Assembly: GCA_963422375.2 (NCBI GenBank)
Contig: OY729427.2
Coordinates: 288,001-352,000 of the forward strand
Origin: Bryobacterales bacterium
GTDB lineage: Bacteria; Acidobacteriota; Terriglobia; Bryobacterales; UBA6623
Reading direction: 5' to 3'
DNA length: 64,000 nt
The translations under genes and the position numbers were made by a program. This document shows positions 1-64,000 of this stretch, in pieces. Numbering within the stretch: the first letter of the stretch is position 1; every line of letters starts with the position of its first letter. Below the pieces are notes generated by a model. It had not been told where the DNA came from. It did not search any database and worked only from the letters and a program-made list of their open reading frames with translations.

Positions 1-488
1 GGATTGACGATCCGCTCGGTATCGCTCGGGAACCAGCGGCCCCGCACGGACGCGTACGCGGGCAGGAGGCAGGCCAGGAGCAGGGCCGCCGCGATCCGGC
101 GGTCCCGCCACGCGTATGCCAGCAAGGCGGCGCCGGCGAAGCCGAAAGCGGCATGCGCCGCGACCAGCGGCAGGTTTGAGCGGGTCGCGCCGACCACGCA
201 GAGAAGCCCCCCGAGCGCGGCGCAGGCCGTGAAGGCCACCAAGGCGCGCCGGTCGGACCTCGCCTGGCGGAAGAGTTCCCGGCCCGAGAACCAGAGGCCG
301 ACCGCCAGCGCGGCGCCCGCAGCCACGTGCAGAAGCACGTTGGCGACGTAGAACAGGTCGGCCGAAGGGAACGCCCGCAGCCAGGCGGAATTGACGAGGA
401 GGAACAGGAACGCGCCGCCGACTAGCCGCCAGCTCCGGCGCGCAGGGGCCGGATCCGCGGGGTCGCGCGCTCCCGTCCCGGCGGTCAC
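1..488 (-). CDS. N-terminal membrane part of a probable TPR/multiheme cytochrome-type protein (runs off the window edge)
   Basis: Not in the ORF track because there is no stop in the window. GTG at 488 overlaps the TGA of the upstream gene. Reads MTAGTG...LVGGAFLFLLVNSAWLRAFPSADLFYVANVLLHVAAG...ERIVNP with several TM helices. The downstream domains are inferred from similar acidobacterial gene pairs, not seen here. Confidence 0.7.
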   Translation of the reverse strand, partial: MTAGTGARDPADPAPARRSWRLVGGAFLFLLVNSAWLRAFPSADLFYVANVLLHVAAGAALAVGLWFSGRELFRQARSDRRALVAFTACAALGGLLCVVGATRSNLPLVAAHAAFGFAGAALLAYAWRDRRIAAALLLACLLPAYASVRGRWFPSDTERIVN

Positions 489-3400
489 CTCGCCCGGCTC
501 CGCGCTACGAGCGGCCGCAGCAGGCGCAGGGCCGGACGCGTGTGGATCGTCTCCAGGTCAGCCCGATGCTGAGGGGTGTCCGGATACCGCTCCCCTGCCT
601 CGTAGGGATAGGCGCTCATGCTGTGGAACGGCAGCGGCTCGACGGAGTCGCCGAAGGCCGTGTTGGCCTCGTTCTCCTTGGCCCAGCCGTCAACCAGCAG
701 CAGGTAGTCGCGAGTCCACCCGGCAGGCAGGGCGGGAAGTCCCGCCGCCGGGAAGCGCAGCTCGATCTCGTCCCCCGCGCCCATGATCACGTAGCGGTCG
801 TCCTCGCGGTCGAGCAGCTTTCGGACGTCGCCGAAGCGCGTGTACAGGCCGGGAGTCGGGTTCCAGTTCGACGTGGCCGAGACCTGCTGGTAGTCGAATC
901 GCTCGGGCTGCCCGCGCCCTTCCGCGACGTAGTTGCGCGAGAAGCCCCGGAAGCGCAGCTGCGCCCTGCCCGGCGCCAAGCGGGTCAGCCGCGTCTCGAG
1001 CTCGCTGGTTCCGAGCCCGATGTAGACCGCGTCCCAGTAGACGCACATGTTGGTCACCAAGCGAACGCGGCGGGACGTTCCGGGAAACTTGCCGCCCAGG
1101 TCGATCGCGATCGTGCGGAGCGTGCCGCCGGGCACGCCCGCGTCGGCGACGGCCGTGACCCATTCCCCGCTCTCGTGCCGAATCTCCAAATACGGCGGCA
1201 GGATGGCGGATTCCTCGGTCTGGGAGGACGCGACGATGCTGCTGGCGGACGCCCAGTCGACCCAGCCCTCTAGGAACAGCACGGCGTCGTCGGCCGCGAA
1301 CTCGGGGAACTCGAGATCGAGGAAGTGCCGCTCGGCCCGGTTGGCATAGTCGCGCTCGAAGGTCGCGTAGCGCCGGTCGCTCGCCGCGACCCGAGCGAGA
1401 ACGTCCTCGCCCCTGTGGTTGGTCGCCGCCACGGGCAGGACCTTGGATCCCACGCCGAACAGCCGGAACGCCGGAAACGGCGGGCCCTTGGCCTTCTCGT
1501 TCGTGACGATGCGGATCTCCTCGGGGTGGTCGACGGCGATCAGGCGGATCTTGTCGAGGTAGGCCGTCTCGCGGAGCTCCTCGGTCAGGCGCACGTCAAG
1601 GTACCCGTCACGCTGGCGCAACTGCGTGCCGTCGATGGAGACGTACTCGTCGTGATCCACCGGGAAGTAGACGCCCCGCGCCAGGCTCGCGCCGAGCGGG
1701 GCCACGCCGAGCACCTCGCTGATGTACTCGAACTCGCTGCCGTTCCACGTGTAGACCATCGGGCAGGAGCCGGACAGCCGCGGCGCCTCCTTGATCGCGA
1801 TGGCGGAGGTCGGCTCGTCCGGCGTCTCGTTCTGGATCAGGCCGTTCGCCCAGGTCACGCGGACCGTGTCGAACTGCCCCCCGCGGCCGAGGCCGAAGAC
1901 CAGGGGCAGGCCGCTGTACACGCTCTTCGCGTAGCTCAGGCCGGCCTTGACCTCCACGCGGGCGCCAGTCCCTATCGCCGGGCTCTTGACGCCCTCCAGT
2001 CTCACAACCAGCCCGCGGTTCGGCCCCTGCGGGGAGTTCTCGGCGAATCGCACCTCGCCGTCCGGGCCGGCCGTGACCAGATCCGGGCGGCCGTCCCCGT
2101 TGAAGTCCGCCGCAGCCGCGGGCCCGGCAGGGACCTCGGCGCTGCCCCGGACTGGAGCGAAGCCGAAGCGCCCGCCGTTGGCGAGGAATCCCTCGGCTGT
2201 CGCCACGTCGAAGCGCCCGCGCAGCTGGAAGTCGGCCCAGGCCTCCACTCGGGCCACCGACGGCCCTTCGCGCAGCGTCCCGTCGCGGTTTTCCAGCAGA
2301 AGCGTCGCGCCCGCGGTGACGACGGCGACGTCCAGGTAGCCGTCGTGATCGGCGTCGATCACGTCCATCCGTGCGCTGCCGCCCGGCACTCGCGCGCCTT
2401 CGACCTCGACAGCGTCACCGTACACGCCCAGCTTGCGGTCCTGATGGACCGCCACGGACTCCCCGTACACCGCCACGAAGTCGTGGCCGTTATCCTCGAA
2501 TAGCTCGGCCGTCGCCGCGGCGCGGACCCGGCCTTCCGCGAACGGGAACTCCGAGGTGGCATCAGTCAGCGTGCCGTCGCCGTCGTTCCGGTGCAGCCGC
2601 TTGTCGCGGCCGAGCGAGAACAGGTCGAAATCGTTGTCGTGATCGTAATCGGCGAACAGGCAGAGGTCGAACGCGCCCGCCAGCGAGAACACGCTCTCGA
2701 AGGACTGTCCGGGTCGGTTCGCTAGGACTTGGACGCCTTGGCCGTCGACTCGGCAGAGATCAGCCGTGCCGTCTCCGTCGAAGTCCCCGGCCCCGTAGTG
2801 GCGGGCTCCGTCCAGCGCCGCCCGGCTCGGTCGCGGGCCGTCCGCGGAGCCGCCCAGAATCGCGACCGCGCCCTGCTCGGACCACAGCAAGGCGTCCGCT
2901 TCCCCGTCCGAGTCGAGATCCAGGGCCAAGGCCCCCAGCGGCGCGCCCGCCAGACGCCCGACAGTCCGGGAAGAGAAGTCGAAGGCGGCCGCCGGGACGG
3001 CTGCCCCCGTCGCTAGCGAGGGATCGTGCAGTTCCGAATAGAAGCTCCAGTCAACGTCCTCGCCGACGGCGGCGTCCTCGGTAGCCGCCTTGAGCCCCTT
3101 GAATATCTCGAGTTCCTGCGTGGCCCGGTCCGGGTCTGACCTTCGCAGGATCCCGAACAGCTGGAAGTGCGGCGCGGCCAGCGAGGGATCCAGCTCGATG
3201 GTCCGCTCGAACTTCTCGATCGCCCGCCGGATGTTGCCGATCTGCTTGTAGAGAGCGCCGAGGTTGTACTGGGTCTTCGCCTCGTCCGGGACGAGGCGCT
3301 GCATCTGCTCGAACTGGTCGATGGCCTTCTCGACCTCCCCGGCCTTCTTGTATTCGATCCCGAGATTGAAATAGGTGTGGGGCAGGAACCGGTCGATCCT

Positions 3401-3691
3401 CTGCGCCCGCGCGACGTGCGCCATGCCTTCCTCGCGCTGCCCTGCCCGCAACAGCGCGAGACCGTAGTTGAGATGCTCGCGGGCGGAGCCGGGATTCAGG
3501 TCGAGCGCCCTCTTGAGTTGCTCCACCGCCTGCCGGGACGACCCCGGCGTCTCGTAGAAGGCCTTGCCGAGGTTCCTGACCTCTTGGAGCAGGACTTCCC
3601 CTGGGGAGTTCTCCGGGCTCTGGGCGGGCGCCAGCATCCACCACGTAGTTCCGCAGGCCAAGAGGGCGGTAAGCAAGAAAAGCAGCCTCAT
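485..3691 (-). CDS. Exported TPR + FG-GAP repeat + ASPIC/UnbV domain protein
   Basis: Likely start MRLLFLLTALLAC after GGGGA (ATG 3691); the ORF-track extension to 4027 is TnpB sequence. TPR helices (AHLNYG, YFNLG, YNLG), DxDxDG repeats, ASPIC-like GARVEV...FGLG...VRVTW, then a C-terminal GSCPMVYTWNG domain. Confidence 0.88.
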   Translation of the reverse strand: MRLLFLLTALLACGTTWWMLAPAQSPENSPGEVLLQEVRNLGKAFYETPGSSRQAVEQLKRALDLNPGSAREHLNYGLALLRAGQREEGMAHVARAQRIDRFLPHTYFNLGIEYKKAGEVEKAIDQFEQMQRLVPDEAKTQYNLGALYKQIGNIRRAIEKFERTIELDPSLAAPHFQLFGILRRSDPDRATQELEIFKGLKAATEDAAVGEDVDWSFYSELHDPSLATGAAVPAAAFDFSSRTVGRLAGAPLGALALDLDSDGEADALLWSEQGAVAILGGSADGPRPSRAALDGARHYGAGDFDGDGTADLCRVDGQGVQVLANRPGQSFESVFSLAGAFDLCLFADYDHDNDFDLFSLGRDKRLHRNDGDGTLTDATSEFPFAEGRVRAAATAELFEDNGHDFVAVYGESVAVHQDRKLGVYGDAVEVEGARVPGGSARMDVIDADHDGYLDVAVVTAGATLLLENRDGTLREGPSVARVEAWADFQLRGRFDVATAEGFLANGGRFGFAPVRGSAEVPAGPAAAADFNGDGRPDLVTAGPDGEVRFAENSPQGPNRGLVVRLEGVKSPAIGTGARVEVKAGLSYAKSVYSGLPLVFGLGRGGQFDTVRVTWANGLIQNETPDEPTSAIAIKEAPRLSGSCPMVYTWNGSEFEYISEVLGVAPLGASLARGVYFPVDHDEYVSIDGTQLRQRDGYLDVRLTEELRETAYLDKIRLIAVDHPEEIRIVTNEKAKGPPFPAFRLFGVGSKVLPVAATNHRGEDVLARVAASDRRYATFERDYANRAERHFLDLEFPEFAADDAVLFLEGWVDWASASSIVASSQTEESAILPPYLEIRHESGEWVTAVADAGVPGGTLRTIAIDLGGKFPGTSRRVRLVTNMCVYWDAVYIGLGTSELETRLTRLAPGRAQLRFRGFSRNYVAEGRGQPERFDYQQVSATSNWNPTPGLYTRFGDVRKLLDREDDRYVIMGAGDEIELRFPAAGLPALPAGWTRDYLLLVDGWAKENEANTAFGDSVEPLPFHSMSAYPYEAGERYPDTPQHRADLETIHTRPALRLLRPLVARSRAR

Positions 3692-3699
3692 TCGATCCC

Positions 3700-4878
3700 C
3701 TATTCTGAGCGCGCCGATAGTCGTCGCTGACTGAGGCGACTCTCGGCTGGACACCCGCCAGCGCGAAGGATGGAAGCAGGCCCAGGCGGGCTCAGAGCCT
3801 GCAGGGCGTCGATCGCAGCGCTGACGACCGCATCGCCCGAGTAGCCGCGGCGCTTGCACGCGTACCGCTGCCCCTTGCAGTTCGAGCGGTCCGCAACGCT
3901 GCACCGATGGCAACGCTGCGACGTACGATGGCAACGCTGCGACGTATAGGCGGGATCGATTTGCTCGAACCTGCGACCGACCCACTCTGCCTTGGATGCA
4001 AGCTGCCCTGTCAGCAATCCCCGACACTGCCTCGGAACCGAGCGATTCAAGCCAGACTTCCGCTTTACGTTCGGTTCGGGCTCATCGGCAGTGCCCGTCG
4101 CGGATCGCGCCATGTTGTTGATACTCGGTTGCCGCACCCGCTCCCCCCGCGTCCCGCTGCCTCTCTGGCAGCGGCTCACCGCTCGGCTGCGCTTGCGAGT
4201 CGTGTTATTGCCATCGGAATCAGCGACTCCCCTGATCCGCTCGCCATCGCTCAGGGCCAGTTGGTCCTTCGCGCCTAGGTCGATTCCTGCAGCGGAGGGG
4301 CTCGGTGCTTGCGGCTGCTTGTGGACGCCGTCGAGCACCAAGTCCACGTTCAGGCCGGCATCGGCGCGAGTGACGCGGACGAACTTGGGCTTGAGGCTAG
4401 GAAGCTCCCAGTCTGGCTTGATCGTGATCCGCGGCAGTCCCTTGATCCGCAGGACGGTTCGATCGTCAGCGCGCTCCCAGGGCCTGGGCGGCTCGAAGCA
4501 CTCGATGGTGCGGAACCGGCTGGCAGGCTTGAATCGCGGATACCCGGGTTTCCCGCCTGCCTTCCAGCGACCCAAGAACGCACTGACCACTCGCGAATGC
4601 GCGGCCATGCAGACCATGGTGTCGATCGTTCCGAGCCTCAGCGGCTTGGACTTGCGGAGTTCGGCCAGCTGGTTCCATCGATCTAGGCGGAGTAGCGACT
4701 GCTTGCGTTCCTCCCAAGCCGTTTTCCTCTCCGCCAGCGCCTTGTTGTAGAGCCAGCGCAACCAGCCCAGCACGGTGTCGATGCGAGCGTACCCGAACTT
4801 CGGGCAGTACCTGCGCTCCTGTAACGTGACCGTTGCCTTCACCAGCACTATCCCATGGCATGAGAGCCAGCGTGTCAC
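3700..4878 (-). CDS. tnpB: TnpB-family (IS200/IS605) protein, degenerate, probably nuclease-dead (copy 1)
   Basis: LYNKALAERKTAWE, KPGYPRFK, RuvC-I GIDLG, KSGLNRS, PAYTSQRCHRC. The RuvC-II EDL segment is deleted in frame and RuvC-III reads DAVVSAA. Confidence 0.85.
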   Translation of the reverse strand: MTRWLSCHGIVLVKATVTLQERRYCPKFGYARIDTVLGWLRWLYNKALAERKTAWEERKQSLLRLDRWNQLAELRKSKPLRLGTIDTMVCMAAHSRVVSAFLGRWKAGGKPGYPRFKPASRFRTIECFEPPRPWERADDRTVLRIKGLPRITIKPDWELPSLKPKFVRVTRADAGLNVDLVLDGVHKQPQAPSPSAAGIDLGAKDQLALSDGERIRGVADSDGNNTTRKRSRAVSRCQRGSGTRGERVRQPSINNMARSATGTADEPEPNVKRKSGLNRSVPRQCRGLLTGQLASKAEWVGRRFEQIDPAYTSQRCHRTSQRCHRCSVADRSNCKGQRYACKRRGYSGDAVVSAAIDALQALSPPGPASILRAGGCPAESRLSQRRLSARSE

Positions 4879-4917
4879 GCTACGAGAGGGAAATCATGCC
4901 ATTGCCTTGACGCGCTC
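3705..4917 (-). mobile_element. Non-autonomous IS200/IS605 (IS1341-like, tnpB-only) element, copy 1
   Basis: Similarity to copy 2 runs from the shared GAGCGCGTCAAG motif (4906-4917) to a shared TCAG end (3705-3708). Inverted repeat at 4855-4863/4894-4902. No tnpA. Confidence 0.65.
3905..3946. repeat. Perfect 21-bp tandem duplication within tnpB copy 1
   Basis: CGATGGCAACGCTGCGACGTA occurs twice and gives TSQRCHR-TSQRCHR in frame. Confidence 0.95.
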
Positions 4918-5399
4918 TGCGAGTCTCATAATACACCGGCGGGGCGCACCGAGACCGCGCCGTCGGCGACCTGGACCGGTACATGTCGCGGCTGCAACGG
5001 GCCGCAGTCCGAGGCGTGGAGAATTGCCTCCGGAGTCAGGGCGACAGGGAGACTCGGGCAAATTCATCGCAGGCGTCCTGCCCTGCGGGACGGCGTGCAG
5101 TTTCTGGACCGCGCGGTTCGGTCCGTCGACGGCGAAAGCGACTGGCTCCCTGCCAGAGCCGAGGCCGAACCCTTTCGGCCTGCGACTCGGGGAGGCGCAG
5201 GAGACGCTCGGCACTGCTTGGCAGGCTTGCTGGCCGCCCCGCGCCACTGCCGAGAGCCCGTCGCGGCTGTCGCGCCTGCCCAAGAACGGGGTCCGCCCGC
5301 CAGGTGCTCTCGGCGGCGTTTCGGAGAAGCCGCGCCCGCGCGGAGACCTCAGTCACGGTCGAATTCGGCGAACGGCTCGCCGCGGTAGGCCCCGCACGA

Positions 5400-6200
5400 C
5401 ATGCTCCCTCCTCTGAATTCGCGAATACCGCATAGGGCAGTTCGGACGCTGTCGCCGAGAACTGGATCACGGTGTCGTTGACATGCCCGAAGACGGACCC
5501 GTCCGTAGGTCGCCGCGTCTGACTTCCGTCTTCGTTCAAGATGCCCTGCCAGCTTCCGCCCTAGCCGTCGAGATCCTAGGCCAAGACCTCGGCCAATTGA
5601 CGACGGCCGAATCCGGTCAGGCTGGAGCTCGCTGGACGGGCCTCCGGCGCGGACTCCTGCACCCTTCGCTGACCCTCGCAGCGGATTCCGCGGCCGCAAC
5701 CCGGGTCGCACCCCATCCGTGCTTCCGGACCGCGAGCGGTATCGAGCGCCAGGCTGTTGCGGGTCGGCGCCAAGCCGCTCCGACTCGAGCTGGAGCCGAA
5801 CGGCAGACTGGATCTGGCCCAGGCCTTCGGCCCGCCGGTCGTGCTGAACTCAAGGCTGGAGGGCGCCTCGGATATCGATGTCATTCGGTTCCAGATACGG
5901 GCCGGCAAGGGGAGGATCTTCGAGGGCAGCGAAGCCCGGTACGGCCGCAGCTCAGGTGCGCCGATAGTCGTGGTCGGCAGCGAGAGCAGAGCATCTCGCT
6001 ACGGCGAGGATCGCGCAATCTGGGCTCCATTCTTCAGCTGTCGGTTCGAGCCCGACGGGTAGTACTGGCTAGCCCTGCACCCGACCCGCGGACAAGCCGA
6101 TCAAGGTTCGGATACCGGCGGGACGTCCACAAGATCTCCCGACTCAACGCTCGCGGCACGGCCCGCTCCGGGCCGTGCCGCGAGCCATTCCAGAAAAGCG
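5400..6200 (+). pseudogene. Degraded PPC (pre-peptidase C-terminal) domain protein
   Basis: Fragments across frames and stops: ELEPNGRLDLAQAFGPPVVLNSRLEGASDIDVIRFQIRAG...ARYG...PFFSCRFEPDG*YWLAL...FGYR. This resembles the E-x-EPN...AQ...NG...D-x-D-x-FRF...AG pattern. Boundaries approximate. Confidence 0.55.
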
Positions 6201-6209
6201 ACTCCTACG

Positions 6210-7349
6210 TCAGGATCGTTCCACTTCAAACCCCGAAATGTTGCGAGATTCTATGCTGAATTCCACGGAAATCAGGTAAACCCGCAGCTCCGCTGCCCGC
6301 CTCCGGTGACGGTCGGCACGTGCTCGCAGCCGGCGTCGGCCACGCCCCGGAAGCAGGCCGGGCCGTCGGAATGCACCTCCGTGCCGGGCTGCAAGTGCCG
6401 CCCGGCCCACGCTGCCAGCGTCTTCTTGCGGAAGCCCGCCACGCTGCTCAGGCGCATCCTTGCCGGCTTGCCGTCGGCGGTGACCTGCACGGCGGCCACG
6501 AACGGCGTCTGGCCCGCCGCGCCGCGACCGCGCTTGCCGCCGGTCCGCTCGCCAGTAGGCGTCGTCCACCTGCACGATGCCGCCCAGCGGCACGCGCTCG
6601 TCGCGCTCCTTCATCACTTGCAGGAGCTTGTGCTTCACCCTCCAAGCCGTGTTCCGGCTCACGCCCAGCTGCCGCGCCAGTTCCAGCGACGAAACGCCGT
6701 GCTGGCCCTGCGTCAGCAGGTGGATCGCCAGGAACCGGACGGTCAGCGGCAGCTTGGTGGCGGCGTGCTCGCAGGGCCCCTCGCTGCCGTAGCGCTGCAG
6801 GAACTTGCCCAGGCTGAGTCCCTTCTGGAATTGCACGCGATTGCGTTTCAGGGGCTATCCCCTTTCCTGTCAGAGATTTCCGACCTCCTTCAGCATAGCA
6901 TATCTTCGGCTGACGTTCGTTGGTAATCAGGTATGAATAAGCTCCAGCAACTCACTCAATCATTCGGGTCCAGTAGCATACGATGACACTACACTCTCTC
7001 GACACTCCGCTGCATCCAGTTGAGCCATCAGACTTGCATGCACGGAACCCGATTCCTTGAAGTGACCCGTTCCGAATGTCAATCTGACAACCGGATAGCA
7101 TTCGGACCAATTCCAATCGTCGTGTATTTCCAATCCTTCGAATACCTGCTGGTTGCCTTCGAACAACTCCTTGAGTGTGTCAAGAAACAAGCTCTTTCCA
7201 AATCGTCTCGGACGAGATAGAAAGTAGTGCTTTCCCTCGCGCACCATGCGTCGGATGTACGGGGTCTTGTCGACGTAATAGCAGCCCCGCTCCCGGAGGT
7301 CGCGGATCGTCTGTATACCGATGGGCAGTGGACATCTCGTCACGGGCAA
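6210..7349 (-). pseudogene. AAA-ATPase/PD-(D/E)XK nuclease gene interrupted by IS1595 and internally deleted
   Basis: N-terminus at 6932-7349 (LPIGIQT...YYVDKT...SRPRRFGKS...TGPE*LSELLELIH) and C-terminal tail at 6210-6280 (VYLISVEFSIESRNISGFEVERS) both match the intact paralogue at 9487-11040. Confidence 0.9.
6280..6931 (-). mobile_element. IS1595-family element remnant (transposase pseudogene, one end retained)
   Basis: KRNRVQFQKGLSL...TKLPL...SSLELARQLGV...AWRVKHKLLQVM...VQVDDAY, frameshift, then GKRGRGA...TPFVAAV...VHSDG. Zn-ribbon and C-terminus missing. Terminal-IR-like CCTGATTACCAACGAACGTCAGCC at 6908-6931, exactly at the AAA gene break. Confidence 0.88.
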
Positions 7350-7351
7350 GC

Positions 7352-7360
7352 ATTATACCA
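7352..7360 (-). promoter_or_regulatory. Extended -10 promoter (TGGTATAAT)
   Basis: Perfect TGnTATAAT 8 nt upstream of the GTG (7343) of the AAA pseudogene. Confidence 0.65.
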
Positions 7361-8147
7361 TTCCCGACAGCCGTGCGGATTCTTCCTTGTTTGACCTCCT
7401 GCCAAATCCGTGGAGCGGAGGCCTGCATGCACGATGGCGGCGACCCGGCTGCCGTCGGTTGGATCGCCCGGCCCTCGGAGATGTTGAAGCGAGATCCTCG
7501 AAGCGAGGTGTTTCCGACGCTGCACTGGAAGCTTGGCACTCACCCCAGCACACTCGATTGCAACGCCCGAGGCGTCGCTGCCAATGCAATTCGCCCAGCT
7601 GCGCTCGGACTGGAATTCGAATTGACCGAGGCGGCAATCGTCTCAGAGAGCGTCCGGCAGCCGTCTTGGCATCGAAGCCGCGAGCGAAGGGCCAAGCATC
7701 CAAGCACGCATTCCCCTACTCGGTCGGGCAATTCCTTGTCGGCCCCGACGCCTTCGGACACGGAACCACGGCAGTGGGGACATCGGCCGGGCGCTTCGCA
7801 GACCGGACTGGCAGGCGTCCAGTCGGACAGATGACCGGTTCGCGAGGACGCGCCCAAGGAACACGTCGCACCAGGTCCAGCACGAGGCTGGCGACTGGCT
7901 CCGTTTCCCGGAGGGTTCGCGAGGGGAGATCCTGAGCGACCAGAGAGCGCGTGCGGGGCGCGCGACGACGATTCTCGCGCAAGCGCCTTGAATGAAGAGA
8001 TGTCGCGAGACGGCGCGACAGCGGGCGCTCCGCGATCCAGTGGTCCGACACGCGAGATCCGGTGCATTCCCCTCGCAACCGCCGGAGAACGAAGCCATTG
8101 GCGCTCCAAGCGGAGGCAGCGCTGTGCGCCCGGACACTGGGCGGGAG

Positions 8148-8942
8148 TCAGTTCTTCATCGCTGTCTTGGGATTCTCCCTTACGCGGGCCTGCAGCCGTC
8201 GCATCCCCCTGAGCCACCGGTCGTAATCCGATGACTTTCTGCGCATGTACTCGAGAACCTCAGGATGAGGGAGGATCAAGAACCGTTCCTCCGCAAGCCC
8301 TTCGATCACTGCATCGGCCACGTCGAACGGCTCGATGGCACCAGGCGTCAGGAAGTTGTCCCGCTCCCCGCGCTCGCCTAGTAGCAAGCGCGTGCGCACT
8401 CCCTGCGGGCACAGCACGGAGACCTTCAGCCCTTGGCCGCCGTAAGTGACCGCTAGCCACTCGGCCAGCGCCACCGCGGCGTGCTTCGAGACGGCATAGG
8501 CAAGGGACCCGATTTGCGTCAGGACGCCGGCAGCCGACGCCGTGTTCAGGAGATAGCCATGCCCGCGTGCCGTCATCCGAGGCACCAAGATCCGCGCGGC
8601 GAGCAGGTGGGACCGGAAGTTCACGTCGAGCACACGCTCGAAGTCCGCGTTCGGCACTTCCGGGCCCCCAGGGTGCGAAACTCCCGCGTTCGAGCAGAAC
8701 AGGTCGATCGGGCCGCAGCGCGACTCCGTAGCCGCTACGAGATCATTCAACTCGGACTCCGAGGTGACGTCGGCGACATGCGCCTCCGCCCCGATGGTAT
8801 CGGCGGTCTCGCGAAGGGCTTCCGAATCGATATCAGACGCAATTACCGCTCGCGCACCCTCCCGTGCGAATCGCTCGGCGAGGGCGCGGCCGATGCCGCG
8901 GGCAGCCCCGGTTACGACGACCACCGCGCCTGAAACTTGCAT
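8148..8942 (-). CDS. Short-chain dehydrogenase/reductase (SDR)
   Basis: VVVTGAARGIG, SNAG, NTASAAG, YAVSK catalytic motif; GGAGG RBS before ATG 8942. Confidence 0.93.
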   Translation of the reverse strand: MQVSGAVVVVTGAARGIGRALAERFAREGARAVIASDIDSEALRETADTIGAEAHVADVTSESELNDLVAATESRCGPIDLFCSNAGVSHPGGPEVPNADFERVLDVNFRSHLLAARILVPRMTARGHGYLLNTASAAGVLTQIGSLAYAVSKHAAVALAEWLAVTYGGQGLKVSVLCPQGVRTRLLLGERGERDNFLTPGAIEPFDVADAVIEGLAEERFLILPHPEVLEYMRRKSSDYDRWLRGMRRLQARVRENPKTAMKN

Positions 8943-9040
8943 GAAATCCTCCCCCTGGCCAAGATGCCGGCGGCCCGGCGCCGTCGCTGCGACCAGTATA
9001 TTCAAGCTACTGGCGGGCTAGATGCGCGTAGGGACCTCGT

Positions 9041-9068
9041 GGCAGGTCGCATGCGCATGCGACCTGCC
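9041..9068. repeat. Perfect 28-bp palindrome
   Basis: GGCAGGTCGCATGC|GCATGCGACCTGCC with no spacer. Confidence 0.9.
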
Positions 9069-9486
9069 GTCGCCCCTTCACAGCGAATTCGCCTGAGGGA
9101 GGACGCTGCGAGCCTGGCTGGAGCGCACGACGACTGAGGGCGGTCGCGGACGCCCTAGACCGCCCGTCGGAGGCGTTGGCAAGGCCCCGATGCCTACCGG
9201 ACAACGTCACCGCCGCAGTTCAAGCCATGCTAAGCCGGTACGGCCAAGGCCCGGAGAGTCTGGCCGCGTCCGGGAGCCTCAAGCGCAAGACAGAAAAGAT
9301 GGGATCCTTCTCTAGCTAGCGGCATCCGGGAGCGCCTGTGAACCAAGGTGATCCATGGGTCACGTACAACGTCGCAGGCACCGACTTCACTCTCGAATCG
9401 CGCTCCTCGGCGCTAGCACGCTAGGACGAGGCACGGTCGCAACAGTGGAGATGGAGGCTCTCCGGGGATTGACTCGCGCCCGTGAC

Positions 9487-11040
9487 TCATCCTCGTTCGA
9501 CCTCGAAGGCTGTCACATTGCGCGCCTTCCTGCTGAATTCCACGCCAATCAGAAAAATCGTGTGGTCCGATCCGCGGTACTTGTCGGCGTAGCGTCTTGC
9601 CTTAAGCTGTTTCATCGCTGCTCCCCCGGAAGCCGACTCAACCATCTTGAACTCGAGCAAGTAAATGCTCTCCTTGTATCGCACTGCCATGTCCAAGCGT
9701 CCGAGACTGCTGCTGTCTTCGACAGTGATATCCAATCCAAGGGCCGCAAAATACGAATAGAAGACACTCGCATAATATCCTTCGTAGTTCGCAATTTCAT
9801 TATTCGTATGCCACTCGTACAGAATACTAGCAAACAACGATTGAAATAAGACCTTCATCTCACCGAAATCGCACGACTCCAACAGTCTGAAAAAGCGGAT
9901 ACTGCTAGTTCCGAGACGAGTTGTATCCTGAACCAAATAGCGGAGCAGACTTCGATTCAGACCCTGTCGTACTTCACGATTTGGATACCCTAGCCGGAAG
10001 AGTCGCTCTCCTCCTATTTCTTCTTCACCAACGATTGTCAAGTATCCTGTTTGGAACAACAGCGCCTCCGTTGCCATATCGTCGACATCGAACGTGGACA
10101 ATAGATCGCTACTAGCAATGAGATTGTCTAGATCCATTGATCGTACTTGACGTTTGAACAGCGTCTTGACCAAAAAGCTCGGAGTGCCCGTTTCAAACCA
10201 GTAGGACGAGAACCGACGATGGTAAAAGAGTAATAGAATGTCAAACGGGTTGTATACTTTCTCCTCACCGAGCCAACTGTATCCATTGTACCAGTGACGA
10301 ATATTCTTGCGATTTAACCCAGACAGTTCCGCTGAAAACACTCGATCCAAATCTTGGTCGGCATATCCGCAGATGGACGAATATCTTGGATCAATTGTGA
10401 TGTCGATTAGACTGTTCAGTCCAGAAAACAGATTCACTCGTGAAAACTTACTTACGCCTGTAATGAAAGAAAATATAATATGCGAGTCTGCATCCTTTAT
10501 GATCGAATAGATGCCACGAAGATAGTCTCGATTTGTGCGAGCGATCTCCGAATTATCCAGTGCATCCAAGATTGGTTTGTCATATTCATCGATGAGGACA
10601 GCAACCTGATTTCCCGACTTGCGATGGAGCAACTCTAGCAAGTGTCGCAGCCTTTCAGGTCCAGTATCGTAGCCTGAATTTACGTTTTCATGACGCTCCA
10701 CTGCATCTAGTTGGGCCATCAGACTGGTGTGAAGATAGCCTGCTTGATTGAAGTCACCGCTGCCAAAGCTCAGCCTTAGTACAGGATATCGGACAGTCCA
10801 ATCCCAAGAAGTTTGTATTGAGAGTCCTTCGAAAAGCGACCCATTCCCCTCGAATAGCTCTTTAATTGTGTCAAGCAACAAGCTCTTTCCAAACCGTCTC
10901 GGACGAGACAGGAAGAAATGCGTCCCGTCATCCAGAAGTCGTTGAACATACTGGGTCTTGTCCACGTAATAGCAGTCCCGCTCTCGAAGGCTGCGAAATG
11001 ACTGAATGCCAATGGGCAGCCTGCGTCTTGTCGCTCTCAC
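9487..11040 (-). CDS. AAA-ATPase-like domain + C-terminal PD-(D/E)XK nuclease protein
   Basis: LPIGIQSF, YYVDKT, Walker A SRPRRFGKS, Walker B VLIDEYDKP, YNPF, WFETGTP, GRLDMAV...LLEFK, QLKARRYADKY. Markedly lower GC than the flanks. Start GTG 11040 (ORF open to 11094). Confidence 0.93.
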   Translation of the reverse strand: MRATRRRLPIGIQSFRSLRERDCYYVDKTQYVQRLLDDGTHFFLSRPRRFGKSLLLDTIKELFEGNGSLFEGLSIQTSWDWTVRYPVLRLSFGSGDFNQAGYLHTSLMAQLDAVERHENVNSGYDTGPERLRHLLELLHRKSGNQVAVLIDEYDKPILDALDNSEIARTNRDYLRGIYSIIKDADSHIIFSFITGVSKFSRVNLFSGLNSLIDITIDPRYSSICGYADQDLDRVFSAELSGLNRKNIRHWYNGYSWLGEEKVYNPFDILLLFYHRRFSSYWFETGTPSFLVKTLFKRQVRSMDLDNLIASSDLLSTFDVDDMATEALLFQTGYLTIVGEEEIGGERLFRLGYPNREVRQGLNRSLLRYLVQDTTRLGTSSIRFFRLLESCDFGEMKVLFQSLFASILYEWHTNNEIANYEGYYASVFYSYFAALGLDITVEDSSSLGRLDMAVRYKESIYLLEFKMVESASGGAAMKQLKARRYADKYRGSDHTIFLIGVEFSRKARNVTAFEVERG

Positions 11041-11461
11041 GATATCCACCAACGAGGGCCGCAATGAGGGCAAAGTCCTGCCGTGTCCCGGCATGGTACG
11101 CGAGCTCCCATTGTGGAATAGTCAATTGCACGGTTGGCATAGCTCCGAGACAATGGCGCTCCCCGACCCGGCGAGCGGGCGAACAATCTCCAGTCCGTCA
11201 CTGCACCCGTCCGAACGCAGCAAACGCCTCTGTTCCCGTGCAGTCCGACACGCCTCACAAGCCTATCCTAGCAGTACGCCGAATGCACGCAGGGGCCGTT
11301 CAAGCGCGCTGGGGCGGAAACGCATCCGCGTCCCGGTGTCCCGTTGTCGGACGAGCAGATGCATCCCGCGCGACTTCGGCACGTCGCGGGGGGAGGGGGG
11401 CGACCGCACCGTTCCGGCCGCGACGGGTGCAAGAGGAGCCGCCCCTGATGCCCTTGGAATC

Positions 11462-14317
11462 CTACTCAGGGCGCTCGAAGTCCACCCAGACCGGGCTCGA
11501 CCAAGCGATCTGGCCGTTGCCCTGGACAAGACGCACATGGTAGTGGGCGCTGGCCGTTTGCGGAGCGTTTTCATCGCGGTAGGAAACCGCCATCTCGGTC
11601 GTCCCCGGCTCGGAGCTGTACACGATCTCGCCGCTCCGGATGATCTCGAGGGACGCGACCGGAGCGGTCGCGTGGACGCGGACGGCCAGCTCCGGAGCAC
11701 GGCTCGCCCGGGCCTCGGAACCCATCTTCAGCGGGAGGCCGGTGCGGGCCCGAGCTTCGAACTGCAGCACGATGTTGTCCGTCGCCGCGTAGGTTCGCCG
11801 TTTCTTGATCGCGTCCAGGATCGCCCGGTTGGTGAGTTCCGGAGCCCACACGCAGGCATACGACTGGTGGGTGGACTCGTGGTCGGAATTGGATAGCAAC
11901 CCGATGCGCAATCCCTTCTTCCATGCGTTCCAGACGAAGCCCACAGGCTGGTTGGTGCCGGCCTTCGCGGGCGTGTTTTCCTCCTCGTACGATCCTCTCA
12001 GAGCCTGGAAGACCTCGACGACCGGCTCGGCCCGCGGGTCGTTGTCTCGCCAGTCCGTGCCCCCGCCCCCGGCCGTCGTGTGGGCGATCGCGATGTCGCC
12101 GGTTTTCAGGAGTGCCGGATACAGGCGTTCCGCCCAGCTCTCGTTGCCAGTGAACTCCTCGTCGGAGATCGGGACGGGCTGCATCTCGCGCCGCGTCGAA
12201 ATGACATTGCGATGGCCGCCGGGAAACGTCACGGTGCGCTCGTAGCCGAAGAACGTGGCGAACCGACCGGGCTGGTTGAACATGGTGGCGAGCTGGCGCG
12301 TCCGCCACCACTGGTACTTGTAGTAGTGCAGCCGCTCGGCTCCCGAGTGGTCGGTTACCGCCAGGAAGTCCAGCGCGCCGGCATCGAGCGCGTAGCGGTA
12401 CTGCAGGAGTACGTCGCCGTCTCTCTGGCTGTCGGCGGACAGGTCCGAGTGCCGGTGCAGGTCACCTCGGAACAGCCTCAGCGGCTCCTTGTCAGCCCAG
12501 CGCGCCGCCCGGACCCGCGCTAGGTCGGCGGCCTCGGTGGGGGCGGCATCGACGAATTCGCCGCCGCCTGCGGCGAACGGCCGCATCCGCTCCTCGTTGT
12601 CGAACGCAGCGCCGGCATCGAAGAGGGCGTAGCGCAGCTGGGAGCCGCGCACGTGCGGATTCTCGAATGACCTGCCGTCGGACGGCCAAACCACATGCGC
12701 TCCGCCGTCTGTTCGCGCCAAGGCAATCTGCGCGGATGCGCCCCCCGTGCTGAGCGGAAGATCGACCGCGGGCAGCCAGCGCGCGCCGTCGAATCCCGCG
12801 ACGCGAATGTCCGACATGCCCCGGATCGTGTCGTACCACGGCTGCATGCGCCGCTCGTCGCTGCCGAGCTGGACCAAGAGTTCGTGCTCAGCCGTCGGGA
12901 ACCGCAACATCGACTTGCGGAAGAAAACGTAGGGCACTCCGCCTGCCCCGATGAAGAGCGTCGGGTACTCGTGCAGATCCGACATCCACTTCGGGACGGA
13001 GTCCGCCAGCGACGTCTCGGGCTCCGTCCACTCGCCGTCGGCGTAGCGTGCCAGGCGCACTTCGCTGGTCGCTCGCAGCTGCGTTCCGGGCCGTCCGAGC
13101 ACTCCCCAGTCCTTGCCCCAGTTCGGGCCGGCCTCCGCCCAGGCCAGCCACACCCGATTCCGGGCATCGACCGCCACGGAGGCCTCAATCGCGCGGTTCG
13201 CCCCTGACGGAAGCTCGATCGGCGGGTGAGACACTTCAGCATCCAGCCTCCGGAGAAAAATCCCGTAGCTACCCCGCTCGTAGCTGTCCCAAGCGGCCCA
13301 CACCGAGCCGTCGGGGGCGGCGGCCAAGTCCGGGGCCCAGTCGTTGGCTGCCGAGTCGCTGACAACGAGCGGCTCGGACCAGCGGCCCTCGTAGCGCGAC
13401 GCGACGATATCGAGGCTGTCGCCCCGAAACTCCTGCCACGCTACCCACGGCGCGCCGTCGGTCGCTGTGACGGCGACAGGGAAGAACTGGCGATTCCCGG
13501 AAGGCGACACGTAGACGTCGTCGCCCCAGTCTTCCGCGACGGGATCGAACGCGCGGTCGACAAGCCTCCAGCGATCATCGGCGTACTCGCTCCACAAGAC
13601 GTGGACGCGGCCGTCTGCACCGCTTGCGAGCGCCGTGCCCGAGTAGTCTCCCCATGCCGGCGTCACCCGGTACGTGCTCCACCGCTCGCCCTTGCGCCAG
13701 GCGAGATAGACTGCGTTGGCCTCGCTGTGGAAGGTCGTCCACGCGACGAACAGCCCGCGCGGCGTCGAGACAGCCGCCGGGAGATCGTGCTGGCTGGCTT
13801 CCCCCCGGGTCAGCGGCCTTGCCGCCGGCGCGCCGACGGCTGCCGCCTCCCCACCGAAGAACTCGATCCTGCCCTTCGAGTCGAGCTCGGCGAGGCCGAA
13901 TTCGAACTCCCCGCGATTCGTCTGCACCGAGAGGCTCGCGGTCGGCGGGGCCTCCACGCTCAGGTAGACGCCGTTGGGCAGGATTGGGACGCCTTGGGGC
14001 AACTCGATGCGGAGGCGGTACCCGGCGTCCTGCGGGCTGAACTCGCGGGCCTCGAAGTCCCAGCCGCTCGCGCCGACGATCCGATCGGGCCGGTTGAAGT
14101 GCCAGCCCCAGGTGGAATGGATGGTTCCGGCCGAGACCGCCGCCCGCCCGGTCCAGCGCAGCGGCTCGGTTGCGCGAAGCCCGAATTCCAGCTTCACCAC
14201 GCGGTTCGCCGTGGGGTGGTCGATCACGGTCCGAGGCGTCTCGACGCCCTCCGCTCCGCGAGGCGCGGTCAGCGCCAATAAGGCAGCGGCAGCGATGGCG
14301 GTCCGGTGCAGTCGCAT
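11462..14317 (-). CDS. Exported beta-propeller + PHP-like metallohydrolase (DUF3604/CehA-McbA-like)
   Basis: Signal peptide; repeated W-x-x-W blades; RGDLHRHSDLSAD, AVTDH, GHRN, NSDH, TYAATDNI, AWSSPVWV. Confidence 0.8.
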   Translation of the reverse strand: MRLHRTAIAAAALLALTAPRGAEGVETPRTVIDHPTANRVVKLEFGLRATEPLRWTGRAAVSAGTIHSTWGWHFNRPDRIVGASGWDFEAREFSPQDAGYRLRIELPQGVPILPNGVYLSVEAPPTASLSVQTNRGEFEFGLAELDSKGRIEFFGGEAAAVGAPAARPLTRGEASQHDLPAAVSTPRGLFVAWTTFHSEANAVYLAWRKGERWSTYRVTPAWGDYSGTALASGADGRVHVLWSEYADDRWRLVDRAFDPVAEDWGDDVYVSPSGNRQFFPVAVTATDGAPWVAWQEFRGDSLDIVASRYEGRWSEPLVVSDSAANDWAPDLAAAPDGSVWAAWDSYERGSYGIFLRRLDAEVSHPPIELPSGANRAIEASVAVDARNRVWLAWAEAGPNWGKDWGVLGRPGTQLRATSEVRLARYADGEWTEPETSLADSVPKWMSDLHEYPTLFIGAGGVPYVFFRKSMLRFPTAEHELLVQLGSDERRMQPWYDTIRGMSDIRVAGFDGARWLPAVDLPLSTGGASAQIALARTDGGAHVVWPSDGRSFENPHVRGSQLRYALFDAGAAFDNEERMRPFAAGGGEFVDAAPTEAADLARVRAARWADKEPLRLFRGDLHRHSDLSADSQRDGDVLLQYRYALDAGALDFLAVTDHSGAERLHYYKYQWWRTRQLATMFNQPGRFATFFGYERTVTFPGGHRNVISTRREMQPVPISDEEFTGNESWAERLYPALLKTGDIAIAHTTAGGGGTDWRDNDPRAEPVVEVFQALRGSYEEENTPAKAGTNQPVGFVWNAWKKGLRIGLLSNSDHESTHQSYACVWAPELTNRAILDAIKKRRTYAATDNIVLQFEARARTGLPLKMGSEARASRAPELAVRVHATAPVASLEIIRSGEIVYSSEPGTTEMAVSYRDENAPQTASAHYHVRLVQGNGQIAWSSPVWVDFERPE

Positions 14318-14479
14318 CGCTGGGAATCCTACCAGCTTGGCCGTGATCCGAGAGAATCAGGACGCGGGCGGGCTCATCGCGAGCGACCAGAGTCCGGAGT
14401 TCGGGGCATGGAATCCGGTCGCCCGGCCCGAGCAGGCAGCGAGGAACGCTGCTAGACTCAACGCCATTGGAGGCATCCG

Positions 14480-15505
14480 GTGAAACGCATTCTAGTGCTC
14501 TTGCTCGCCATCTCGGCGGTGACTTTCGCGGCCGACAAGAAGATCGTGATTCGCGCCCTGTCCGGCGGCTTCGCCTACGACGACGACGCCATTGCCGCAT
14601 ACAAGAAGGAGGCCGGCAAGGACGCTGACATCGTCGTCGCGCGCTCCATGGAGCAGTTCGCGAAGGAGGTCGCGGACGCGGACGGAGTCGTTGGCGGCAT
14701 CAGCAAGGACCTCTTCCCCATGGCGAAGAAGCTCGCGTGGGTGCAGTCGACCAGCGCCGGCGTCGAGGCGTACAGCTTCTGGCCCGAGTTCATGCAGAGC
14801 GACGTCCAGCTGACGAACTGCAAGGTAGTCCAGGGCCCGACGATCGGGGACCACGCGTTCGCCCTCCTGCTCACGCTGACGCGCGGGATGTACGACTACG
14901 CACCCAACCGCCGCCAGTGGAAGTCGAGGAACGACGCTCCCAAGGGCATGACCGAGCTACCGGGCTTGACGGCGGTGATCATCGGCATGGGCGGCATCGG
15001 CATGCAGATCGCGCAGCGCGCGCATGGTTTCGGAATGGACGTGATCGGCGTCGACCCCAAGAACATCCCGGTCAGCAACTACGCCCCGACGATCGTGCCC
15101 CCGGACCGGCTCGACGAGGTTCTGCCGCGGGGCGACGTGGTGTTCGTGGCGGCTCCTCTGACTCCCGAGAGCGAGCATATGATCGCGTCCAAGCAGTTCG
15201 GCCTGATGAAGCAGGGCGCCTACTTCGTCGCGGTGTCCCGCGGGCGCCTCTACGACAAGGGCGCGCTGATCAAGGCCATCGACAGCCAGAAGCTCGCTGG
15301 GGCCGGCCTGGACGTGACCGATCCCGAGCCGCTTCCGGCCGACGACCCGCTGTGGCAGTTCGACAACATCGTAATCACGCCGCACGTGGCTTCCCACGCG
15401 AAGGGATCCGACACCCGGCGGCTGGGCGTGATTGCCGGCAATGTGGGCAGGTTTGCCCGCGACGAGCCGCTCACGCACCTAATCGACAAGTCGGTGGGCT
15501 ACTAG
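14480..15505 (+). CDS. D-2-hydroxyacid dehydrogenase family protein with N-terminal signal peptide
   Basis: IIGMGGIG, VSRG, LDVTDPEP, TPHVA; GGAGG RBS; N-terminus MKRILVLLLAISAVTFA. Confidence 0.92.
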   Translation: MKRILVLLLAISAVTFAADKKIVIRALSGGFAYDDDAIAAYKKEAGKDADIVVARSMEQFAKEVADADGVVGGISKDLFPMAKKLAWVQSTSAGVEAYSFWPEFMQSDVQLTNCKVVQGPTIGDHAFALLLTLTRGMYDYAPNRRQWKSRNDAPKGMTELPGLTAVIIGMGGIGMQIAQRAHGFGMDVIGVDPKNIPVSNYAPTIVPPDRLDEVLPRGDVVFVAAPLTPESEHMIASKQFGLMKQGAYFVAVSRGRLYDKGALIKAIDSQKLAGAGLDVTDPEPLPADDPLWQFDNIVITPHVASHAKGSDTRRLGVIAGNVGRFARDEPLTHLIDKSVGY

Positions 15506-16030
15506 CGCCGCGAGCGGCAGACCTTCTCCATCGCGTGGAAGCGATGGCCGCGCCGTGTTCGAGCGAGGCGGCCGGATGGCCTCCGCGGCACGGTTTCGCT
15601 TGATGCAGCAGCGTCCAGCGAGCCGGATCCAAGCCCCGCTCGGCGAGCGGGCCGCGCCCGCCTCCTCGGTGTCGGGGCCTTGGCGTAGCGGACTGTTACC
15701 GGTCGACCTTTCGCACGAGAAGCGGCTGTGGCGGGCATTGCGGCCGCCCCGAAGTCAAATCGGAGGGTTCCTTCGGCAGAGGGCGGTGTCGGCACGGGCA
15801 GGCAGACGCTGGCGATTTGGCGGCAGCGGGCAAAGGCGGGAACCTATGCGAAGCAACATGACTCCTGACAAGACGCTGGCGAGCGCACGCCGGCTCCCGA
15901 GACGGGCGGGCCGCAGAGAGAGACCTGTTGCGCCAAATTGAAACGGCATTGCAGCAGGGCTGCGGCGACGGCCCGGCCCTCCTGCAAGTCTCTTCGGAGC
16001 GTCGGTAGCGAGAGCGGCGGCCTGGGGACT

Positions 16031-18070
16031 TCACGGCCGGACAACCCCCAGGGCCTGCTTGACCTCCTCGTCTCCCGGCAGGAGTTCCAGAGCGCGGCCC
16101 AACTCCCTGGCGGCGCTGGCGTAGTCCCCCGAATGCCCGTACACCAGTCCGAAGTTCTTGTGGATCTGGCCCCGAGCGGGGCAGGCCCCGCAGGCGTCGA
16201 GGGCCCGGCGAAACAGATCGAAGGCCCTGTCCCAGCGCTCGCGCTCCGCTGCCGCGAGCGCGAAGTTCCACAGCGTGCCAGCCCGGTCCGTGTCCTGCTC
16301 TTCCGCCTTGAGCGCGGCGAATCGCTCGCGGTGCTCCCGCGCCCTTTCCGGGGCGGTCTCGCCGAGGGCCTGGGCTAGGTTGTAAATCGCCTCCTTGTGG
16401 CTTGGGTCGAGCGCGACGGCCCGCTCCAAGTGCGGAAGCGCTTCCGTCGCCTGCCCGGCCTGCGCCAGCGCCAGGCCGAGGTCGTAGTGCAATTGCGTGT
16501 CGCGTGGCTCCGCCTCGGCCGCTAGCCGGAGAAGGTCGATGGCCCGGGCATCGTTTCCGACCGCTCTCTCGATGGAGCCCAGCAGCTGCAAGGCGGGAGC
16601 GTACTTCGGGTTGAGCCCGACCGCCGTCTCGAGAGCCTCCCGCGCTTCGGCCGACCGTCCGAGATCGCGCAGCGCCCGGCCTCGGTTGCAGTGCGCCAGG
16701 TAGGATTCCGGATCCAAGCGGACGGCCAGGTCAAACGAGGCCAGCGCCTCGTCCAGCCGACCGCCCTCGGCCAGCGCGATGCCGAGGTTCAGCCGCGCCG
16801 CGGCGGACGATGGATCGGCACGGACGATCAGCTCGAAGTGCGGCACGGCCTCGAGCGGTCGCTTCAGGCGGGTCAGCACCATGGCAAGACCCTGACGAGC
16901 CGCGACGCTGTCCGGAGCGAGGCGCGCCGCCGCCTCGATCTGCGCCAGGGCGTCGGCGAAGCTTCCCTTCTCCGCCAGCTTGAAGCCTAGGTTGAGGCGG
17001 GCCTCGGCGTAGTCCGGCTTCAATTCGACCGCCTTGCGGAACATGGCCTCCGCCAAGGGCCCCCTGCCCAGGCTCTCGTAGGCGACGCCAAGGTTGGCGT
17101 GCGCCTCGGCATGTGCGGGATCCTGCCGGATCACCTGCTGGTACATCTCCCTGGCCCGTTCGGGATCGCCCGCGCTCATGCTCTTCTCGGCCTGACGCAG
17201 GAGCACGGAGATGCGGGAGGCCCGCTGGGCGCTCTGCCTCAAGGCCTCGAACCGCGCCATCTCGGATTCGCTCTCGGCGGCCCTGCCGGCCTGCAATAGC
17301 ACCTTGGCCAGGCGGTAGCGGATGTCGGGGTTGTCGGGCTGCACCGCCGCCGCCTTGCGCAGAAAGGCCTGCGATTCCTCGTCGGCTCCGCGCTCGGCCA
17401 GCACGGCCCCGAGGTTGAACAGGGCGTCCGCGTGGCTAGGGTCGATCCCGACGGCCCGCCGGAACTCCCTCTCGGCCTCGTCGAGCCGGTCGAGCCGTCT
17501 CAGGGCCAAGCCGCGCACGTAGCGGCCCTCGAAGCCTTGCAAGGCCTCCCCGACCAGCGCGGCATAGCGGTCGACCTCCGCGAGCGCCTCGTCGAACCGC
17601 ATGCCCCGCACTAGCACCTTGCCCAGCGTCAGGCGCGCCTCGGCCCGCGACGGATCGAGCGAGAGGCCGCTGCGCAGCGCCTCGGCCGCCTCGGCGTAGC
17701 GCCCCAGTTCCGCGAGCACCGTCCCGTAGTTGAAATGGATCGTGGCCTGGCCCGGATAAGCCGCGACGGCCCGCTCGAGAACCGCTGCGGCGGCGGCAGT
17801 GTCCCCGTCGCGCCGATATCGCTCCGCTTCGGCCAGACTCGCTCGGGGCGTCTGGGCGCAGAGCCCGGCGACCAGCACGCAGGCCGCTCCCAGGACTAGT
17901 CGGAATGCGCCCCTGCCGATAAGAACATGCCTCCGCGCCGACCCTGGCTGAAGGGACTTCAAGGCATCCCACCCTTCGGAATCCCAGTATGCACGCCGCC
18001 AGCCCACGGCACCTGCGCGAGCAGGCTCTACGCGGACCGGCCAAGGCTGCGCGAGACCGCCCGTTTTCAC
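16031..18070 (-). CDS. Exported multi-TPR protein
   Basis: More than 12 TPR units (HFNYG, LFNLG, ANLG, LNLG, YDLG). Start uncertain (TTG at 17962 is plausible). Directly downstream of the TonB receptor. Confidence 0.88.
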   Translation of the reverse strand: MKTGGLAQPWPVRVEPARAGAVGWRRAYWDSEGWDALKSLQPGSARRHVLIGRGAFRLVLGAACVLVAGLCAQTPRASLAEAERYRRDGDTAAAAAVLERAVAAYPGQATIHFNYGTVLAELGRYAEAAEALRSGLSLDPSRAEARLTLGKVLVRGMRFDEALAEVDRYAALVGEALQGFEGRYVRGLALRRLDRLDEAEREFRRAVGIDPSHADALFNLGAVLAERGADEESQAFLRKAAAVQPDNPDIRYRLAKVLLQAGRAAESESEMARFEALRQSAQRASRISVLLRQAEKSMSAGDPERAREMYQQVIRQDPAHAEAHANLGVAYESLGRGPLAEAMFRKAVELKPDYAEARLNLGFKLAEKGSFADALAQIEAAARLAPDSVAARQGLAMVLTRLKRPLEAVPHFELIVRADPSSAAARLNLGIALAEGGRLDEALASFDLAVRLDPESYLAHCNRGRALRDLGRSAEAREALETAVGLNPKYAPALQLLGSIERAVGNDARAIDLLRLAAEAEPRDTQLHYDLGLALAQAGQATEALPHLERAVALDPSHKEAIYNLAQALGETAPERAREHRERFAALKAEEQDTDRAGTLWNFALAAAERERWDRAFDLFRRALDACGACPARGQIHKNFGLVYGHSGDYASAARELGRALELLPGDEEVKQALGVVRP

Positions 18071-18112
18071 GGCGGTCTCGCATCGATGATCGAGCCGACC
18101 CGTCCTGCCGGG

Positions 18113-21100
18113 TCAAAAGTAGAGCTTCAAGCCCATCTGGATCTGGCGCGACCGGTTCGCCGTCCCGAGCACCCGGCCGAAGTTCCCACGGCTGATGTTG
18201 GAGGATGGCGCGGCGTACTGCGGGGAGTTGAAACCGTTGAAGAACTCCACGCGGTATTCCATCCTAAACGTCTCCGTAAAGGAGAATATCTTGAAGAACG
18301 AGAAGTCGACGTTGTTGATTCCGTCGGCTCGCAAGGAGTTCCGCCCGGCGTTCCCGAACGTACCGGTCTGGGGCACTGCGAAGGCTGCCTTGTTGAGCCA
18401 TACGGCCGGCGTGGGGTTCGACGGATTCGGGTCGCCTACATAATCCGGCCGGTAGCGGCCGTTTGGCAGGCCGGTCCCGGCGATATCGCCGTTGACGTTC
18501 GGGGTGTAGGGCTGGCCCGAAGTGAAGAGCGCCAGACCGTTGAACTTCCAGCCTCCTAGGATCGCTTGCAGTGCGGGGCTGTCGAAGCGGAACGGCAGTT
18601 CGTACACCCAGTTGAAATTCAGGTTGTGCGTGAGGTCAATCCCGGACACGCTGCGATCCAAGTTGAAGTTGTAGGGATTCTGCTGGGAGCAGTTCTCCAC
18701 GAACCACCCGGAGCACCCGATGTCAATCGACTTGGCCCAAGTGTAGTTGACCATGAAGGCGAGGCCCTTGGAGAACCGGCGGTTGTACTGGGCCTGCAGG
18801 GAATGGTAGTTGCTGCGCCCCCACGACGTGAGGTAGTTGTTCGCGCGGAAGAGCGGGAACGGAGCGCGCTGGCGCGCCTCCGACGGCTTCCCGGGAGTGA
18901 GAGCGACGTTGTAGTAGGTCCCGAGCGGCATCCGGCGGTTGCCGGACCCGACGTAGTTGACTTGCAGCATGGTCGCGTCGTCGAGCTGGCGCTGAATGCC
19001 GAAGTTCCACGTCATCGAGTAGCCGTTGTCCATGCGCGGATCGGAGTACCAAGCCCCTTGGTTGTAAGGCGTGGCGGTAGGCAGGATGCCGGTCGGCGCG
19101 GGGTTCTTGGCGGAGACGTTCGGGACCGTGTCGGCCGGATTCGTGCCGTTCTGCAGCTTCCTGCCCACGTCGGGCCAGGTGTGCCCGAGATTCTGCGTGT
19201 TCTGCGTCACTCCGGCGAAGTTGTCGAAGAACACGCCGGTGGACAAGCGGATGGCTGTGCGCTCGGTCAACCTGTAGGCAAGACCCAGACGCGGCTGCCA
19301 GCTCTTCGGCCACGGGTCCTGGACGTATCCGTTGGCCGCGACCTGCACGCGGTCCGGGAGGGCACCGCTCGGATCGGGCAGGCAGGGCGCCACGCGCTTG
19401 ACCTCGCACGTGGGAGGAGCGGCGGTGATCCAGTAGATGCCGTCGTTGTAGTCGATGTTGCCGAACTCGACGGAGTTCTCCTCCGGATTCCCGAAGCGCG
19501 GGAGAACGGTGGCGTCTAGGCGCAAGCCGATGTTCACGGTCAGCTTCGGGGTGACCTTCCACGAGTCCTGCGCGAAGAAGGAATACAGAGCGCCACCGCG
19601 AGCGCGCTTATGAAAATCCCTCCTGGACCATGCGTTCGGGACGTTGAGCAGGAACGACGCCAGCGGATGGCCCGTGCTGCCGGGGCTGGCCGGGCTGGCC
19701 GTGCCGACCGTGCTGAAGTTGTTGGTGTGGTCGTTGGTCCTGCCGAAGTGGCCGATGATGTTGTACTCGGCACCGATCTTGAAGGTGTGGTTACCCGCAA
19801 TCTTCGTGTAGTCGCCCTTGTACTGCCACGTGTCGCTGGTGCGGGTGTAGCCGATGCGCTCGCCGCCCCCGAAGTACTGGGCAACGCCCACGTTCGGCAC
19901 GTAGGATGTCCCGCCGCGAAATCCGCCCGCGAATTCGGGGTTCCATCCGACGGTGGAGATGAATCCGTCGGGCACGTTCGCGAAAGAGTTGCCAGTGTCG
20001 CGCTTGACGTCCGTCCGCGCGAACGAGACCTGCAGGATGCTGGTCGGATCGAACGTATGGACCCAGTTGGCGGCGACATTCAGATTCTCGATGTCCACGA
20101 AGCTCGTGAGGCCCTGCCGCCCGGCTGACCCGGTCTGGTTGCTGAACTGGCCGCTCACGCGGACGAAGGCGGCGTCGGCATCGCTGAAACGGTGGTCTAT
20201 CCGCCCGGAATACTCGTCCTGGTCGAGGGCGGTACCCGTCGTATCGCGCTGATTGAGGTTCCCCAAGTCGGTGCCGAGGCTGATCGGCATCGGCACGGTC
20301 TGCTCGAGGTAGTAGAGAAATCCCGCGTCGAGCCGGCTCGGCGGAATGAAGTTGTTGCCGAAGGGTTCGCGCACGGCCTTCCCGTCCGGCCCGACGGTCG
20401 TCGAGTACGGATCGAAGATCTGCCTGCTCGAGTCGCTGAGGTCCCCGCCCCTGTTAGCCGCGGTGGGGACTTGATAGTTCCGATTGGCCGGAGCGCGGTT
20501 GGTGAACCGCTGGACCGCCGCGTAGTAGAAGGTCCTGTTCCGCACTACCGGCCCGCCGATCGTCGCTCCGAACATGTTCTGCACGAGCGACGCCTTGTCC
20601 TTGAGGAAGGTGTTGCGAGCATCCAGGTTGTCGTTGCGGTGGAACCACCAGCCGCTTCCACTGACCTTGTTGGCGCCGGACTTGGTCACAACGTTGACTA
20701 CCCCGCCGGTGACGCTGCCGAACTCGGCCAGGTCGTTGTGGGACTGGACCTTGAACTCCTGGATCGCGTCGATGATCGGCGGCACGGCGTAGGTGCTCGT
20801 CATCGTGCCCTGGTTGTTCACGCCGTCCGTCAGAAAAAGGTTGCTGCGGTTGTTCTGGCCGTTGATCGACGGGAAGCTGAACGTGCCCACGGACGTGCTG
20901 CCGAAGCCGCCCCGGCTCTGCGCGACGTTGACGGGCGAGGCGCCGGGCGTGAGCATGAGCAGCTGGGTGAAGTTGCGCCCGTTGAGCGGCAGGTCCACGA
21001 CCTGCTGCTCGGTCATCGCCGTGCCCAGTTCGGAGGACGACGACTGCACCTGCGCACCGATCGCCTCGACCGTCACGGACTCGGTGACGGCGCCGACCTC

Positions 21101-21454
21101 GAGGACGACGTCGAAGGTGGCAGTCTGATTGACCACCAGCGCGAACGGCTCGATGGCAGCGGTCCGGAACCCGTCCGTGGCGACTTCGATGGTGTAGTAG
21201 CCCGGCGGAATGTTGACGAAGACATAGCGTCCGACCGCGCTGGTCTCGGTCCGGCGCTCGATGCCGGTCTCCACGCTGGTCAGCAGGACCTCGCCGCCGG
21301 GCACGACAGCGCCCTGCTGGTCGGAGACCGTGCCATTGACACCCGAGCTGGATGCCTGCCCGAACGCCGCGGCCACGAAGGCCACTAGGAGACAGGCTGC
21401 CACTGTTGCTCCGCGCAACTCCGGAGAAGACCGTAGGTGTCTAACAGCTGTCAT
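18113..21454 (-). CDS. TonB-dependent receptor (Oar-like, N-terminal carboxypeptidase-regulatory-like domain)
   Basis: GTVSDQQGAVVPG, LPLNGRNFTQL, IDAIQEFKVQ, NVVTKSG, QPRLGLAY, C-terminal RQIQMGLKLYF. Confidence 0.95.
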   Translation of the reverse strand: MTAVRHLRSSPELRGATVAACLLVAFVAAAFGQASSSGVNGTVSDQQGAVVPGGEVLLTSVETGIERRTETSAVGRYVFVNIPPGYYTIEVATDGFRTAAIEPFALVVNQTATFDVVLEVGAVTESVTVEAIGAQVQSSSSELGTAMTEQQVVDLPLNGRNFTQLLMLTPGASPVNVAQSRGGFGSTSVGTFSFPSINGQNNRSNLFLTDGVNNQGTMTSTYAVPPIIDAIQEFKVQSHNDLAEFGSVTGGVVNVVTKSGANKVSGSGWWFHRNDNLDARNTFLKDKASLVQNMFGATIGGPVVRNRTFYYAAVQRFTNRAPANRNYQVPTAANRGGDLSDSSRQIFDPYSTTVGPDGKAVREPFGNNFIPPSRLDAGFLYYLEQTVPMPISLGTDLGNLNQRDTTGTALDQDEYSGRIDHRFSDADAAFVRVSGQFSNQTGSAGRQGLTSFVDIENLNVAANWVHTFDPTSILQVSFARTDVKRDTGNSFANVPDGFISTVGWNPEFAGGFRGGTSYVPNVGVAQYFGGGERIGYTRTSDTWQYKGDYTKIAGNHTFKIGAEYNIIGHFGRTNDHTNNFSTVGTASPASPGSTGHPLASFLLNVPNAWSRRDFHKRARGGALYSFFAQDSWKVTPKLTVNIGLRLDATVLPRFGNPEENSVEFGNIDYNDGIYWITAAPPTCEVKRVAPCLPDPSGALPDRVQVAANGYVQDPWPKSWQPRLGLAYRLTERTAIRLSTGVFFDNFAGVTQNTQNLGHTWPDVGRKLQNGTNPADTVPNVSAKNPAPTGILPTATPYNQGAWYSDPRMDNGYSMTWNFGIQRQLDDATMLQVNYVGSGNRRMPLGTYYNVALTPGKPSEARQRAPFPLFRANNYLTSWGRSNYHSLQAQYNRRFSKGLAFMVNYTWAKSIDIGCSGWFVENCSQQNPYNFNLDRSVSGIDLTHNLNFNWVYELPFRFDSPALQAILGGWKFNGLALFTSGQPYTPNVNGDIAGTGLPNGRYRPDYVGDPNPSNPTPAVWLNKAAFAVPQTGTFGNAGRNSLRADGINNVDFSFFKIFSFTETFRMEYRVEFFNGFNSPQYAAPSSNISRGNFGRVLGTANRSRQIQMGLKLYF

Positions 21455-21737
21455 GCATACTCCTCTTTAACTATGCGAACCTTCGGAGTCCCATGGAGCG
21501 CTCCAAGGCCCCATAGTCCACGCCCACCATAGGCAGTCTAGAGCCTAGCGGTCCGCTTCGTCAACCGCTGACTCGCCGGGCGCCCTCGCGACGCGCCGCG
21601 AGAGCCGACCGCAAGAACCGGATGGCCGGCGACAATGGAGCGAGACCGCGCCACGTCCGAACCGCGCCGCACGGCATGGCACCCTCTCGCCAGAAGACCT
21701 CGGCCGGAATCAGTCGCGTGGCGGGCCCGTCTCCGGC

Positions 21738-23507
21738 ATGACTCCGCGGACCTCCCGCCCGGCCCGCGCGGCTTGGATGGCGACGCTCGCCGCGACGATT
21801 CTCGGCCTGGCGGGGGAGCGCCTGCCGCTGCAGGCGCAGGGGATGTCCACCGCGAGGAGGACTGCGCTGCCCCAAGCCGCACTGCCCGAGGGGGTAATCC
21901 CGCCTCGCGCCGACTTCGCGGATATCGCGGACTCGGCGGGTCTCGGCAGCCACGATCGGGGCGTTCCGCTCGGGACCATGACCTATCTCCCCGAGACCAC
22001 TGGAACCGGCGTCGCTCTCGTTGACTACGACGGCGACGGCCTCCTGGACATCTTCCTCGTCGGAACCGGACGCAGCCCGGCCGACACCGAGGGACGGGCG
22101 CACGCCCTCTACCGGAACCTCGGGGACCTGCGCTTCCGCGACGTAAGCGACGAGGCAGGCCTCGAAGCCACCGGATGGGGCCAAGGAGCATGCGCGGGAG
22201 ACTTCGACGCGGACGGGCGCACGGATCTATTCGTCACTCACTGGGGACAGGACGCACTGCTCCGAAACGTCGCGGGGCAGGGCTTCCGAAACGAGGCCGC
22301 CGAGCGCGGACTGGCGGATGCCCCGTCCCGCTGGAGCAGCGGGTGCAGCTTCCTGGACTTCGACCTCGACGGCGACCTGGACCTGTTCGTGGCGCACTAC
22401 GTGGACTTCGACCCGGAGACCACACCGCTGCCGGGCGAGGCCCCGCAGTGCGAGTGGAAGGAGGTGCCAATCCCCTGCGGGCCGCGCGGCCTGCCCGCCG
22501 AGTCGATGGCTCTCTTCGCGAATGACGGCGAGGGGCGGTTCTCCGAGGTCTCCGAGAGCGCCGGCATCCGGACCGCCAAGCGGTTCCACGGCCTGGGCGT
22601 GCTCGCCTCCGACTTCGACGGGGACGGGTGGACCGACGTCTTCGTGGCGTGCGATTCGACCGCGAACCTACTGTTCCGAAACCGCGGCAATGGTGGCTTC
22701 GAGGAGATCGGCCTGGAGTCCGGAGCGGCCTACAACGAGGACGGCCAAGAGCAGGCCGGCATGGGAGTCGCAGCGGCGGACTACGACGGCGACGGCATCT
22801 TGGACCTCGTCGTGACGAACTTCGCCGACGACGCCAACACGATCTACCAAGGACGGGGGAACGCTCGGTTCCGAGACCGGACCGTGCGCGCTGGACTGGC
22901 GACCGTGACGGCCTTCGTGGGGTGGGGCACGGAATTCGTCGACTTCGACAGGGACGGCTGGCCGGACATCTTCGCAGGCAACGGACATGTCGCTCCGAGC
23001 GTGGACGGGGCGGGCATCGGCGAGAGCTTCGCCCAGCCCAGCCTACTGTTCTGGAATCGAGGGGACGGCATGTTCCACTCCATCTCGGACTCGGCGGGCC
23101 CCGGCGTGTCGGTCCCGCGCCCGTCGCGCGGCGCGGCTACCGGCGACCTAGACAACGACGGCGACGTCGAGATCGTGGTCGTGAATGCGGACGGCCCGCC
23201 CTCCCTGCTACAGAACCGGGACGCCGCGGCCGGGAACTGGCTGACAGTGCGAGCCGTGTCACGAGCCGGAAGCGACGCGGTCGGCGCGCGCGTCTCAGTG
23301 AGCGCCGGGGGCCGCCTACTCGCCGGCGAGGTTCGCAGCGGTGGGAGCTACCTGTCCCAGGGGGACCTCCGGCTGCACTTCGGGCTGGGCGCGGCGGACA
23401 CGGCGACCGTCAAGGTCACCTGGCCGACCGGGGAATCGAGCGCGCCCCGGGAAGTCCGGGGCAACCAGATGGTCACGCTCCGCGAGGGCGCGCAGAGCTT
23501 GCCATAA
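21738..23507 (+). CDS. CRTAC1-family protein (FG-GAP repeats + ASPIC/UnbV)
   Basis: DYDGDGLLD, DFDADG, PCGPRGLP, EQAGMG, SRGAATGDLDNDG, SGGSYLSQGDLRLHFGLG. Confidence 0.93.
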   Translation: MTPRTSRPARAAWMATLAATILGLAGERLPLQAQGMSTARRTALPQAALPEGVIPPRADFADIADSAGLGSHDRGVPLGTMTYLPETTGTGVALVDYDGDGLLDIFLVGTGRSPADTEGRAHALYRNLGDLRFRDVSDEAGLEATGWGQGACAGDFDADGRTDLFVTHWGQDALLRNVAGQGFRNEAAERGLADAPSRWSSGCSFLDFDLDGDLDLFVAHYVDFDPETTPLPGEAPQCEWKEVPIPCGPRGLPAESMALFANDGEGRFSEVSESAGIRTAKRFHGLGVLASDFDGDGWTDVFVACDSTANLLFRNRGNGGFEEIGLESGAAYNEDGQEQAGMGVAAADYDGDGILDLVVTNFADDANTIYQGRGNARFRDRTVRAGLATVTAFVGWGTEFVDFDRDGWPDIFAGNGHVAPSVDGAGIGESFAQPSLLFWNRGDGMFHSISDSAGPGVSVPRPSRGAATGDLDNDGDVEIVVVNADGPPSLLQNRDAAAGNWLTVRAVSRAGSDAVGARVSVSAGGRLLAGEVRSGGSYLSQGDLRLHFGLGAADTATVKVTWPTGESSAPREVRGNQMVTLREGAQSLP

Positions 23508-23626
23508 CGCTCGGACCCGACCCTGCCAGCCGCTCGCTCGCCTGCCTCCGGCCCGCGGCGGGCGCTGCCCCGCCAGCGGCGACGCAGCTGCGAGCGGGAT
23601 CCGGAGCGAGCCGCCATTCGGCCACC

Positions 23627-24899
23627 GAGCGCGTCAAGTGTCTTTGCGCGGAATCCTTGATGCTGCTTGACACTGGATTCTTGATCTCTGGGACTGAATC
23701 CAGCGAGCGCTCTAGCCACATTCCAAGAGCGCGGGTACTGTCGGAAGTCCGGTTACGCCCGGATCGACGCCGTGCTTGGCTGGCTTTACGACAAGGTGTT
23801 GGAGGAGCGCAAGAAGGCATGGGACGAAGACAAGCGCAACCTCTCGTGTTCCGACCAGCGCAGCCGGCTGCCGGAACTCCGCAAGGCGGAGCCGGCGATG
23901 CTCGGCAGCGCCTACGCGGAGGCGATCGAAGCCACGCTCGCACGGGTGGACAAGGCATTCAAGGCGTTCTTCCGGCGGTGCAGGACTGGCGAGAAGCCGG
24001 TCTACCCGCGGTCCAAGCCCGCTAGCACGTTCCGCACGATCGAGTGCTTGCGCCCGCCACGGCGCTGGAGGCGCGGCGGCGGGTACGTCCCGCGCATCAA
24101 GGTCCTGCCGCAGATCAAGATCAAGCCGCAGCGCGGGTTGCCGAGCCTCGAGCCGCAGTTCGTCCGCATCACCCGCACGGACGCAGGGATCAAAGTGAAC
24201 TTGGAGCTCCACGGCGTCCGCAAGCTGCCTCTGCCGCCGTCCGCATCCGCCGCGGGCATCGACCCGGGCGTCGCGGATCAGGTCGCAACCAGCGATGGCG
24301 AGCGTATCCGAGGCGTTGACGACACGGAGCATCGCAAGGCGACCCGCGAGCGCAGCCGTGCGGCCGCCCGCTCGAAGAAGGGACGCAGGACGCGCAAGAA
24401 GCGGGTGCGGGCACTCGGCACGTGTCCAAGCGCAACGCCTGCCATCGCAAGCCCGCGCGACCGGTCCGGAAGCACGGCACCCTCGTGGGCGAGGATCTGG
24501 CCGTCGAGACCATGACGCGTTCCGCGAAGGGCACCGCCGAGACGCCCGGAACGAACGTCAAGCAGAAGGCTGGACCGCATCGCTCGATCCCGAGCCAGTC
24601 CCGGGGATTGCTGCCAAGGCAGCTTGCGTACAAGGCCGGATGGGCCGGTCGCAGGTCCGAGCAGGTCCATCCCGCCCATACGTCGCAGCGGTGCCATCGA
24701 TGCGCCGAAGCGGACGGCTCGAATCGCAAGGGCAAGCGGTACGCCTGCAAGCGCCGCAGCCGCTCGGGCGATGCGGACGTCAGTGCGGCGATCAACGCGT
24801 TGCAGGCCCTGAATTCGCCTGCGGCAGCTTCCAACCGCGGCAATGGTCGCGGTGCTGCCAGGAATCGTCTCGGCCAGCAACGACTCCTGACACGTTCAG
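23627..24899 (+). mobile_element. Non-autonomous IS200/IS605 (tnpB-only) element, copy 2
   Basis: Starts at the shared GAGCGCGTCAAG motif. Inverted repeats at 23631-23638/23656-23663 and 23673-23680/23696-23703. Similarity to copy 1 ends at TCAG 24896-24899. Confidence 0.65.
23694..24899 (+). pseudogene. tnpB: tnpB pseudogene (frameshift near 24420)
   Basis: TFQERGYCRKSGYARIDAVLGWLYDK...KPVYPRSK...GIDPGV in one frame; VGEDL...PAHTSQRCHRC...DADVSAAINAL in another. No canonical start codon. Confidence 0.88.
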
Positions 24900-24911
24900 T
24901 AGCATATTGCC

Positions 24912-26309
24912 ATGCCAAGGCTGTCAAGACGAACTTTCCTCGGCGCGGCCGGAGGGGCGCTGGGCGCGGCGGGCCGGGCTCGGGCGCAAGCGCGCAAGCC
25001 CAACGTCGTCATCATCTACACCGACGACCAAGGCACCCTGGACGCAGGTTGCTACGGCTCCGACGACATCCACACGCCGAACATCGACGCGCTGGCAAGA
25101 CGCGGCGTCCGCTTCACGCAGGCCTACGCCCATACGGTCTGCTGCCCGTCCCGCTCGCAACTGCTGACGGGGCGTGTGCCGCAGCGCTCCGAGGTGATCA
25201 ACTGGCTGTCCAACCACCCTCTTGACGAGAACGGACGCAACATGCTCGCCAGCGAGATCACGCTGGCCGAGGTGCTTCGCGACAACGGCTACCGCACGGG
25301 ACTGTCGGGCAAGTGGCACCTGGGAGCGAAGCCCGGCCACCAGCCTCTCGACCAGGGCTTCGACGAGGCGTTCGGGCATCTGGGCGGGTTCATCGACAAC
25401 TTCGAGCACAAGTTCATGCACTCGAACCCCCGGCGGCCCCCGTTTCACGACCTTTACCGGAACGGCGAGGAGGTCGACGAGACCGGCAGGTACTTCCCCG
25501 ACCTAGTCGTGCGCGAGGCGACCCGATTCATCGTCGAGAACAAGGACCGCCCCTTCTTCCTGTACTGCGCGTTCAACGTGCCGCACTACCCCGAGCAGTC
25601 GGATCCGAAGTTCCAAAAGATGTACGACAGCATGGCGATGCCCCGCCGGTCGTACGCCTCGATGATCACCACCACCGACGACCGGATCGGACAGGTGCTC
25701 CACGCCTTGGATCTGTGGGGCCTGCGAGACAACACCATCGTTCTGTTCATGAGCGACAACGGGCACTCGACGGAGGAGTTCCGCAACTGGGACGTGAACT
25801 ACGGCGCGAACGGGGGCGGCGGCAACACCGGCCGTTGGCGCGGCGCCAAGGCCAGCATGTTTGAAGGCGGCATCCGCGTGCCGGCGATCCTCAGCCTGCC
25901 TGGCACGCTCCCCGCGGGCGAGACCCGCGATCAGGCGATCTCGAACATGGACTGCTTTCCTACGATCCTCGAGCTGTGCGGCATCGAGCCGCCCGACTAC
26001 GAGATCGACGGCTCGAGCCTGCGGTCCGTGCTGGAGTCGGCGAGCGCGCCCTCCCCACACCCGGTCTTCCATTGGATGTGGCAGACGCAGTGGGCGGTGC
26101 GGGAAGGCGCCTGGAAGCTGATCGGCAACGGCCGAGACACCACCGGGCTGCAGTCGAGGCACGCTCCGCGCAAGGAGATGGGCGAGCTATATCTCGCTAA
26201 CCTTGCCGACGAGCTGCCGGAGTCGGTCGATCACGCCCGGGACCGGCCGGACGTGGTAGCGAGGCTGAAGAGGCTGCACGACGACTGGCTCCGCCAAGTC
26301 ACTCCCTGA
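24912..26309 (+). CDS. Tat-exported sulfatase (formylglycine-dependent)
   Basis: SRRTFL Tat motif, PNVVIIYTDD, CCPSR, GKWHLG, SDNG, FEGGIRVP. Confidence 0.95.
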   Translation: MPRLSRRTFLGAAGGALGAAGRARAQARKPNVVIIYTDDQGTLDAGCYGSDDIHTPNIDALARRGVRFTQAYAHTVCCPSRSQLLTGRVPQRSEVINWLSNHPLDENGRNMLASEITLAEVLRDNGYRTGLSGKWHLGAKPGHQPLDQGFDEAFGHLGGFIDNFEHKFMHSNPRRPPFHDLYRNGEEVDETGRYFPDLVVREATRFIVENKDRPFFLYCAFNVPHYPEQSDPKFQKMYDSMAMPRRSYASMITTTDDRIGQVLHALDLWGLRDNTIVLFMSDNGHSTEEFRNWDVNYGANGGGGNTGRWRGAKASMFEGGIRVPAILSLPGTLPAGETRDQAISNMDCFPTILELCGIEPPDYEIDGSSLRSVLESASAPSPHPVFHWMWQTQWAVREGAWKLIGNGRDTTGLQSRHAPRKEMGELYLANLADELPESVDHARDRPDVVARLKRLHDDWLRQVTP

Positions 26310-26878
26310 TCTCACCGGCCTCCTCTCGCAGGCCCGTCCGACCCGCCCGCCGATTGTGACGCCACGGCGACGGTCGCTCCCTTGTGAGAGCCGGGAGGTC
26401 CGAACCTCCTTTGGAGGCCGTCGATAGCCCCTGCAGCAGGTGGGGCTGGCACCTCGCGCGGCCGGCGCTGCCCGGCGAGCACCGGGCGGTCGCCGGCCGC
26501 CGAATCTGTTCGCCTTCCCGGGCCGAAGGGAGCGGATCCGGCTGCCGACCGGATAAGGGGCAGGCCTCAGCCGGCTCCCGAGTTCCGATCGAGAGGGGCA
26601 AGCGCGACCGATATTCCCGCGCGACAGGCCTCCGATTGCTCCTCGTTCGCTTTGCTCGTTGTTCGTGCGCTGGAGGGTGCTACCGCCCGCCGGAGCCTGC
26701 CGGCCTCCGTTCGAGCCCGAGCGGTGGGAGGCCGGTTCCGCTGGTGGCTCGCTGGATGAGGTCCCGACGGCCCGGGATCCCGTCGCGAGTACCGATTCCC
26801 CCGGACTGGACCGCTGCGAGTGCGCGTCTTGGGGCTCATCAAGGCCTCGGAAGCGCCGCCCTGCAAGGAAGGCCCCGG

Positions 26879-26942
26879 TTTTCCAAAAACATTACTGGAA
26901 ATAAAACAAGACGATAGTATAAAATGAATATAAAAGAACAAG
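26879..26942 (+). promoter_or_regulatory. AT-rich promoter/operator block upstream of the DUF932 gene
   Basis: Very AT-rich block in about 70% GC DNA; TTCCA-N10-TGGAA; TATAAAA repeated with 11-bp period (26918, 26929). Confidence 0.55.
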
Positions 26943-27056
26943 CCGTGCTGCCGCGCAGTGGGCCGCTCCACCCTCGCCGGGCGGGATCAAGACCCCGAAC
27001 GCCATGCTCTGTCGCGTCGAGCGCGTGCCGTCCGGCTTCAAGCGATGAGGACAGCA

Positions 27057-28066
27057 ATGCCACACAGCAACTTCCATCCAGCACCCCCAAAGACCTGGCC
27101 GAGGATCTCCGCATTCGAGAAGCTGAGATTCCCAGTTCGGGAGGCCAGCCTCTTCGCAGCGCTGGGAGATGAAGGCGACGCATTCCCGGCAAGAAGGCGA
27201 TCATCAACGCGGCCGACGGCAGCGTGATCTCAGTCGTCAGCAAGGGCTACCGGATCGTGTCGAACGAGACGGCCCTATTGGTGGCGCGCAAGTGCTGCAA
27301 GGCAGCCTTCCCCGAATTCCGGGAAGACTCCTGGAAGGTCGGGCGGGTCGACGCACCGTCGACCCGAGCGCACTGCCACTTCGACCTGGTCCAATCCTCG
27401 GCCGAATTGGAGTTCACCGGCGTCGAGGCGGCAAAGCGGCCCGATCGGTACGGACTCTTCGTCCGCGTGACCAACAGCTACGACTGCAAGTACGCCCTGC
27501 GGATCGACTTCGGCTTCCTGCGGAAGGTCTGCAGCAACGGGTTGATCCTTGCTGTGTCTGTGATCAGCTTCAGGTTCAGCCACAACAGCCGGAACTTAGA
27601 AGAACGCATGCGGGTCGTGGCCTCGGGCGACGCATTCCAGAAACTGCGGGAGAAGCTGTTCGGCTACCTCGAGCCCCTTAACGGGTGGGGCGTTCCGGTG
27701 GATTACTTCGTTCCCATCACGTGGGCTGCCCTGCGCCTCGGCGGGGCCGCGCCGACCTCGCGCCGCAGGAGCGAGCACTGGGAAGACGTCTACGAACGCT
27801 GCGAAGAGCTCTCGCAGAGCTACGCCGACGACCTCGGCGACAACGGCTACGCGCTATTCAACGTCATCACCGACGTGGCGTCGAAGCCTTGGGGCATCGG
27901 CCTAGGGGCAGTCGAGACCGACCCGCTGCAAAGGAGGGCGGGCCGCTGGCTGGCCGGCGTCCACCGCGAGCTCAGCTCGGGCGGCAACCCTGTCCGCGAG
28001 AGTCCTGCGAGCCTCGCCACCAACGGCAGGGGACGGCCCTTCGCGGACGGCGCACGAACGATGTGA
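27057..28066 (+). pseudogene. DUF932 (phage/plasmid-type) domain protein, frameshifted near 27175
   Basis: GAGGA RBS and ATG 27057 (MPHSNF...FPVREASLFA). Continues in another frame as RIPGKKAIINAADGSVISVVSKGYRIVSNE...NSYD...GFLRKVCSNGLI...FSH...NGYALFNVITD. Confidence 0.75.
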
Positions 28067-28454
28067 CAGGCTGCAGCCCGGAATCGAGCGCGTCTCGCGT
28101 ACGGGATCTCGACTCCAGATTGAAGCGGGCGCTCGCTCTGGCCGAGCACCGCCGCCATGGCCAGGAGCCGCTTGGAACTCTCGCGGACTGCCCGAAGCTC
28201 CGACGGCCGCGGCACAGCCGCCGCGCCGCGTGGAGCCGGTAGCGGCGATGGCTGTGCCAGAGTCGCTCCGTCAAGGCCGGACGGGCCTGCAAGTCCCCCA
28301 TGAGGCGGAGGGCGCGGAAACGGACAGCCTCCATCGTGGCGCTCGCCATGCAGATGGACGAGGCTGGGAGGCGACAGGTTCAGCCGGAGGGCGGCGGCGG
28401 GCCTGCACTCGGTAGGGACTCGAGACTGCGCCGCGGACGCTGCAGTTCGCCAGA

Positions 28455-31349
28455 ATGGTGCGCGTGTCCGTCCTGCGCCAATTCCGTCGCCCGCTGGCCT
28501 TGGCTGCGGCCCTGTGCTTATGCTCCCGGCCCGGCCTGCCGCAGGCGCCCGACCTAGCGGAGCCCCCGGACGCCGAGTCTCCCGTATCCATCCGCCTGAT
28601 GTTCGGACTCGACCGGCTCACCCCTCAGCGCTGGGACGGGGCGATCAGCCTCTCTCCGGGCCGGGTCCTTGGTGTCGGAGGAGTGCATTTCGAGGGCCGC
28701 GACAGGATCGTCGGCAGGGACGGGTGGCTGCTCTCGAATCGGGTCACCCGCTATGCGGACTCCACGACTCCGCGCGGGTACGACCCCGTCCACACTCGCC
28801 AGTACGCGATGATTCCGAACGGCGTGGCCGCGACCGCGGACGCCGCCGAATATGCTGCCGTCCGCGTCGACACCGAGCAGGGCCGCTTCTCGTTCCCGTT
28901 GCGGGACCTGCGGTTCGGACACAGGCTGGACTTCCTGGACGGCCTCGCGAGCGCCGAACGGATCCCGGTCACCGCCGACCTCACGTCGGGCGACTCCTAC
29001 AACGACTATCCGTCCGTGGCGGCGGATGCCAGCGGCGGACTCTGGCTGTCGTGGATCTGCTACCTGAACGAGCGGGACTCGGTCTGGCTCGTCCGGCATG
29101 GAGACGGCGGATGGGGCGAGCCGCTGCGGGTATCGTCGGAAGAGTACGGCGACAACTTCCGCACGGCGGTAGCCGTCGGCCGAGGCGGGGAGGTCGTCGT
29201 GGTCTGGTCCGGGAAATCTCCGTCCGGCGAGTGGGGCCTCTTCTCGAGGGCTGTTCAGGACCGGGCCCTCGGGCCGCTGGCCGTCGTTGCCGACGCCGGG
29301 CCGAACCTCTACCACCAGGCTGCATCTGACAGCGAGGGCAACATCCACGTCGTCTGGCAGGGTTTCCGGGAGCGCCTCTCGATGATCCTCCACTCGAGGC
29401 GGACGGGGGACTCGTGGTCGCCCGAGGCGACGGTGTCCGGCGCGGTGGCCGACAGCTGGGCCCCTGCCGCTAGCGCGGATTCCAAAGGCGGGGTTTGGAT
29501 CGGCTGGGACGGGTACGACGAAGGGGACTTCAACATCTTCCTGCGCCGACTCGGGCCGGACGGCCGCTGGGGCGAGACCCGGCAGGTCACTCGGTCCCCC
29601 GCTTTCGACGCCAACGTGTCGCTAGCCTGCGACGACTCGGACCGCCTGTGGATCGCCTGGGACCACGGCGAGGCCAACTGGGGCAAGGACTGGAGCAGCC
29701 AGCGATTCAAGCCGGGAGGCGGGGCCGGTCTCTACCGCACGCGCTCGGTGAAGGTTGCCGCTCTCGAAGGAGGCCGGCTGCGCCAGCCCCCCGACTTCAT
29801 GGACGCGATCCCCGAGGCATTCAAGGACTACGTGCAGCAAGCGCGTCTCGCGGTCGACCCTAGCGGGCGCGTCTGGGCCATGGCGCGGTCCCTGACGAGC
29901 GTGACCAGCCGGGTCAACAACAACTGGGGGGCGGGCGGCATCTGGGAAATGCTGCTGACGCGGCTCGACGGCGAAGGCTGGCTGCCTGCTGCCCGGCTGC
30001 ACGCCACCAACGGACGGAACGACGCGTGGGCATCCAGCGCGCGAGCACCCGGCGGGCAACTCTGGTTCGCCTGGTCGCGCGACGCGCGGCCGTTCGGCAC
30101 GAGCCGGCCGCGCAACCGAGGCACGCCCCAGGCGCGCACGACCCACGTCTCCTACGCGACGGTCGACCCCGGACATCCGGCGTGGCGCGGGTCCGGCAGC
30201 CCGCCGCTGTCGGAGTTCCGCGAGAAGTCCGCGCCGGTCGCTCCGGTCCACCCGAACGAGGTCCAGGACACGGCCGCTATCCGCGCTTACCGCTACGAGT
30301 CCCGGGGCAGGACGTATCGGATCCTGCGGGGCGACCTGCATCGCCACACGGACATTTCCAGCGACGGAATCGGAGAGGGAGCACTGGTCGACTTCTACCG
30401 GTACGCCCTGACAGCCGGGCAGTTCGACTTCATGCTGGTCGGCGACCACCAGTACGGAGGCGACTCCGTGCCGGGCGTCGAGTACAACTGGTGGCGCACC
30501 GAGAAGTCCGAGGATATCTTCCTCGTGCCCGGCCGGTTCTGGCCGCTGTTCGGCACCGAGCGCAGCCTGAACTACCCAAACGGACACCGCAACACGGTCT
30601 TCGCGCGACGGGGCATCCGCTGGATGCCGATCCAGGCCGGGGAGAGGACCGGCTCCATCAACTCGGGCGAGGTGCTGTTCCCGTACCTGCGACGCTACGG
30701 CGGAATCTCAACACCGCATACCTCGGGGTCCGACCAGGGCACGGACTGGCGGGAGAGCGACCCGAATGTCGAGCCGATCGTGGAAATCTACCAGAGCCTC
30801 CACGCGTCGTACGAGTACCCGGGCGCTCCCCGCGCCGAGACGCGGGACACTCGCTACTTCCATCACGGCGAGCCCTGGCGGCCCGACGGCTTCGTGTGGG
30901 AGGCCTGGGCCAAGGGCATCAGGATCGGCGTCCAAGCCAGCTCCGATCATGTCGGCACCCACGACGCGTACGCTTGCGTGCTGGTGCCCGCCGGGCGTCC
31001 GACAACGCGCCAGGACCTGATCGACGCGATGAAGCTGAGACACACCTATGCAGCCACCGACAACATCGTTCTCGACATGAGGATCGAGGACCGCCTAATG
31101 GGCGATGCGTTCGCAACATCCGAGGAGCCGGTTGTGCAGGCCCGTGTCATCGGAACCACGCCGATCGAACGCGTCGTGCTGGTAAAAAATAACGAGATCG
31201 TGTACGCGGCTAGCCCGAACGCCAAGGAAACGGAATTCGAATACCGCGACCGCGAGGCGCAGCCCGGCGAGAGCTACTACTACATCCGGGCGGAGCAGTC
31301 CGACGGTTCGCTGGCGTGGGGAAGCCCGATCTGGGTCGCGTTCCGATAG
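28455..31349 (+). CDS. Exported beta-propeller + PHP-like metallohydrolase (paralogue of 11462-14317)
   Basis: Signal peptide; NWGKDW, RGDLHRHTDISSD, GDH, GHRN, SSDH, TYAATDNI, AWGSPIWV. Confidence 0.8.
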   Translation: MVRVSVLRQFRRPLALAAALCLCSRPGLPQAPDLAEPPDAESPVSIRLMFGLDRLTPQRWDGAISLSPGRVLGVGGVHFEGRDRIVGRDGWLLSNRVTRYADSTTPRGYDPVHTRQYAMIPNGVAATADAAEYAAVRVDTEQGRFSFPLRDLRFGHRLDFLDGLASAERIPVTADLTSGDSYNDYPSVAADASGGLWLSWICYLNERDSVWLVRHGDGGWGEPLRVSSEEYGDNFRTAVAVGRGGEVVVVWSGKSPSGEWGLFSRAVQDRALGPLAVVADAGPNLYHQAASDSEGNIHVVWQGFRERLSMILHSRRTGDSWSPEATVSGAVADSWAPAASADSKGGVWIGWDGYDEGDFNIFLRRLGPDGRWGETRQVTRSPAFDANVSLACDDSDRLWIAWDHGEANWGKDWSSQRFKPGGGAGLYRTRSVKVAALEGGRLRQPPDFMDAIPEAFKDYVQQARLAVDPSGRVWAMARSLTSVTSRVNNNWGAGGIWEMLLTRLDGEGWLPAARLHATNGRNDAWASSARAPGGQLWFAWSRDARPFGTSRPRNRGTPQARTTHVSYATVDPGHPAWRGSGSPPLSEFREKSAPVAPVHPNEVQDTAAIRAYRYESRGRTYRILRGDLHRHTDISSDGIGEGALVDFYRYALTAGQFDFMLVGDHQYGGDSVPGVEYNWWRTEKSEDIFLVPGRFWPLFGTERSLNYPNGHRNTVFARRGIRWMPIQAGERTGSINSGEVLFPYLRRYGGISTPHTSGSDQGTDWRESDPNVEPIVEIYQSLHASYEYPGAPRAETRDTRYFHHGEPWRPDGFVWEAWAKGIRIGVQASSDHVGTHDAYACVLVPAGRPTTRQDLIDAMKLRHTYAATDNIVLDMRIEDRLMGDAFATSEEPVVQARVIGTTPIERVVLVKNNEIVYAASPNAKETEFEYRDREAQPGESYYYIRAEQSDGSLAWGSPIWVAFR

Positions 31350-31484
31350 CAGCTGCGCAAGGCTAGCGAGACGAGCCAGCAGTCTTCGGACGGGCTGCCT
31401 CGGGCCGAGGCTGACGGGCGATCCCTTCCCGCGGAAGCGCCGAGCCGGCGTCACCCGAAAACGGGCTCGTCTCGGGCCAGCCGC

Positions 31485-31973
31485 TTACTTGACGAACGCG
31501 TCCCAGATCAGCTTGCCGATCCCCGAGAGTGCCGCGGCGATCACCGTGACCACGAAGACCCACAGCATCCTCAAGAGGGGACGAACCAATGCGTCGATCC
31601 GGGCGTTTACGTCCCTTAACCCGGTGTCGATCCGGGCGTTCATATCTTTGAACCCGGCGTCCATCCGGGCGTTCACATTCCTGAACCCGGCGTCCATCCG
31701 GGCGTCCACATCCTTGAACCCGGCATCCATCCGAGCGTTCGTGGCCGCAAGGGCTTCCTTCAAGTCGTCTACCTTCTCGTTCAGGTGGTCAAGCAGGGCG
31801 CCGTGGACCTTGAACTGTGCCCGCACCTCTGACATCATCGCATCGATGCCTGCATCGACCTGCTGCGCCGCCAACGCCCGGGTCGATTCGGCTACTACCA
31901 TGGCGTCCGCCCGAGACAGACCCGCATGCATCAAGGCCGAGGAGAGGTTTCCCAAGAGTTCGGTGACAGACAT
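31485..31973 (-). CDS. Coiled-coil repeat protein with C-terminal TM anchor (DUF1640/CCDC90-like)
   Basis: ALMHAGLSRADA N-terminus, 11-aa repeats NARMDAGFKDV, hydrophobic C-terminal helix. ORF open to 32003. Confidence 0.7.
   Translation of the reverse strand: MSVTELLGNLSSALMHAGLSRADAMVVAESTRALAAQQVDAGIDAMMSEVRAQFKVHGALLDHLNEKVDDLKEALAATNARMDAGFKDVDARMDAGFRNVNARMDAGFKDMNARIDTGLRDVNARIDALVRPLLRMLWVFVVTVIAAALSGIGKLIWDAFVK
31591..31740. repeat. 33-bp imperfect tandem repeat (about 4.5 units), coding
   Basis: Consensus roughly GCGTCCATCCGGGCGTTCACATCCTTGAACCCG. Confidence 0.92.
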
Positions 31974-32255
31974 CGACGCATCGCTCGACTTGCGTTTCCT
32001 CAATTTCGTGTGCTTCCTTTCTGATGGTCAGATTCGGCACCGCAGGGACGCCTTCGACCCTTGTATCGTTGCAATTCTTTCGGCGTTTGTCAATCGCGAG
32101 GAACTATTGTCTTTCCACCGGGGCGACGATTCTCCCTGTCGACAGCGAGGAGCATGACCGGAAGCGGGCTGCGGGCGCTAGGCACGTTACCTTGGGGCCA
32201 GCCTGCAGCAGCTCCGTCCAGGGTGCGCCGGGCTAGGTCGCGACACCCCATAGGC

Positions 32256-33233
32256 ATGACGGGGACGACCCGACACCCGGTACTCGCCCAGCTTGCCTGC
32301 GCGGGGTGCCCTCGGATGATGACGAACCCGGACCGGCCGGCCAGCGCCCGGTCACCTTGGAAGTTCGCCATCGGACTGAACGGCTTCGGGTCGTCCGAGC
32401 CCCATCACGGCAAGCGCTACGTCTACGAGGAAATCCTAGGATTCGCCCGCATCGAGGCCTTCGCGGGTATCGAGCTCTGGCGGAACTGGCGAGCGGGCTT
32501 TCGGGACCCGTGCAACGACCAGGCCATGCTGACGTCGCGACGCAAGATCGAGTCGTACGGGCTGCAGGTGTTCTCGATCCAAGCCGGAGCGTCGGGAGTC
32601 AACCCGGAATCGGACAACCCAGCGGAGCGGGCCGAGTACGAGAGCCGGCTCAAGCGGCAGGTCGACCTAGCAGCCAAGTTCGGATGCGACGCGATGGGGC
32701 CGTAGTCGGCCGGGCGGCAGCCCGCGCATCTGGACGAAGACGGCCTGATCGAGCGATTCGCCGACGTGGTCCGCCCGGTCGCGCGCCGCGCAGGTGAGAG
32801 CAGCATCGTCCTCGCGATCGAGGGCGAGCCTGCGATGCCGATCAATTCCCCTGCCCGCTACCGCAAGCTGTTCGACGCGGTCGGCCTGCGCGAGTTCAAG
32901 GCCATCTTCGATCCAGCGCACTTCGACGTGCTCAATGGCTTACACAGGCACCTGGAGGACCTGCTGCTCGAACCGGGCGCGAGCCGGATCGGCTACGTGC
33001 AGTTCTGCGACGGGGTTCCACGCCACAGCCTATCCCGAACGGCGGGACCGGTACCTCGAGGCACCTGCCCTGCGGCGACGGCGTCTACGACTTATCCGAA
33101 GCCCTACTCGATCCTGTACGAGGGCGGCATTCGCGGCTGCTTCCAAGTGGACAGCTGGGGCACGGAGGACGCGTACCGGACCTCCAAGTCGTGCCTTGAC
33201 GCCGTCCGGGGCCACTTGCGCGACGCCGCCTAA
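32256..33233 (+). pseudogene. Sugar-phosphate isomerase/epimerase (xylose-isomerase-like TIM barrel) pseudogene
   Basis: FAGIELW...LAIEGEP...IFDPAHF...YVQFCDG. In-frame TAG at 32703-32705 and frame disturbance after about 33015. Confidence 0.8.
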
Positions 33234-33294
33234 GACCCTGCCTCGAGGGCATTGCGCAAGCGAATGCAGCCACTGGATTCCCTTCTCGGGAGGA

Positions 33295-33373
33295 TGGTAG
33301 GCCCGAGCGGACTCGAACCGCTGACCTCTACCGTGTCAAGGTAGCGCTCTAACCAGAACTGAGCTACGGGCCT
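33295..33373 (-). tRNA. tRNA-Val(GAC)
   Basis: AGGCCCG/CGGGCCT acceptor stem, anticodon arm CTACC-TTGACAC-GGTAG, T-arm AGCGG-TTCGAGT-CCGCT, encoded CCA. Confidence 0.97.
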
Positions 33374-33584
33374 GCAAGCCACCTGGCGCGAGCGCGCCAC
33401 CAAATGCCAAGCAGCGGCCGGCAGGCGTATCGGCTGCGTCCCTTGGATCATAGCACACCGCCGAAGAGCACCTCCGGCAGTGCATCCCCAAGCGAGGGAC
33501 CCCGGCTGACCCGAGACCCGCTGTATTGTATCTTGGATCGGGCGAGCCGCCACTTGCCCGCGACGAGCGGCCGGCCCGAATCCG

Positions 33585-34445
33585 ATGAGACCCAGAACGC
33601 TTCCACGCGCCGGCAAGGCCGCCTACCGCTCCGCATTCCTGATCGTGCTGGCAGCCGCCACCGCCGACGCCGCGCCCATCCCGGCTGACGCCGAAGGGTC
33701 CGTCGCCGCTCTCGACAATTCGCCGCGGCACGGTGAATGGGTCGACATCACGGAAGGCCGCGCGCAGTCGGGCCGCTGGGGCGACACCGTCCGCACCTGG
33801 GTTTCCTACCCGGAGCGGGCGACCCGCGCTCCCGTGGTGGTAGTGATCCACGAGATCTTCGGCCTGACCGATTGGATACGGGCGGTGGCCGACCAGCTAG
33901 CTGCCGAGGGCTTCATCGCCCTCGCGCCCGACTTGCTCTCGGGCATGGGGCCGGACGGCAGCGGGACCCCGCCCGAACGGCAGCAAGCCGTCGCCTTGGT
34001 GCGGTCGCTGCGCGTCGAGGACTCGACCCGCCGCCTGAGCGCGGTGGCGCGGTACGGTGTCTCGCTTCCCGCCTCCAACGGGCGCTTCGGCGCGGTCGGA
34101 TTTTGCTGGGGAGGCAGCGCGAGCTTCCAGTTCGCCGCCAACGAGAGCGACCTAGGGGCGGCCGTGGTCTACTACGGCAGCTCACCCTCCCGCGAGATGC
34201 TAGGCCGGATCCGCGCACCCGTCCTCGGCCTGTACGGGGGCGACGACGCTCGCGTGAACGCGACGATCCCGCCCGCGGTGCGCGAAATGCGCCGGCTCGG
34301 CAAGTCCTTCGTGCCGCACCGGTTCAATGGAGCGGGGCACGGTTTCCTGCGACAGCAGACCGGGCGCGAGAGCGCGAACCTAGCCGCTGCGAAGCTCGCT
34401 TGGCCTAGGACGGTGGACTTCTTCCGCGAGCATCTCGAGCAATGA
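33585..34445 (+). CDS. Dienelactone hydrolase family protein (exported)
   Basis: HEIFGL, GFCWGG nucleophile elbow, DARV, AGHGF. Confidence 0.93.
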   Translation: MRPRTLPRAGKAAYRSAFLIVLAAATADAAPIPADAEGSVAALDNSPRHGEWVDITEGRAQSGRWGDTVRTWVSYPERATRAPVVVVIHEIFGLTDWIRAVADQLAAEGFIALAPDLLSGMGPDGSGTPPERQQAVALVRSLRVEDSTRRLSAVARYGVSLPASNGRFGAVGFCWGGSASFQFAANESDLGAAVVYYGSSPSREMLGRIRAPVLGLYGGDDARVNATIPPAVREMRRLGKSFVPHRFNGAGHGFLRQQTGRESANLAAAKLAWPRTVDFFREHLEQ

Positions 34446-34505
34446 ACTCGCCGGCGGCTTGCGTGGCGCCGCCCCGGCGGTATGATGCTGCCAGGTGCCT
34501 TCGGA

Positions 34506-35729
34506 TGACTCGCCTGACCCCGCTCCTGCTGCTAGCCGCCTCGCTGGCCGCGGCGCAATCCCCTCCGTGCATGGCCGACGCCTTTCTCGACGTGTCCGAC
34601 TCGCCGGGCGCGGGCCCGGAATACGCCCGGCCCCGGGTGGAGGCCGCCTGCGAGGGGAACGAGCTGGTGGTGCGATCCAACGGAATCCCGCATTACGAGT
34701 TCGTGCAAATCACGCCCAACCCGCTCTTGGAAGTGGACTACGAAGTCCGTCTGCCCGCTAGGCCCGCGGTCAATGCCGCACCGACCCCGATTCCGCTGCT
34801 CGGGGGTATCGGCGTGGCGGTGAACGGAATCGTGATCTTCGGACCGAACGAAGGGCCCGTGCCGACCGAGGAGCAGTTCGGCGATCCGATCTACAACTCG
34901 ATCATGGACGCCTGCATGGGCCACACGGCCCGCGAGTACCACTACCACGCGCTGGTGCAGCGATGCCTGAGCCAGGGCGTCAAGGACGGCCAGCCGTCGC
35001 CCGTGCTCGGATTCGCGTACGACGGCATCCCGATACGCGGCCCTTGGGGCTGCGCAGATGCCGGCTGCGAAGAAGTTGTCCGGTACCGCAGTTCCTGGGA
35101 ACGGGTGCGCGAGCCGCATCAGGACGCCTGGGACGCTTACGACCACGTGGAGAGGGACGATCCCGAGTACCTTGACGCCTGCAACGGCCACACTGGCCCG
35201 GACGGGGAGTATCACTACCACGCAACGGAAACGTGGCCCTACATTCTGGGCTGCTACGCCGGAACGCCGGTCGCTCGGACCGGTCGGGGCCGTCGGCCGC
35301 CAGCCGTCAGTGAGGCCGGCCCCGGTCCCGGCAGAGGACCGGGGCGAGAGGCAGGCCGCGCGGGCGCGCCCCGGCGGCCGCGCGGCGGGCCCGGCCCGCC
35401 CGAGCGAGGACGAGGTTGCGACGGCGGCACAGACTCTCGGCACGAGCTCGGAGAATGTGACCAAGGCCCTGAGGGCAGAACCGGGCAGCATAAAGCCGCA
35501 GAACATCGATGCCTCCGCCCGGACGCTGCAGGTCGAAACGGGTCGGCTGCTGGAAGCGCTGGAGCGCAGGCAGGCACCGAGGCGCCCGCGCCAGAACCAA
35601 GCGCCGCCGGGCGAGCCGGAGTGCTTCTTCCGATGCGGGCAGAGCGAGGAAGACGCCGTCGGATGCACGCTGACCCCGGAGCACAAGGTCGTCTGCTTCC
35701 GGCCGTGCGACGACAACAAGTGCGGCTAG
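34506..35729 (+). CDS. YHYH-domain exported protein with a probable +1 frameshift near 35390
   Basis: Signal peptide MTRLTPLLLLAASLAAA; SNGIP, IGVAVNG, DACMGH, YHYH, GFAYDG, LDACNGH, YHYH. A protein-like C-terminus (RPSEDEVATAAQTLG...CFFRC...CDDNKCG*) lies in the +1 frame. Confidence 0.75.
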
Positions 35730-36883
35730 CTAGGACGTCGCTCCTAGCTGCGGGCGTCCTAGCAGCCATCGCAGCGTGGCCGCAGGATCCCGCGCCTCCG
35801 CGGGGGGACCACTCGCGGCATCCGGTCCTGGACGTGCCGGAAGGGCTTCCCGTGCCGTCGGTCTCGGTGCGAGTGTACCCGGACGCGATGGACGGGTTCA
35901 ACGTGCTGTTGGAGACTACCGACTTCCGCTTCGCGCCCGAGAGCGTGGGGCAGCCTGCTGTCGCGAACGCGGGCCACGCGCACCTCTATGTCAACGGAGA
36001 GAAGGCAGCCCGGCTGTACGCCCCCTGGCACCACCTGTCCGGCAAGTTGCTCCGCGACGGCGTCAACCGGCTCGAGGTCGAGCTCAGCGCCAACGACCAC
36101 TCTGTGTGGGGGGCGGCTGGCGAGCCCGTCGGCGCGGACCTGCTGATCGACACGCACGACGCGGACGGCGACCCGGTCGTCCGCGAGGAGGTTCGCTACA
36201 CGCTCGACTGGGACTGGGGCAGCGCCCTCAGGCACCCCGCTGGCGGCTGGACGGCGCAAACCGACCTAGGGTACTCCGTTCACGTGACGGCCGGCCAGCT
36301 CGTGACGAGGAATCTGGAACTGGTCCCGTGCCACGCGGTGCCGGTGTCTCCGGCCCTTGCCTCGCTGCTTCGGTGGGCAGCCCCGCGGGAGGCTTTGGCA
36401 GGCCACAGCAGCCTCGTACCGAACGAGTCGAAGATCTCGCGGTCATTCGCGGAGGACCTCGCCGCCCCGCAGGCCGCGTTCCTAGAGAGCCGCGTCGTCA
36501 CCGATCCCGAATACTGCCGGGGGCACTACCTGGTCGCACGGCCCAAGGGATCGCCCCCCGGGGAGTTCGCCCTGGCGGTCGAGGGCACTTGGACCCGAGC
36601 CGGCGTAGATGGGCCTGCTACGTTCCGCATCGAGTCGGCGGGTGCGTACGGCAAGTTTCTCGCGCTCTCGACGGAATCCGGCACCGCTCTTGACCGCAGG
36701 TGGATCGTGGGGGGCCTTGACCTGACCCTGCGCCGCGCGCTCGCGACCATGTTCGACGGCATGGAATTCGACGGCGGGCGGACGTCCGAACTCGGCTCGC
36801 GCGCCATGCGAAACCTAGTGCGTGGAGCCGCACTCGTCGTCGGGGCCAGAGGATCGGAACAGGCGTCCTCCGAGCGTCCGTGA
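35720..36883 (+). CDS. Exported His-motif hypothetical protein (probable metal-binding)
   Basis: GTG 35720 overlaps the upstream stop. Signal peptide VRLARTSLLAAGVLAAIAA; DAMDGFN...GHAHLYVNG...ANDH domain, then a second domain with LVPCH...ALAGHS...YC. Confidence 0.65.
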   Translation: MRLARTSLLAAGVLAAIAAWPQDPAPPRGDHSRHPVLDVPEGLPVPSVSVRVYPDAMDGFNVLLETTDFRFAPESVGQPAVANAGHAHLYVNGEKAARLYAPWHHLSGKLLRDGVNRLEVELSANDHSVWGAAGEPVGADLLIDTHDADGDPVVREEVRYTLDWDWGSALRHPAGGWTAQTDLGYSVHVTAGQLVTRNLELVPCHAVPVSPALASLLRWAAPREALAGHSSLVPNESKISRSFAEDLAAPQAAFLESRVVTDPEYCRGHYLVARPKGSPPGEFALAVEGTWTRAGVDGPATFRIESAGAYGKFLALSTESGTALDRRWIVGGLDLTLRRALATMFDGMEFDGGRTSELGSRAMRNLVRGAALVVGARGSEQASSERP

Positions 36884-37049
36884 GCGTCGTCGGACGCCGA
36901 AGCGGGCGGCAGCGGGCCGGCGATGACCGCGGCAAGGGCTGGCCGCGGGGCGCGAGCCGGCACCCACCGGGGTGACCTCGCGCCACGCGGGACCCTCCGA
37001 GATCAGCCCGGACTCGGGGCGGTCTCGGCAACATCGGGAGAGGCCTCGA

Positions 37050-38750
37050 CGACCAAGAGCTGGTTGAACGCCTCGCGGTTCTTCCGGAATAAGCAGTTTC
37101 AGTTTCCGCCTGACCGCCCCGGACTCGGCCAGCTCTCCTTGCAGCAGGGATTCCTTCGGACTGCTCTGAGCGCGAACGGCACCTTCCCTGCCCCACTTCC
37201 AGAGCGAGCCAAGCATGCGCCAAGACAGCAGATTTCGGCAGGCATAGGCCTTGCTCGCACATCGGGCCGAAGGCGTGTTGCGCGACCGCATCGCTTCCCG
37301 CCGCTGCTTGGTGGAACAATTCCCTAGCCCGGTCGAAGTCGGCCGGTACGCCATCGTCCTCGATGTGCAGGACGCCTAGGAAGCGCTGGGCATCCATACG
37401 GCCTTGCTCGGTCGCCTTCCTAAACCAAGTACCGGCCTGTTCGGCGTCCCTCGGAACACCCCGGCCCACTTCGAACCTGTATCCAAGGATGTGCTGCGCA
37501 GATGCCTTCCCCGTTCGCCTGCCGCCGTGCCGCAGCTTCAGGCGCATACCACTCGATTCCAACGCCATGCTCGTTCAACAGGTCCAAGGAGCGCTGTGCT
37601 TCTGGATGGCCCTTGTCCGCGGCCTTGCGCAACCAGAGTGCCGCTCTCTCGTGATCCCTCGGGACGCCCGTGCCCCTTCGGCAGCACATCCCCATGCCGT
37701 ACTGCCCTAGTCCGTACTCCTGGTCGGCCGCCTTGCGGTACCCTTCGGCGGCCTTGCGGAGGTTCTGACGGACGTGCGTGCCTTCTGGGAGCAGGGCACC
37801 GAGAGCGACATAGGCCGGCGCCCGGTCCTGATTGGCTGCCTTGACTATCCACGCCTTGCCTGGGCAGGGCCCCTCGACACTCCCTCGCCCTCGAGATAGG
37901 ACTTCCCGAGGTTGTGCTGGCCCATGGGCACGTCCGGATCGGCCGCCCTGCGGTACCATGCCGCCTCCTCGTCAACGTCCCGGGCGATTCCCAAGCCCTT
38001 CGCGTGCAGCCAGCCCAGCATGTCGCGGGCGAGACCGTTCTCCTGGCGGGCTGCCTAGAGGAACCAAGTCGCGGCTTGCTTGTAGTCCTTGGGCAGGCCG
38101 TCGCCCTCGAAATATTGCGTGCCTTCTGGGAGCAGGGCACCGAGAGCGACATAGGCCGGCGCCCGGTCCTGATTGGCTGCCTTGACTATCCACGCCTTGC
38201 CTGGGCAGGGCCCCTCGACACTCCCTCGCCCTCGAGATAGGACTTCCCGAGGTTGTGCTGGCCCATGGGCACGTCCGGATCGGCCGCCCTGCGGTACCAT
38301 GCCGCCTCCTCGTCAACGTCCCGGGCGATTCCCAAGCCCTTCGCGTGCAGCCAGCCCAGCATGTCGCGGGCGAGACCGTTCTCCTGGCGGGCTGCCTAGA
38401 GGAACCAAGTCGCGGCTTGCTTGTAGTCCTTGGGCAGGCCGTCGCCCTCGAAATATTGAATCCCCAAGTTGTACTGGGACGGCGCGTGTCCCTGCTCCGC
38501 CGCCTGGCGGCACCAAGCAGCGGCCAGCGAGGAGTCCTGGGACACTCCCATGCCGACATGCAGCAGCTTCGCCAATTCGAACTGAGCCTCGGGATCGCCC
38601 CCTTGGCCATGGCCCGCAATTCCCGCAACCCGCCGACGCGAATTGGAGCGACGTATCCCCGCCTTCACCGATCCCTCCTTCGCGCCAGCAAGCGATGCGC
38701 CTACCCCTAGGAAGCCGCCGCCCGGGACCCAGCGCGACCGGTACGTTCAT
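37050..38750 (-). pseudogene. Sel1-like repeat protein pseudogene
   Basis: DPEAQFELA...GMGVSQD...AAEQGHAPSQYNLG, AADKGHPEAQ, GRGVPRD...WFRKATEQG across several frames with stops. Boundaries approximate. Confidence 0.88.
37775..38458. repeat. 341-bp direct tandem duplication
   Basis: 37775-38115 repeats at 38116-38456 and looks identical by eye; 2-bp TG microhomology at the junction. Confidence 0.93.
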
Positions 38751-39002
38751 CGTCACGAGCGGCCCGCCGACCCGCGGGGATTCCGCACGCACTTGCGACC
38801 GGTTCCCTTCCAAGGACCTCAGTCGCTGGGAGCCGCAGGCCGGGCAGCCGGCCGGGACTATCCCGGCACACTTCCTTGAGTCGCGCGAACACCGCCAGAT
38901 CGCTCCGCAACCGGTCCCCCGAGCCCCGGGCCGCTGCGAGGAGACCCGTGCCGCCTTCGCGGCAGCGGGCGACATCTCCCCGGCATGCTACGTTGTACGG
39001 CT

Positions 39003-40448
39003 ATGAAAACCCGAAGAGCGTGGCCCGCGGTACTGGCGCTTGTCGCGGCGGCCGTGCCGGCGCTCGCGACGGGCAGGCCGAACATCGTGCTAGCGATCGC
39101 GGACGACTGGGGCTGGCCCCATGCCAGCGCCTACGGCGACAAGGGCGTCAGCACGCCCGCGTTCGACCGGCTCGCACGCGAGGGCGTCCTGCTCGAGAAC
39201 GCCTACATCTCGTCGCCGTCCTGCACGCCAAGCCGCGGCGCGATCATCACCGGGCAGCAATTCTGGCGCCTCGGACCGGCGGGGAACCTGTGGAGCGTCT
39301 GGCCGTCGACGTTTCCGGAATACCCGAAGCTTCTCGCGGCCGAGGGCTACTTCGTGGGCAGCTACCGCAAGGGCTGGGGCCCGGGCACCTATCCGGACAC
39401 CGCAGTCAGCCCCGCCGGCAAGATCTACGAGAGCGTGGAGGCGTTCTTCGAGGCGCGCCCGGCCGGCCAGCCGTTCTGCTTCTGGTTCGGCGCGAGCGAC
39501 CCTCACCGCCCGTACCGGAAGGGCTCGGGCGCGCGGAGCGGCGTCAATCTCGGCGACGTGCATCTGTTCGAGCACTACCCCGATGCCGAGGAGATTCGCA
39601 GCGACGTCGCCGACTACTATTTCGAGGTCCAGCGCTTCGACCGTGACGTAGGCGAGCTGCTCGACTTGCTGGAGCAGACGGGGGAGCTCGACAACACGCT
39701 GATCCTGATGACCGGGGATCACGGGATGCCCTTCCCGCGCGGCAAGGGGAACCTGTACGACTCCGGCGCTCGCGTACCCATGGCCGTGCGCTGGGGCGAC
39801 CAGGTGCCCGGCGGCCGCTCCGTGACGGACTTCGTCTCCACCACGGACATCGCGCCGACTTTCCTTGACGCGGCGGGCCTCCCCGTTCCGCCGGCGATGA
39901 CCGGTCGCTCGCTGCTGCCGGTTCTGTCTTCGGAAAAGTCGGGACGCGTCTCGCCGGACCGGGACCACGCACTGTTCGGCAGGGAGCGGCACGTGATCGC
40001 GCAGGAGGCTCCCGAACTCGGCGGCTACCCCTCCCGCGGCATCCGCACGGACGAGTTCCTCTACATCCGTAACTACGAGCCCGACCGCTGGCCGGCCGGC
40101 ACGCCCGACTACAAGAAGGCGCAGGAGCCGAACGCTTGGCTGGCTGACTGCGACAACGGCCCGACCAAGTGGTTCCTCTGGGAACGTCGCCATGATCCCG
40201 CGATCAAGCGCTACTACGAGCTGGCATTCGGCAAGCGCCCGGCCGAGGAGCTCTACGACCTGAAGAAGGATCCCGGGCAGGTCTCGAACGTCGCCGGCGA
40301 CCGGACGTACCTAGCCGTGCGCAAGGCCCTGGCGGTCCGGCTGGCGAGCGGCCTGATCGCGACCGCGGACCCGAGGATCGATGGCCGCGGGGCCATGTTC
40401 GACTCGCAGCCCTATCTCGGCGGCGCTCCCACATTCCCCAGCCCTTGA
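39003..40448 (+). CDS. Sulfatase (N-sulfoglucosamine sulfohydrolase-like), exported
   Basis: Signal peptide; PNIVLAIADD, CTPSR, DPHRPY, GDHGMPFPRGK, GRERH. Confidence 0.93.
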   Translation: MKTRRAWPAVLALVAAAVPALATGRPNIVLAIADDWGWPHASAYGDKGVSTPAFDRLAREGVLLENAYISSPSCTPSRGAIITGQQFWRLGPAGNLWSVWPSTFPEYPKLLAAEGYFVGSYRKGWGPGTYPDTAVSPAGKIYESVEAFFEARPAGQPFCFWFGASDPHRPYRKGSGARSGVNLGDVHLFEHYPDAEEIRSDVADYYFEVQRFDRDVGELLDLLEQTGELDNTLILMTGDHGMPFPRGKGNLYDSGARVPMAVRWGDQVPGGRSVTDFVSTTDIAPTFLDAAGLPVPPAMTGRSLLPVLSSEKSGRVSPDRDHALFGRERHVIAQEAPELGGYPSRGIRTDEFLYIRNYEPDRWPAGTPDYKKAQEPNAWLADCDNGPTKWFLWERRHDPAIKRYYELAFGKRPAEELYDLKKDPGQVSNVAGDRTYLAVRKALAVRLASGLIATADPRIDGRGAMFDSQPYLGGAPTFPSP

Positions 40449-40496
40449 AGCCCGGTCGGCACGCTCCCGCCCGCCGACCTGCGGCGGGCCTGTTTC

Positions 40497-41714
40497 CTAG
40501 ACGCCCTCCAGCCGCTTGGCCTTCCCGGGCAGGACGGCGATGCAGGCGGCGCCCGCAATGCCGATCGCGAATACGGCGGCCAGCGCCGCGTCGTAATCGC
40601 CGGCGCTGTCGTGCATGGCGCCGACGAAGAACGGCAGCGTAGCCTGACCCACCTGCCCGAACGGCCAGACAATTCCCATCACCCTCGCCAGCGAGCCCGT
40701 CCCGAACAGCTCGGCGGCCATCAAAGGAATCAGCATGTAGTTGGCGCCCAGGCCGAATCCGAAGGCCGCGCCGAATAGGAACGTCATCCAAGGCCGGTCG
40801 ATCACGTACAGCAGCGGCACCGGCAGCGAGACCAGCAGGTAGGCGGCGACCATCACCATCTTCTTGGGGTAGCGGTCCGCCAGCCAGCCCGTGATGACGC
40901 GGCCGGCCAGGCTCGACGCGAGGATGACGAACGTCGTGTCCGCCACCAGCCCAGCGGACAGGCCGGCGTCCAGGAACAGGAGCTTCATGTGCTGGTTGAC
41001 GGACCCGATCGCGGCGATGCTGAGGAACGATCCCACCGTCACGAGCCAGAAAGGCCCGAGCCGCAGAATCCGGCCGAAGGTCAGGGTCGCCGAGATCGCT
41101 TCCCGCGAGACCGCCGAGGCGGGCTCCGCGGCCAGCCCCTTGTCCTCGGGCCTGTCGCGCAGCAGGAAGAGCGCGACCGGCACCACCGAAAGGATTAGGA
41201 ATCCCATCACCTGCAGGGCGGCGCGCCAGCCGAATGCCTCGATCAGGGGCCCCGCGACGAACTTCTGCGACATCGCCCCGCCGAGCCCCAAGCCGAGGTA
41301 GGCGAGGCCCATGGCCTTGCCGCGGTTGCGGCTGAACCAGTTCGCCAGCAGGACCTGGCTCGGGACCGGGCCCGAATACACGAAACCCACCATGACTAGG
41401 CACCACGCCAGCCGGTAGAAGGCGAGGGAGCCCTGCATCAGCCCTAGGCAGTTGAAGGCCACGGCGAACGAGACCGCGCCGAAGACAATCAGCTTGCGGG
41501 GGCTGAAGCGGTACACCTGCAGGCCGCCCAGGGGCAGCACGAGCATGGTCGAGAGGAAAAATCCCGAGGTGGTCTCGGCGCGGTCCCAGCCGAATTCCGC
41601 GATGTAGTGGTCGTAGAAGAACGGCATGGCGTACATCGGCATGCCGACGGTCATCGCCAGAATGAAGAAGCACGAGCCGGCGACGACCCATCCGTAGTAA
41701 GGGCGTTTCGGCAT
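40497..41714 (-). CDS. MFS transporter
   Basis: About 12 TM helices; YYGWVV, WFSRNRGKAMG, GWLADRYPKK. Confidence 0.92.
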   Translation of the reverse strand: MPKRPYYGWVVAGSCFFILAMTVGMPMYAMPFFYDHYIAEFGWDRAETTSGFFLSTMLVLPLGGLQVYRFSPRKLIVFGAVSFAVAFNCLGLMQGSLAFYRLAWCLVMVGFVYSGPVPSQVLLANWFSRNRGKAMGLAYLGLGLGGAMSQKFVAGPLIEAFGWRAALQVMGFLILSVVPVALFLLRDRPEDKGLAAEPASAVSREAISATLTFGRILRLGPFWLVTVGSFLSIAAIGSVNQHMKLLFLDAGLSAGLVADTTFVILASSLAGRVITGWLADRYPKKMVMVAAYLLVSLPVPLLYVIDRPWMTFLFGAAFGFGLGANYMLIPLMAAELFGTGSLARVMGIVWPFGQVGQATLPFFVGAMHDSAGDYDAALAAVFAIGIAGAACIAVLPGKAKRLEGV

Positions 41715-41797
41715 GGGAGCCCTTCGAGTCTAGCCCAGCCGGCCTTCGGACCGGACGGTAGACCGCCTCGCGGCTGCTGGCCGCGATTGCTGGCCTC

Positions 41798-42400
41798 TCA
41801 GGGCGCCCGTTCAGCCATCCGGGTCTCGGCCGCGGAGCGATCCAGCGCGGCCTGCGCCTGCAGCATGCGCATGAATTCCGGCATGTACAGATGCTGGTCG
41901 AACCAGCCCCGGCCGCTGACCATGTTGCCCGAACGCACGCAGCCCTCGTCGACGAACGTGGCGCCGCACACCTCGACGTCGAACCGGCACTTCGGAATCG
42001 TGGCCATGCGCTTGCCCGCGATGACGTTCGCGGTGGCGACGATTTCGGCTCCGTGGCAGACGACCGCCACGGGCTTGTCTTGCTCGAAGAAGTGCCGCAC
42101 GATGCGGATCAGGTCCTTGTCGTAGCGGATGTACTCGGGCGCCCGGCCGCCGGTGAGGAACAGCCCGTCGTAGCTTTCGGGACTCACGTCCCGGAACGCG
42201 ACCGTGGCTTCGAGATGGTAGCTCGGCTGCTCGCGGGTGATGTCCCATCCCGGCGGAATCTCGTGCATCACCAAGGGGTAGACGCGAGCCTCGGGTCCCG
42301 CGACGACCGCCTCGTAGCCGTCCTCCTGGACCCGGTACGCCGGGTAGAGGGTGTCCATCGCTTCGGCGGCGTCGCCGATGGTGATCAGTACCTTGGGCAT
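41798..42400 (-). CDS. DJ-1/PfpI family protein
   Basis: MPKVLITIGDAAE, TGGRAPEYIR, AVVCHG. Confidence 0.92.
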   Translation of the reverse strand: MPKVLITIGDAAEAMDTLYPAYRVQEDGYEAVVAGPEARVYPLVMHEIPPGWDITREQPSYHLEATVAFRDVSPESYDGLFLTGGRAPEYIRYDKDLIRIVRHFFEQDKPVAVVCHGAEIVATANVIAGKRMATIPKCRFDVEVCGATFVDEGCVRSGNMVSGRGWFDQHLYMPEFMRMLQAQAALDRSAAETRMAERAP

Positions 42401-42579
42401 GGGAAGGCCTCCTGGCGCTCGCGCCGGCACGACGCAGCGACATTGTGGCACATTCGCCGTCCGCGCCGCCTTCCAACCGCCGGGGCTGGCTCCCGGGAGG
42501 CCCGGCGGGCGGCTTCCCGGAGCCCGGCGCGCCGATTCGTGCGACACTATGCGCACCGAGGGAGCCGAGCGCACTTCGC

Positions 42580-43530
42580 ATGCTGACATCCAGACGATCC
42601 TTTCTCGCGGGATCCGCGAGCCTCGCGATGGCCGGATGCTCCCGGACAGAGCCGGTAGCGACCGAATCCGAGGAGCTTCCCGTGGACGCGCCGATGCGCC
42701 TGTCCCTGTCGGTGCGCGTCGCGGAGTCCTTCTCGGACAAGCGCAACTCCGAGATGACAATCGACGAGCTGATCGCGCTCGCCAAGGGGTCCGGCTACGA
42801 GGCGCTGTGCATGCGCGCGTCGCAGGTCGGCACGCACACGCCGACCGAGACCGTCGCCGAGGTCCGGCGGAAGATCGACGCGGCGGGACTCGAGGTCTCG
42901 ATGGTCACGGGCGACTTCGCCGTTCCGAGCAACAACGAGGAAGGGCCGCTGCTGCTGCGGAACATCACCCCCTATCTCGACCTGGCAGACGCCCTCGGGG
43001 CAAGGCTGATCCGCGTGTGCATGAAGAAGGACGAGGACATCGAGTTCGCGCGCAGGTCCGCCGACGAGGCCGCCGAGCGGGGCATCCGCCTGGCCCATCA
43101 GTCGCATTGCGCCAGCCTGTTCGAGTCGGTCGCGGGCTCGCTGCGCGTGCTGCAGGAGGTCGGCAGGCCGAACTTCGGCATCATCTACGAGCCGGCCAAC
43201 TGGTTCATCGCCGGCGAGGACTACGGCCTCGACGCGATCCGCGCGATGCAGCCGTACCTGTTCAACTTCTACATCCAGAACCACCGGCTCAACCCGGAGG
43301 GCGTCACCCAGGTCCAGACCTGGACGAATGGGCCGGTAGGGGTCGATCACATCGGCGTCTGGGACGAGGGCGGCATCGACGTCGAGGGCGTGTTCGACGC
43401 CATGCACGCGGTCGGGTACGAGGGCTACCTGACGGTTCACCAAGCGTTCGGCGACGTGATGCCGGTCGAGGAGGCCGTGCGCAAGAGCTACGAGCGACTG
43501 CGGCCGCTGACGATGCGGCGGGGGGCCTGA
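42580..43530 (+). CDS. Tat-exported sugar-phosphate isomerase/epimerase-like TIM barrel
   Basis: SRRSFL plus MAGC lipobox-like motif; GARLIRV, LAHQSH, IIYEPAN, GYEGYLTVH. Confidence 0.85.
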   Translation: MLTSRRSFLAGSASLAMAGCSRTEPVATESEELPVDAPMRLSLSVRVAESFSDKRNSEMTIDELIALAKGSGYEALCMRASQVGTHTPTETVAEVRRKIDAAGLEVSMVTGDFAVPSNNEEGPLLLRNITPYLDLADALGARLIRVCMKKDEDIEFARRSADEAAERGIRLAHQSHCASLFESVAGSLRVLQEVGRPNFGIIYEPANWFIAGEDYGLDAIRAMQPYLFNFYIQNHRLNPEGVTQVQTWTNGPVGVDHIGVWDEGGIDVEGVFDAMHAVGYEGYLTVHQAFGDVMPVEEAVRKSYERLRPLTMRRGA

Positions 43531-43566
43531 GCCGCCCCGCCGAGCGAACCACAGGGAGGGAAGGCA

Positions 43567-44625
43567 ATGCCCATCGACCGAAGGGAATTCCTCATGGCGC
43601 CGGGGCTGGCGCTGGCGGCCGCGCCTGCGGCCGGCGAGGCAGGAGGCAGGATCCGCGCCGCGGTGCTGGGCACGCAGCACGGCCACGTCCGCGGCAAGCT
43701 GCAGGCCATGATCGACTCCCCCGACTACGAGGTCGCCTGCATCTGCGAGCACGACCCCGGCGTGCAGCGGACGCAAGCCGCGGACCCGCTGTACAAGGGC
43801 CAGAAGTGGGTCTCGGAAGACGAGCTTCTGGGCGACGGGTCGATCGACCTCGTCGTGGTGGAATGCAAGCCGTGGGAGGCCATCCCGTGGGGCCGTAAGG
43901 TGATCGAGGCGGGCAAGCACCTGCACCTCGAGAAACCGGCTGGCGACACCTACGAGCCGTTCAAGGAGCTGGTCGAGAAGGCGCGGTCCGAGAAGCTTCT
44001 GCTGCAGAAGGGCTGGGTGCTGCGCGGGCAAGCGGGCATCAACGCCGCCGTCGAGGCAGCCAGGCAGGGCTGGCTGGGCCACGTGCATCTGGTGCGCGCC
44101 ACGATCAACTCGGACCGGGACCAGCCGCAGCGCGATCTCGAGGCGCGCTACCCGGGCGGGGCCATGTTCGAGCTGGCGGGCCACGTGATCGACCGCGTGC
44201 TAGAGTTCACCGGCCGACCGAGCAAGGTCCACACCTGGCTGCGCCACGACACGGGCGTAGACGACAGCCTGAAGGACAACACTCTCGCCGTCCTCGAGTA
44301 TTCGGGCGGCCTGGCGCTGGTGTCCACCACGGCGCGGATGTACGGCTCCGGCGATCACCGCTCGTTCGAGGTGATCGGCACGGACGGCACGTTCATGGTC
44401 CAGCCGCTCGGCGGCCACTCCACGATGCGCGTCGCCATGCGTAGCGCCCGGGGACCGTACAAGGAGGGCTGGCAGACCGTGGATCTCGGCCCGCAGCCGC
44501 GCTACACCGCCGACTTCGCGGAGTTCGCCCGGGCCTTCAAGACCAAGACACCGCTCGAGTACTCCTACGACCACGAGCTGCTGGTCCACGAAACCGTCCT
44601 GAGGGCGTCCGGTGTCATGGCGTGA
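43567..44625 (+). CDS. Tat-exported Gfo/Idh/MocA oxidoreductase
   Basis: DRREFL, VLGTQHGH, AGKHLHLEKP, ELAGHVID. Confidence 0.92.
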   Translation: MPIDRREFLMAPGLALAAAPAAGEAGGRIRAAVLGTQHGHVRGKLQAMIDSPDYEVACICEHDPGVQRTQAADPLYKGQKWVSEDELLGDGSIDLVVVECKPWEAIPWGRKVIEAGKHLHLEKPAGDTYEPFKELVEKARSEKLLLQKGWVLRGQAGINAAVEAARQGWLGHVHLVRATINSDRDQPQRDLEARYPGGAMFELAGHVIDRVLEFTGRPSKVHTWLRHDTGVDDSLKDNTLAVLEYSGGLALVSTTARMYGSGDHRSFEVIGTDGTFMVQPLGGHSTMRVAMRSARGPYKEGWQTVDLGPQPRYTADFAEFARAFKTKTPLEYSYDHELLVHETVLRASGVMA

Positions 44626-44650
44626 CCCGAGGGGCGTCGGGAGGCAAGCC

Positions 44651-45787
44651 ATGCTCAAGAGATCCGAGACGTCGCGGCGGGCGGTCCTGCAGGCGGCCGC
44701 GATGGCCGTGCCCGTGGCCGCGGTGAGGGGCACGGCCGCCAACACCGCTCCCAGAGTCGGCCTGCTGGGCTGCGGGGGAAGGGGCGGCTCGCTCGCAAGC
44801 GCCCTATTGGAAGCCTCCGACGCGCGGCTGGTCGCGATGTGCGACCTGTTCGACGAGCAGATCGCCAAGGCCAAGAGCCGGATCGGCACGCAGGCGCCGC
44901 AGGAATTCCGCGACCTCCGGGAGATGCTCGCCGGCGACATCGACGCGGTGATCATCGCGACCCCTCCGTTCCTGCATGCGGAGCACTTCGAGGCCGCGGT
45001 CAAGGCGGGCAAGCACATTTACATCGAGAAGCCGGCCGCGGTCTCGGTCGAGGACTGCAAGCGGATCATGCGGGCGTCCGACGCGGCGGACCGCAAGCTC
45101 AACATCACCATGGGCTTCCAGCGGCGGTACGCCGCGACCTACCGGAAGGCCAAGCAAGCCCACGAGGCAGGCGCGATCGGGACGATTCGCATGGCCCATG
45201 CCCACTTTCTGAAGACCGGCCCCGGCGCGCGGTCGCCGACCGAGCGGGCGCCTCCGGCAACCGAGACGGAGAAGATACGCCGCTGGCACATTTGGAAGGA
45301 CCTTGCCGGCGACCTCATCGTGGAGAACAACGTCCACTGCATCGACATCCTGAACTGGTTCCTCGGAGGACACCCCGAGAGCGCGGTCGGCCGCGGTTCC
45401 GAGACCGCCGATCGCGCCGGGGACATGCGCGACAACAACACGGTCGTCTACGAATACGCGGACGGCGTGCTGGCTTCGCTGGCCGGATCCACGCTCGGCT
45501 CGAAGAACTACCGGGAGGTCCACGAGCAGTTCTTCGGTACGGAGGGCATGATCGAGACCTCCGAGCTCCGCTGGCGGCACTATCGCGGCCGCGGAGACGA
45601 GCTGGTCGAGCCGTCCAAGCGCAGCAACACCCTCGATTCGATAGAAGCGTTCGCGCGGCGGATTGCCGAAGGCACGCCGGAAAACACCGGCGTACGCGGG
45701 GCGGAGAGCACGCTGACCGCCATTCTCGGGCGGATGGCGATGGACGCCCGCGGCGAGGTGACCTGGGACGAGATGTTGGAGTCGTAG
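44651..45787 (+). CDS. Tat-exported Gfo/Idh/MocA oxidoreductase
   Basis: SRRAVL, GCGGRG, ATPPFLH, AGKHIYIEKP, GFQRRY, ENNVHCID. Confidence 0.93.
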   Translation: MLKRSETSRRAVLQAAAMAVPVAAVRGTAANTAPRVGLLGCGGRGGSLASALLEASDARLVAMCDLFDEQIAKAKSRIGTQAPQEFRDLREMLAGDIDAVIIATPPFLHAEHFEAAVKAGKHIYIEKPAAVSVEDCKRIMRASDAADRKLNITMGFQRRYAATYRKAKQAHEAGAIGTIRMAHAHFLKTGPGARSPTERAPPATETEKIRRWHIWKDLAGDLIVENNVHCIDILNWFLGGHPESAVGRGSETADRAGDMRDNNTVVYEYADGVLASLAGSTLGSKNYREVHEQFFGTEGMIETSELRWRHYRGRGDELVEPSKRSNTLDSIEAFARRIAEGTPENTGVRGAESTLTAILGRMAMDARGEVTWDEMLES

Positions 45788-45826
45788 CCGCCCCGACCGT
45801 GCGCGGGCGATTCGGACGCAGAGACT

Positions 45827-46783
45827 ATGAACCGGCGAGAATTCGCGGCGGCGCTGACCGGCGGCGCGGCTATGGCAGGCGGGTGCGGCCAGTCCCGCCT
45901 GCCGCAGACCACGCAGACAAAGGGCCTCAAGCTGTCGGTCACTTGCGACATGTTCCGGGGCCCCGGCCGCGGCCTGCCAGTCGACACCGCGGACCGCAAG
46001 GACCCCCGACCCGACCCCGAGGTTGCCTATACGCCGGACGAGGGCCTCGCGCTGGCCAGGAGCCACGGCTACGAGGGCTTCGAGATGTTCGACTGGCGCA
46101 ACGAGGAGGTGCGCGCCGCGTACGCCGCCGCGATGCGCGAGCACGGCCTCGAAGCCGTGTGCCTCACCGCGAACAAGGGCGTGCGCGCGCCAGGGTGCGG
46201 GCTGACGAACCCGTCCGAAAGGGAGGGCTTCCTCGCGGAGATCGAGAGCGCCTCCAGGATCGCCGCCGAGTTCAGCTGCCGGAGACTGGTGGTTCTCACA
46301 GGCTTCGAGCGCGAGGGCGTGCCGCGGGCGGAGCAGACGGACAGCTGCGTCGAGGGACTGCGGGCGGCCGCGCCGATGCTCGAGTCGGCGGGCATGACTG
46401 TCGTGATCGAACCGATCAATACCTTGGTCACCCGCCCGGGTTTCTTCCTGGCGGGGGGGCGGGAGGGCTTCGAGATGCTTCGGCGCGTGGACTCGCCCAA
46501 CGTCAAGCTGCTGTTCGACATCTATCACGTGCAGGTCACCGACGGCGACCTGATCCGCCAGATCCGCGACAACATCGACCTGATCGGGCACTTCCAGATC
46601 GGCGACCACCCCGGGCGCATGCAGCCCGGCACGGGAGAGATCAACTACCGCAACGTACTCCGCGCGATCTACGACCTGCAGGAGGCGGGCAGGTTCGACG
46701 GCTACGCCGGACTCGAGTACCACCCCAGCGTCACGCTGCCGCAGACTATGGCCGAAGTGCGCGAGCTCGCCACGTTCGCCTGA
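45827..46783 (+). CDS. Tat-exported hydroxypyruvate-isomerase-like TIM barrel
   Basis: NRREF, IEPIN, LLFDIYH, HFQIGDHPGR, PGTGEINY, GLEY. Confidence 0.9.
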   Translation: MNRREFAAALTGGAAMAGGCGQSRLPQTTQTKGLKLSVTCDMFRGPGRGLPVDTADRKDPRPDPEVAYTPDEGLALARSHGYEGFEMFDWRNEEVRAAYAAAMREHGLEAVCLTANKGVRAPGCGLTNPSEREGFLAEIESASRIAAEFSCRRLVVLTGFEREGVPRAEQTDSCVEGLRAAAPMLESAGMTVVIEPINTLVTRPGFFLAGGREGFEMLRRVDSPNVKLLFDIYHVQVTDGDLIRQIRDNIDLIGHFQIGDHPGRMQPGTGEINYRNVLRAIYDLQEAGRFDGYAGLEYHPSVTLPQTMAEVRELATFA

Positions 46784-47323
46784 CCTCGCGACCGTCACTG
46801 CCGTTCGCGCCCCGGCCGACCGGAGCTCGGGCGCCCGCTCCGACACGGACCTGCGACAGGGCGAAAGCATGGAAGTGCCGACCGCCCAGCATCGGACGTC
46901 TTGATGGAACGCGCCCGCCGCTTGGTTCGTCTCCGGTCCGAGCACGATGCGGCTTCGGAAAGCCGGATGGACGTTCTCGCTCACGCTCCCTTCGCATCCA
47001 TGGAACAGCTCGGGCAAGTGGTGATTGGTGGATCCAGAGCCCTCTTCTAACGCGGCCTCTAGCAAGGGGTACCCGTGCGTCATGACGCCATCGGATTCGT
47101 TTGACGGATCGCCCCGCAAGGCCATCCTGTCAAGACCTAGCAGGCAGTTCCCGGCAACTTCCCAAGATGCTTGATTCGTATCGAAGGCCCGACCGAGTGC
47201 CGAGACCCAAGACGCCGAATTCCTAAAGCTGCCCCGGATGAATCGTACGGCTATCGCGGACTTCCGTCGGACTAGGCGCGTCACGGAAGCGGCGGCCGGC
47301 TATCCCGCCGATGCCCGGCGCAG

Positions 47324-48751
47324 TCAGGCCAGCAGCTTCGACACCACCCGCCCCGACACGTCGGTCAGGCGAAAGTCCCGTCCCTGGTGGCGATAGGTCA
47401 GCCGCTCGTGGTCCAGACCCATCAGGTGCAGGATCGTCGCTTGCAGGTCATGCACGTGGACAGGGTCCTCTGCGGCGGCGAGCGCCAGCTCGTCGGTGGA
47501 TCCGACAACCTGGCCTCCTCTGATCCCGCCGCCCGCAAGCCACATCGAAAATCCGTTCGGGTGATGGTCGCGTCCGACCTTGTCGCCGACATGCTTCAGC
47601 TGGCCCAAGGAGGTGCGGCCGAACTCGCCGCCCCACGCTACCAAGGTCTCGTCCAGCAGCCCCCGGCGCTTGAGATCTTCCAGCAGCGCGGCAACCGGGC
47701 GGTCGGTAGTCTCGCAGTTCTTCCTGAGCCCCTCGTCCAAGTTCGTGTGGTCGTCCCACGAGGCGTGAGTCAGCATCACGACCCGCACGCCCCGCTCCAC
47801 CATCCGCCGGGCCAGAAGACAGTTCGTGCCGTACGCGTGGGTCGGCTCCTGCCCGATGCCGTAGAGGTCCTTGGTCGCTTGCGGCTCGTCCGCGAAATCG
47901 AGCAATTCCGGCGCCGAGGCCTGCATGCGGAAGGCGAGTTCGTAGCTGGCCATGCGCGAGGCGATCTGGCGGTCGCCGCTGCGCTCCAGGTTCTCCTCGT
48001 TGAGCCGTCGCAGCGTCTCGATGCTGAGCTGCTGGGATTGGCGGGACACCCCGTCCGGATTGGACAGGTAGAGGATCGGGTCCCCCGACCTCCGCAGGGG
48101 CACGCCCGCGTAGGTCGACGGCAGGAAGCCGCTCGAGAAGTTCGACGACCCGCCGCTCGCCCCGCGCCCGGAACTCAGCACGACGAATCCCGGCAGGTCC
48201 TGCGACTCGCTGCCCAGCCCGTAGGTCAGCCACGCGCCGACTGTCGGCCGCCCCACCAGCGGGCTGCCGCTCATGAGCATCGACTGGCCCGGGTGATGGT
48301 TGACCTGATCGGTCTGCATCGAACGCACCAGGCAGATCTCGTCGGCCACTCGCTGGAGGGCGGGCAGGTAGTCGCTGATCTCCGTCCCGCTCCGGCCGCA
48401 CCGCGAGAACTCGCGCGGGCTGGCCAGCACCTTCGCGGTCGGCTTGATAAAGGCCAGCTTCAGAGCCTTCGTCAGCGACGGAGGGAGGGGCTCGCCGTGC
48501 CACTTCTTCAAGCCCGGCTTCGGATCGAAGAGATCCATCTGGCTCGGAGCGCCCGCCATGAACAGGAAGATCAGGTTCTTGGCCTTGGCCGGATGGTGCG
48601 GGGGCCTCGCGGCCAGCGGGCCGCCGTCCGCAACCGCCGTCCGTCCTTCGGTTCCGACCAAGTGCGCCAGGCCCAGCGTCCCGAGCCCGGCGGCGCAGGA
48701 ATCCAGAAAGCTCCTGCGCGTCCGGACCGCGCGGTACGTTTCAAGTGTCAT
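47324..48751 (-). CDS. DUF1501 domain protein (Tat)
   Basis: TRRSFL, AKNLIFLFMAGAPSQMDLFDPKP, YGLGSE, SYELAFRMQ, GGEFGRT, GRDHHP. Confidence 0.93.
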   Translation of the reverse strand: MTLETYRAVRTRRSFLDSCAAGLGTLGLAHLVGTEGRTAVADGGPLAARPPHHPAKAKNLIFLFMAGAPSQMDLFDPKPGLKKWHGEPLPPSLTKALKLAFIKPTAKVLASPREFSRCGRSGTEISDYLPALQRVADEICLVRSMQTDQVNHHPGQSMLMSGSPLVGRPTVGAWLTYGLGSESQDLPGFVVLSSGRGASGGSSNFSSGFLPSTYAGVPLRRSGDPILYLSNPDGVSRQSQQLSIETLRRLNEENLERSGDRQIASRMASYELAFRMQASAPELLDFADEPQATKDLYGIGQEPTHAYGTNCLLARRMVERGVRVVMLTHASWDDHTNLDEGLRKNCETTDRPVAALLEDLKRRGLLDETLVAWGGEFGRTSLGQLKHVGDKVGRDHHPNGFSMWLAGGGIRGGQVVGSTDELALAAAEDPVHVHDLQATILHLMGLDHERLTYRHQGRDFRLTDVSGRVVSKLLA

Positions 48752-48756
48752 GGCAG

Positions 48757-51291
48757 TTACTCTCGGGTGACGAACTCGTCCATGTTCAGCAAGATGCGTC
48801 CGATGCCGACCCAAGCGGCGGGCGCGGTAGGGTCTCCGGCGCCGGCAGGCTCGAACGGGAACCACCGGCGCGCCGTTTCCTCGTCCTCTTCGAGCAGGGC
48901 CCTCTGGCGGACGAAGTAGTCGAGCATCGCGACGCGTTCCGACGACGTGGGCCGCCGCGCCAAGCACAGGCCGAAGGCGCGGTCCAGTCGCGCGTCGAAC
49001 GACTGCCGGGGCGTCTCGCGAAGGATCCGATATGCCAGCCCGCGGGCCATCTCGAAGAACACCGGGTCGTTCAGCAGGTTCAGCGCCTGCAAGGGCGTGT
49101 TCGACCGGTTACGGGCGCACCGCGCTACGTTCCGCTCCTGCAGGTCGAAGTTCGCGAGAAACGGGTAAGGAGTCGTTCGCTGGAAGTGAATGTAGAGACC
49201 GCGCCTGTACCGGTCGCGCCCTCGGCTCTCCGCCCACTTCACCGAGCTCCCGTAGCCCAGTTCCGCGACCCCTTGCGGCTGGCGGGGGCGGACGCTGCGG
49301 CCGCCGACCTTCGGATACAGCAGGCCTGCCACCGACAGCGAAGCGTCGCGCAGCGTCTCGGCCGGGAGCCGTAGGCGCACCTGCCGGCCGAGCAAGCGGT
49401 TGCCCGGATCCCGCTCGCCGAGATCCGCCCGCAGGCGCGAGGACTGGCGGTAGGTCGCGGAAGTCGCGATCAGGCGATGAACATGCTTGACGCTCCAGCC
49501 GGACTCGATGAATTCGGTCGCCAGCCAGTCCAGCAGGCCGGGATGCGAGGGCGGGTCGCCGCGAAGACCGAAGTTATCGGACGTCGACACCAAGCCCCTG
49601 CCGAAGTACTCCTGCCAGACACGGTTGACCGCGACGCGAGCGGTGAGAGGGTTCTCCCGCGAGACGAGCCATCGGGCCAGGTCCAGCCGTGTCGGCGAAG
49701 GCCCGGACCCCCGCAGGGGAGGCAGCGAGGCGGGGACGCCGGCGGATACCTCCGCACCGAGATCGTCCCAGGCACCGGAAGGATGGACATGCGACCGGGG
49801 CGGCCGCGCCGCCGTCTGGACGGCGCGCGCCCGGCTGACGTCGGGAAACTCGTCGACGAGGGCGTGGACTTCCTCGACTGCGTCCCGGAAGCCGGTGGCT
49901 TCGTACTCCTCCTTGCTGGTCACCCGGCTGTAGTTCCGCAGGAACCATTCGGTGAGAACCAAGTCCTCGCGCCACAGGCGCGCGCTCGGAGGAGTCTGCA
50001 GGATGCGCTGGCCGTCGTCTACGTAGAGATCGAGGATGTCCCAGCTCGTATCCCACTCGTGCTCGGCGCCGGGATTCCGGGAGGCCCAGAGCATCTTCTC
50101 CTCCCACGGGCCCATCAGCTCCTTCACCCGGAACCTGCCGTAGACCTCCTCGAGCTGCCGATCGAATTCCGGCTTGGCCGCCAGGAAGGGCCCGGTCTCG
50201 CCGGGCAGGGGCGCGTCGATGTCCACCTCGTCCAGCTCGTTGAAGAACGCGAGCATTCGGTAATGGTCCGCCTGGGTAATCGGATCGTACTTGTGATCGT
50301 GGCAGCGGGCGCACTCCAGGGACAGGCCGAGCCAAACCGTGGCGACGGTGCTGGCGCGGTCCGCCACCTCCTCGAACCGGAACTCCTCGACATTCACCCC
50401 GCCCTCGCGGTTCTTGAGGGTGTTGCGGTAGAAGCCGGTGGCGACGAGCTGCTCGACGGTCGAGCCGGGCGCGAGATCCCCGGCGATCTGGTCGAGTGTG
50501 AACCGGTCGAAGGGCATATCGCGGTTCAGGGCCTGGATGACCCAGTGGCGGTAGCGCCATGCATGCGGCCGCACGGAGTCCTTCTCGTAGCCGTCGGAAT
50601 CCGCGTAGCGCACCTGGTCGAGCCAGAGCGACGCCCAGCGCTCGCCGAACTGCTCGGAGTCGAGCAGGCGGTCCACCAGTCCGTCGAGGTCGGAGCCGGC
50701 CGCGAGATCTGCCGGTGCGGGCGGCAGGCCCGTCAGGTCAAGGAACGTGCGACGGAGGAGGGTGTGCGCCGCGGCCTCGGGCGACGGCGCGAGCCCCTCG
50801 CGCTCCAGTCTCGCGAGCACGAAGGAATCGATGGGATTGCGCACCCACTTCCGGTCGCGGACCTCCGGAACGGCCGGGCCTCGGATCGGGCGGAAGGCCC
50901 AGTGCCCCGCGTCCCGAGCGAGGTCGCCCTCGGCGGCCGCAGCCTCCCACCGAGCGCCCGCGTCGATCCATGACCGGAACTTGCCGATGTCGGATGCGGC
51001 CAAGGGCCCTCCGGGTGGCATCCTCGCGAGACCGTCCGCCCCTTCGAGCCGCTTCAGCAGGGCGCTCGCCGCTGGCACGCCCGGAACGATCGCCGGGCCG
51101 GAATGCCCGCCCCGCAGGGCGTCCTCGCGACGGTCGAGCCGCAGGCCGTTCTGCTGCAGCGCCTCGCCGTGGCAAATCACGCAGTGCTGAGCGAGGAGGG
51201 GCCCTATGTCCTCGGAAAAGGAAACCGCTGCGGGAGCCTGGACGGCAAGGACAGCCATCAAGGCGCTCAGAGCTAGCGCCCTGCCATTCAT
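48757..51291 (-). CDS. Planctomycete cytochrome c + DUF1549/DUF1553 (PSD1) protein
   Basis: Signal peptide; CVICH and CARCH heme motifs; HWAF, NPIDSF, DLTGLPP, NPLTARVAVNR, TPLQAL. Confidence 0.93.
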   Translation of the reverse strand: MNGRALALSALMAVLAVQAPAAVSFSEDIGPLLAQHCVICHGEALQQNGLRLDRREDALRGGHSGPAIVPGVPAASALLKRLEGADGLARMPPGGPLAASDIGKFRSWIDAGARWEAAAAEGDLARDAGHWAFRPIRGPAVPEVRDRKWVRNPIDSFVLARLEREGLAPSPEAAAHTLLRRTFLDLTGLPPAPADLAAGSDLDGLVDRLLDSEQFGERWASLWLDQVRYADSDGYEKDSVRPHAWRYRHWVIQALNRDMPFDRFTLDQIAGDLAPGSTVEQLVATGFYRNTLKNREGGVNVEEFRFEEVADRASTVATVWLGLSLECARCHDHKYDPITQADHYRMLAFFNELDEVDIDAPLPGETGPFLAAKPEFDRQLEEVYGRFRVKELMGPWEEKMLWASRNPGAEHEWDTSWDILDLYVDDGQRILQTPPSARLWREDLVLTEWFLRNYSRVTSKEEYEATGFRDAVEEVHALVDEFPDVSRARAVQTAARPPRSHVHPSGAWDDLGAEVSAGVPASLPPLRGSGPSPTRLDLARWLVSRENPLTARVAVNRVWQEYFGRGLVSTSDNFGLRGDPPSHPGLLDWLATEFIESGWSVKHVHRLIATSATYRQSSRLRADLGERDPGNRLLGRQVRLRLPAETLRDASLSVAGLLYPKVGGRSVRPRQPQGVAELGYGSSVKWAESRGRDRYRRGLYIHFQRTTPYPFLANFDLQERNVARCARNRSNTPLQALNLLNDPVFFEMARGLAYRILRETPRQSFDARLDRAFGLCLARRPTSSERVAMLDYFVRQRALLEEDEETARRWFPFEPAGAGDPTAPAAWVGIGRILLNMDEFVTRE

Positions 51292-51322
51292 GGCCCCATT
51301 ATGTGCCCGCGGCCCCTTCGTT

Positions 51323-52804
51323 TCAAGGACCGGGCTCGATTTCTCGCAGGCGGTCGCGCAGCGCGCTGTCGAGCGCGGCGACGATCCGGCGGGTTTCCGC
51401 CCGGACGTCGCCGGCGAGATTGACGCGCTCTCCGGGATCCCTCTCGAGGTCGTAGAGCTCGTCCATGCCCGGCCGGCTGTCTCGCACCAGCTTCCACTGG
51501 GGCGTCCTCCACATGCGCTGGTCCACCCGCTCCTGGTGCAGCTGCCTGTACTCGCCGTAGAAGGAGTCCCTCCACGAGAGGTCCCGGCCCTCGAGAAGCG
51601 GCAGGAAGCTCCTCCCCCGGACGACGGCGCCTTGCGGCGGGTCGAGGCCCGCCATGGCCAGAATGGTGGGAAACCAGTCGAGATTGAGCACCACGCGGTC
51701 GACAACGGCGCCCGCCGCCAGCATGCCGCGCCAGCGCACCACCGCGGGGACTCGCAGCGAGGTGTCGTACATGTTGGACCGGTAGCCGCGGTTGTCCTCA
51801 AGCAGCCAGCGACCGTTGCCCTTGTGCCAGATCCCGTGGTGCCCCATGTTGAATCCGTGATCGCTGGTGAACACGACGACCGTGTCGCTGGCAAGCCCGA
51901 GCTCGTCGAGCGCGTCCAGCACGCGCCCGACGTTGCGATCCAAGCTCGCCACGGCGCCGAGGTACTCGGCGAGCATGCGCCGCGCCCGCGGGACGTCGAG
52001 GCCGGGATAGAGCGGCCTGGGCAGCGACGGACGGACGTCCCGGAACGGATTCCAGTCGGCCGGGCTCAGGGGCAGCCAAGTCCGGTCACCGTCGGGCGTG
52101 CGGTTGGCCGTGTTGGCATGAGGAGCCCAGAAATGGACGCTCAGCAGGAACGGCGCGGGCCCGCCGGCTACGCTTCGAACGAACCGAATCGCTTCGTCCG
52201 CCAGAATATCCGGGGTGTAGCCGCGGACCACCGTCACGCGCCCGTCGGACTCGACCTCCGGATTCTTGGAAGTGCCCGCTCCCGTCCGAAAGCCGTAGAA
52301 GGAGTCGTAGCCGTAGTGGGTCGGGAAGTACCTGGCCTGGCTGCCCAGGTGCCACTTGCCGACGAGGCACGTCGCGTACCCGGCCGCTTGCAGCAGCCGC
52401 GGCCAAGTAGGCAGCGCGGGATCCAAGCCATTCTCCGGCTCGCGAGCGGCGTTGAGGTAGTCGGTGATGCCCACCTCGGTGCCGTAGCGGCTCGCCAGCA
52501 GCCCTGCGCGTGACGGGCTGCAGACAGGGGTGGTGGTGAACGCGCTGGTCAGCCCCACCCCTTCCGCGTAGAGGCGATCTAGGTTCGGCGTTCGCGCCTG
52601 CTCGTTGCCCAGCGCTCCAATCGTCCAAGAGGCCTGGTCGTCCGCATAGAAGAAGACGATGTTCGGCCGCTCCGCGGCGACCGCGCAGACCGCGAGGTGC
52701 GTCCCGAATGCCAGCGTCGCGGAAACGCCGACGCGGCGAGACCCGGATGCGAGCCCCTGCCGTCCGGAGACGTCCGGCACCGGAATGAGCCGTCCGGGCG
52801 TCAT
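51323..52804 (-). CDS. Sulfatase
   Basis: PNIVFFYADD, CSPSR, GKWHLG, SDHG; ATG overlaps the upstream stop. Confidence 0.93.
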   Translation of the reverse strand: MTPGRLIPVPDVSGRQGLASGSRRVGVSATLAFGTHLAVCAVAAERPNIVFFYADDQASWTIGALGNEQARTPNLDRLYAEGVGLTSAFTTTPVCSPSRAGLLASRYGTEVGITDYLNAAREPENGLDPALPTWPRLLQAAGYATCLVGKWHLGSQARYFPTHYGYDSFYGFRTGAGTSKNPEVESDGRVTVVRGYTPDILADEAIRFVRSVAGGPAPFLLSVHFWAPHANTANRTPDGDRTWLPLSPADWNPFRDVRPSLPRPLYPGLDVPRARRMLAEYLGAVASLDRNVGRVLDALDELGLASDTVVVFTSDHGFNMGHHGIWHKGNGRWLLEDNRGYRSNMYDTSLRVPAVVRWRGMLAAGAVVDRVVLNLDWFPTILAMAGLDPPQGAVVRGRSFLPLLEGRDLSWRDSFYGEYRQLHQERVDQRMWRTPQWKLVRDSRPGMDELYDLERDPGERVNLAGDVRAETRRIVAALDSALRDRLREIEPGP

Positions 52805-54306
52805 GGCGCCCGTCCGTCGCGCTGGTAGATCTCGACTGCGGGCCGGTACTCGGCCACCTCGTCGAGCGGGAACACCGGGCGCGGGCAGCGCGAGTGGCCC
52901 AGCGAGCGCAGGTCGGCACTCGTCGCGCCCGGGGCATCGACATTGATTAGCCGCCCGCACCACTCGCGGTACATGCGGGGCTCGCAATGCGGGGACTTGA
53001 CGACGACCAAGTCGAACCGCCTAGGGTCCTGGCCGTGAGCGAGAAACAGCGCCCGGTCGTAGAGATTGACGGAGCGGCTGGTGACGACCGCGACGCGGCG
53101 GCCGAACTGGAGCACCGCGGTGGGCCCAGCATGCCAGGAACTCCCGAAAGACTCGCTGCGGAACTCGCCGTCCGAGAGCAGCCTGACACGCGCCTCGACC
53201 GGCAGGGGACGGAATCGAGCGGGATCCATCGCTCCTCCCAGAGAGGTTCGGACCGTGCCGCCGACGCCCGCCTCGAATGCGTCCGCTACGGCGCCCGGAT
53301 CGACGACCGGGGCGAGCACGCTGCCCGCGAAGCCGCTGTCCACGGCCTCGCGGAGAATCGCGTTGCTGTCGCCGGGCGCGCCCGAACTCGTGGCGTCGGC
53401 AGCATCCACGAGCACGGCCGTGCCGCGGGTCCGGGCGGCAAGCCGGACGGCCTCCGCCACACCAGTGAGGGAGGCTCGCAGGCCCTCGCGACGGTCCCAC
53501 ATCCGCCCGGCCAAGTCTGCCGCGCAGCGCGCCGCCACGGCCGGGTCGCCGTCCGAGACGGCCAGGCTGTTGGAGCGAAGCTCGGGCACGTCGGTGAAGG
53601 GATTCCCGACGAAGACCGCGGCCGAGAGACCGCCGGCCCGGGCCTCGAACGACACCGCCTCGCGGATCACGTCTCCGAAGCTGCCGGTGCGCGTGATCAG
53701 CTGGTCCCCGCGGGCGAGCAGCGGGATCCTCGCCCGCGCCGTCACCGGACGGGCGTTGCCGGACAGAATCCGGACCAGCAGCCGGGCAGCCCGGGCGCCC
53801 GTCTCGAAGAAGTCGACATGAGGATAGGTGTGGTACGCGACGACCGCGTCCGCTTGGGAAAGCATGCGGTCCGTTACGACCGCGTGGAGGTCCAGCGAGA
53901 CGACGATCGGGATCTCCTCGCCGAGGATCGCCCTGGCCTGCTCGAGCAGGCAGCCCTCCGGGTCACACTCGCCGTCCGCCGCCATCGCGCCGTGCAGGAC
54001 GAAGAGAGCACCGTCCGCGGGCCTTCCGCGACGCAGGGCCGCGCGGAACTCCCCTGCGAGGCGCTCGCAGTCGGATGCCCCGAGCTCTCCCCCGGAAGTG
54101 ATCGCCTGGGCGCTGTAAGTCGGGACCGGCTGACAGCAGCCGCTCTCCTCGAGCGCGGCCAGCACGCCCCCGACTTCCTCGCGCCCGGACGCGTGCCAGG
54201 CGAAGAAGTCATCGCCCGTTCGCACCACGAAGTCGCGGTACCGGCTGGGGACCGGGTTGAAGGAGGAGACTTCCTGCTTGCACTCGGCGACAAGGATCCG
54301 GAACAC
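52801..54306 (-). CDS. M81 (MlrC-like) metallopeptidase
   Basis: QEVSSFNP, LHGAM, SLDLHA, YPHVD, DATSSGAPGD, VVKSPH. Confidence 0.92.
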   Translation of the reverse strand: MFRILVAECKQEVSSFNPVPSRYRDFVVRTGDDFFAWHASGREEVGGVLAALEESGCCQPVPTYSAQAITSGGELGASDCERLAGEFRAALRRGRPADGALFVLHGAMAADGECDPEGCLLEQARAILGEEIPIVVSLDLHAVVTDRMLSQADAVVAYHTYPHVDFFETGARAARLLVRILSGNARPVTARARIPLLARGDQLITRTGSFGDVIREAVSFEARAGGLSAAVFVGNPFTDVPELRSNSLAVSDGDPAVAARCAADLAGRMWDRREGLRASLTGVAEAVRLAARTRGTAVLVDAADATSSGAPGDSNAILREAVDSGFAGSVLAPVVDPGAVADAFEAGVGGTVRTSLGGAMDPARFRPLPVEARVRLLSDGEFRSESFGSSWHAGPTAVLQFGRRVAVVTSRSVNLYDRALFLAHGQDPRRFDLVVVKSPHCEPRMYREWCGRLINVDAPGATSADLRSLGHSRCPRPVFPLDEVAEYRPAVEIYQRDGRAP

Positions 54307-54402
54307 GGACCGATTATCCCGGAGGAAGGGGTATACTCCCAAGGTCGTCCGGGCGGCGCCGCGGGGCCGGTTCCGGATTCGTGGCACCAAGGCTACCCCG
54401 TC

Positions 54403-55443
54403 ATGATCGACATCGAAGGCCTCCCGATGCGCGTGGGTCTCGGGCAGTTCCAAGAAATCACGCCTGCCCGGTTGCAATTCATCAAGCAGTGCGGCTGCGA
54501 CGACTTCCAGCTCAACACCCCCTCCCTGCCCGGCCAGGAGCGCTGGGAATACGAGGATCTAGCCCTGCTGGTTTCTCAGGCCGAGCAGGCGCACCTCCGC
54601 CTGATCGCGATCGAGAACGTGCCGAGAAAGTTCTACGACCGCATCATGCTCGGCCAGCCAGGCCGCGACCGCCAGCTCGACAACATGGTCCGCACGGTCC
54701 GTAACATCGCCCGCGCAGGCATCCCGATCCTCGGCTACGCCTTCATGCCGGCAGGCGTGTGGCGGACGGCCTCCGACACGCCCGTTCGCGGCGGCGCCCG
54801 GGCAACGTCCTTCCGCTGGGAGACGGCGCGCTCGGTCCGCCCCGGAGACGGCGAGAGCTACTCCATCTGGGCCGGCGCGCCGATAGACCGGGAGTATTCC
54901 GAAGCCGAAATCTGGGAGAACTACTGCTGGTTCCTCGAGCGCATCCTTCCGGTTTGCGAGGAAGTCGGCCTGCGACTGGCCCTGCATCCCGACGATCCGC
55001 CCGTCCCGGCCCTCGGCGGCGTGGGACGGGTCTTCCGCAACTTCGACAACTTCCGCCGCGCGATGGAGACGTTCGACAGCCCCATGCACGGGCTGGACTT
55101 CTGCCACGGGTGCTGGTCGGAAATGCGGGCCGGCGACGGCGTGCTGGAAGCGATCCGCTTCTTCGGCGATCGCGGAGACATCTTCTACGTGCATCTCCGC
55201 GACGTACGGGGGCCGGCGGAGGACTTCACGGAGTGCTTCCTAGGCGACGGCAACTGCGACCCCGTCCGGTCGATCCGGGCGCTCAGGCAGGTCGGATTCA
55301 ACGGCTTCATCCTGCCGGACCACGTGCCTCGCATGGTGGGCGACGGGGACTGGTGCGACCGCGGCCGCGCATGGACCGTCGGATATATCAAGGCGCTCAT
55401 CGCGTCCGTCGAGGCGTATGCCCCAAGCCGCCCAGACCGGTAG
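54403..55443 (+). CDS. uxuA: Mannonate dehydratase (UxuA family)
   Basis: AIEN, IMLGQPGRD, GYAFM, LALHPDDPP, VHLRDV, PDHVP. Confidence 0.85.
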   Translation: MIDIEGLPMRVGLGQFQEITPARLQFIKQCGCDDFQLNTPSLPGQERWEYEDLALLVSQAEQAHLRLIAIENVPRKFYDRIMLGQPGRDRQLDNMVRTVRNIARAGIPILGYAFMPAGVWRTASDTPVRGGARATSFRWETARSVRPGDGESYSIWAGAPIDREYSEAEIWENYCWFLERILPVCEEVGLRLALHPDDPPVPALGGVGRVFRNFDNFRRAMETFDSPMHGLDFCHGCWSEMRAGDGVLEAIRFFGDRGDIFYVHLRDVRGPAEDFTECFLGDGNCDPVRSIRALRQVGFNGFILPDHVPRMVGDGDWCDRGRAWTVGYIKALIASVEAYAPSRPDR

Positions 55444-55891
55444 CGCGCTAGCGAGGCCGGCCGCTCTCCGGGTTCGACGCGGCGGCGATCCGGCCCGAAG
55501 CTATCGAGGAAGGCGAGGCGCGGTGCGAGAGGCCTCGGCTGGGCGCTTTCAGCCGTCATTGCGGTGTTGCGGACAGCGGCATCAATCGCCGGGGCTCGGT
55601 GCGAGGGCGGACTCGATCTCGGCTGGCACTGGATCCGCAGCGCCTCGCGCGTCGCGGCGACAGCGATTCCCGGAGGGTGCTGGACCGGAGACCTTCCGAT
55701 CCCGCGTTCGATGCCGGTGCCGCCGCGGGTTCCTCCCGACCCCGTGCCGGGCGATCAGGAGCCGCTGTGGTTGCCGCGCGTCTAGGAATTCGAGACCCGC
55801 GGTCCGGCGGCGAGAGGCCCCGGCACGTTCCGGCCCCCGAGCGGGATCGGCCAAGCCTCTCGGAGAGAGAGTCGGTGTAGGCGACTGTCCG

Positions 55892-57508
55892 CTAGCCGAT
55901 CCGAATCCAGCCCGATCCGATTGCGAGAGCCAGAATGATCCCGAGCGGGGAGACCACCATCAGGACGGCGGCGCACATCCACAGCCAAGCCGTCACGGCC
56001 CGCCCCGGGGCGACGGCTGGATCCACCCTGCGGTGGCGGAGATACAGCGCGCCGAGGCCTAGGACGGGGTACATAACGGCGGCAATGAGGCTGCTGGTCA
56101 CTAGCAGCATCCGTGGAGGGTTCTCGAACAGCCAGTAGGCGGCGCTATAGAGGACGAGCGACACCACGACAAACACGCGGATGTAGCGCAACCGGACGCG
56201 ATAATCCGCAGCGTCGATCAGCCCCATGACGCCGAGCGCGTCGGCCAGCACGCGGCTATTCGCCGCGGCGCCGGACAGCACCGTGCTGACCAAGACGAAG
56301 AACGCGCCGACGACGAAGACGCCGGCGGCCCAGCTGCCGAGACCGTCCGTGTAGAGCGAGCTCAGGACCGCGAGGGTCTCGCGGCCGTCGGGATCCAGCC
56401 CCCGGGCATGGAGAATCGCCGCCCCGAGAAGGTAGAAGCAGATGGTGCTCGCCGTGTAGACCACCATCGTCACGCCGGCGTCGGTGTACATCACGCGGAT
56501 CCAGCCCCTCGCCGCGCGCTCCCATCCGGTCCCCGGGCGCGGCTCGCCGACGTGGCGGGCGTAGCCCTTCTCGACGCACCAGTAGGTGTAGCTCCACATC
56601 TCGCCGAAGGCCACTCCCGTCCCGGCGTACATCGCGAGCGCGGTCAGGACCAGCGGCGCGGTCAGATCCGGGGGCACGCCGAGCGCCAGGCCGGATGCCA
56701 GGTCCGGCCAGGCGATTCGGTAGTCGGTCCACTGGAGGAAGAGCACGCAAGCCACAGTGAAGAGCGTGAACGAAGACACCAGCGCGACCAGCAGCTTTTC
56801 CAATGAAGCGTAGGTTCCGCCGAGCAGGAGCGCCCCGCAGGCGATCGCCACGAGAATCGACCAGTAACGCGCGCCGCCCGCACCGAGGGCGTCCGGGAAG
56901 ACCAGTTCCACGACCTGGCCGGTCGCGCCGAGGATCGCGCCCGAGTTCACGAACACGAGCAGCATCGAGCCCAGCCAGAGCCAGGTGAACCAGTTCATAG
57001 CCGGGCCGGCGGCTCCCCGTCGGCCGGACGCCGGGCCGGACCGGAACAGCCAAGCGACCGTCGCGCCAACGCCTACCGCGCCAAGGCCCAGCCAGAGGGC
57101 CGCCGCTAGCGTGCGCGAGGAGTCGTCCAGGCGCACGAACGTCGCAAGGGCAGCCACGCAGGCCAGGACGAAGGCCGCCATCCAAGGAATCGTCAGCCAG
57201 CGCGGTCGCGCTCCGGCGGGTCCCGGCAGGGAATTGAAGACCCGCAGGAACGTCTCCCCGCTGGAAACGGTGTGGCGCGCGAGTTCGGTCTGCACGACCA
57301 CCTTGACCGCGCACGAGAGGACGACGAACCACAGGAGCACGAAGCCGGCCACGGCCCCGAGCTTGGTCGTGACGATCAGCTCCCCGGAGCCGACCACCGA
57401 CCCGGCTAGGATCATGCCCGGCCCTAGGTGCCGCAGGGTCGCCCGCATGCCCCGCGGCGGCTCAAGGCGCTTCGCGGCGCTCCTCGCGTACGGATCTTCT
57501 CGGTCCAC
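55892..57508 (-). CDS. Nramp/APC-fold transporter (non-canonical Nramp family)
   Basis: LGPGMILAGSVVGSGELIVTTKLGA, YTYWCVEKGY, about 12 TM helices. Start uncertain (GTG 57508). Lacks the DPGN motif of MntH. Confidence 0.85.
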   Translation of the reverse strand: MDREDPYARSAAKRLEPPRGMRATLRHLGPGMILAGSVVGSGELIVTTKLGAVAGFVLLWFVVLSCAVKVVVQTELARHTVSSGETFLRVFNSLPGPAGARPRWLTIPWMAAFVLACVAALATFVRLDDSSRTLAAALWLGLGAVGVGATVAWLFRSGPASGRRGAAGPAMNWFTWLWLGSMLLVFVNSGAILGATGQVVELVFPDALGAGGARYWSILVAIACGALLLGGTYASLEKLLVALVSSFTLFTVACVLFLQWTDYRIAWPDLASGLALGVPPDLTAPLVLTALAMYAGTGVAFGEMWSYTYWCVEKGYARHVGEPRPGTGWERAARGWIRVMYTDAGVTMVVYTASTICFYLLGAAILHARGLDPDGRETLAVLSSLYTDGLGSWAAGVFVVGAFFVLVSTVLSGAAANSRVLADALGVMGLIDAADYRVRLRYIRVFVVVSLVLYSAAYWLFENPPRMLLVTSSLIAAVMYPVLGLGALYLRHRRVDPAVAPGRAVTAWLWMCAAVLMVVSPLGIILALAIGSGWIRIG

Positions 57509-57658
57509 CGGCGGTTTCCCCGCGTTCGGGGCGCGGCGGCGAGCGGCTCCGCCGGCCTGCGCCGCCCCTAGCTTCCGCCAAGCGGGCAGGCCCTGTCCAG
57601 TGCGACTCCAGGGACACGACGCGGCCGCACGACGCGATTCCGATACGATTGTTTTTCC

Positions 57659-58366
57659 GTGCCGCTCGAAGGGGTGGGACAGCAAGCCGTCATCCGGCCC
57701 AACCCGGGATCCAGCGTCCGCTTGCCCCTGCAAGAGCGGATCCGCTGGATCCTGTGCGTCTGGGGTGTTTGCCTGCTCTACGCGATCGTCCGCTACAACG
57801 TCTTCAACGGCGTGGAGTGGGCGCACCTGCCGCTCTACGTCGTCAACAAGTCAGCGGCCTTCGCCGGCTTGGTGTTCATAGCGCTGGCGTACCTCGTCGG
57901 CAAGTACTTCGGCGGCGCACCCGGGACCGAATCGGTCCGCGCAAAGGCCAAGTTTCTCGGGCTGACGGGCTTCGCCATGATCACGATGCACGTGCTGATG
58001 TCCGCGGTGCTGCTCTCGCCCGCCACCTACGGCAAGTTCTACGCCGCTTCCGGCAAGCTCAACCTCGCGGGCGAGCTGACGTTCCTCTTCGGCGTGCTGG
58101 GCTACGGCTGCCTGCTGTTCCCCGCCGTCACCACGCTGCCGTACATGTACGACGCGCTGGGCATGGACCGCTGGCTGAAAGCCCAGCACATGGGCTACGC
58201 CACCCTGGCCCTCGCCTGCGGGCACACGTTCGCGATGGGCTACGCGGGCTGGATCGAGCTCTCGTCATGGCCAGGCTCGCTGCCGCCGATCACGCTGCTC
58301 GGCTTCCTCGCGGCGCTGCTCGCTCTCGCCGGCAAGCTCGTCTTACGCTTCCGCCGGAAGAACTGA
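57659..58366 (+). CDS. STEAP-like ferric-reductase-domain membrane protein
   Basis: Six TM helices; LPLYVVNK, ALAYLVG, KFLGL...MHVLMS, AVTTLP, MGY...GHTF, LPP. Two His at the expected heme-b ligand positions. Confidence 0.75.
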   Translation: MPLEGVGQQAVIRPNPGSSVRLPLQERIRWILCVWGVCLLYAIVRYNVFNGVEWAHLPLYVVNKSAAFAGLVFIALAYLVGKYFGGAPGTESVRAKAKFLGLTGFAMITMHVLMSAVLLSPATYGKFYAASGKLNLAGELTFLFGVLGYGCLLFPAVTTLPYMYDALGMDRWLKAQHMGYATLALACGHTFAMGYAGWIELSSWPGSLPPITLLGFLAALLALAGKLVLRFRRKN

Positions 58367-58383
58367 CCTCGCGCGCCGACGGG

Positions 58384-59526
58384 CTACAGCCGGAGGACGA
58401 GCGCCGCGAACAGAGCCGCCCGGTCGGCGATGCGGTCCGCGAGGATGCTCTCGTGCATGGCGTGGGCGCCCTCGCCAACCGCCCCGAGCCCGTCCAAGGT
58501 CGGAATGCCCATGGCATTGGTGGTATTGCCGTCCGATCCGCCCCCGACCGAGGCCTCCCCGAGACTCACCCCCATCCGCTCGGACAGCGACTTCGCGACC
58601 TCGAACAGCCCGGCCACGTCGTCGGTCCGCTCCAGGGGCATCTTGCGCGTCCCGCCGCTGACATGGATCGAGCAGCGCGCATCGACCGGCCGAACCGACC
58701 GGAAACGGCGCTCCATCTCCTCGGCCTGAAGCCGCGTGCGGAAGCGCACGTCGACATCGACCCACGCCTCTTCCGCGACCGTGTTCGTGGCCGTGCCGCC
58801 CCGCACGACACCCGGGTTGACCGTCGTCCCCGCCGGCAGATCCGTCCACGAGGCGATGCGACGGATCTGCTCTGCCAGTTCCACGACGGCGCTCGCTCCG
58901 GTCTCGAAGTCCAGGCCCGCGTGAGAGGACCGACCCCGAACGCAGACGCGGTAGGTCGCGCCGCCCTTGCGGGCGGTCTTCAGGCTGCCTTCCAAGCCCG
59001 CGCTCGGCTCGGCGACGAGCACGGCCGCGCTCCCGGCCGCCTCGGCCCGGGTCAAGGGAGTGGACGTGGGGCTGCCGATCTCCTCGTCGGAGTTCAGCTG
59101 CACGACGTACCGGCGCCTCGCTTCGAGCCCGAGGTCGCGGATGGCCCGTGCGGCGAAGAGCATGTAGGCGATCCCCGCCTTCATGTCGAACACGCCCGGC
59201 CCCCACAGGCGGCCGCCCTCCTCGCGCCACGGCATGCGCTCCAGCGTGCCGACCGGCCAGACGGTGTCTAGATGCCCCAGGCCGAGCAGCTGGCCCTCGC
59301 CCTTGGTGGGAATGTCGAACTCAAGACGCAAGTGGTCCCCGAACTCGGCCTGGGCGTGACGGGTCGCTGCAGCGTACCCGGCGCAGGCGGCGGCAACCGC
59401 GTCGGCCATTCGATCCGCGCCGAGCTTGTGGCGGGTCGGGGACTCGATCTCGACCAGCGTCCGAACCAAGTCGACAATGGCGGGCCGACGCTCCCGCATG
59501 TAGTCGAGAATCCGCTCAACCGGCAC
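58384..59526 (-). CDS. M20 metallopeptidase (glutamate carboxypeptidase G2-like)
   Basis: GHLDTVW, GPGVFDMKAG, SDEEIGS, AEP, SSHAG, GGSDG, GAHA. Confidence 0.93.
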   Translation of the reverse strand: MPVERILDYMRERRPAIVDLVRTLVEIESPTRHKLGADRMADAVAAACAGYAAATRHAQAEFGDHLRLEFDIPTKGEGQLLGLGHLDTVWPVGTLERMPWREEGGRLWGPGVFDMKAGIAYMLFAARAIRDLGLEARRRYVVQLNSDEEIGSPTSTPLTRAEAAGSAAVLVAEPSAGLEGSLKTARKGGATYRVCVRGRSSHAGLDFETGASAVVELAEQIRRIASWTDLPAGTTVNPGVVRGGTATNTVAEEAWVDVDVRFRTRLQAEEMERRFRSVRPVDARCSIHVSGGTRKMPLERTDDVAGLFEVAKSLSERMGVSLGEASVGGGSDGNTTNAMGIPTLDGLGAVGEGAHAMHESILADRIADRAALFAALVLRL

Positions 59527-59565
59527 AACCGCCTCCCCCGGGCCCCGCCGTCGCGGGGCCGTCTC

Positions 59566-60126
59566 CTAATCGGCAACGATCACGGCGCGTCCGGGCTCGA
59601 GGCGGATCTCGCGCACGCCGGGCTCGAGGCTGGCTTTCCCGCCGAGCAGGTAGGGTCGCAGCGACTCCGGCGCCAAGATCTCGAGAAACAGCTCCAACGT
59701 GGAGCCCTCGAGCTGCAGGCTCTCGACGGTCATCGAGACGAGCCTCGCAGTGGCGTATCCGTCGCGCGCTTCGTAGTCGAAGTCCACGGTGATCGACCGG
59801 CTCCCGCGCATCAGCAGGCGCATCAGCGCGGGGATGCTTTCCAACGACGCGCCGGCCTTCTCGAGATCCACCCGGGCGCGCACTACCGCCCCGCCTTGAC
59901 GGAACGCCACTTCCGGGTCCTCGACACCCTCTGGAACCTGGTCGGCGGCATGGAAGCGCAGGAACGCGTTCATCTCGTCCTGCAGGAGCTCGACCGAGGC
60001 GCCGCTCTCGAGAGACCCGTCCGCGATGCGCTGGAACTTCTCCGCGGCCGCGAGGGACGCCTCGCGGTCTACCGCGGCCGCCAGCGCCAGCGGCAGGGCG
60101 CAGAGCGCGAGCATCCGGACACTCAT
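59566..60126 (-). CDS. Exported hypothetical protein
   Basis: Signal peptide MSVRMLALCALPLALAA; ATGA overlap with the rnc stop. Confidence 0.75.
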   Translation of the reverse strand: MSVRMLALCALPLALAAAVDREASLAAAEKFQRIADGSLESGASVELLQDEMNAFLRFHAADQVPEGVEDPEVAFRQGGAVVRARVDLEKAGASLESIPALMRLLMRGSRSITVDFDYEARDGYATARLVSMTVESLQLEGSTLELFLEILAPESLRPYLLGGKASLEPGVREIRLEPGRAVIVAD

Positions 60127-60866
60127 CGGCAGGCCTCCCGAGCCTGCCCCGGCGGAAGCCCGCGGGCCCCGTCCGCGGCGGCCAGCTTCCGGAGAACCGC
60201 GGCCGCCGCCCGCTGCTCCGCGGTCTTCTTCCTGCTCGCGACGCCCACCGCGCTGACCGGCCCGCAGCGCGCCTCGATGCGGTACGTGCGGGAGTGCGAC
60301 GGCCCGTCCTCGGACACGACGGTGTACTCCGGCACGTCGAGGCCGCGCGACTGGAGCCATTCCTGCAGCTCGGTCTTGCCGCTCTGGCCGTCGGCGAGCG
60401 CCGCCGACGCCGGGCCCGGCGGGACCACGTGCCGCGCGACCGTCTCCGCCAAGACCGGCAGGCCTCCGTCCAGATAGACCGCCCCCAAGACCGCTTCCAA
60501 CGCGTCCGCCAGGATGCGGTCGCTGTCCCGCAGGCCCCTGTCGGAGCGTCCCAGGCGGAGGCAGGGGCCCATTCCGAGCGATCGGGCGACCGCGGCTAGG
60601 TGGGCGTTGTTGACGTACCGATCCCTGAGCCTGGTCAACTCGCCCTCGGACGCTTGCGGCAAGCGCCGGAACAGCAGCTCCCCGACCGCGAGACCGAGAC
60701 CCGCGTCGCCGAGGAATTCCAAGCGCTGGCACGCGGTGATCCCGAGGGTCCCGTGACCGCCCCCGTCGCCGCGAGCGGAGCCGTGCGTCAGCGCGGCCTG
60801 CAGCAGGCCGGGCGCCCGGAAGGCGTAGCCGAGACGTTCCGAAAACTCCCGGAGATCGCGCTGCAT
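60123..60866 (-). CDS. rnc: Ribonuclease III
   Basis: ALTHGS, QRLEFLGD, EGELT, LADALEAVLGAVYLDGG, dsRBD KTELQEWLQ...GPSH...KKTAEQRAA. Confidence 0.96.
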   Translation of the reverse strand: MQRDLREFSERLGYAFRAPGLLQAALTHGSARGDGGGHGTLGITACQRLEFLGDAGLGLAVGELLFRRLPQASEGELTRLRDRYVNNAHLAAVARSLGMGPCLRLGRSDRGLRDSDRILADALEAVLGAVYLDGGLPVLAETVARHVVPPGPASAALADGQSGKTELQEWLQSRGLDVPEYTVVSEDGPSHSRTYRIEARCGPVSAVGVASRKKTAEQRAAAAVLRKLAAADGARGLPPGQAREACR

Positions 60867-60908
60867 GGTCCCGGTCCCGCCGAATGCGGCCCGCCGCCTA
60901 GGAGAGCG

Positions 60909-61643
60909 CTAGAGGGAACTCTTGAGCTGCGCGCAAAGGTCGGCGCCTCCGATCTGCATGCCGCCCGCGGCCGTGCAGCGATCCGCCATGGCGGCCCCGT
61001 CCTCCTTCTTGCCCTGCTCGAACAGGGCCTTGGCGAGATTGAACATCGTGAACGCGACGGGCTGCGGGGACACTTCCAAGGCCTTGCGCAGCGCGCCTTC
61101 CGCGCCCGGAAAGTCCTTGCGCGCCAGCAGGACCAAGCCGACCGCCTCGTGGCACTGCGACATGAAATCCATCTTCGTCTGGAGCCATGCGTCTTCGTCC
61201 AGGTTCGGGTCCAGCTTCGGCAGCGTCGGAATGAGCGCCATGGCCTCCTTGGCGTAGTCCTCGGCCTTGCTAAGCTTCTCCTCCTTGTCGAGGTCGAACT
61301 CCTTGGTGCGATTGGGAATGGCGTTCGCCAGCGAGACCAGCGTCCCGACCTTCACGCCCGGGGTGGGATCGTTGGCGAGGGTCATGTCGCCGTAGAGCAG
61401 CATGCTCTCGAAATCGTTCAGCTCCGAATACGAGAGCATGGCCATGTAGCTGGCGAGTCCGATGGCTTCGCTCTTCGGATGCTTCGCGATGAAGTCCGAG
61501 CTCGCGCTGGCACGCACGTCGGCCGTGGCTGCGTTCTGAATCGCCATGAAGGCGTCCATCTCTTCCTGCGACTGGAACTGGGGCGCCTGTGCGAGCAGGG
61601 TCCCAGCGCAAGCCAATGCCAGGATCAGGATTCGTTTCGTCAT
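60909..61643 (-). CDS. Exported TPR-like helical protein
   Basis: Signal peptide, all-helical, TPR-like C-terminus; GGAGG RBS. Confidence 0.8.
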   Translation of the reverse strand: MTKRILILALACAGTLLAQAPQFQSQEEMDAFMAIQNAATADVRASASSDFIAKHPKSEAIGLASYMAMLSYSELNDFESMLLYGDMTLANDPTPGVKVGTLVSLANAIPNRTKEFDLDKEEKLSKAEDYAKEAMALIPTLPKLDPNLDEDAWLQTKMDFMSQCHEAVGLVLLARKDFPGAEGALRKALEVSPQPVAFTMFNLAKALFEQGKKEDGAAMADRCTAAGGMQIGGADLCAQLKSSL

Positions 61644-61772
61644 GGTGCTTCCTCCGAGCAGCCGCTCGACCCCGGCAGCCGCGCCGATTTCAGTTTAGCG
61701 CTTGCCGACGGCCCGCCCGCCCGCCGGTCCGGGCGACGCCCGCGCCCGGACCGGGCAACCGCCGCGCTCGCC

Positions 61773-61778
61773 TATAAT
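61773..61778 (+). promoter_or_regulatory. Candidate -10 box for uvrA
   Basis: TATAAT about 60 nt upstream of the GTG; no clear -35. Confidence 0.45.
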
Positions 61779-61837
61779 GGAAGGGTCCCGGGGGGCCATA
61801 GGCGCGCGGGACATTCCCGCCATCGCCCTCCCGCCCC

Positions 61838-64000
61838 GTGCCTGAGGACTATCTCGAGATCCGCGGCGCCAGGGTCCATAACCTGAAGGGCATCGACCTG
61901 CGCCTGCCCCACAACCAGCTGGTGGTTGTGACCGGGGTGTCGGGCTCGGGCAAGTCGTCCCTGGCATTCGACCTCATCTTCGCGGAAGGCCGGCGGCGGT
62001 ACGTCGAGTCGCTCTCTTCCTATGCGCGGCAGTTCCTCGAGCGCATGGAGCGGCCCGACGTTGACGAGGTGCGCGGCATCGCGCCGACCGTGGCCATCCG
62101 CCAGAGGAACATGACCAAGAACCCCCGCTCGACGGTCGGCACGGTCACCGAGATCCACGACTACCTGCGACTGCTGTTCGCCCGCGTCGGGCGGAGCCAA
62201 TGCGTGGACTGCGGGGCCCCGGTGCGGAGCGACAGCGTGGACCTCGTGGTCGAGGAGGTGCTGGCGCTCGAGAAGGGCTCGCGCTGGTACGTGCTATTCC
62301 CGGTGCGCGATAAGGACATCGCCTCGGAGGCCTACTACGGCGACGCACGCTACCGCCAGTACGCGACGATGCTCCAGGCCCGGCTCGCGCAACTGCGCGA
62401 CCGCGGCTACAACAGGCTGTTCCAGGAAGGCAAGACGGTCGGCTTCTCCGAGCCCGAGTCCCTGCTGGACATCGACTTCAAGCGGACCGCCTACGTGCTG
62501 GTCGACCGCATCGCGGTCGCGCCGGACATCCGCGAGCGCGTGGCCGAAGCCGTCGAGAAGGCCTACGGAGAATGCCGCGAGGTCCGCTTCGAGCGCGCCG
62601 CGCGCCCGCGCGAGAGCTTCCAGTTCAGCAGCGAGCACCGGTGCCGCGAGTGCAGCCGGCGCCACTGGCGCCCCGAGCCGGAAATGTTCAGCTACAACAC
62701 GCTCCAAGGGAGCTGCAAGACCTGCTTCGGACGCGGCTCCGTTCCCGAGTACTCGATGGAGCGCATCGTCAGCCGACCGGACCTGTCCCTGCAGGACGGA
62801 GCGGTGCAGGCCTGGCAGCGGAAGTACGCGGCGTACCAGCGGCGGATGCTCAAGGTGGCCCTCAAGGACGGCATACCGGTCGACGTCCCCTATCGCGATC
62901 TCAGCCCCGAGCACCGCAGGACCATCGAGGAGGGTCGCAAGAACTACGGCGGCATACGAGGCTTCCTGAAGGCCTTGGAGAGCGACAAGTGGAAGCCGCA
63001 TGTCGCCGGCCTGCTGGCGCGCTGGCGCGACCTGGTGAAATGCCCCGAGTGCGAGGGCACGCGGTTCGCCAAGGAGGTGCTGAACATCCGTGTCGGCGGG
63101 CAGTCGATCGCGCGCGTCCTCGAGCGGTCCCTAGCCGCCGCGCTCGACTTCTTCGAGGGCCTCTCCTTCGAGGGAGCCGACGCGGAGATCGCAAGGAACC
63201 TGCTGGTCGAGATCCGGAACCGGCTGCGGTACCTCAACGACGTCGGGCTGGAATACCTGACGCTCGACAGACCGGCCGTCACCCTGTCCGGCGGCGAGGC
63301 CCAGCGGATCCAACTCGCCAGCTCCCTCGGGGCGCGCCTTGTCGGGGTCTGCTACGTGCTGGACGAGCCGTCGATCGGACTGCACTCGCGCGACACGCGC
63401 AAGCTGATCCGGGTCCTGCAGGAGCTGCGCGATCTCGGGAACACGGTCTTCGTGGTCGAGCACGACAGGGAAATGATGCGGGCCGCGGACCATCTGGTTG
63501 ATCTCGGGCCCGCCGCGGGCGAGCACGGCGGCGAGGTGGTATTCAGCGGGCCGGCCGAGAGAATCCTAGGACACGAGTCATCGCTGACCGGCCGGTACCT
63601 CGCCGGAAGGGCCGCCATCAGGGTGCCAACGCAGCGCAGGCAGGCGGCGCCGGGCCAGTGGCTGCGATTCGAGGGCGCTAGGAAACACAACTTGCGGTCC
63701 GTCGACTTCTCGGTCCCCCTCGGGCTGCTGACGGCCGTGACGGGGGTCTCGGGATCCGGCAAGTCGACGCTGATGCACGGGGTCGTCCTGCACGCCTTCC
63801 ACCCGACCAGCCAGCCGACACCCGGGCGGGAGGAGGATCCGGTCTGCCGCGAGATGACCGGGACGGAGTGCATCCGCAAGGCGATTCTGATCGACCAGAG
63901 ACTGACGGAACGCACCTCCCGCTCGGTGCCGGCGACCTACATGGGCATTTTCAACGAGATCCGGAAGCTCTTCGCGAGCACGACGCAAGCCAAGCGCCGG
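61838..64000 (+). CDS. uvrA: Excinuclease ABC subunit A (3' end outside the window)
   Basis: Absent from the ORF track because there is no stop. IRGARVHNLK, GVSGSGKSSLAFD, YVESLSSYARQF, LSGGEAQRIQLA, LDEPSIGLH, second Walker A GVSGSGKS. Confidence 0.96.
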   Translation, partial: MPEDYLEIRGARVHNLKGIDLRLPHNQLVVVTGVSGSGKSSLAFDLIFAEGRRRYVESLSSYARQFLERMERPDVDEVRGIAPTVAIRQRNMTKNPRSTVGTVTEIHDYLRLLFARVGRSQCVDCGAPVRSDSVDLVVEEVLALEKGSRWYVLFPVRDKDIASEAYYGDARYRQYATMLQARLAQLRDRGYNRLFQEGKTVGFSEPESLLDIDFKRTAYVLVDRIAVAPDIRERVAEAVEKAYGECREVRFERAARPRESFQFSSEHRCRECSRRHWRPEPEMFSYNTLQGSCKTCFGRGSVPEYSMERIVSRPDLSLQDGAVQAWQRKYAAYQRRMLKVALKDGIPVDVPYRDLSPEHRRTIEEGRKNYGGIRGFLKALESDKWKPHVAGLLARWRDLVKCPECEGTRFAKEVLNIRVGGQSIARVLERSLAAALDFFEGLSFEGADAEIARNLLVEIRNRLRYLNDVGLEYLTLDRPAVTLSGGEAQRIQLASSLGARLVGVCYVLDEPSIGLHSRDTRKLIRVLQELRDLGNTVFVVEHDREMMRAADHLVDLGPAAGEHGGEVVFSGPAERILGHESSLTGRYLAGRAAIRVPTQRRQAAPGQWLRFEGARKHNLRSVDFSVPLGLLTAVTGVSGSGKSTLMHGVVLHAFHPTSQPTPGREEDPVCREMTGTECIRKAILIDQRLTERTSRSVPATYMGIFNEIRKLFASTTQAKRR

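Follow-up and report, generated by a model that had tools for sequence, protein, structure and literature searches.

Decayed tnpB elements with IS630-type ends and their placement at gene-start signals in a Bryobacterales genome

The window analysed here, a stretch of 64,000 nt of Bryobacterales DNA, contains two decayed tnpB-only elements with IS630-type ends, which an IS630 transposase probably moved into TA dinucleotides; the surviving copies are probably those that left the host gene expressed. The elements sit at the TA of host gene-start signals older than the insertions, likely because IS630-type ends insert at TA and harmless placements survived; a role as RNA-guided regulators is thus unlikely. 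Direct observation covers the decay of the elements, their ends and TA flanks, the polarity of the right ends and the host signals that predate them. The features of the two loci are as follows.

485..3691, minus strand: host TPR / FG-GAP repeat protein gene, 1068 aa
3700..4878, minus strand: copy 1 tnpB remnant, an open 392-codon frame with its stop 8 nt 5ʹ of the host ATG
3701..3703, minus strand: ATA, probable former start codon and copy 1 insertion point; ATG here in 20/24 orthologues
3705..4919, minus strand: copy 1, decayed non-autonomous tnpB element with IS630-type ends, 1215 bp
3705..3722, minus strand: copy 1 right terminal inverted repeat, with AA in place of TA as the outer dinucleotide
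3751..3770, minus strand: copy 1 conserved hairpin near the right end, predicted, candidate omega-RNA scaffold stem
4902..4919, minus strand: copy 1 left terminal inverted repeat, with CG in place of TA as the outer dinucleotide
4928..4933, minus strand: native -10-type box TATTAT of the TPR/FG-GAP gene, upstream of copy 1; function suggested by conservation
23623..23642, plus strand: copy 2 left target dinucleotide (CA, probably a decayed TA) and left terminal inverted repeat
23625..24899, plus strand: copy 2, decayed non-autonomous tnpB element with IS630-type ends, 1275 bp
23694..24883, plus strand: copy 2 tnpB pseudogene; a 19-nt deletion shifts the frame, and the sites of the start and stop codons are altered
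24834..24853, plus strand: copy 2 conserved hairpin near the right end, predicted, candidate omega-RNA scaffold stem
24882..24899, plus strand: copy 2 right terminal inverted repeat
24900..24905, plus strand: host -10-type box TAGCAT, its TA being the duplicated target; 6 nt 5ʹ of the ATG, leaderless arrangement
24912..26309, plus strand: host sulfatase gene, 465 aa

In this genome the tnpB family is represented by about 25 copies, which are decayed. The tnpB products carry the TnpB domains PF07282, PF01385 and PF12323, and the gene runs with its 3ʹ end into the right end of the element, as in IS1341-type elements, the label for solo tnpB of the IS200/IS605 family. The ends, however, which the sequence-only reading had misread, are not of the IS605 type; inverted repeats and TA duplication are features that the elements share with the genome's IS630 elements. 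Terminal inverted repeats were found at both ends of the two window copies and of other full copies, the two repeats of an element being nearly symmetric, and the target is duplicated. TA is present on both sides of the copies at C1:823230, 1750064 and 1815234, and is retained at 13 of the 25 right ends and 5 of the 13 left ends recovered in the genome; it has decayed partly at copy 2 and fully at copy 1. Near-identical inverted repeats adjoin DDE_3 transposase remnants in the same genome, and related ones flank three 349-aa DDE_3 frames there, while a search of the genome (96.4% complete) gave no match to a Y1 transposase. The Rfam scan of the window returned tRNA only.

Comparisons with published systems refer to the sections of the cited papers covered here. 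TnpB elements with IS630-type ends were already described in 2023, in a report of IS630-linked TnpBs, the DDE-6 branch, together with solo TnpBs that are mobilised in trans (Altae-Tran et al. 2023, PMC10691335). The elements here share with these the symmetrical ends and a tnpB 3ʹ end near the transposon end, and their solo tnpB ends likewise resemble those of transposase-bearing elements, a likeness by element structure. They differ in that all copies examined here are decayed and the transposase is not inside, mobilisation in trans being putative. Promoter placement is not discussed in the covered sections of that paper. The IS630/Tc1-mariner element ISY100 (PMC2170065) has terminal inverted repeats, inserts into TA and duplicates it; the same repeats and duplication are found here, but with a passenger tnpB in a non-autonomous element. 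Protein searches identified no intact close relative: the best matches were the genome's own copies and fragments (<=701 bits), and the best near-full-length matches apart from these reached <=315 bits. The tnpB elements of relatives, at about 45% identity, have IS1595-type instead of IS630-type ends. Among titles and the opening parts of abstracts, with few subscription papers included, we found nothing that dealt with -10-box placement of TnpB elements or with IS1595 ends on them.

At copy 2 the right end stops at TCAG (24899, plus strand) and is followed by TAGCATATTGCC-ATG, leaving 12 nt before the ATG at 24912, as first read from the sequence. The TAGCAT noted there as resembling a -10 box is indeed a conserved one, the TAGCAT-N6-ATG type of box being kept in 23/24 element-free sulfatase orthologues, and a conserved TANNNT about 12 nt before the start is the mark of a leaderless gene. 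Copy 2 is thus inserted at the TA of a pre-existing, predicted leaderless promoter, which accounts for the distance (6 + 6 = 12 nt). TA-led leaderless genes with TANNNT about 12 bp before the start codon are described for high-GC bacteria (Zheng et al. 2011, PMC3160421); the sulfatase gene does not differ from them, and this host feature sets the 12-nt distance.

Such promoters are frequent in this genome (67% GC). The distance between TANNNT and the predicted start has its genome-wide maximum at 12-13 nt (91 and 83 of 3169 genes, against mostly 15-25 genes at any other distance; the starts come from our own dicodon model of 4207 genes, and some are misplaced), and no -35 enrichment was found across 226 such TANNNT promoters. 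At this GC content an intergenic TA would often be part of a -10 box. Insertion at the TA of the box would duplicate TA and leave the whole box downstream, and the gene would stay transcribed because leaderless promoters here show no -35 signal.

Copy 1 ends in the same way, at TCAG (3705, minus strand), followed by AATAGGGGATCGA-ATG, 13 nt, with the ATG at 3691, again as the sequence-only reading had it. The CAGAAT noted at this junction is unsupported as a -10 box, since the native box of the gene lies at 4928-4933 (TATTAT, 12.4 bits, genome frequency 3.4e-5), and a -10-type box is retained in 21/24 element-free TPR gene orthologues. A TAGAAT box that had lost 3 nt was also considered for the junction and rejected: the native box matches the left flank, and the orthologues' ATG corresponds to the codon after the junction. 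Copy 1 appears to have inserted at the old start codon with the native -10 to its left, so its 13 nt are a coincidence, and the matching 12 and 13 nt at the two copies have separate causes. The element would have landed 3ʹ of the -10, and the TPR gene would now use a second ATG. With copy 1 downstream of the -10, we propose that the host gene is reached by transcription through the element. Contigs from public runs, which possibly include the window's source, cross both junctions with zero differences, and none contains a joint bypassing either element (some parts of copy 2 are spanned by no single contig and carry no information). The nearest relatives share only about 80% protein identity, so none provides an exact empty allele.

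In the genome as a whole, 10/25 right ends abut TANNNT, compared with 0/13 left ends and 8/45 control ends. The share is 10/13 among right ends that keep TA, a set enriched for functional boxes by construction. TANNNT together with a co-oriented predicted start within 60 nt was found at 8/25 right ends; this combination occurs at 1.9% of the 70,422 TA sites in intergenic DNA (binomial p 1.6e-8), and at 2/45 non-tnpB ends of the same terminal-repeat family (Fisher p 0.003). Co-orientation alone was not significantly higher than at the control ends (19/25 vs 27/45, p 0.20). The suspected bias toward promoter and start regions, by insertion or survival and with the right end facing the gene, holds over the 25 right ends, and the pattern is stronger than expected by chance.

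In a different account of the same placement, the elements would be portable promoters or start signals that the host co-opted, with whatever the downstream gene requires provided by the right end. The copy at a cobalamin-independent methionine-synthase-like (metE-like) gene (C2:39719) would suit it: the -10 box and ATG present in 5/5 relatives are altered there, and an ATG within the right repeat overlaps the tnpB stop and is in frame with the host gene. Right ends outnumber left ends among those recovered (25 vs 13), but the two end models are unequal in sensitivity. The host box is older than the element at copy 2, guaB (box in 12/13 element-free orthologues, by eye) and C2:477538, no -35 at 16-18 nt spacing was found in the right end by scans and inspection of the end sequence, and neither junction gave a sigma-70-type site in the scans. 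A hybrid promoter using the TTG-containing repeat hexamer was rejected, as the hexamer lies 7 nt from TA, not 16-18 nt, with 0 sites in scans. With the -10 boxes predating the insertions and the junction scans empty, the portable promoter once suggested is unsupported and very unlikely.

Long-term selection for elements transcribed in the host gene's direction is the most likely source of the polarity. Orientation set by replication was set aside as unlikely, since copies next to each other occur on opposite strands (C1:292k minus vs 312k plus; 823k plus vs 836k minus). In an unlikely alternative the polarity would date from the active phase of the elements and come either from a transposase whose target preference is asymmetric or from retention by TnpB of only those insertions with a suitable target-adjacent motif in the left flank. 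TnpB does aid retention in IS200/IS605 elements (Meers et al., 10.1101/2023.03.14.532601), and in the relatives' tnpB elements with IS1595-type ends G stands directly 5ʹ of the left target copy in 27/29, against 4/29 at the mirror position. However, IS1595 copies without tnpB likewise favour G (left 19/35, mirror 27/35), so this G is inseparable from transposase preference and is no demonstrated target-adjacent motif. Left flanks in the present genome show only a C/T preference 5ʹ of TA; this fits the CTAG preference of IS630, named in the title of a reference cited in PMC2170065, and by itself gives no polarity. The relatives' tnpB elements with different ends also meet a -10-like hexamer at the target (14/29 vs 8/35 IS1595 copies, p 0.04), and these intact elements show little polarity, with the -10 forward only in 6 and reverse only in 4 of 29. 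For TnpB and IS630, Meers et al. report unbiased orientation relative to the upstream gene; the bias here is on the downstream-gene side.

None of the copies examined at full length encodes an intact nuclease. The copy 2 tnpB is frameshifted; in the copy 1 protein the RuvC-II region is deleted and the RuvC-III Asp and one zinc-finger Cys are changed, 17% of non-synonymous sites differ from the family majority, and 34 internal residues are missing. The pooled dN/dS of 0.55 mixes earlier purifying selection with later decay. The sequence-only reading had raised regulation by a nuclease-dead TnpB whose omega-RNA binds the adjacent promoter or start region. TldRs (10.1101/2023.11.30.569447) are nuclease-dead repressors; they have no transposon ends and show conserved gene associations, and the fliC case targets a distant locus. 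The elements here resemble them in RuvC inactivation and in predicted guides that overlie -10 or start regions. The open 392-codon frame of copy 1, which however has the 34-residue deletion, and the predicted hairpin conserved near the right end would also suit such regulation. Unlike TldRs, the elements are species-specific and retain their ends, and exact 16-nt matching gave no distant target (a second genome match for 0/25 flanks). Both window tnpB genes are broken as described, tnpB is absent from 77 orthologue loci, and the guide-matching DNA in cis is preceded by the element's own end instead of the original flank. With no intact nuclease among the full-length copies and no 16-nt guide match elsewhere, regulation of this kind is unsupported and extremely improbable.

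The open frames allow another reading. Long copies lacking a working -10 before the next gene have fully open frames in 3/3 cases, with about 19 breaks expected in this post hoc comparison, which suggests translated read-through. It is conceivable, though we hold it tentatively, that dead TnpB genes are kept as translated leader frames at copy 1 and at the trpD and metE-like copies, with the metE-like repeat donating the start codon. At copy 1 and the trpD copy the element would part the host gene from its promoter, and at the metE-like copy it would have taken the place of the host start signals. Selection would then maintain an open remnant frame while the protein decays, so that translating ribosomes would keep the message going across the 1.2 kb of foreign DNA. 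The indels of copy 1 are all in-frame (-9, -102, +21), but as proof of selection they were rejected, the short direct repeats of the frame (5-8 nt) being already 58-81% in phase. The overall stop deficit (18 vs 55 simulated) was also set aside, because a weaker deficit occurs in the other five frames. For these reasons the selection argument uses only the per-copy contrast.

These results indicate that a TnpB guide over a promoter can arise simply, from a TA-targeting element landing in -10 boxes of a GC-rich genome rich in leaderless genes. Screens for RNA-guided regulators need a control for such promoter-covering guides, and a tempting false lead is removed. Within one genus, one TnpB group carries ends from two transposase families. 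The set of copies is a natural experiment on which near-promoter insertions survive, and it provides a testable case of pseudogene frames that may be held open for read-through.

Two tnpB-like regions lie in the window, each before a gene in the same orientation:

3705-4919, minus strand: copy 1, before a TPR/FG-GAP gene
23625-24899, plus strand: copy 2, before a sulfatase gene

The 3' ends of the two copies could be aligned, and similarity ended at TCAG, which was followed by the ATG after 13 nt in copy 1 and 12 nt in copy 2. The coordinates, end and spacings claimed in the sequence-only reading were borne out. In public runs, which may include the source data of the window, contigs of the copy 1 region were identical to it (a single piece in 3 of 4 runs), both junctions of copy 2 were covered without differences by contigs of run X1, and no joint skipping either element was present in the contigs covering the copies. 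Other genes in the window were:

9487-11094, minus strand: AAA-ATPase with a PD-(D/E)XK domain
27224-28066, plus strand: DUF932 protein gene, adjoining the next frame
28455-31349, plus strand: 964-aa frame without a Pfam match
33298-33373, minus strand: tRNA gene, near the DUF932 and 964-aa frames

About 20 tnpB-like stretches were found in the genome, and no match to a Y1 transposase. The left ends, placed 60-110 nt before the tnpB gene, carry in reverse complement the sequence found in the right ends at its 3' side, and in well-preserved copies TA flanks both repeats on the outer side. Near-identical repeats adjoin DDE_3 (IS630) remnants, and related repeats enclose several miniature elements as well as three DDE_3 frames of 349 aa. 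TA is described as the insertion target of IS630-family elements and is duplicated on insertion (PMC2170065). Both solo TnpB mobilised in trans and TnpB flanked by symmetrical IS630 ends have been reported (PMC10691335); the element type is known from 2023. The 17 aligned copies diverge from the family majority by 11-34%, with a pooled dN/dS of 0.55 and 18 stops, and in each of the eight near-full-length copies either the frame is broken or a RuvC motif is altered. In copy 1, 34 codons are missing, among them those of the RuvC-II motif, and in addition the RuvC-III Asp and one zinc-finger Cys are changed; the copy 2 tnpB is frameshifted by a 19-nt deletion. In the window's own genome, insertions of another IS1595-family element recur about 20 nt inside IS630-type terminal repeats, one of them in a tnpB right end:

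C2:2917886-2918945
C2:3268195-3270444
C2:3024504-3025802
C2:3555395-3556692

Ends across the genome were then compared for a -10-type TANNNT box opening the outward flank. The 25 right ends were the 24 matches of a profile search minus two displaced by other insertion sequences, plus one of these restored at its displaced position and two truncated copies; the 13 left ends exclude three weak or displaced matches, and 45 non-tnpB ends of the same repeat family served as controls. The box was found at 10 of 25 right ends, none of the 13 left ends and 8 of 45 control ends, against a background of 21.7% at intergenic TA (right versus left, p 0.008; 0.015 without the ambiguous left end C1:838285, which is also in the control list). 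Among ends keeping their TA the counts were 10/13 and 8/41 (right versus control, p 0.0003), a comparison biased upwards, since a functional box retains its TA. A box together with a co-oriented start within 60 nt was seen at 8 of 25 right and 2 of 45 control ends (p 0.003; background 1.9%), which upholds the proposal of biased insertion or survival near promoters. Co-orientation of the next gene by itself did not differ significantly (19/25 versus 27/45, p 0.20). The spacing of 12-13 nt stood as the mode over genome copies but not as a rule, since distances ranged from 11 to >200 nt.

In high-GC bacteria, leaderless genes are reported to be marked by a TANNNT about 12 nt upstream of the start (PMC3160421). 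Host GC is 67%, and TANNNT peaked 12 and 13 nt upstream of starts (91 and 83 of 3169 genes; starts from our own model of 4207 genes), with no -35 enrichment in these promoters. TAGCAT or TAGGAT lies 5-7 nt upstream of the start in 23 of 24 sulfatase orthologues, and the complement strand of the 24th fits the same pattern. None of the 24 loci, 12 of which share the upstream gene, carries the copy 2 element. The box is kept in element-free orthologues, and copy 2 therefore occupies the TA of an older box. The copies at guaB (box kept in 12/13 orthologues) and C2:477538 (5/5 loci compared) likewise sit at older boxes. In the flank of the copy at C1:835898 (locus L026:584-1385), a TAGACT box is intact, yet the HAD-like hydrolase gene behind it is split over two frames.

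At copy 1 the right junction was not the best match for the box profile of the orthologues. TANNNT lies 16-20 nt before an ATG in 21 of 24 TPR gene orthologues, and the best score of their motif profile was TATTAT at 4933-4928 (12.4 bits; genome frequency 3.4e-5), 14 nt left of copy 1, whose left junction is placed to within about 3 nt. In 20 of 24 orthologues an ATG stands four codons upstream of the window ATG position; the matching window codon is ATA, one base past copy 1. We infer that the TA into which copy 1 inserted overlapped the old start codon, which was thereby probably lost, and that the gene would now start at the second ATG, which follows a GGGG run.

Neither portable promoters nor RNA-guided regulators, as proposed, found support at these two genes. 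The boxes of both genes are conserved in orthologues, and tnpB was present at none of 77 orthologue loci. TldRs, described as lacking transposon ends, with the fliC-case TldR targeting a distant promoter (10.1101/2023.11.30.569447), differ from the present copies, which retain ends. No second exact 16-nt match in the genome was found for the 25 right-end flanks; counting 10 nt from the first base, the copy 1 flank had no second match and the copy 2 flank had one. A hairpin is predicted 45-65 nt inward of the right end, with some of its changes two-sided; it may belong to an ancestral omega-RNA.

In three near-full-length copies, each followed by a co-oriented gene, the right flank lacks an intact box and the frame is open:

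copy 1, before the TPR/FG-GAP gene
copy before trpD, with the conserved upstream box 39 nt to its left
copy before a metE-like gene (locus L022, C2:38500-39719), with -10 box and ATG altered

They carry no stops or frameshifts over 825 substitutions, part of which are older than the insertion, where the remaining 14 copies would predict about 19 by their rate; 1-7 breaks were counted in each of the five other long copies (Fisher p 0.018, for a grouping chosen after the data were seen). Untranslated RNA can be terminated early, an effect known as polarity. At the metE-like gene an in-frame ATG lies inside the right repeat, overlapping the tnpB stop; at C2:1260588 and C1:1376524, too, this ATG and the next gene share a frame. 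Two copies go against this grouping: C2:652k has two early breaks but then 391 open codons, and no co-oriented gene lies nearby; the partial copy at C1:1810k is unbroken, and the gene it precedes is convergent. The element at C1:823230-824535 (locus L014), between divergent sucC-like and trpD genes, has a frame of 434 codons without indel or stop; the TA it occupies seems to divide a -10-type box of the opposite strand.

Related TnpBs, often intact and 41-48% identical to the family majority, occur in 13 of 30 same-genus genomes. Their ends have a different inverted repeat and 8-bp duplications, in common with IS1595-family transposase elements:

L062-L090, L116-L134 and L156-L185: tnpB-only elements, intact and 1.27-1.43 kb long, with inverted repeats of IS1595 type and target duplications of 8 bp

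No literature on this pairing was found, as judged by title or abstract start. In a sample of 29 of these elements, one a false pairing, a -10-like hexamer was present at the target of 14, against 8 among 35 IS1595 copies, and its polarity in the tnpB elements was slight (6 vs 4); kin are not independent, so cross-genome p-values overstate. G directly precedes the left target copy in 27/29, versus 4/29 at the mirror side, and a C run forms the right end of the elements themselves. This G could possibly serve a symmetric element as its TAM, but a bias to G is also seen in IS1595 copies (19/35 left, 27/35 mirror). The IS1595 elements L136, L137, L138 and L139 carry DNA methyltransferase- and nuclease-like cargo, as judged by eye from translations.

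Of the alternatives first proposed, biased insertion or survival is the right one.
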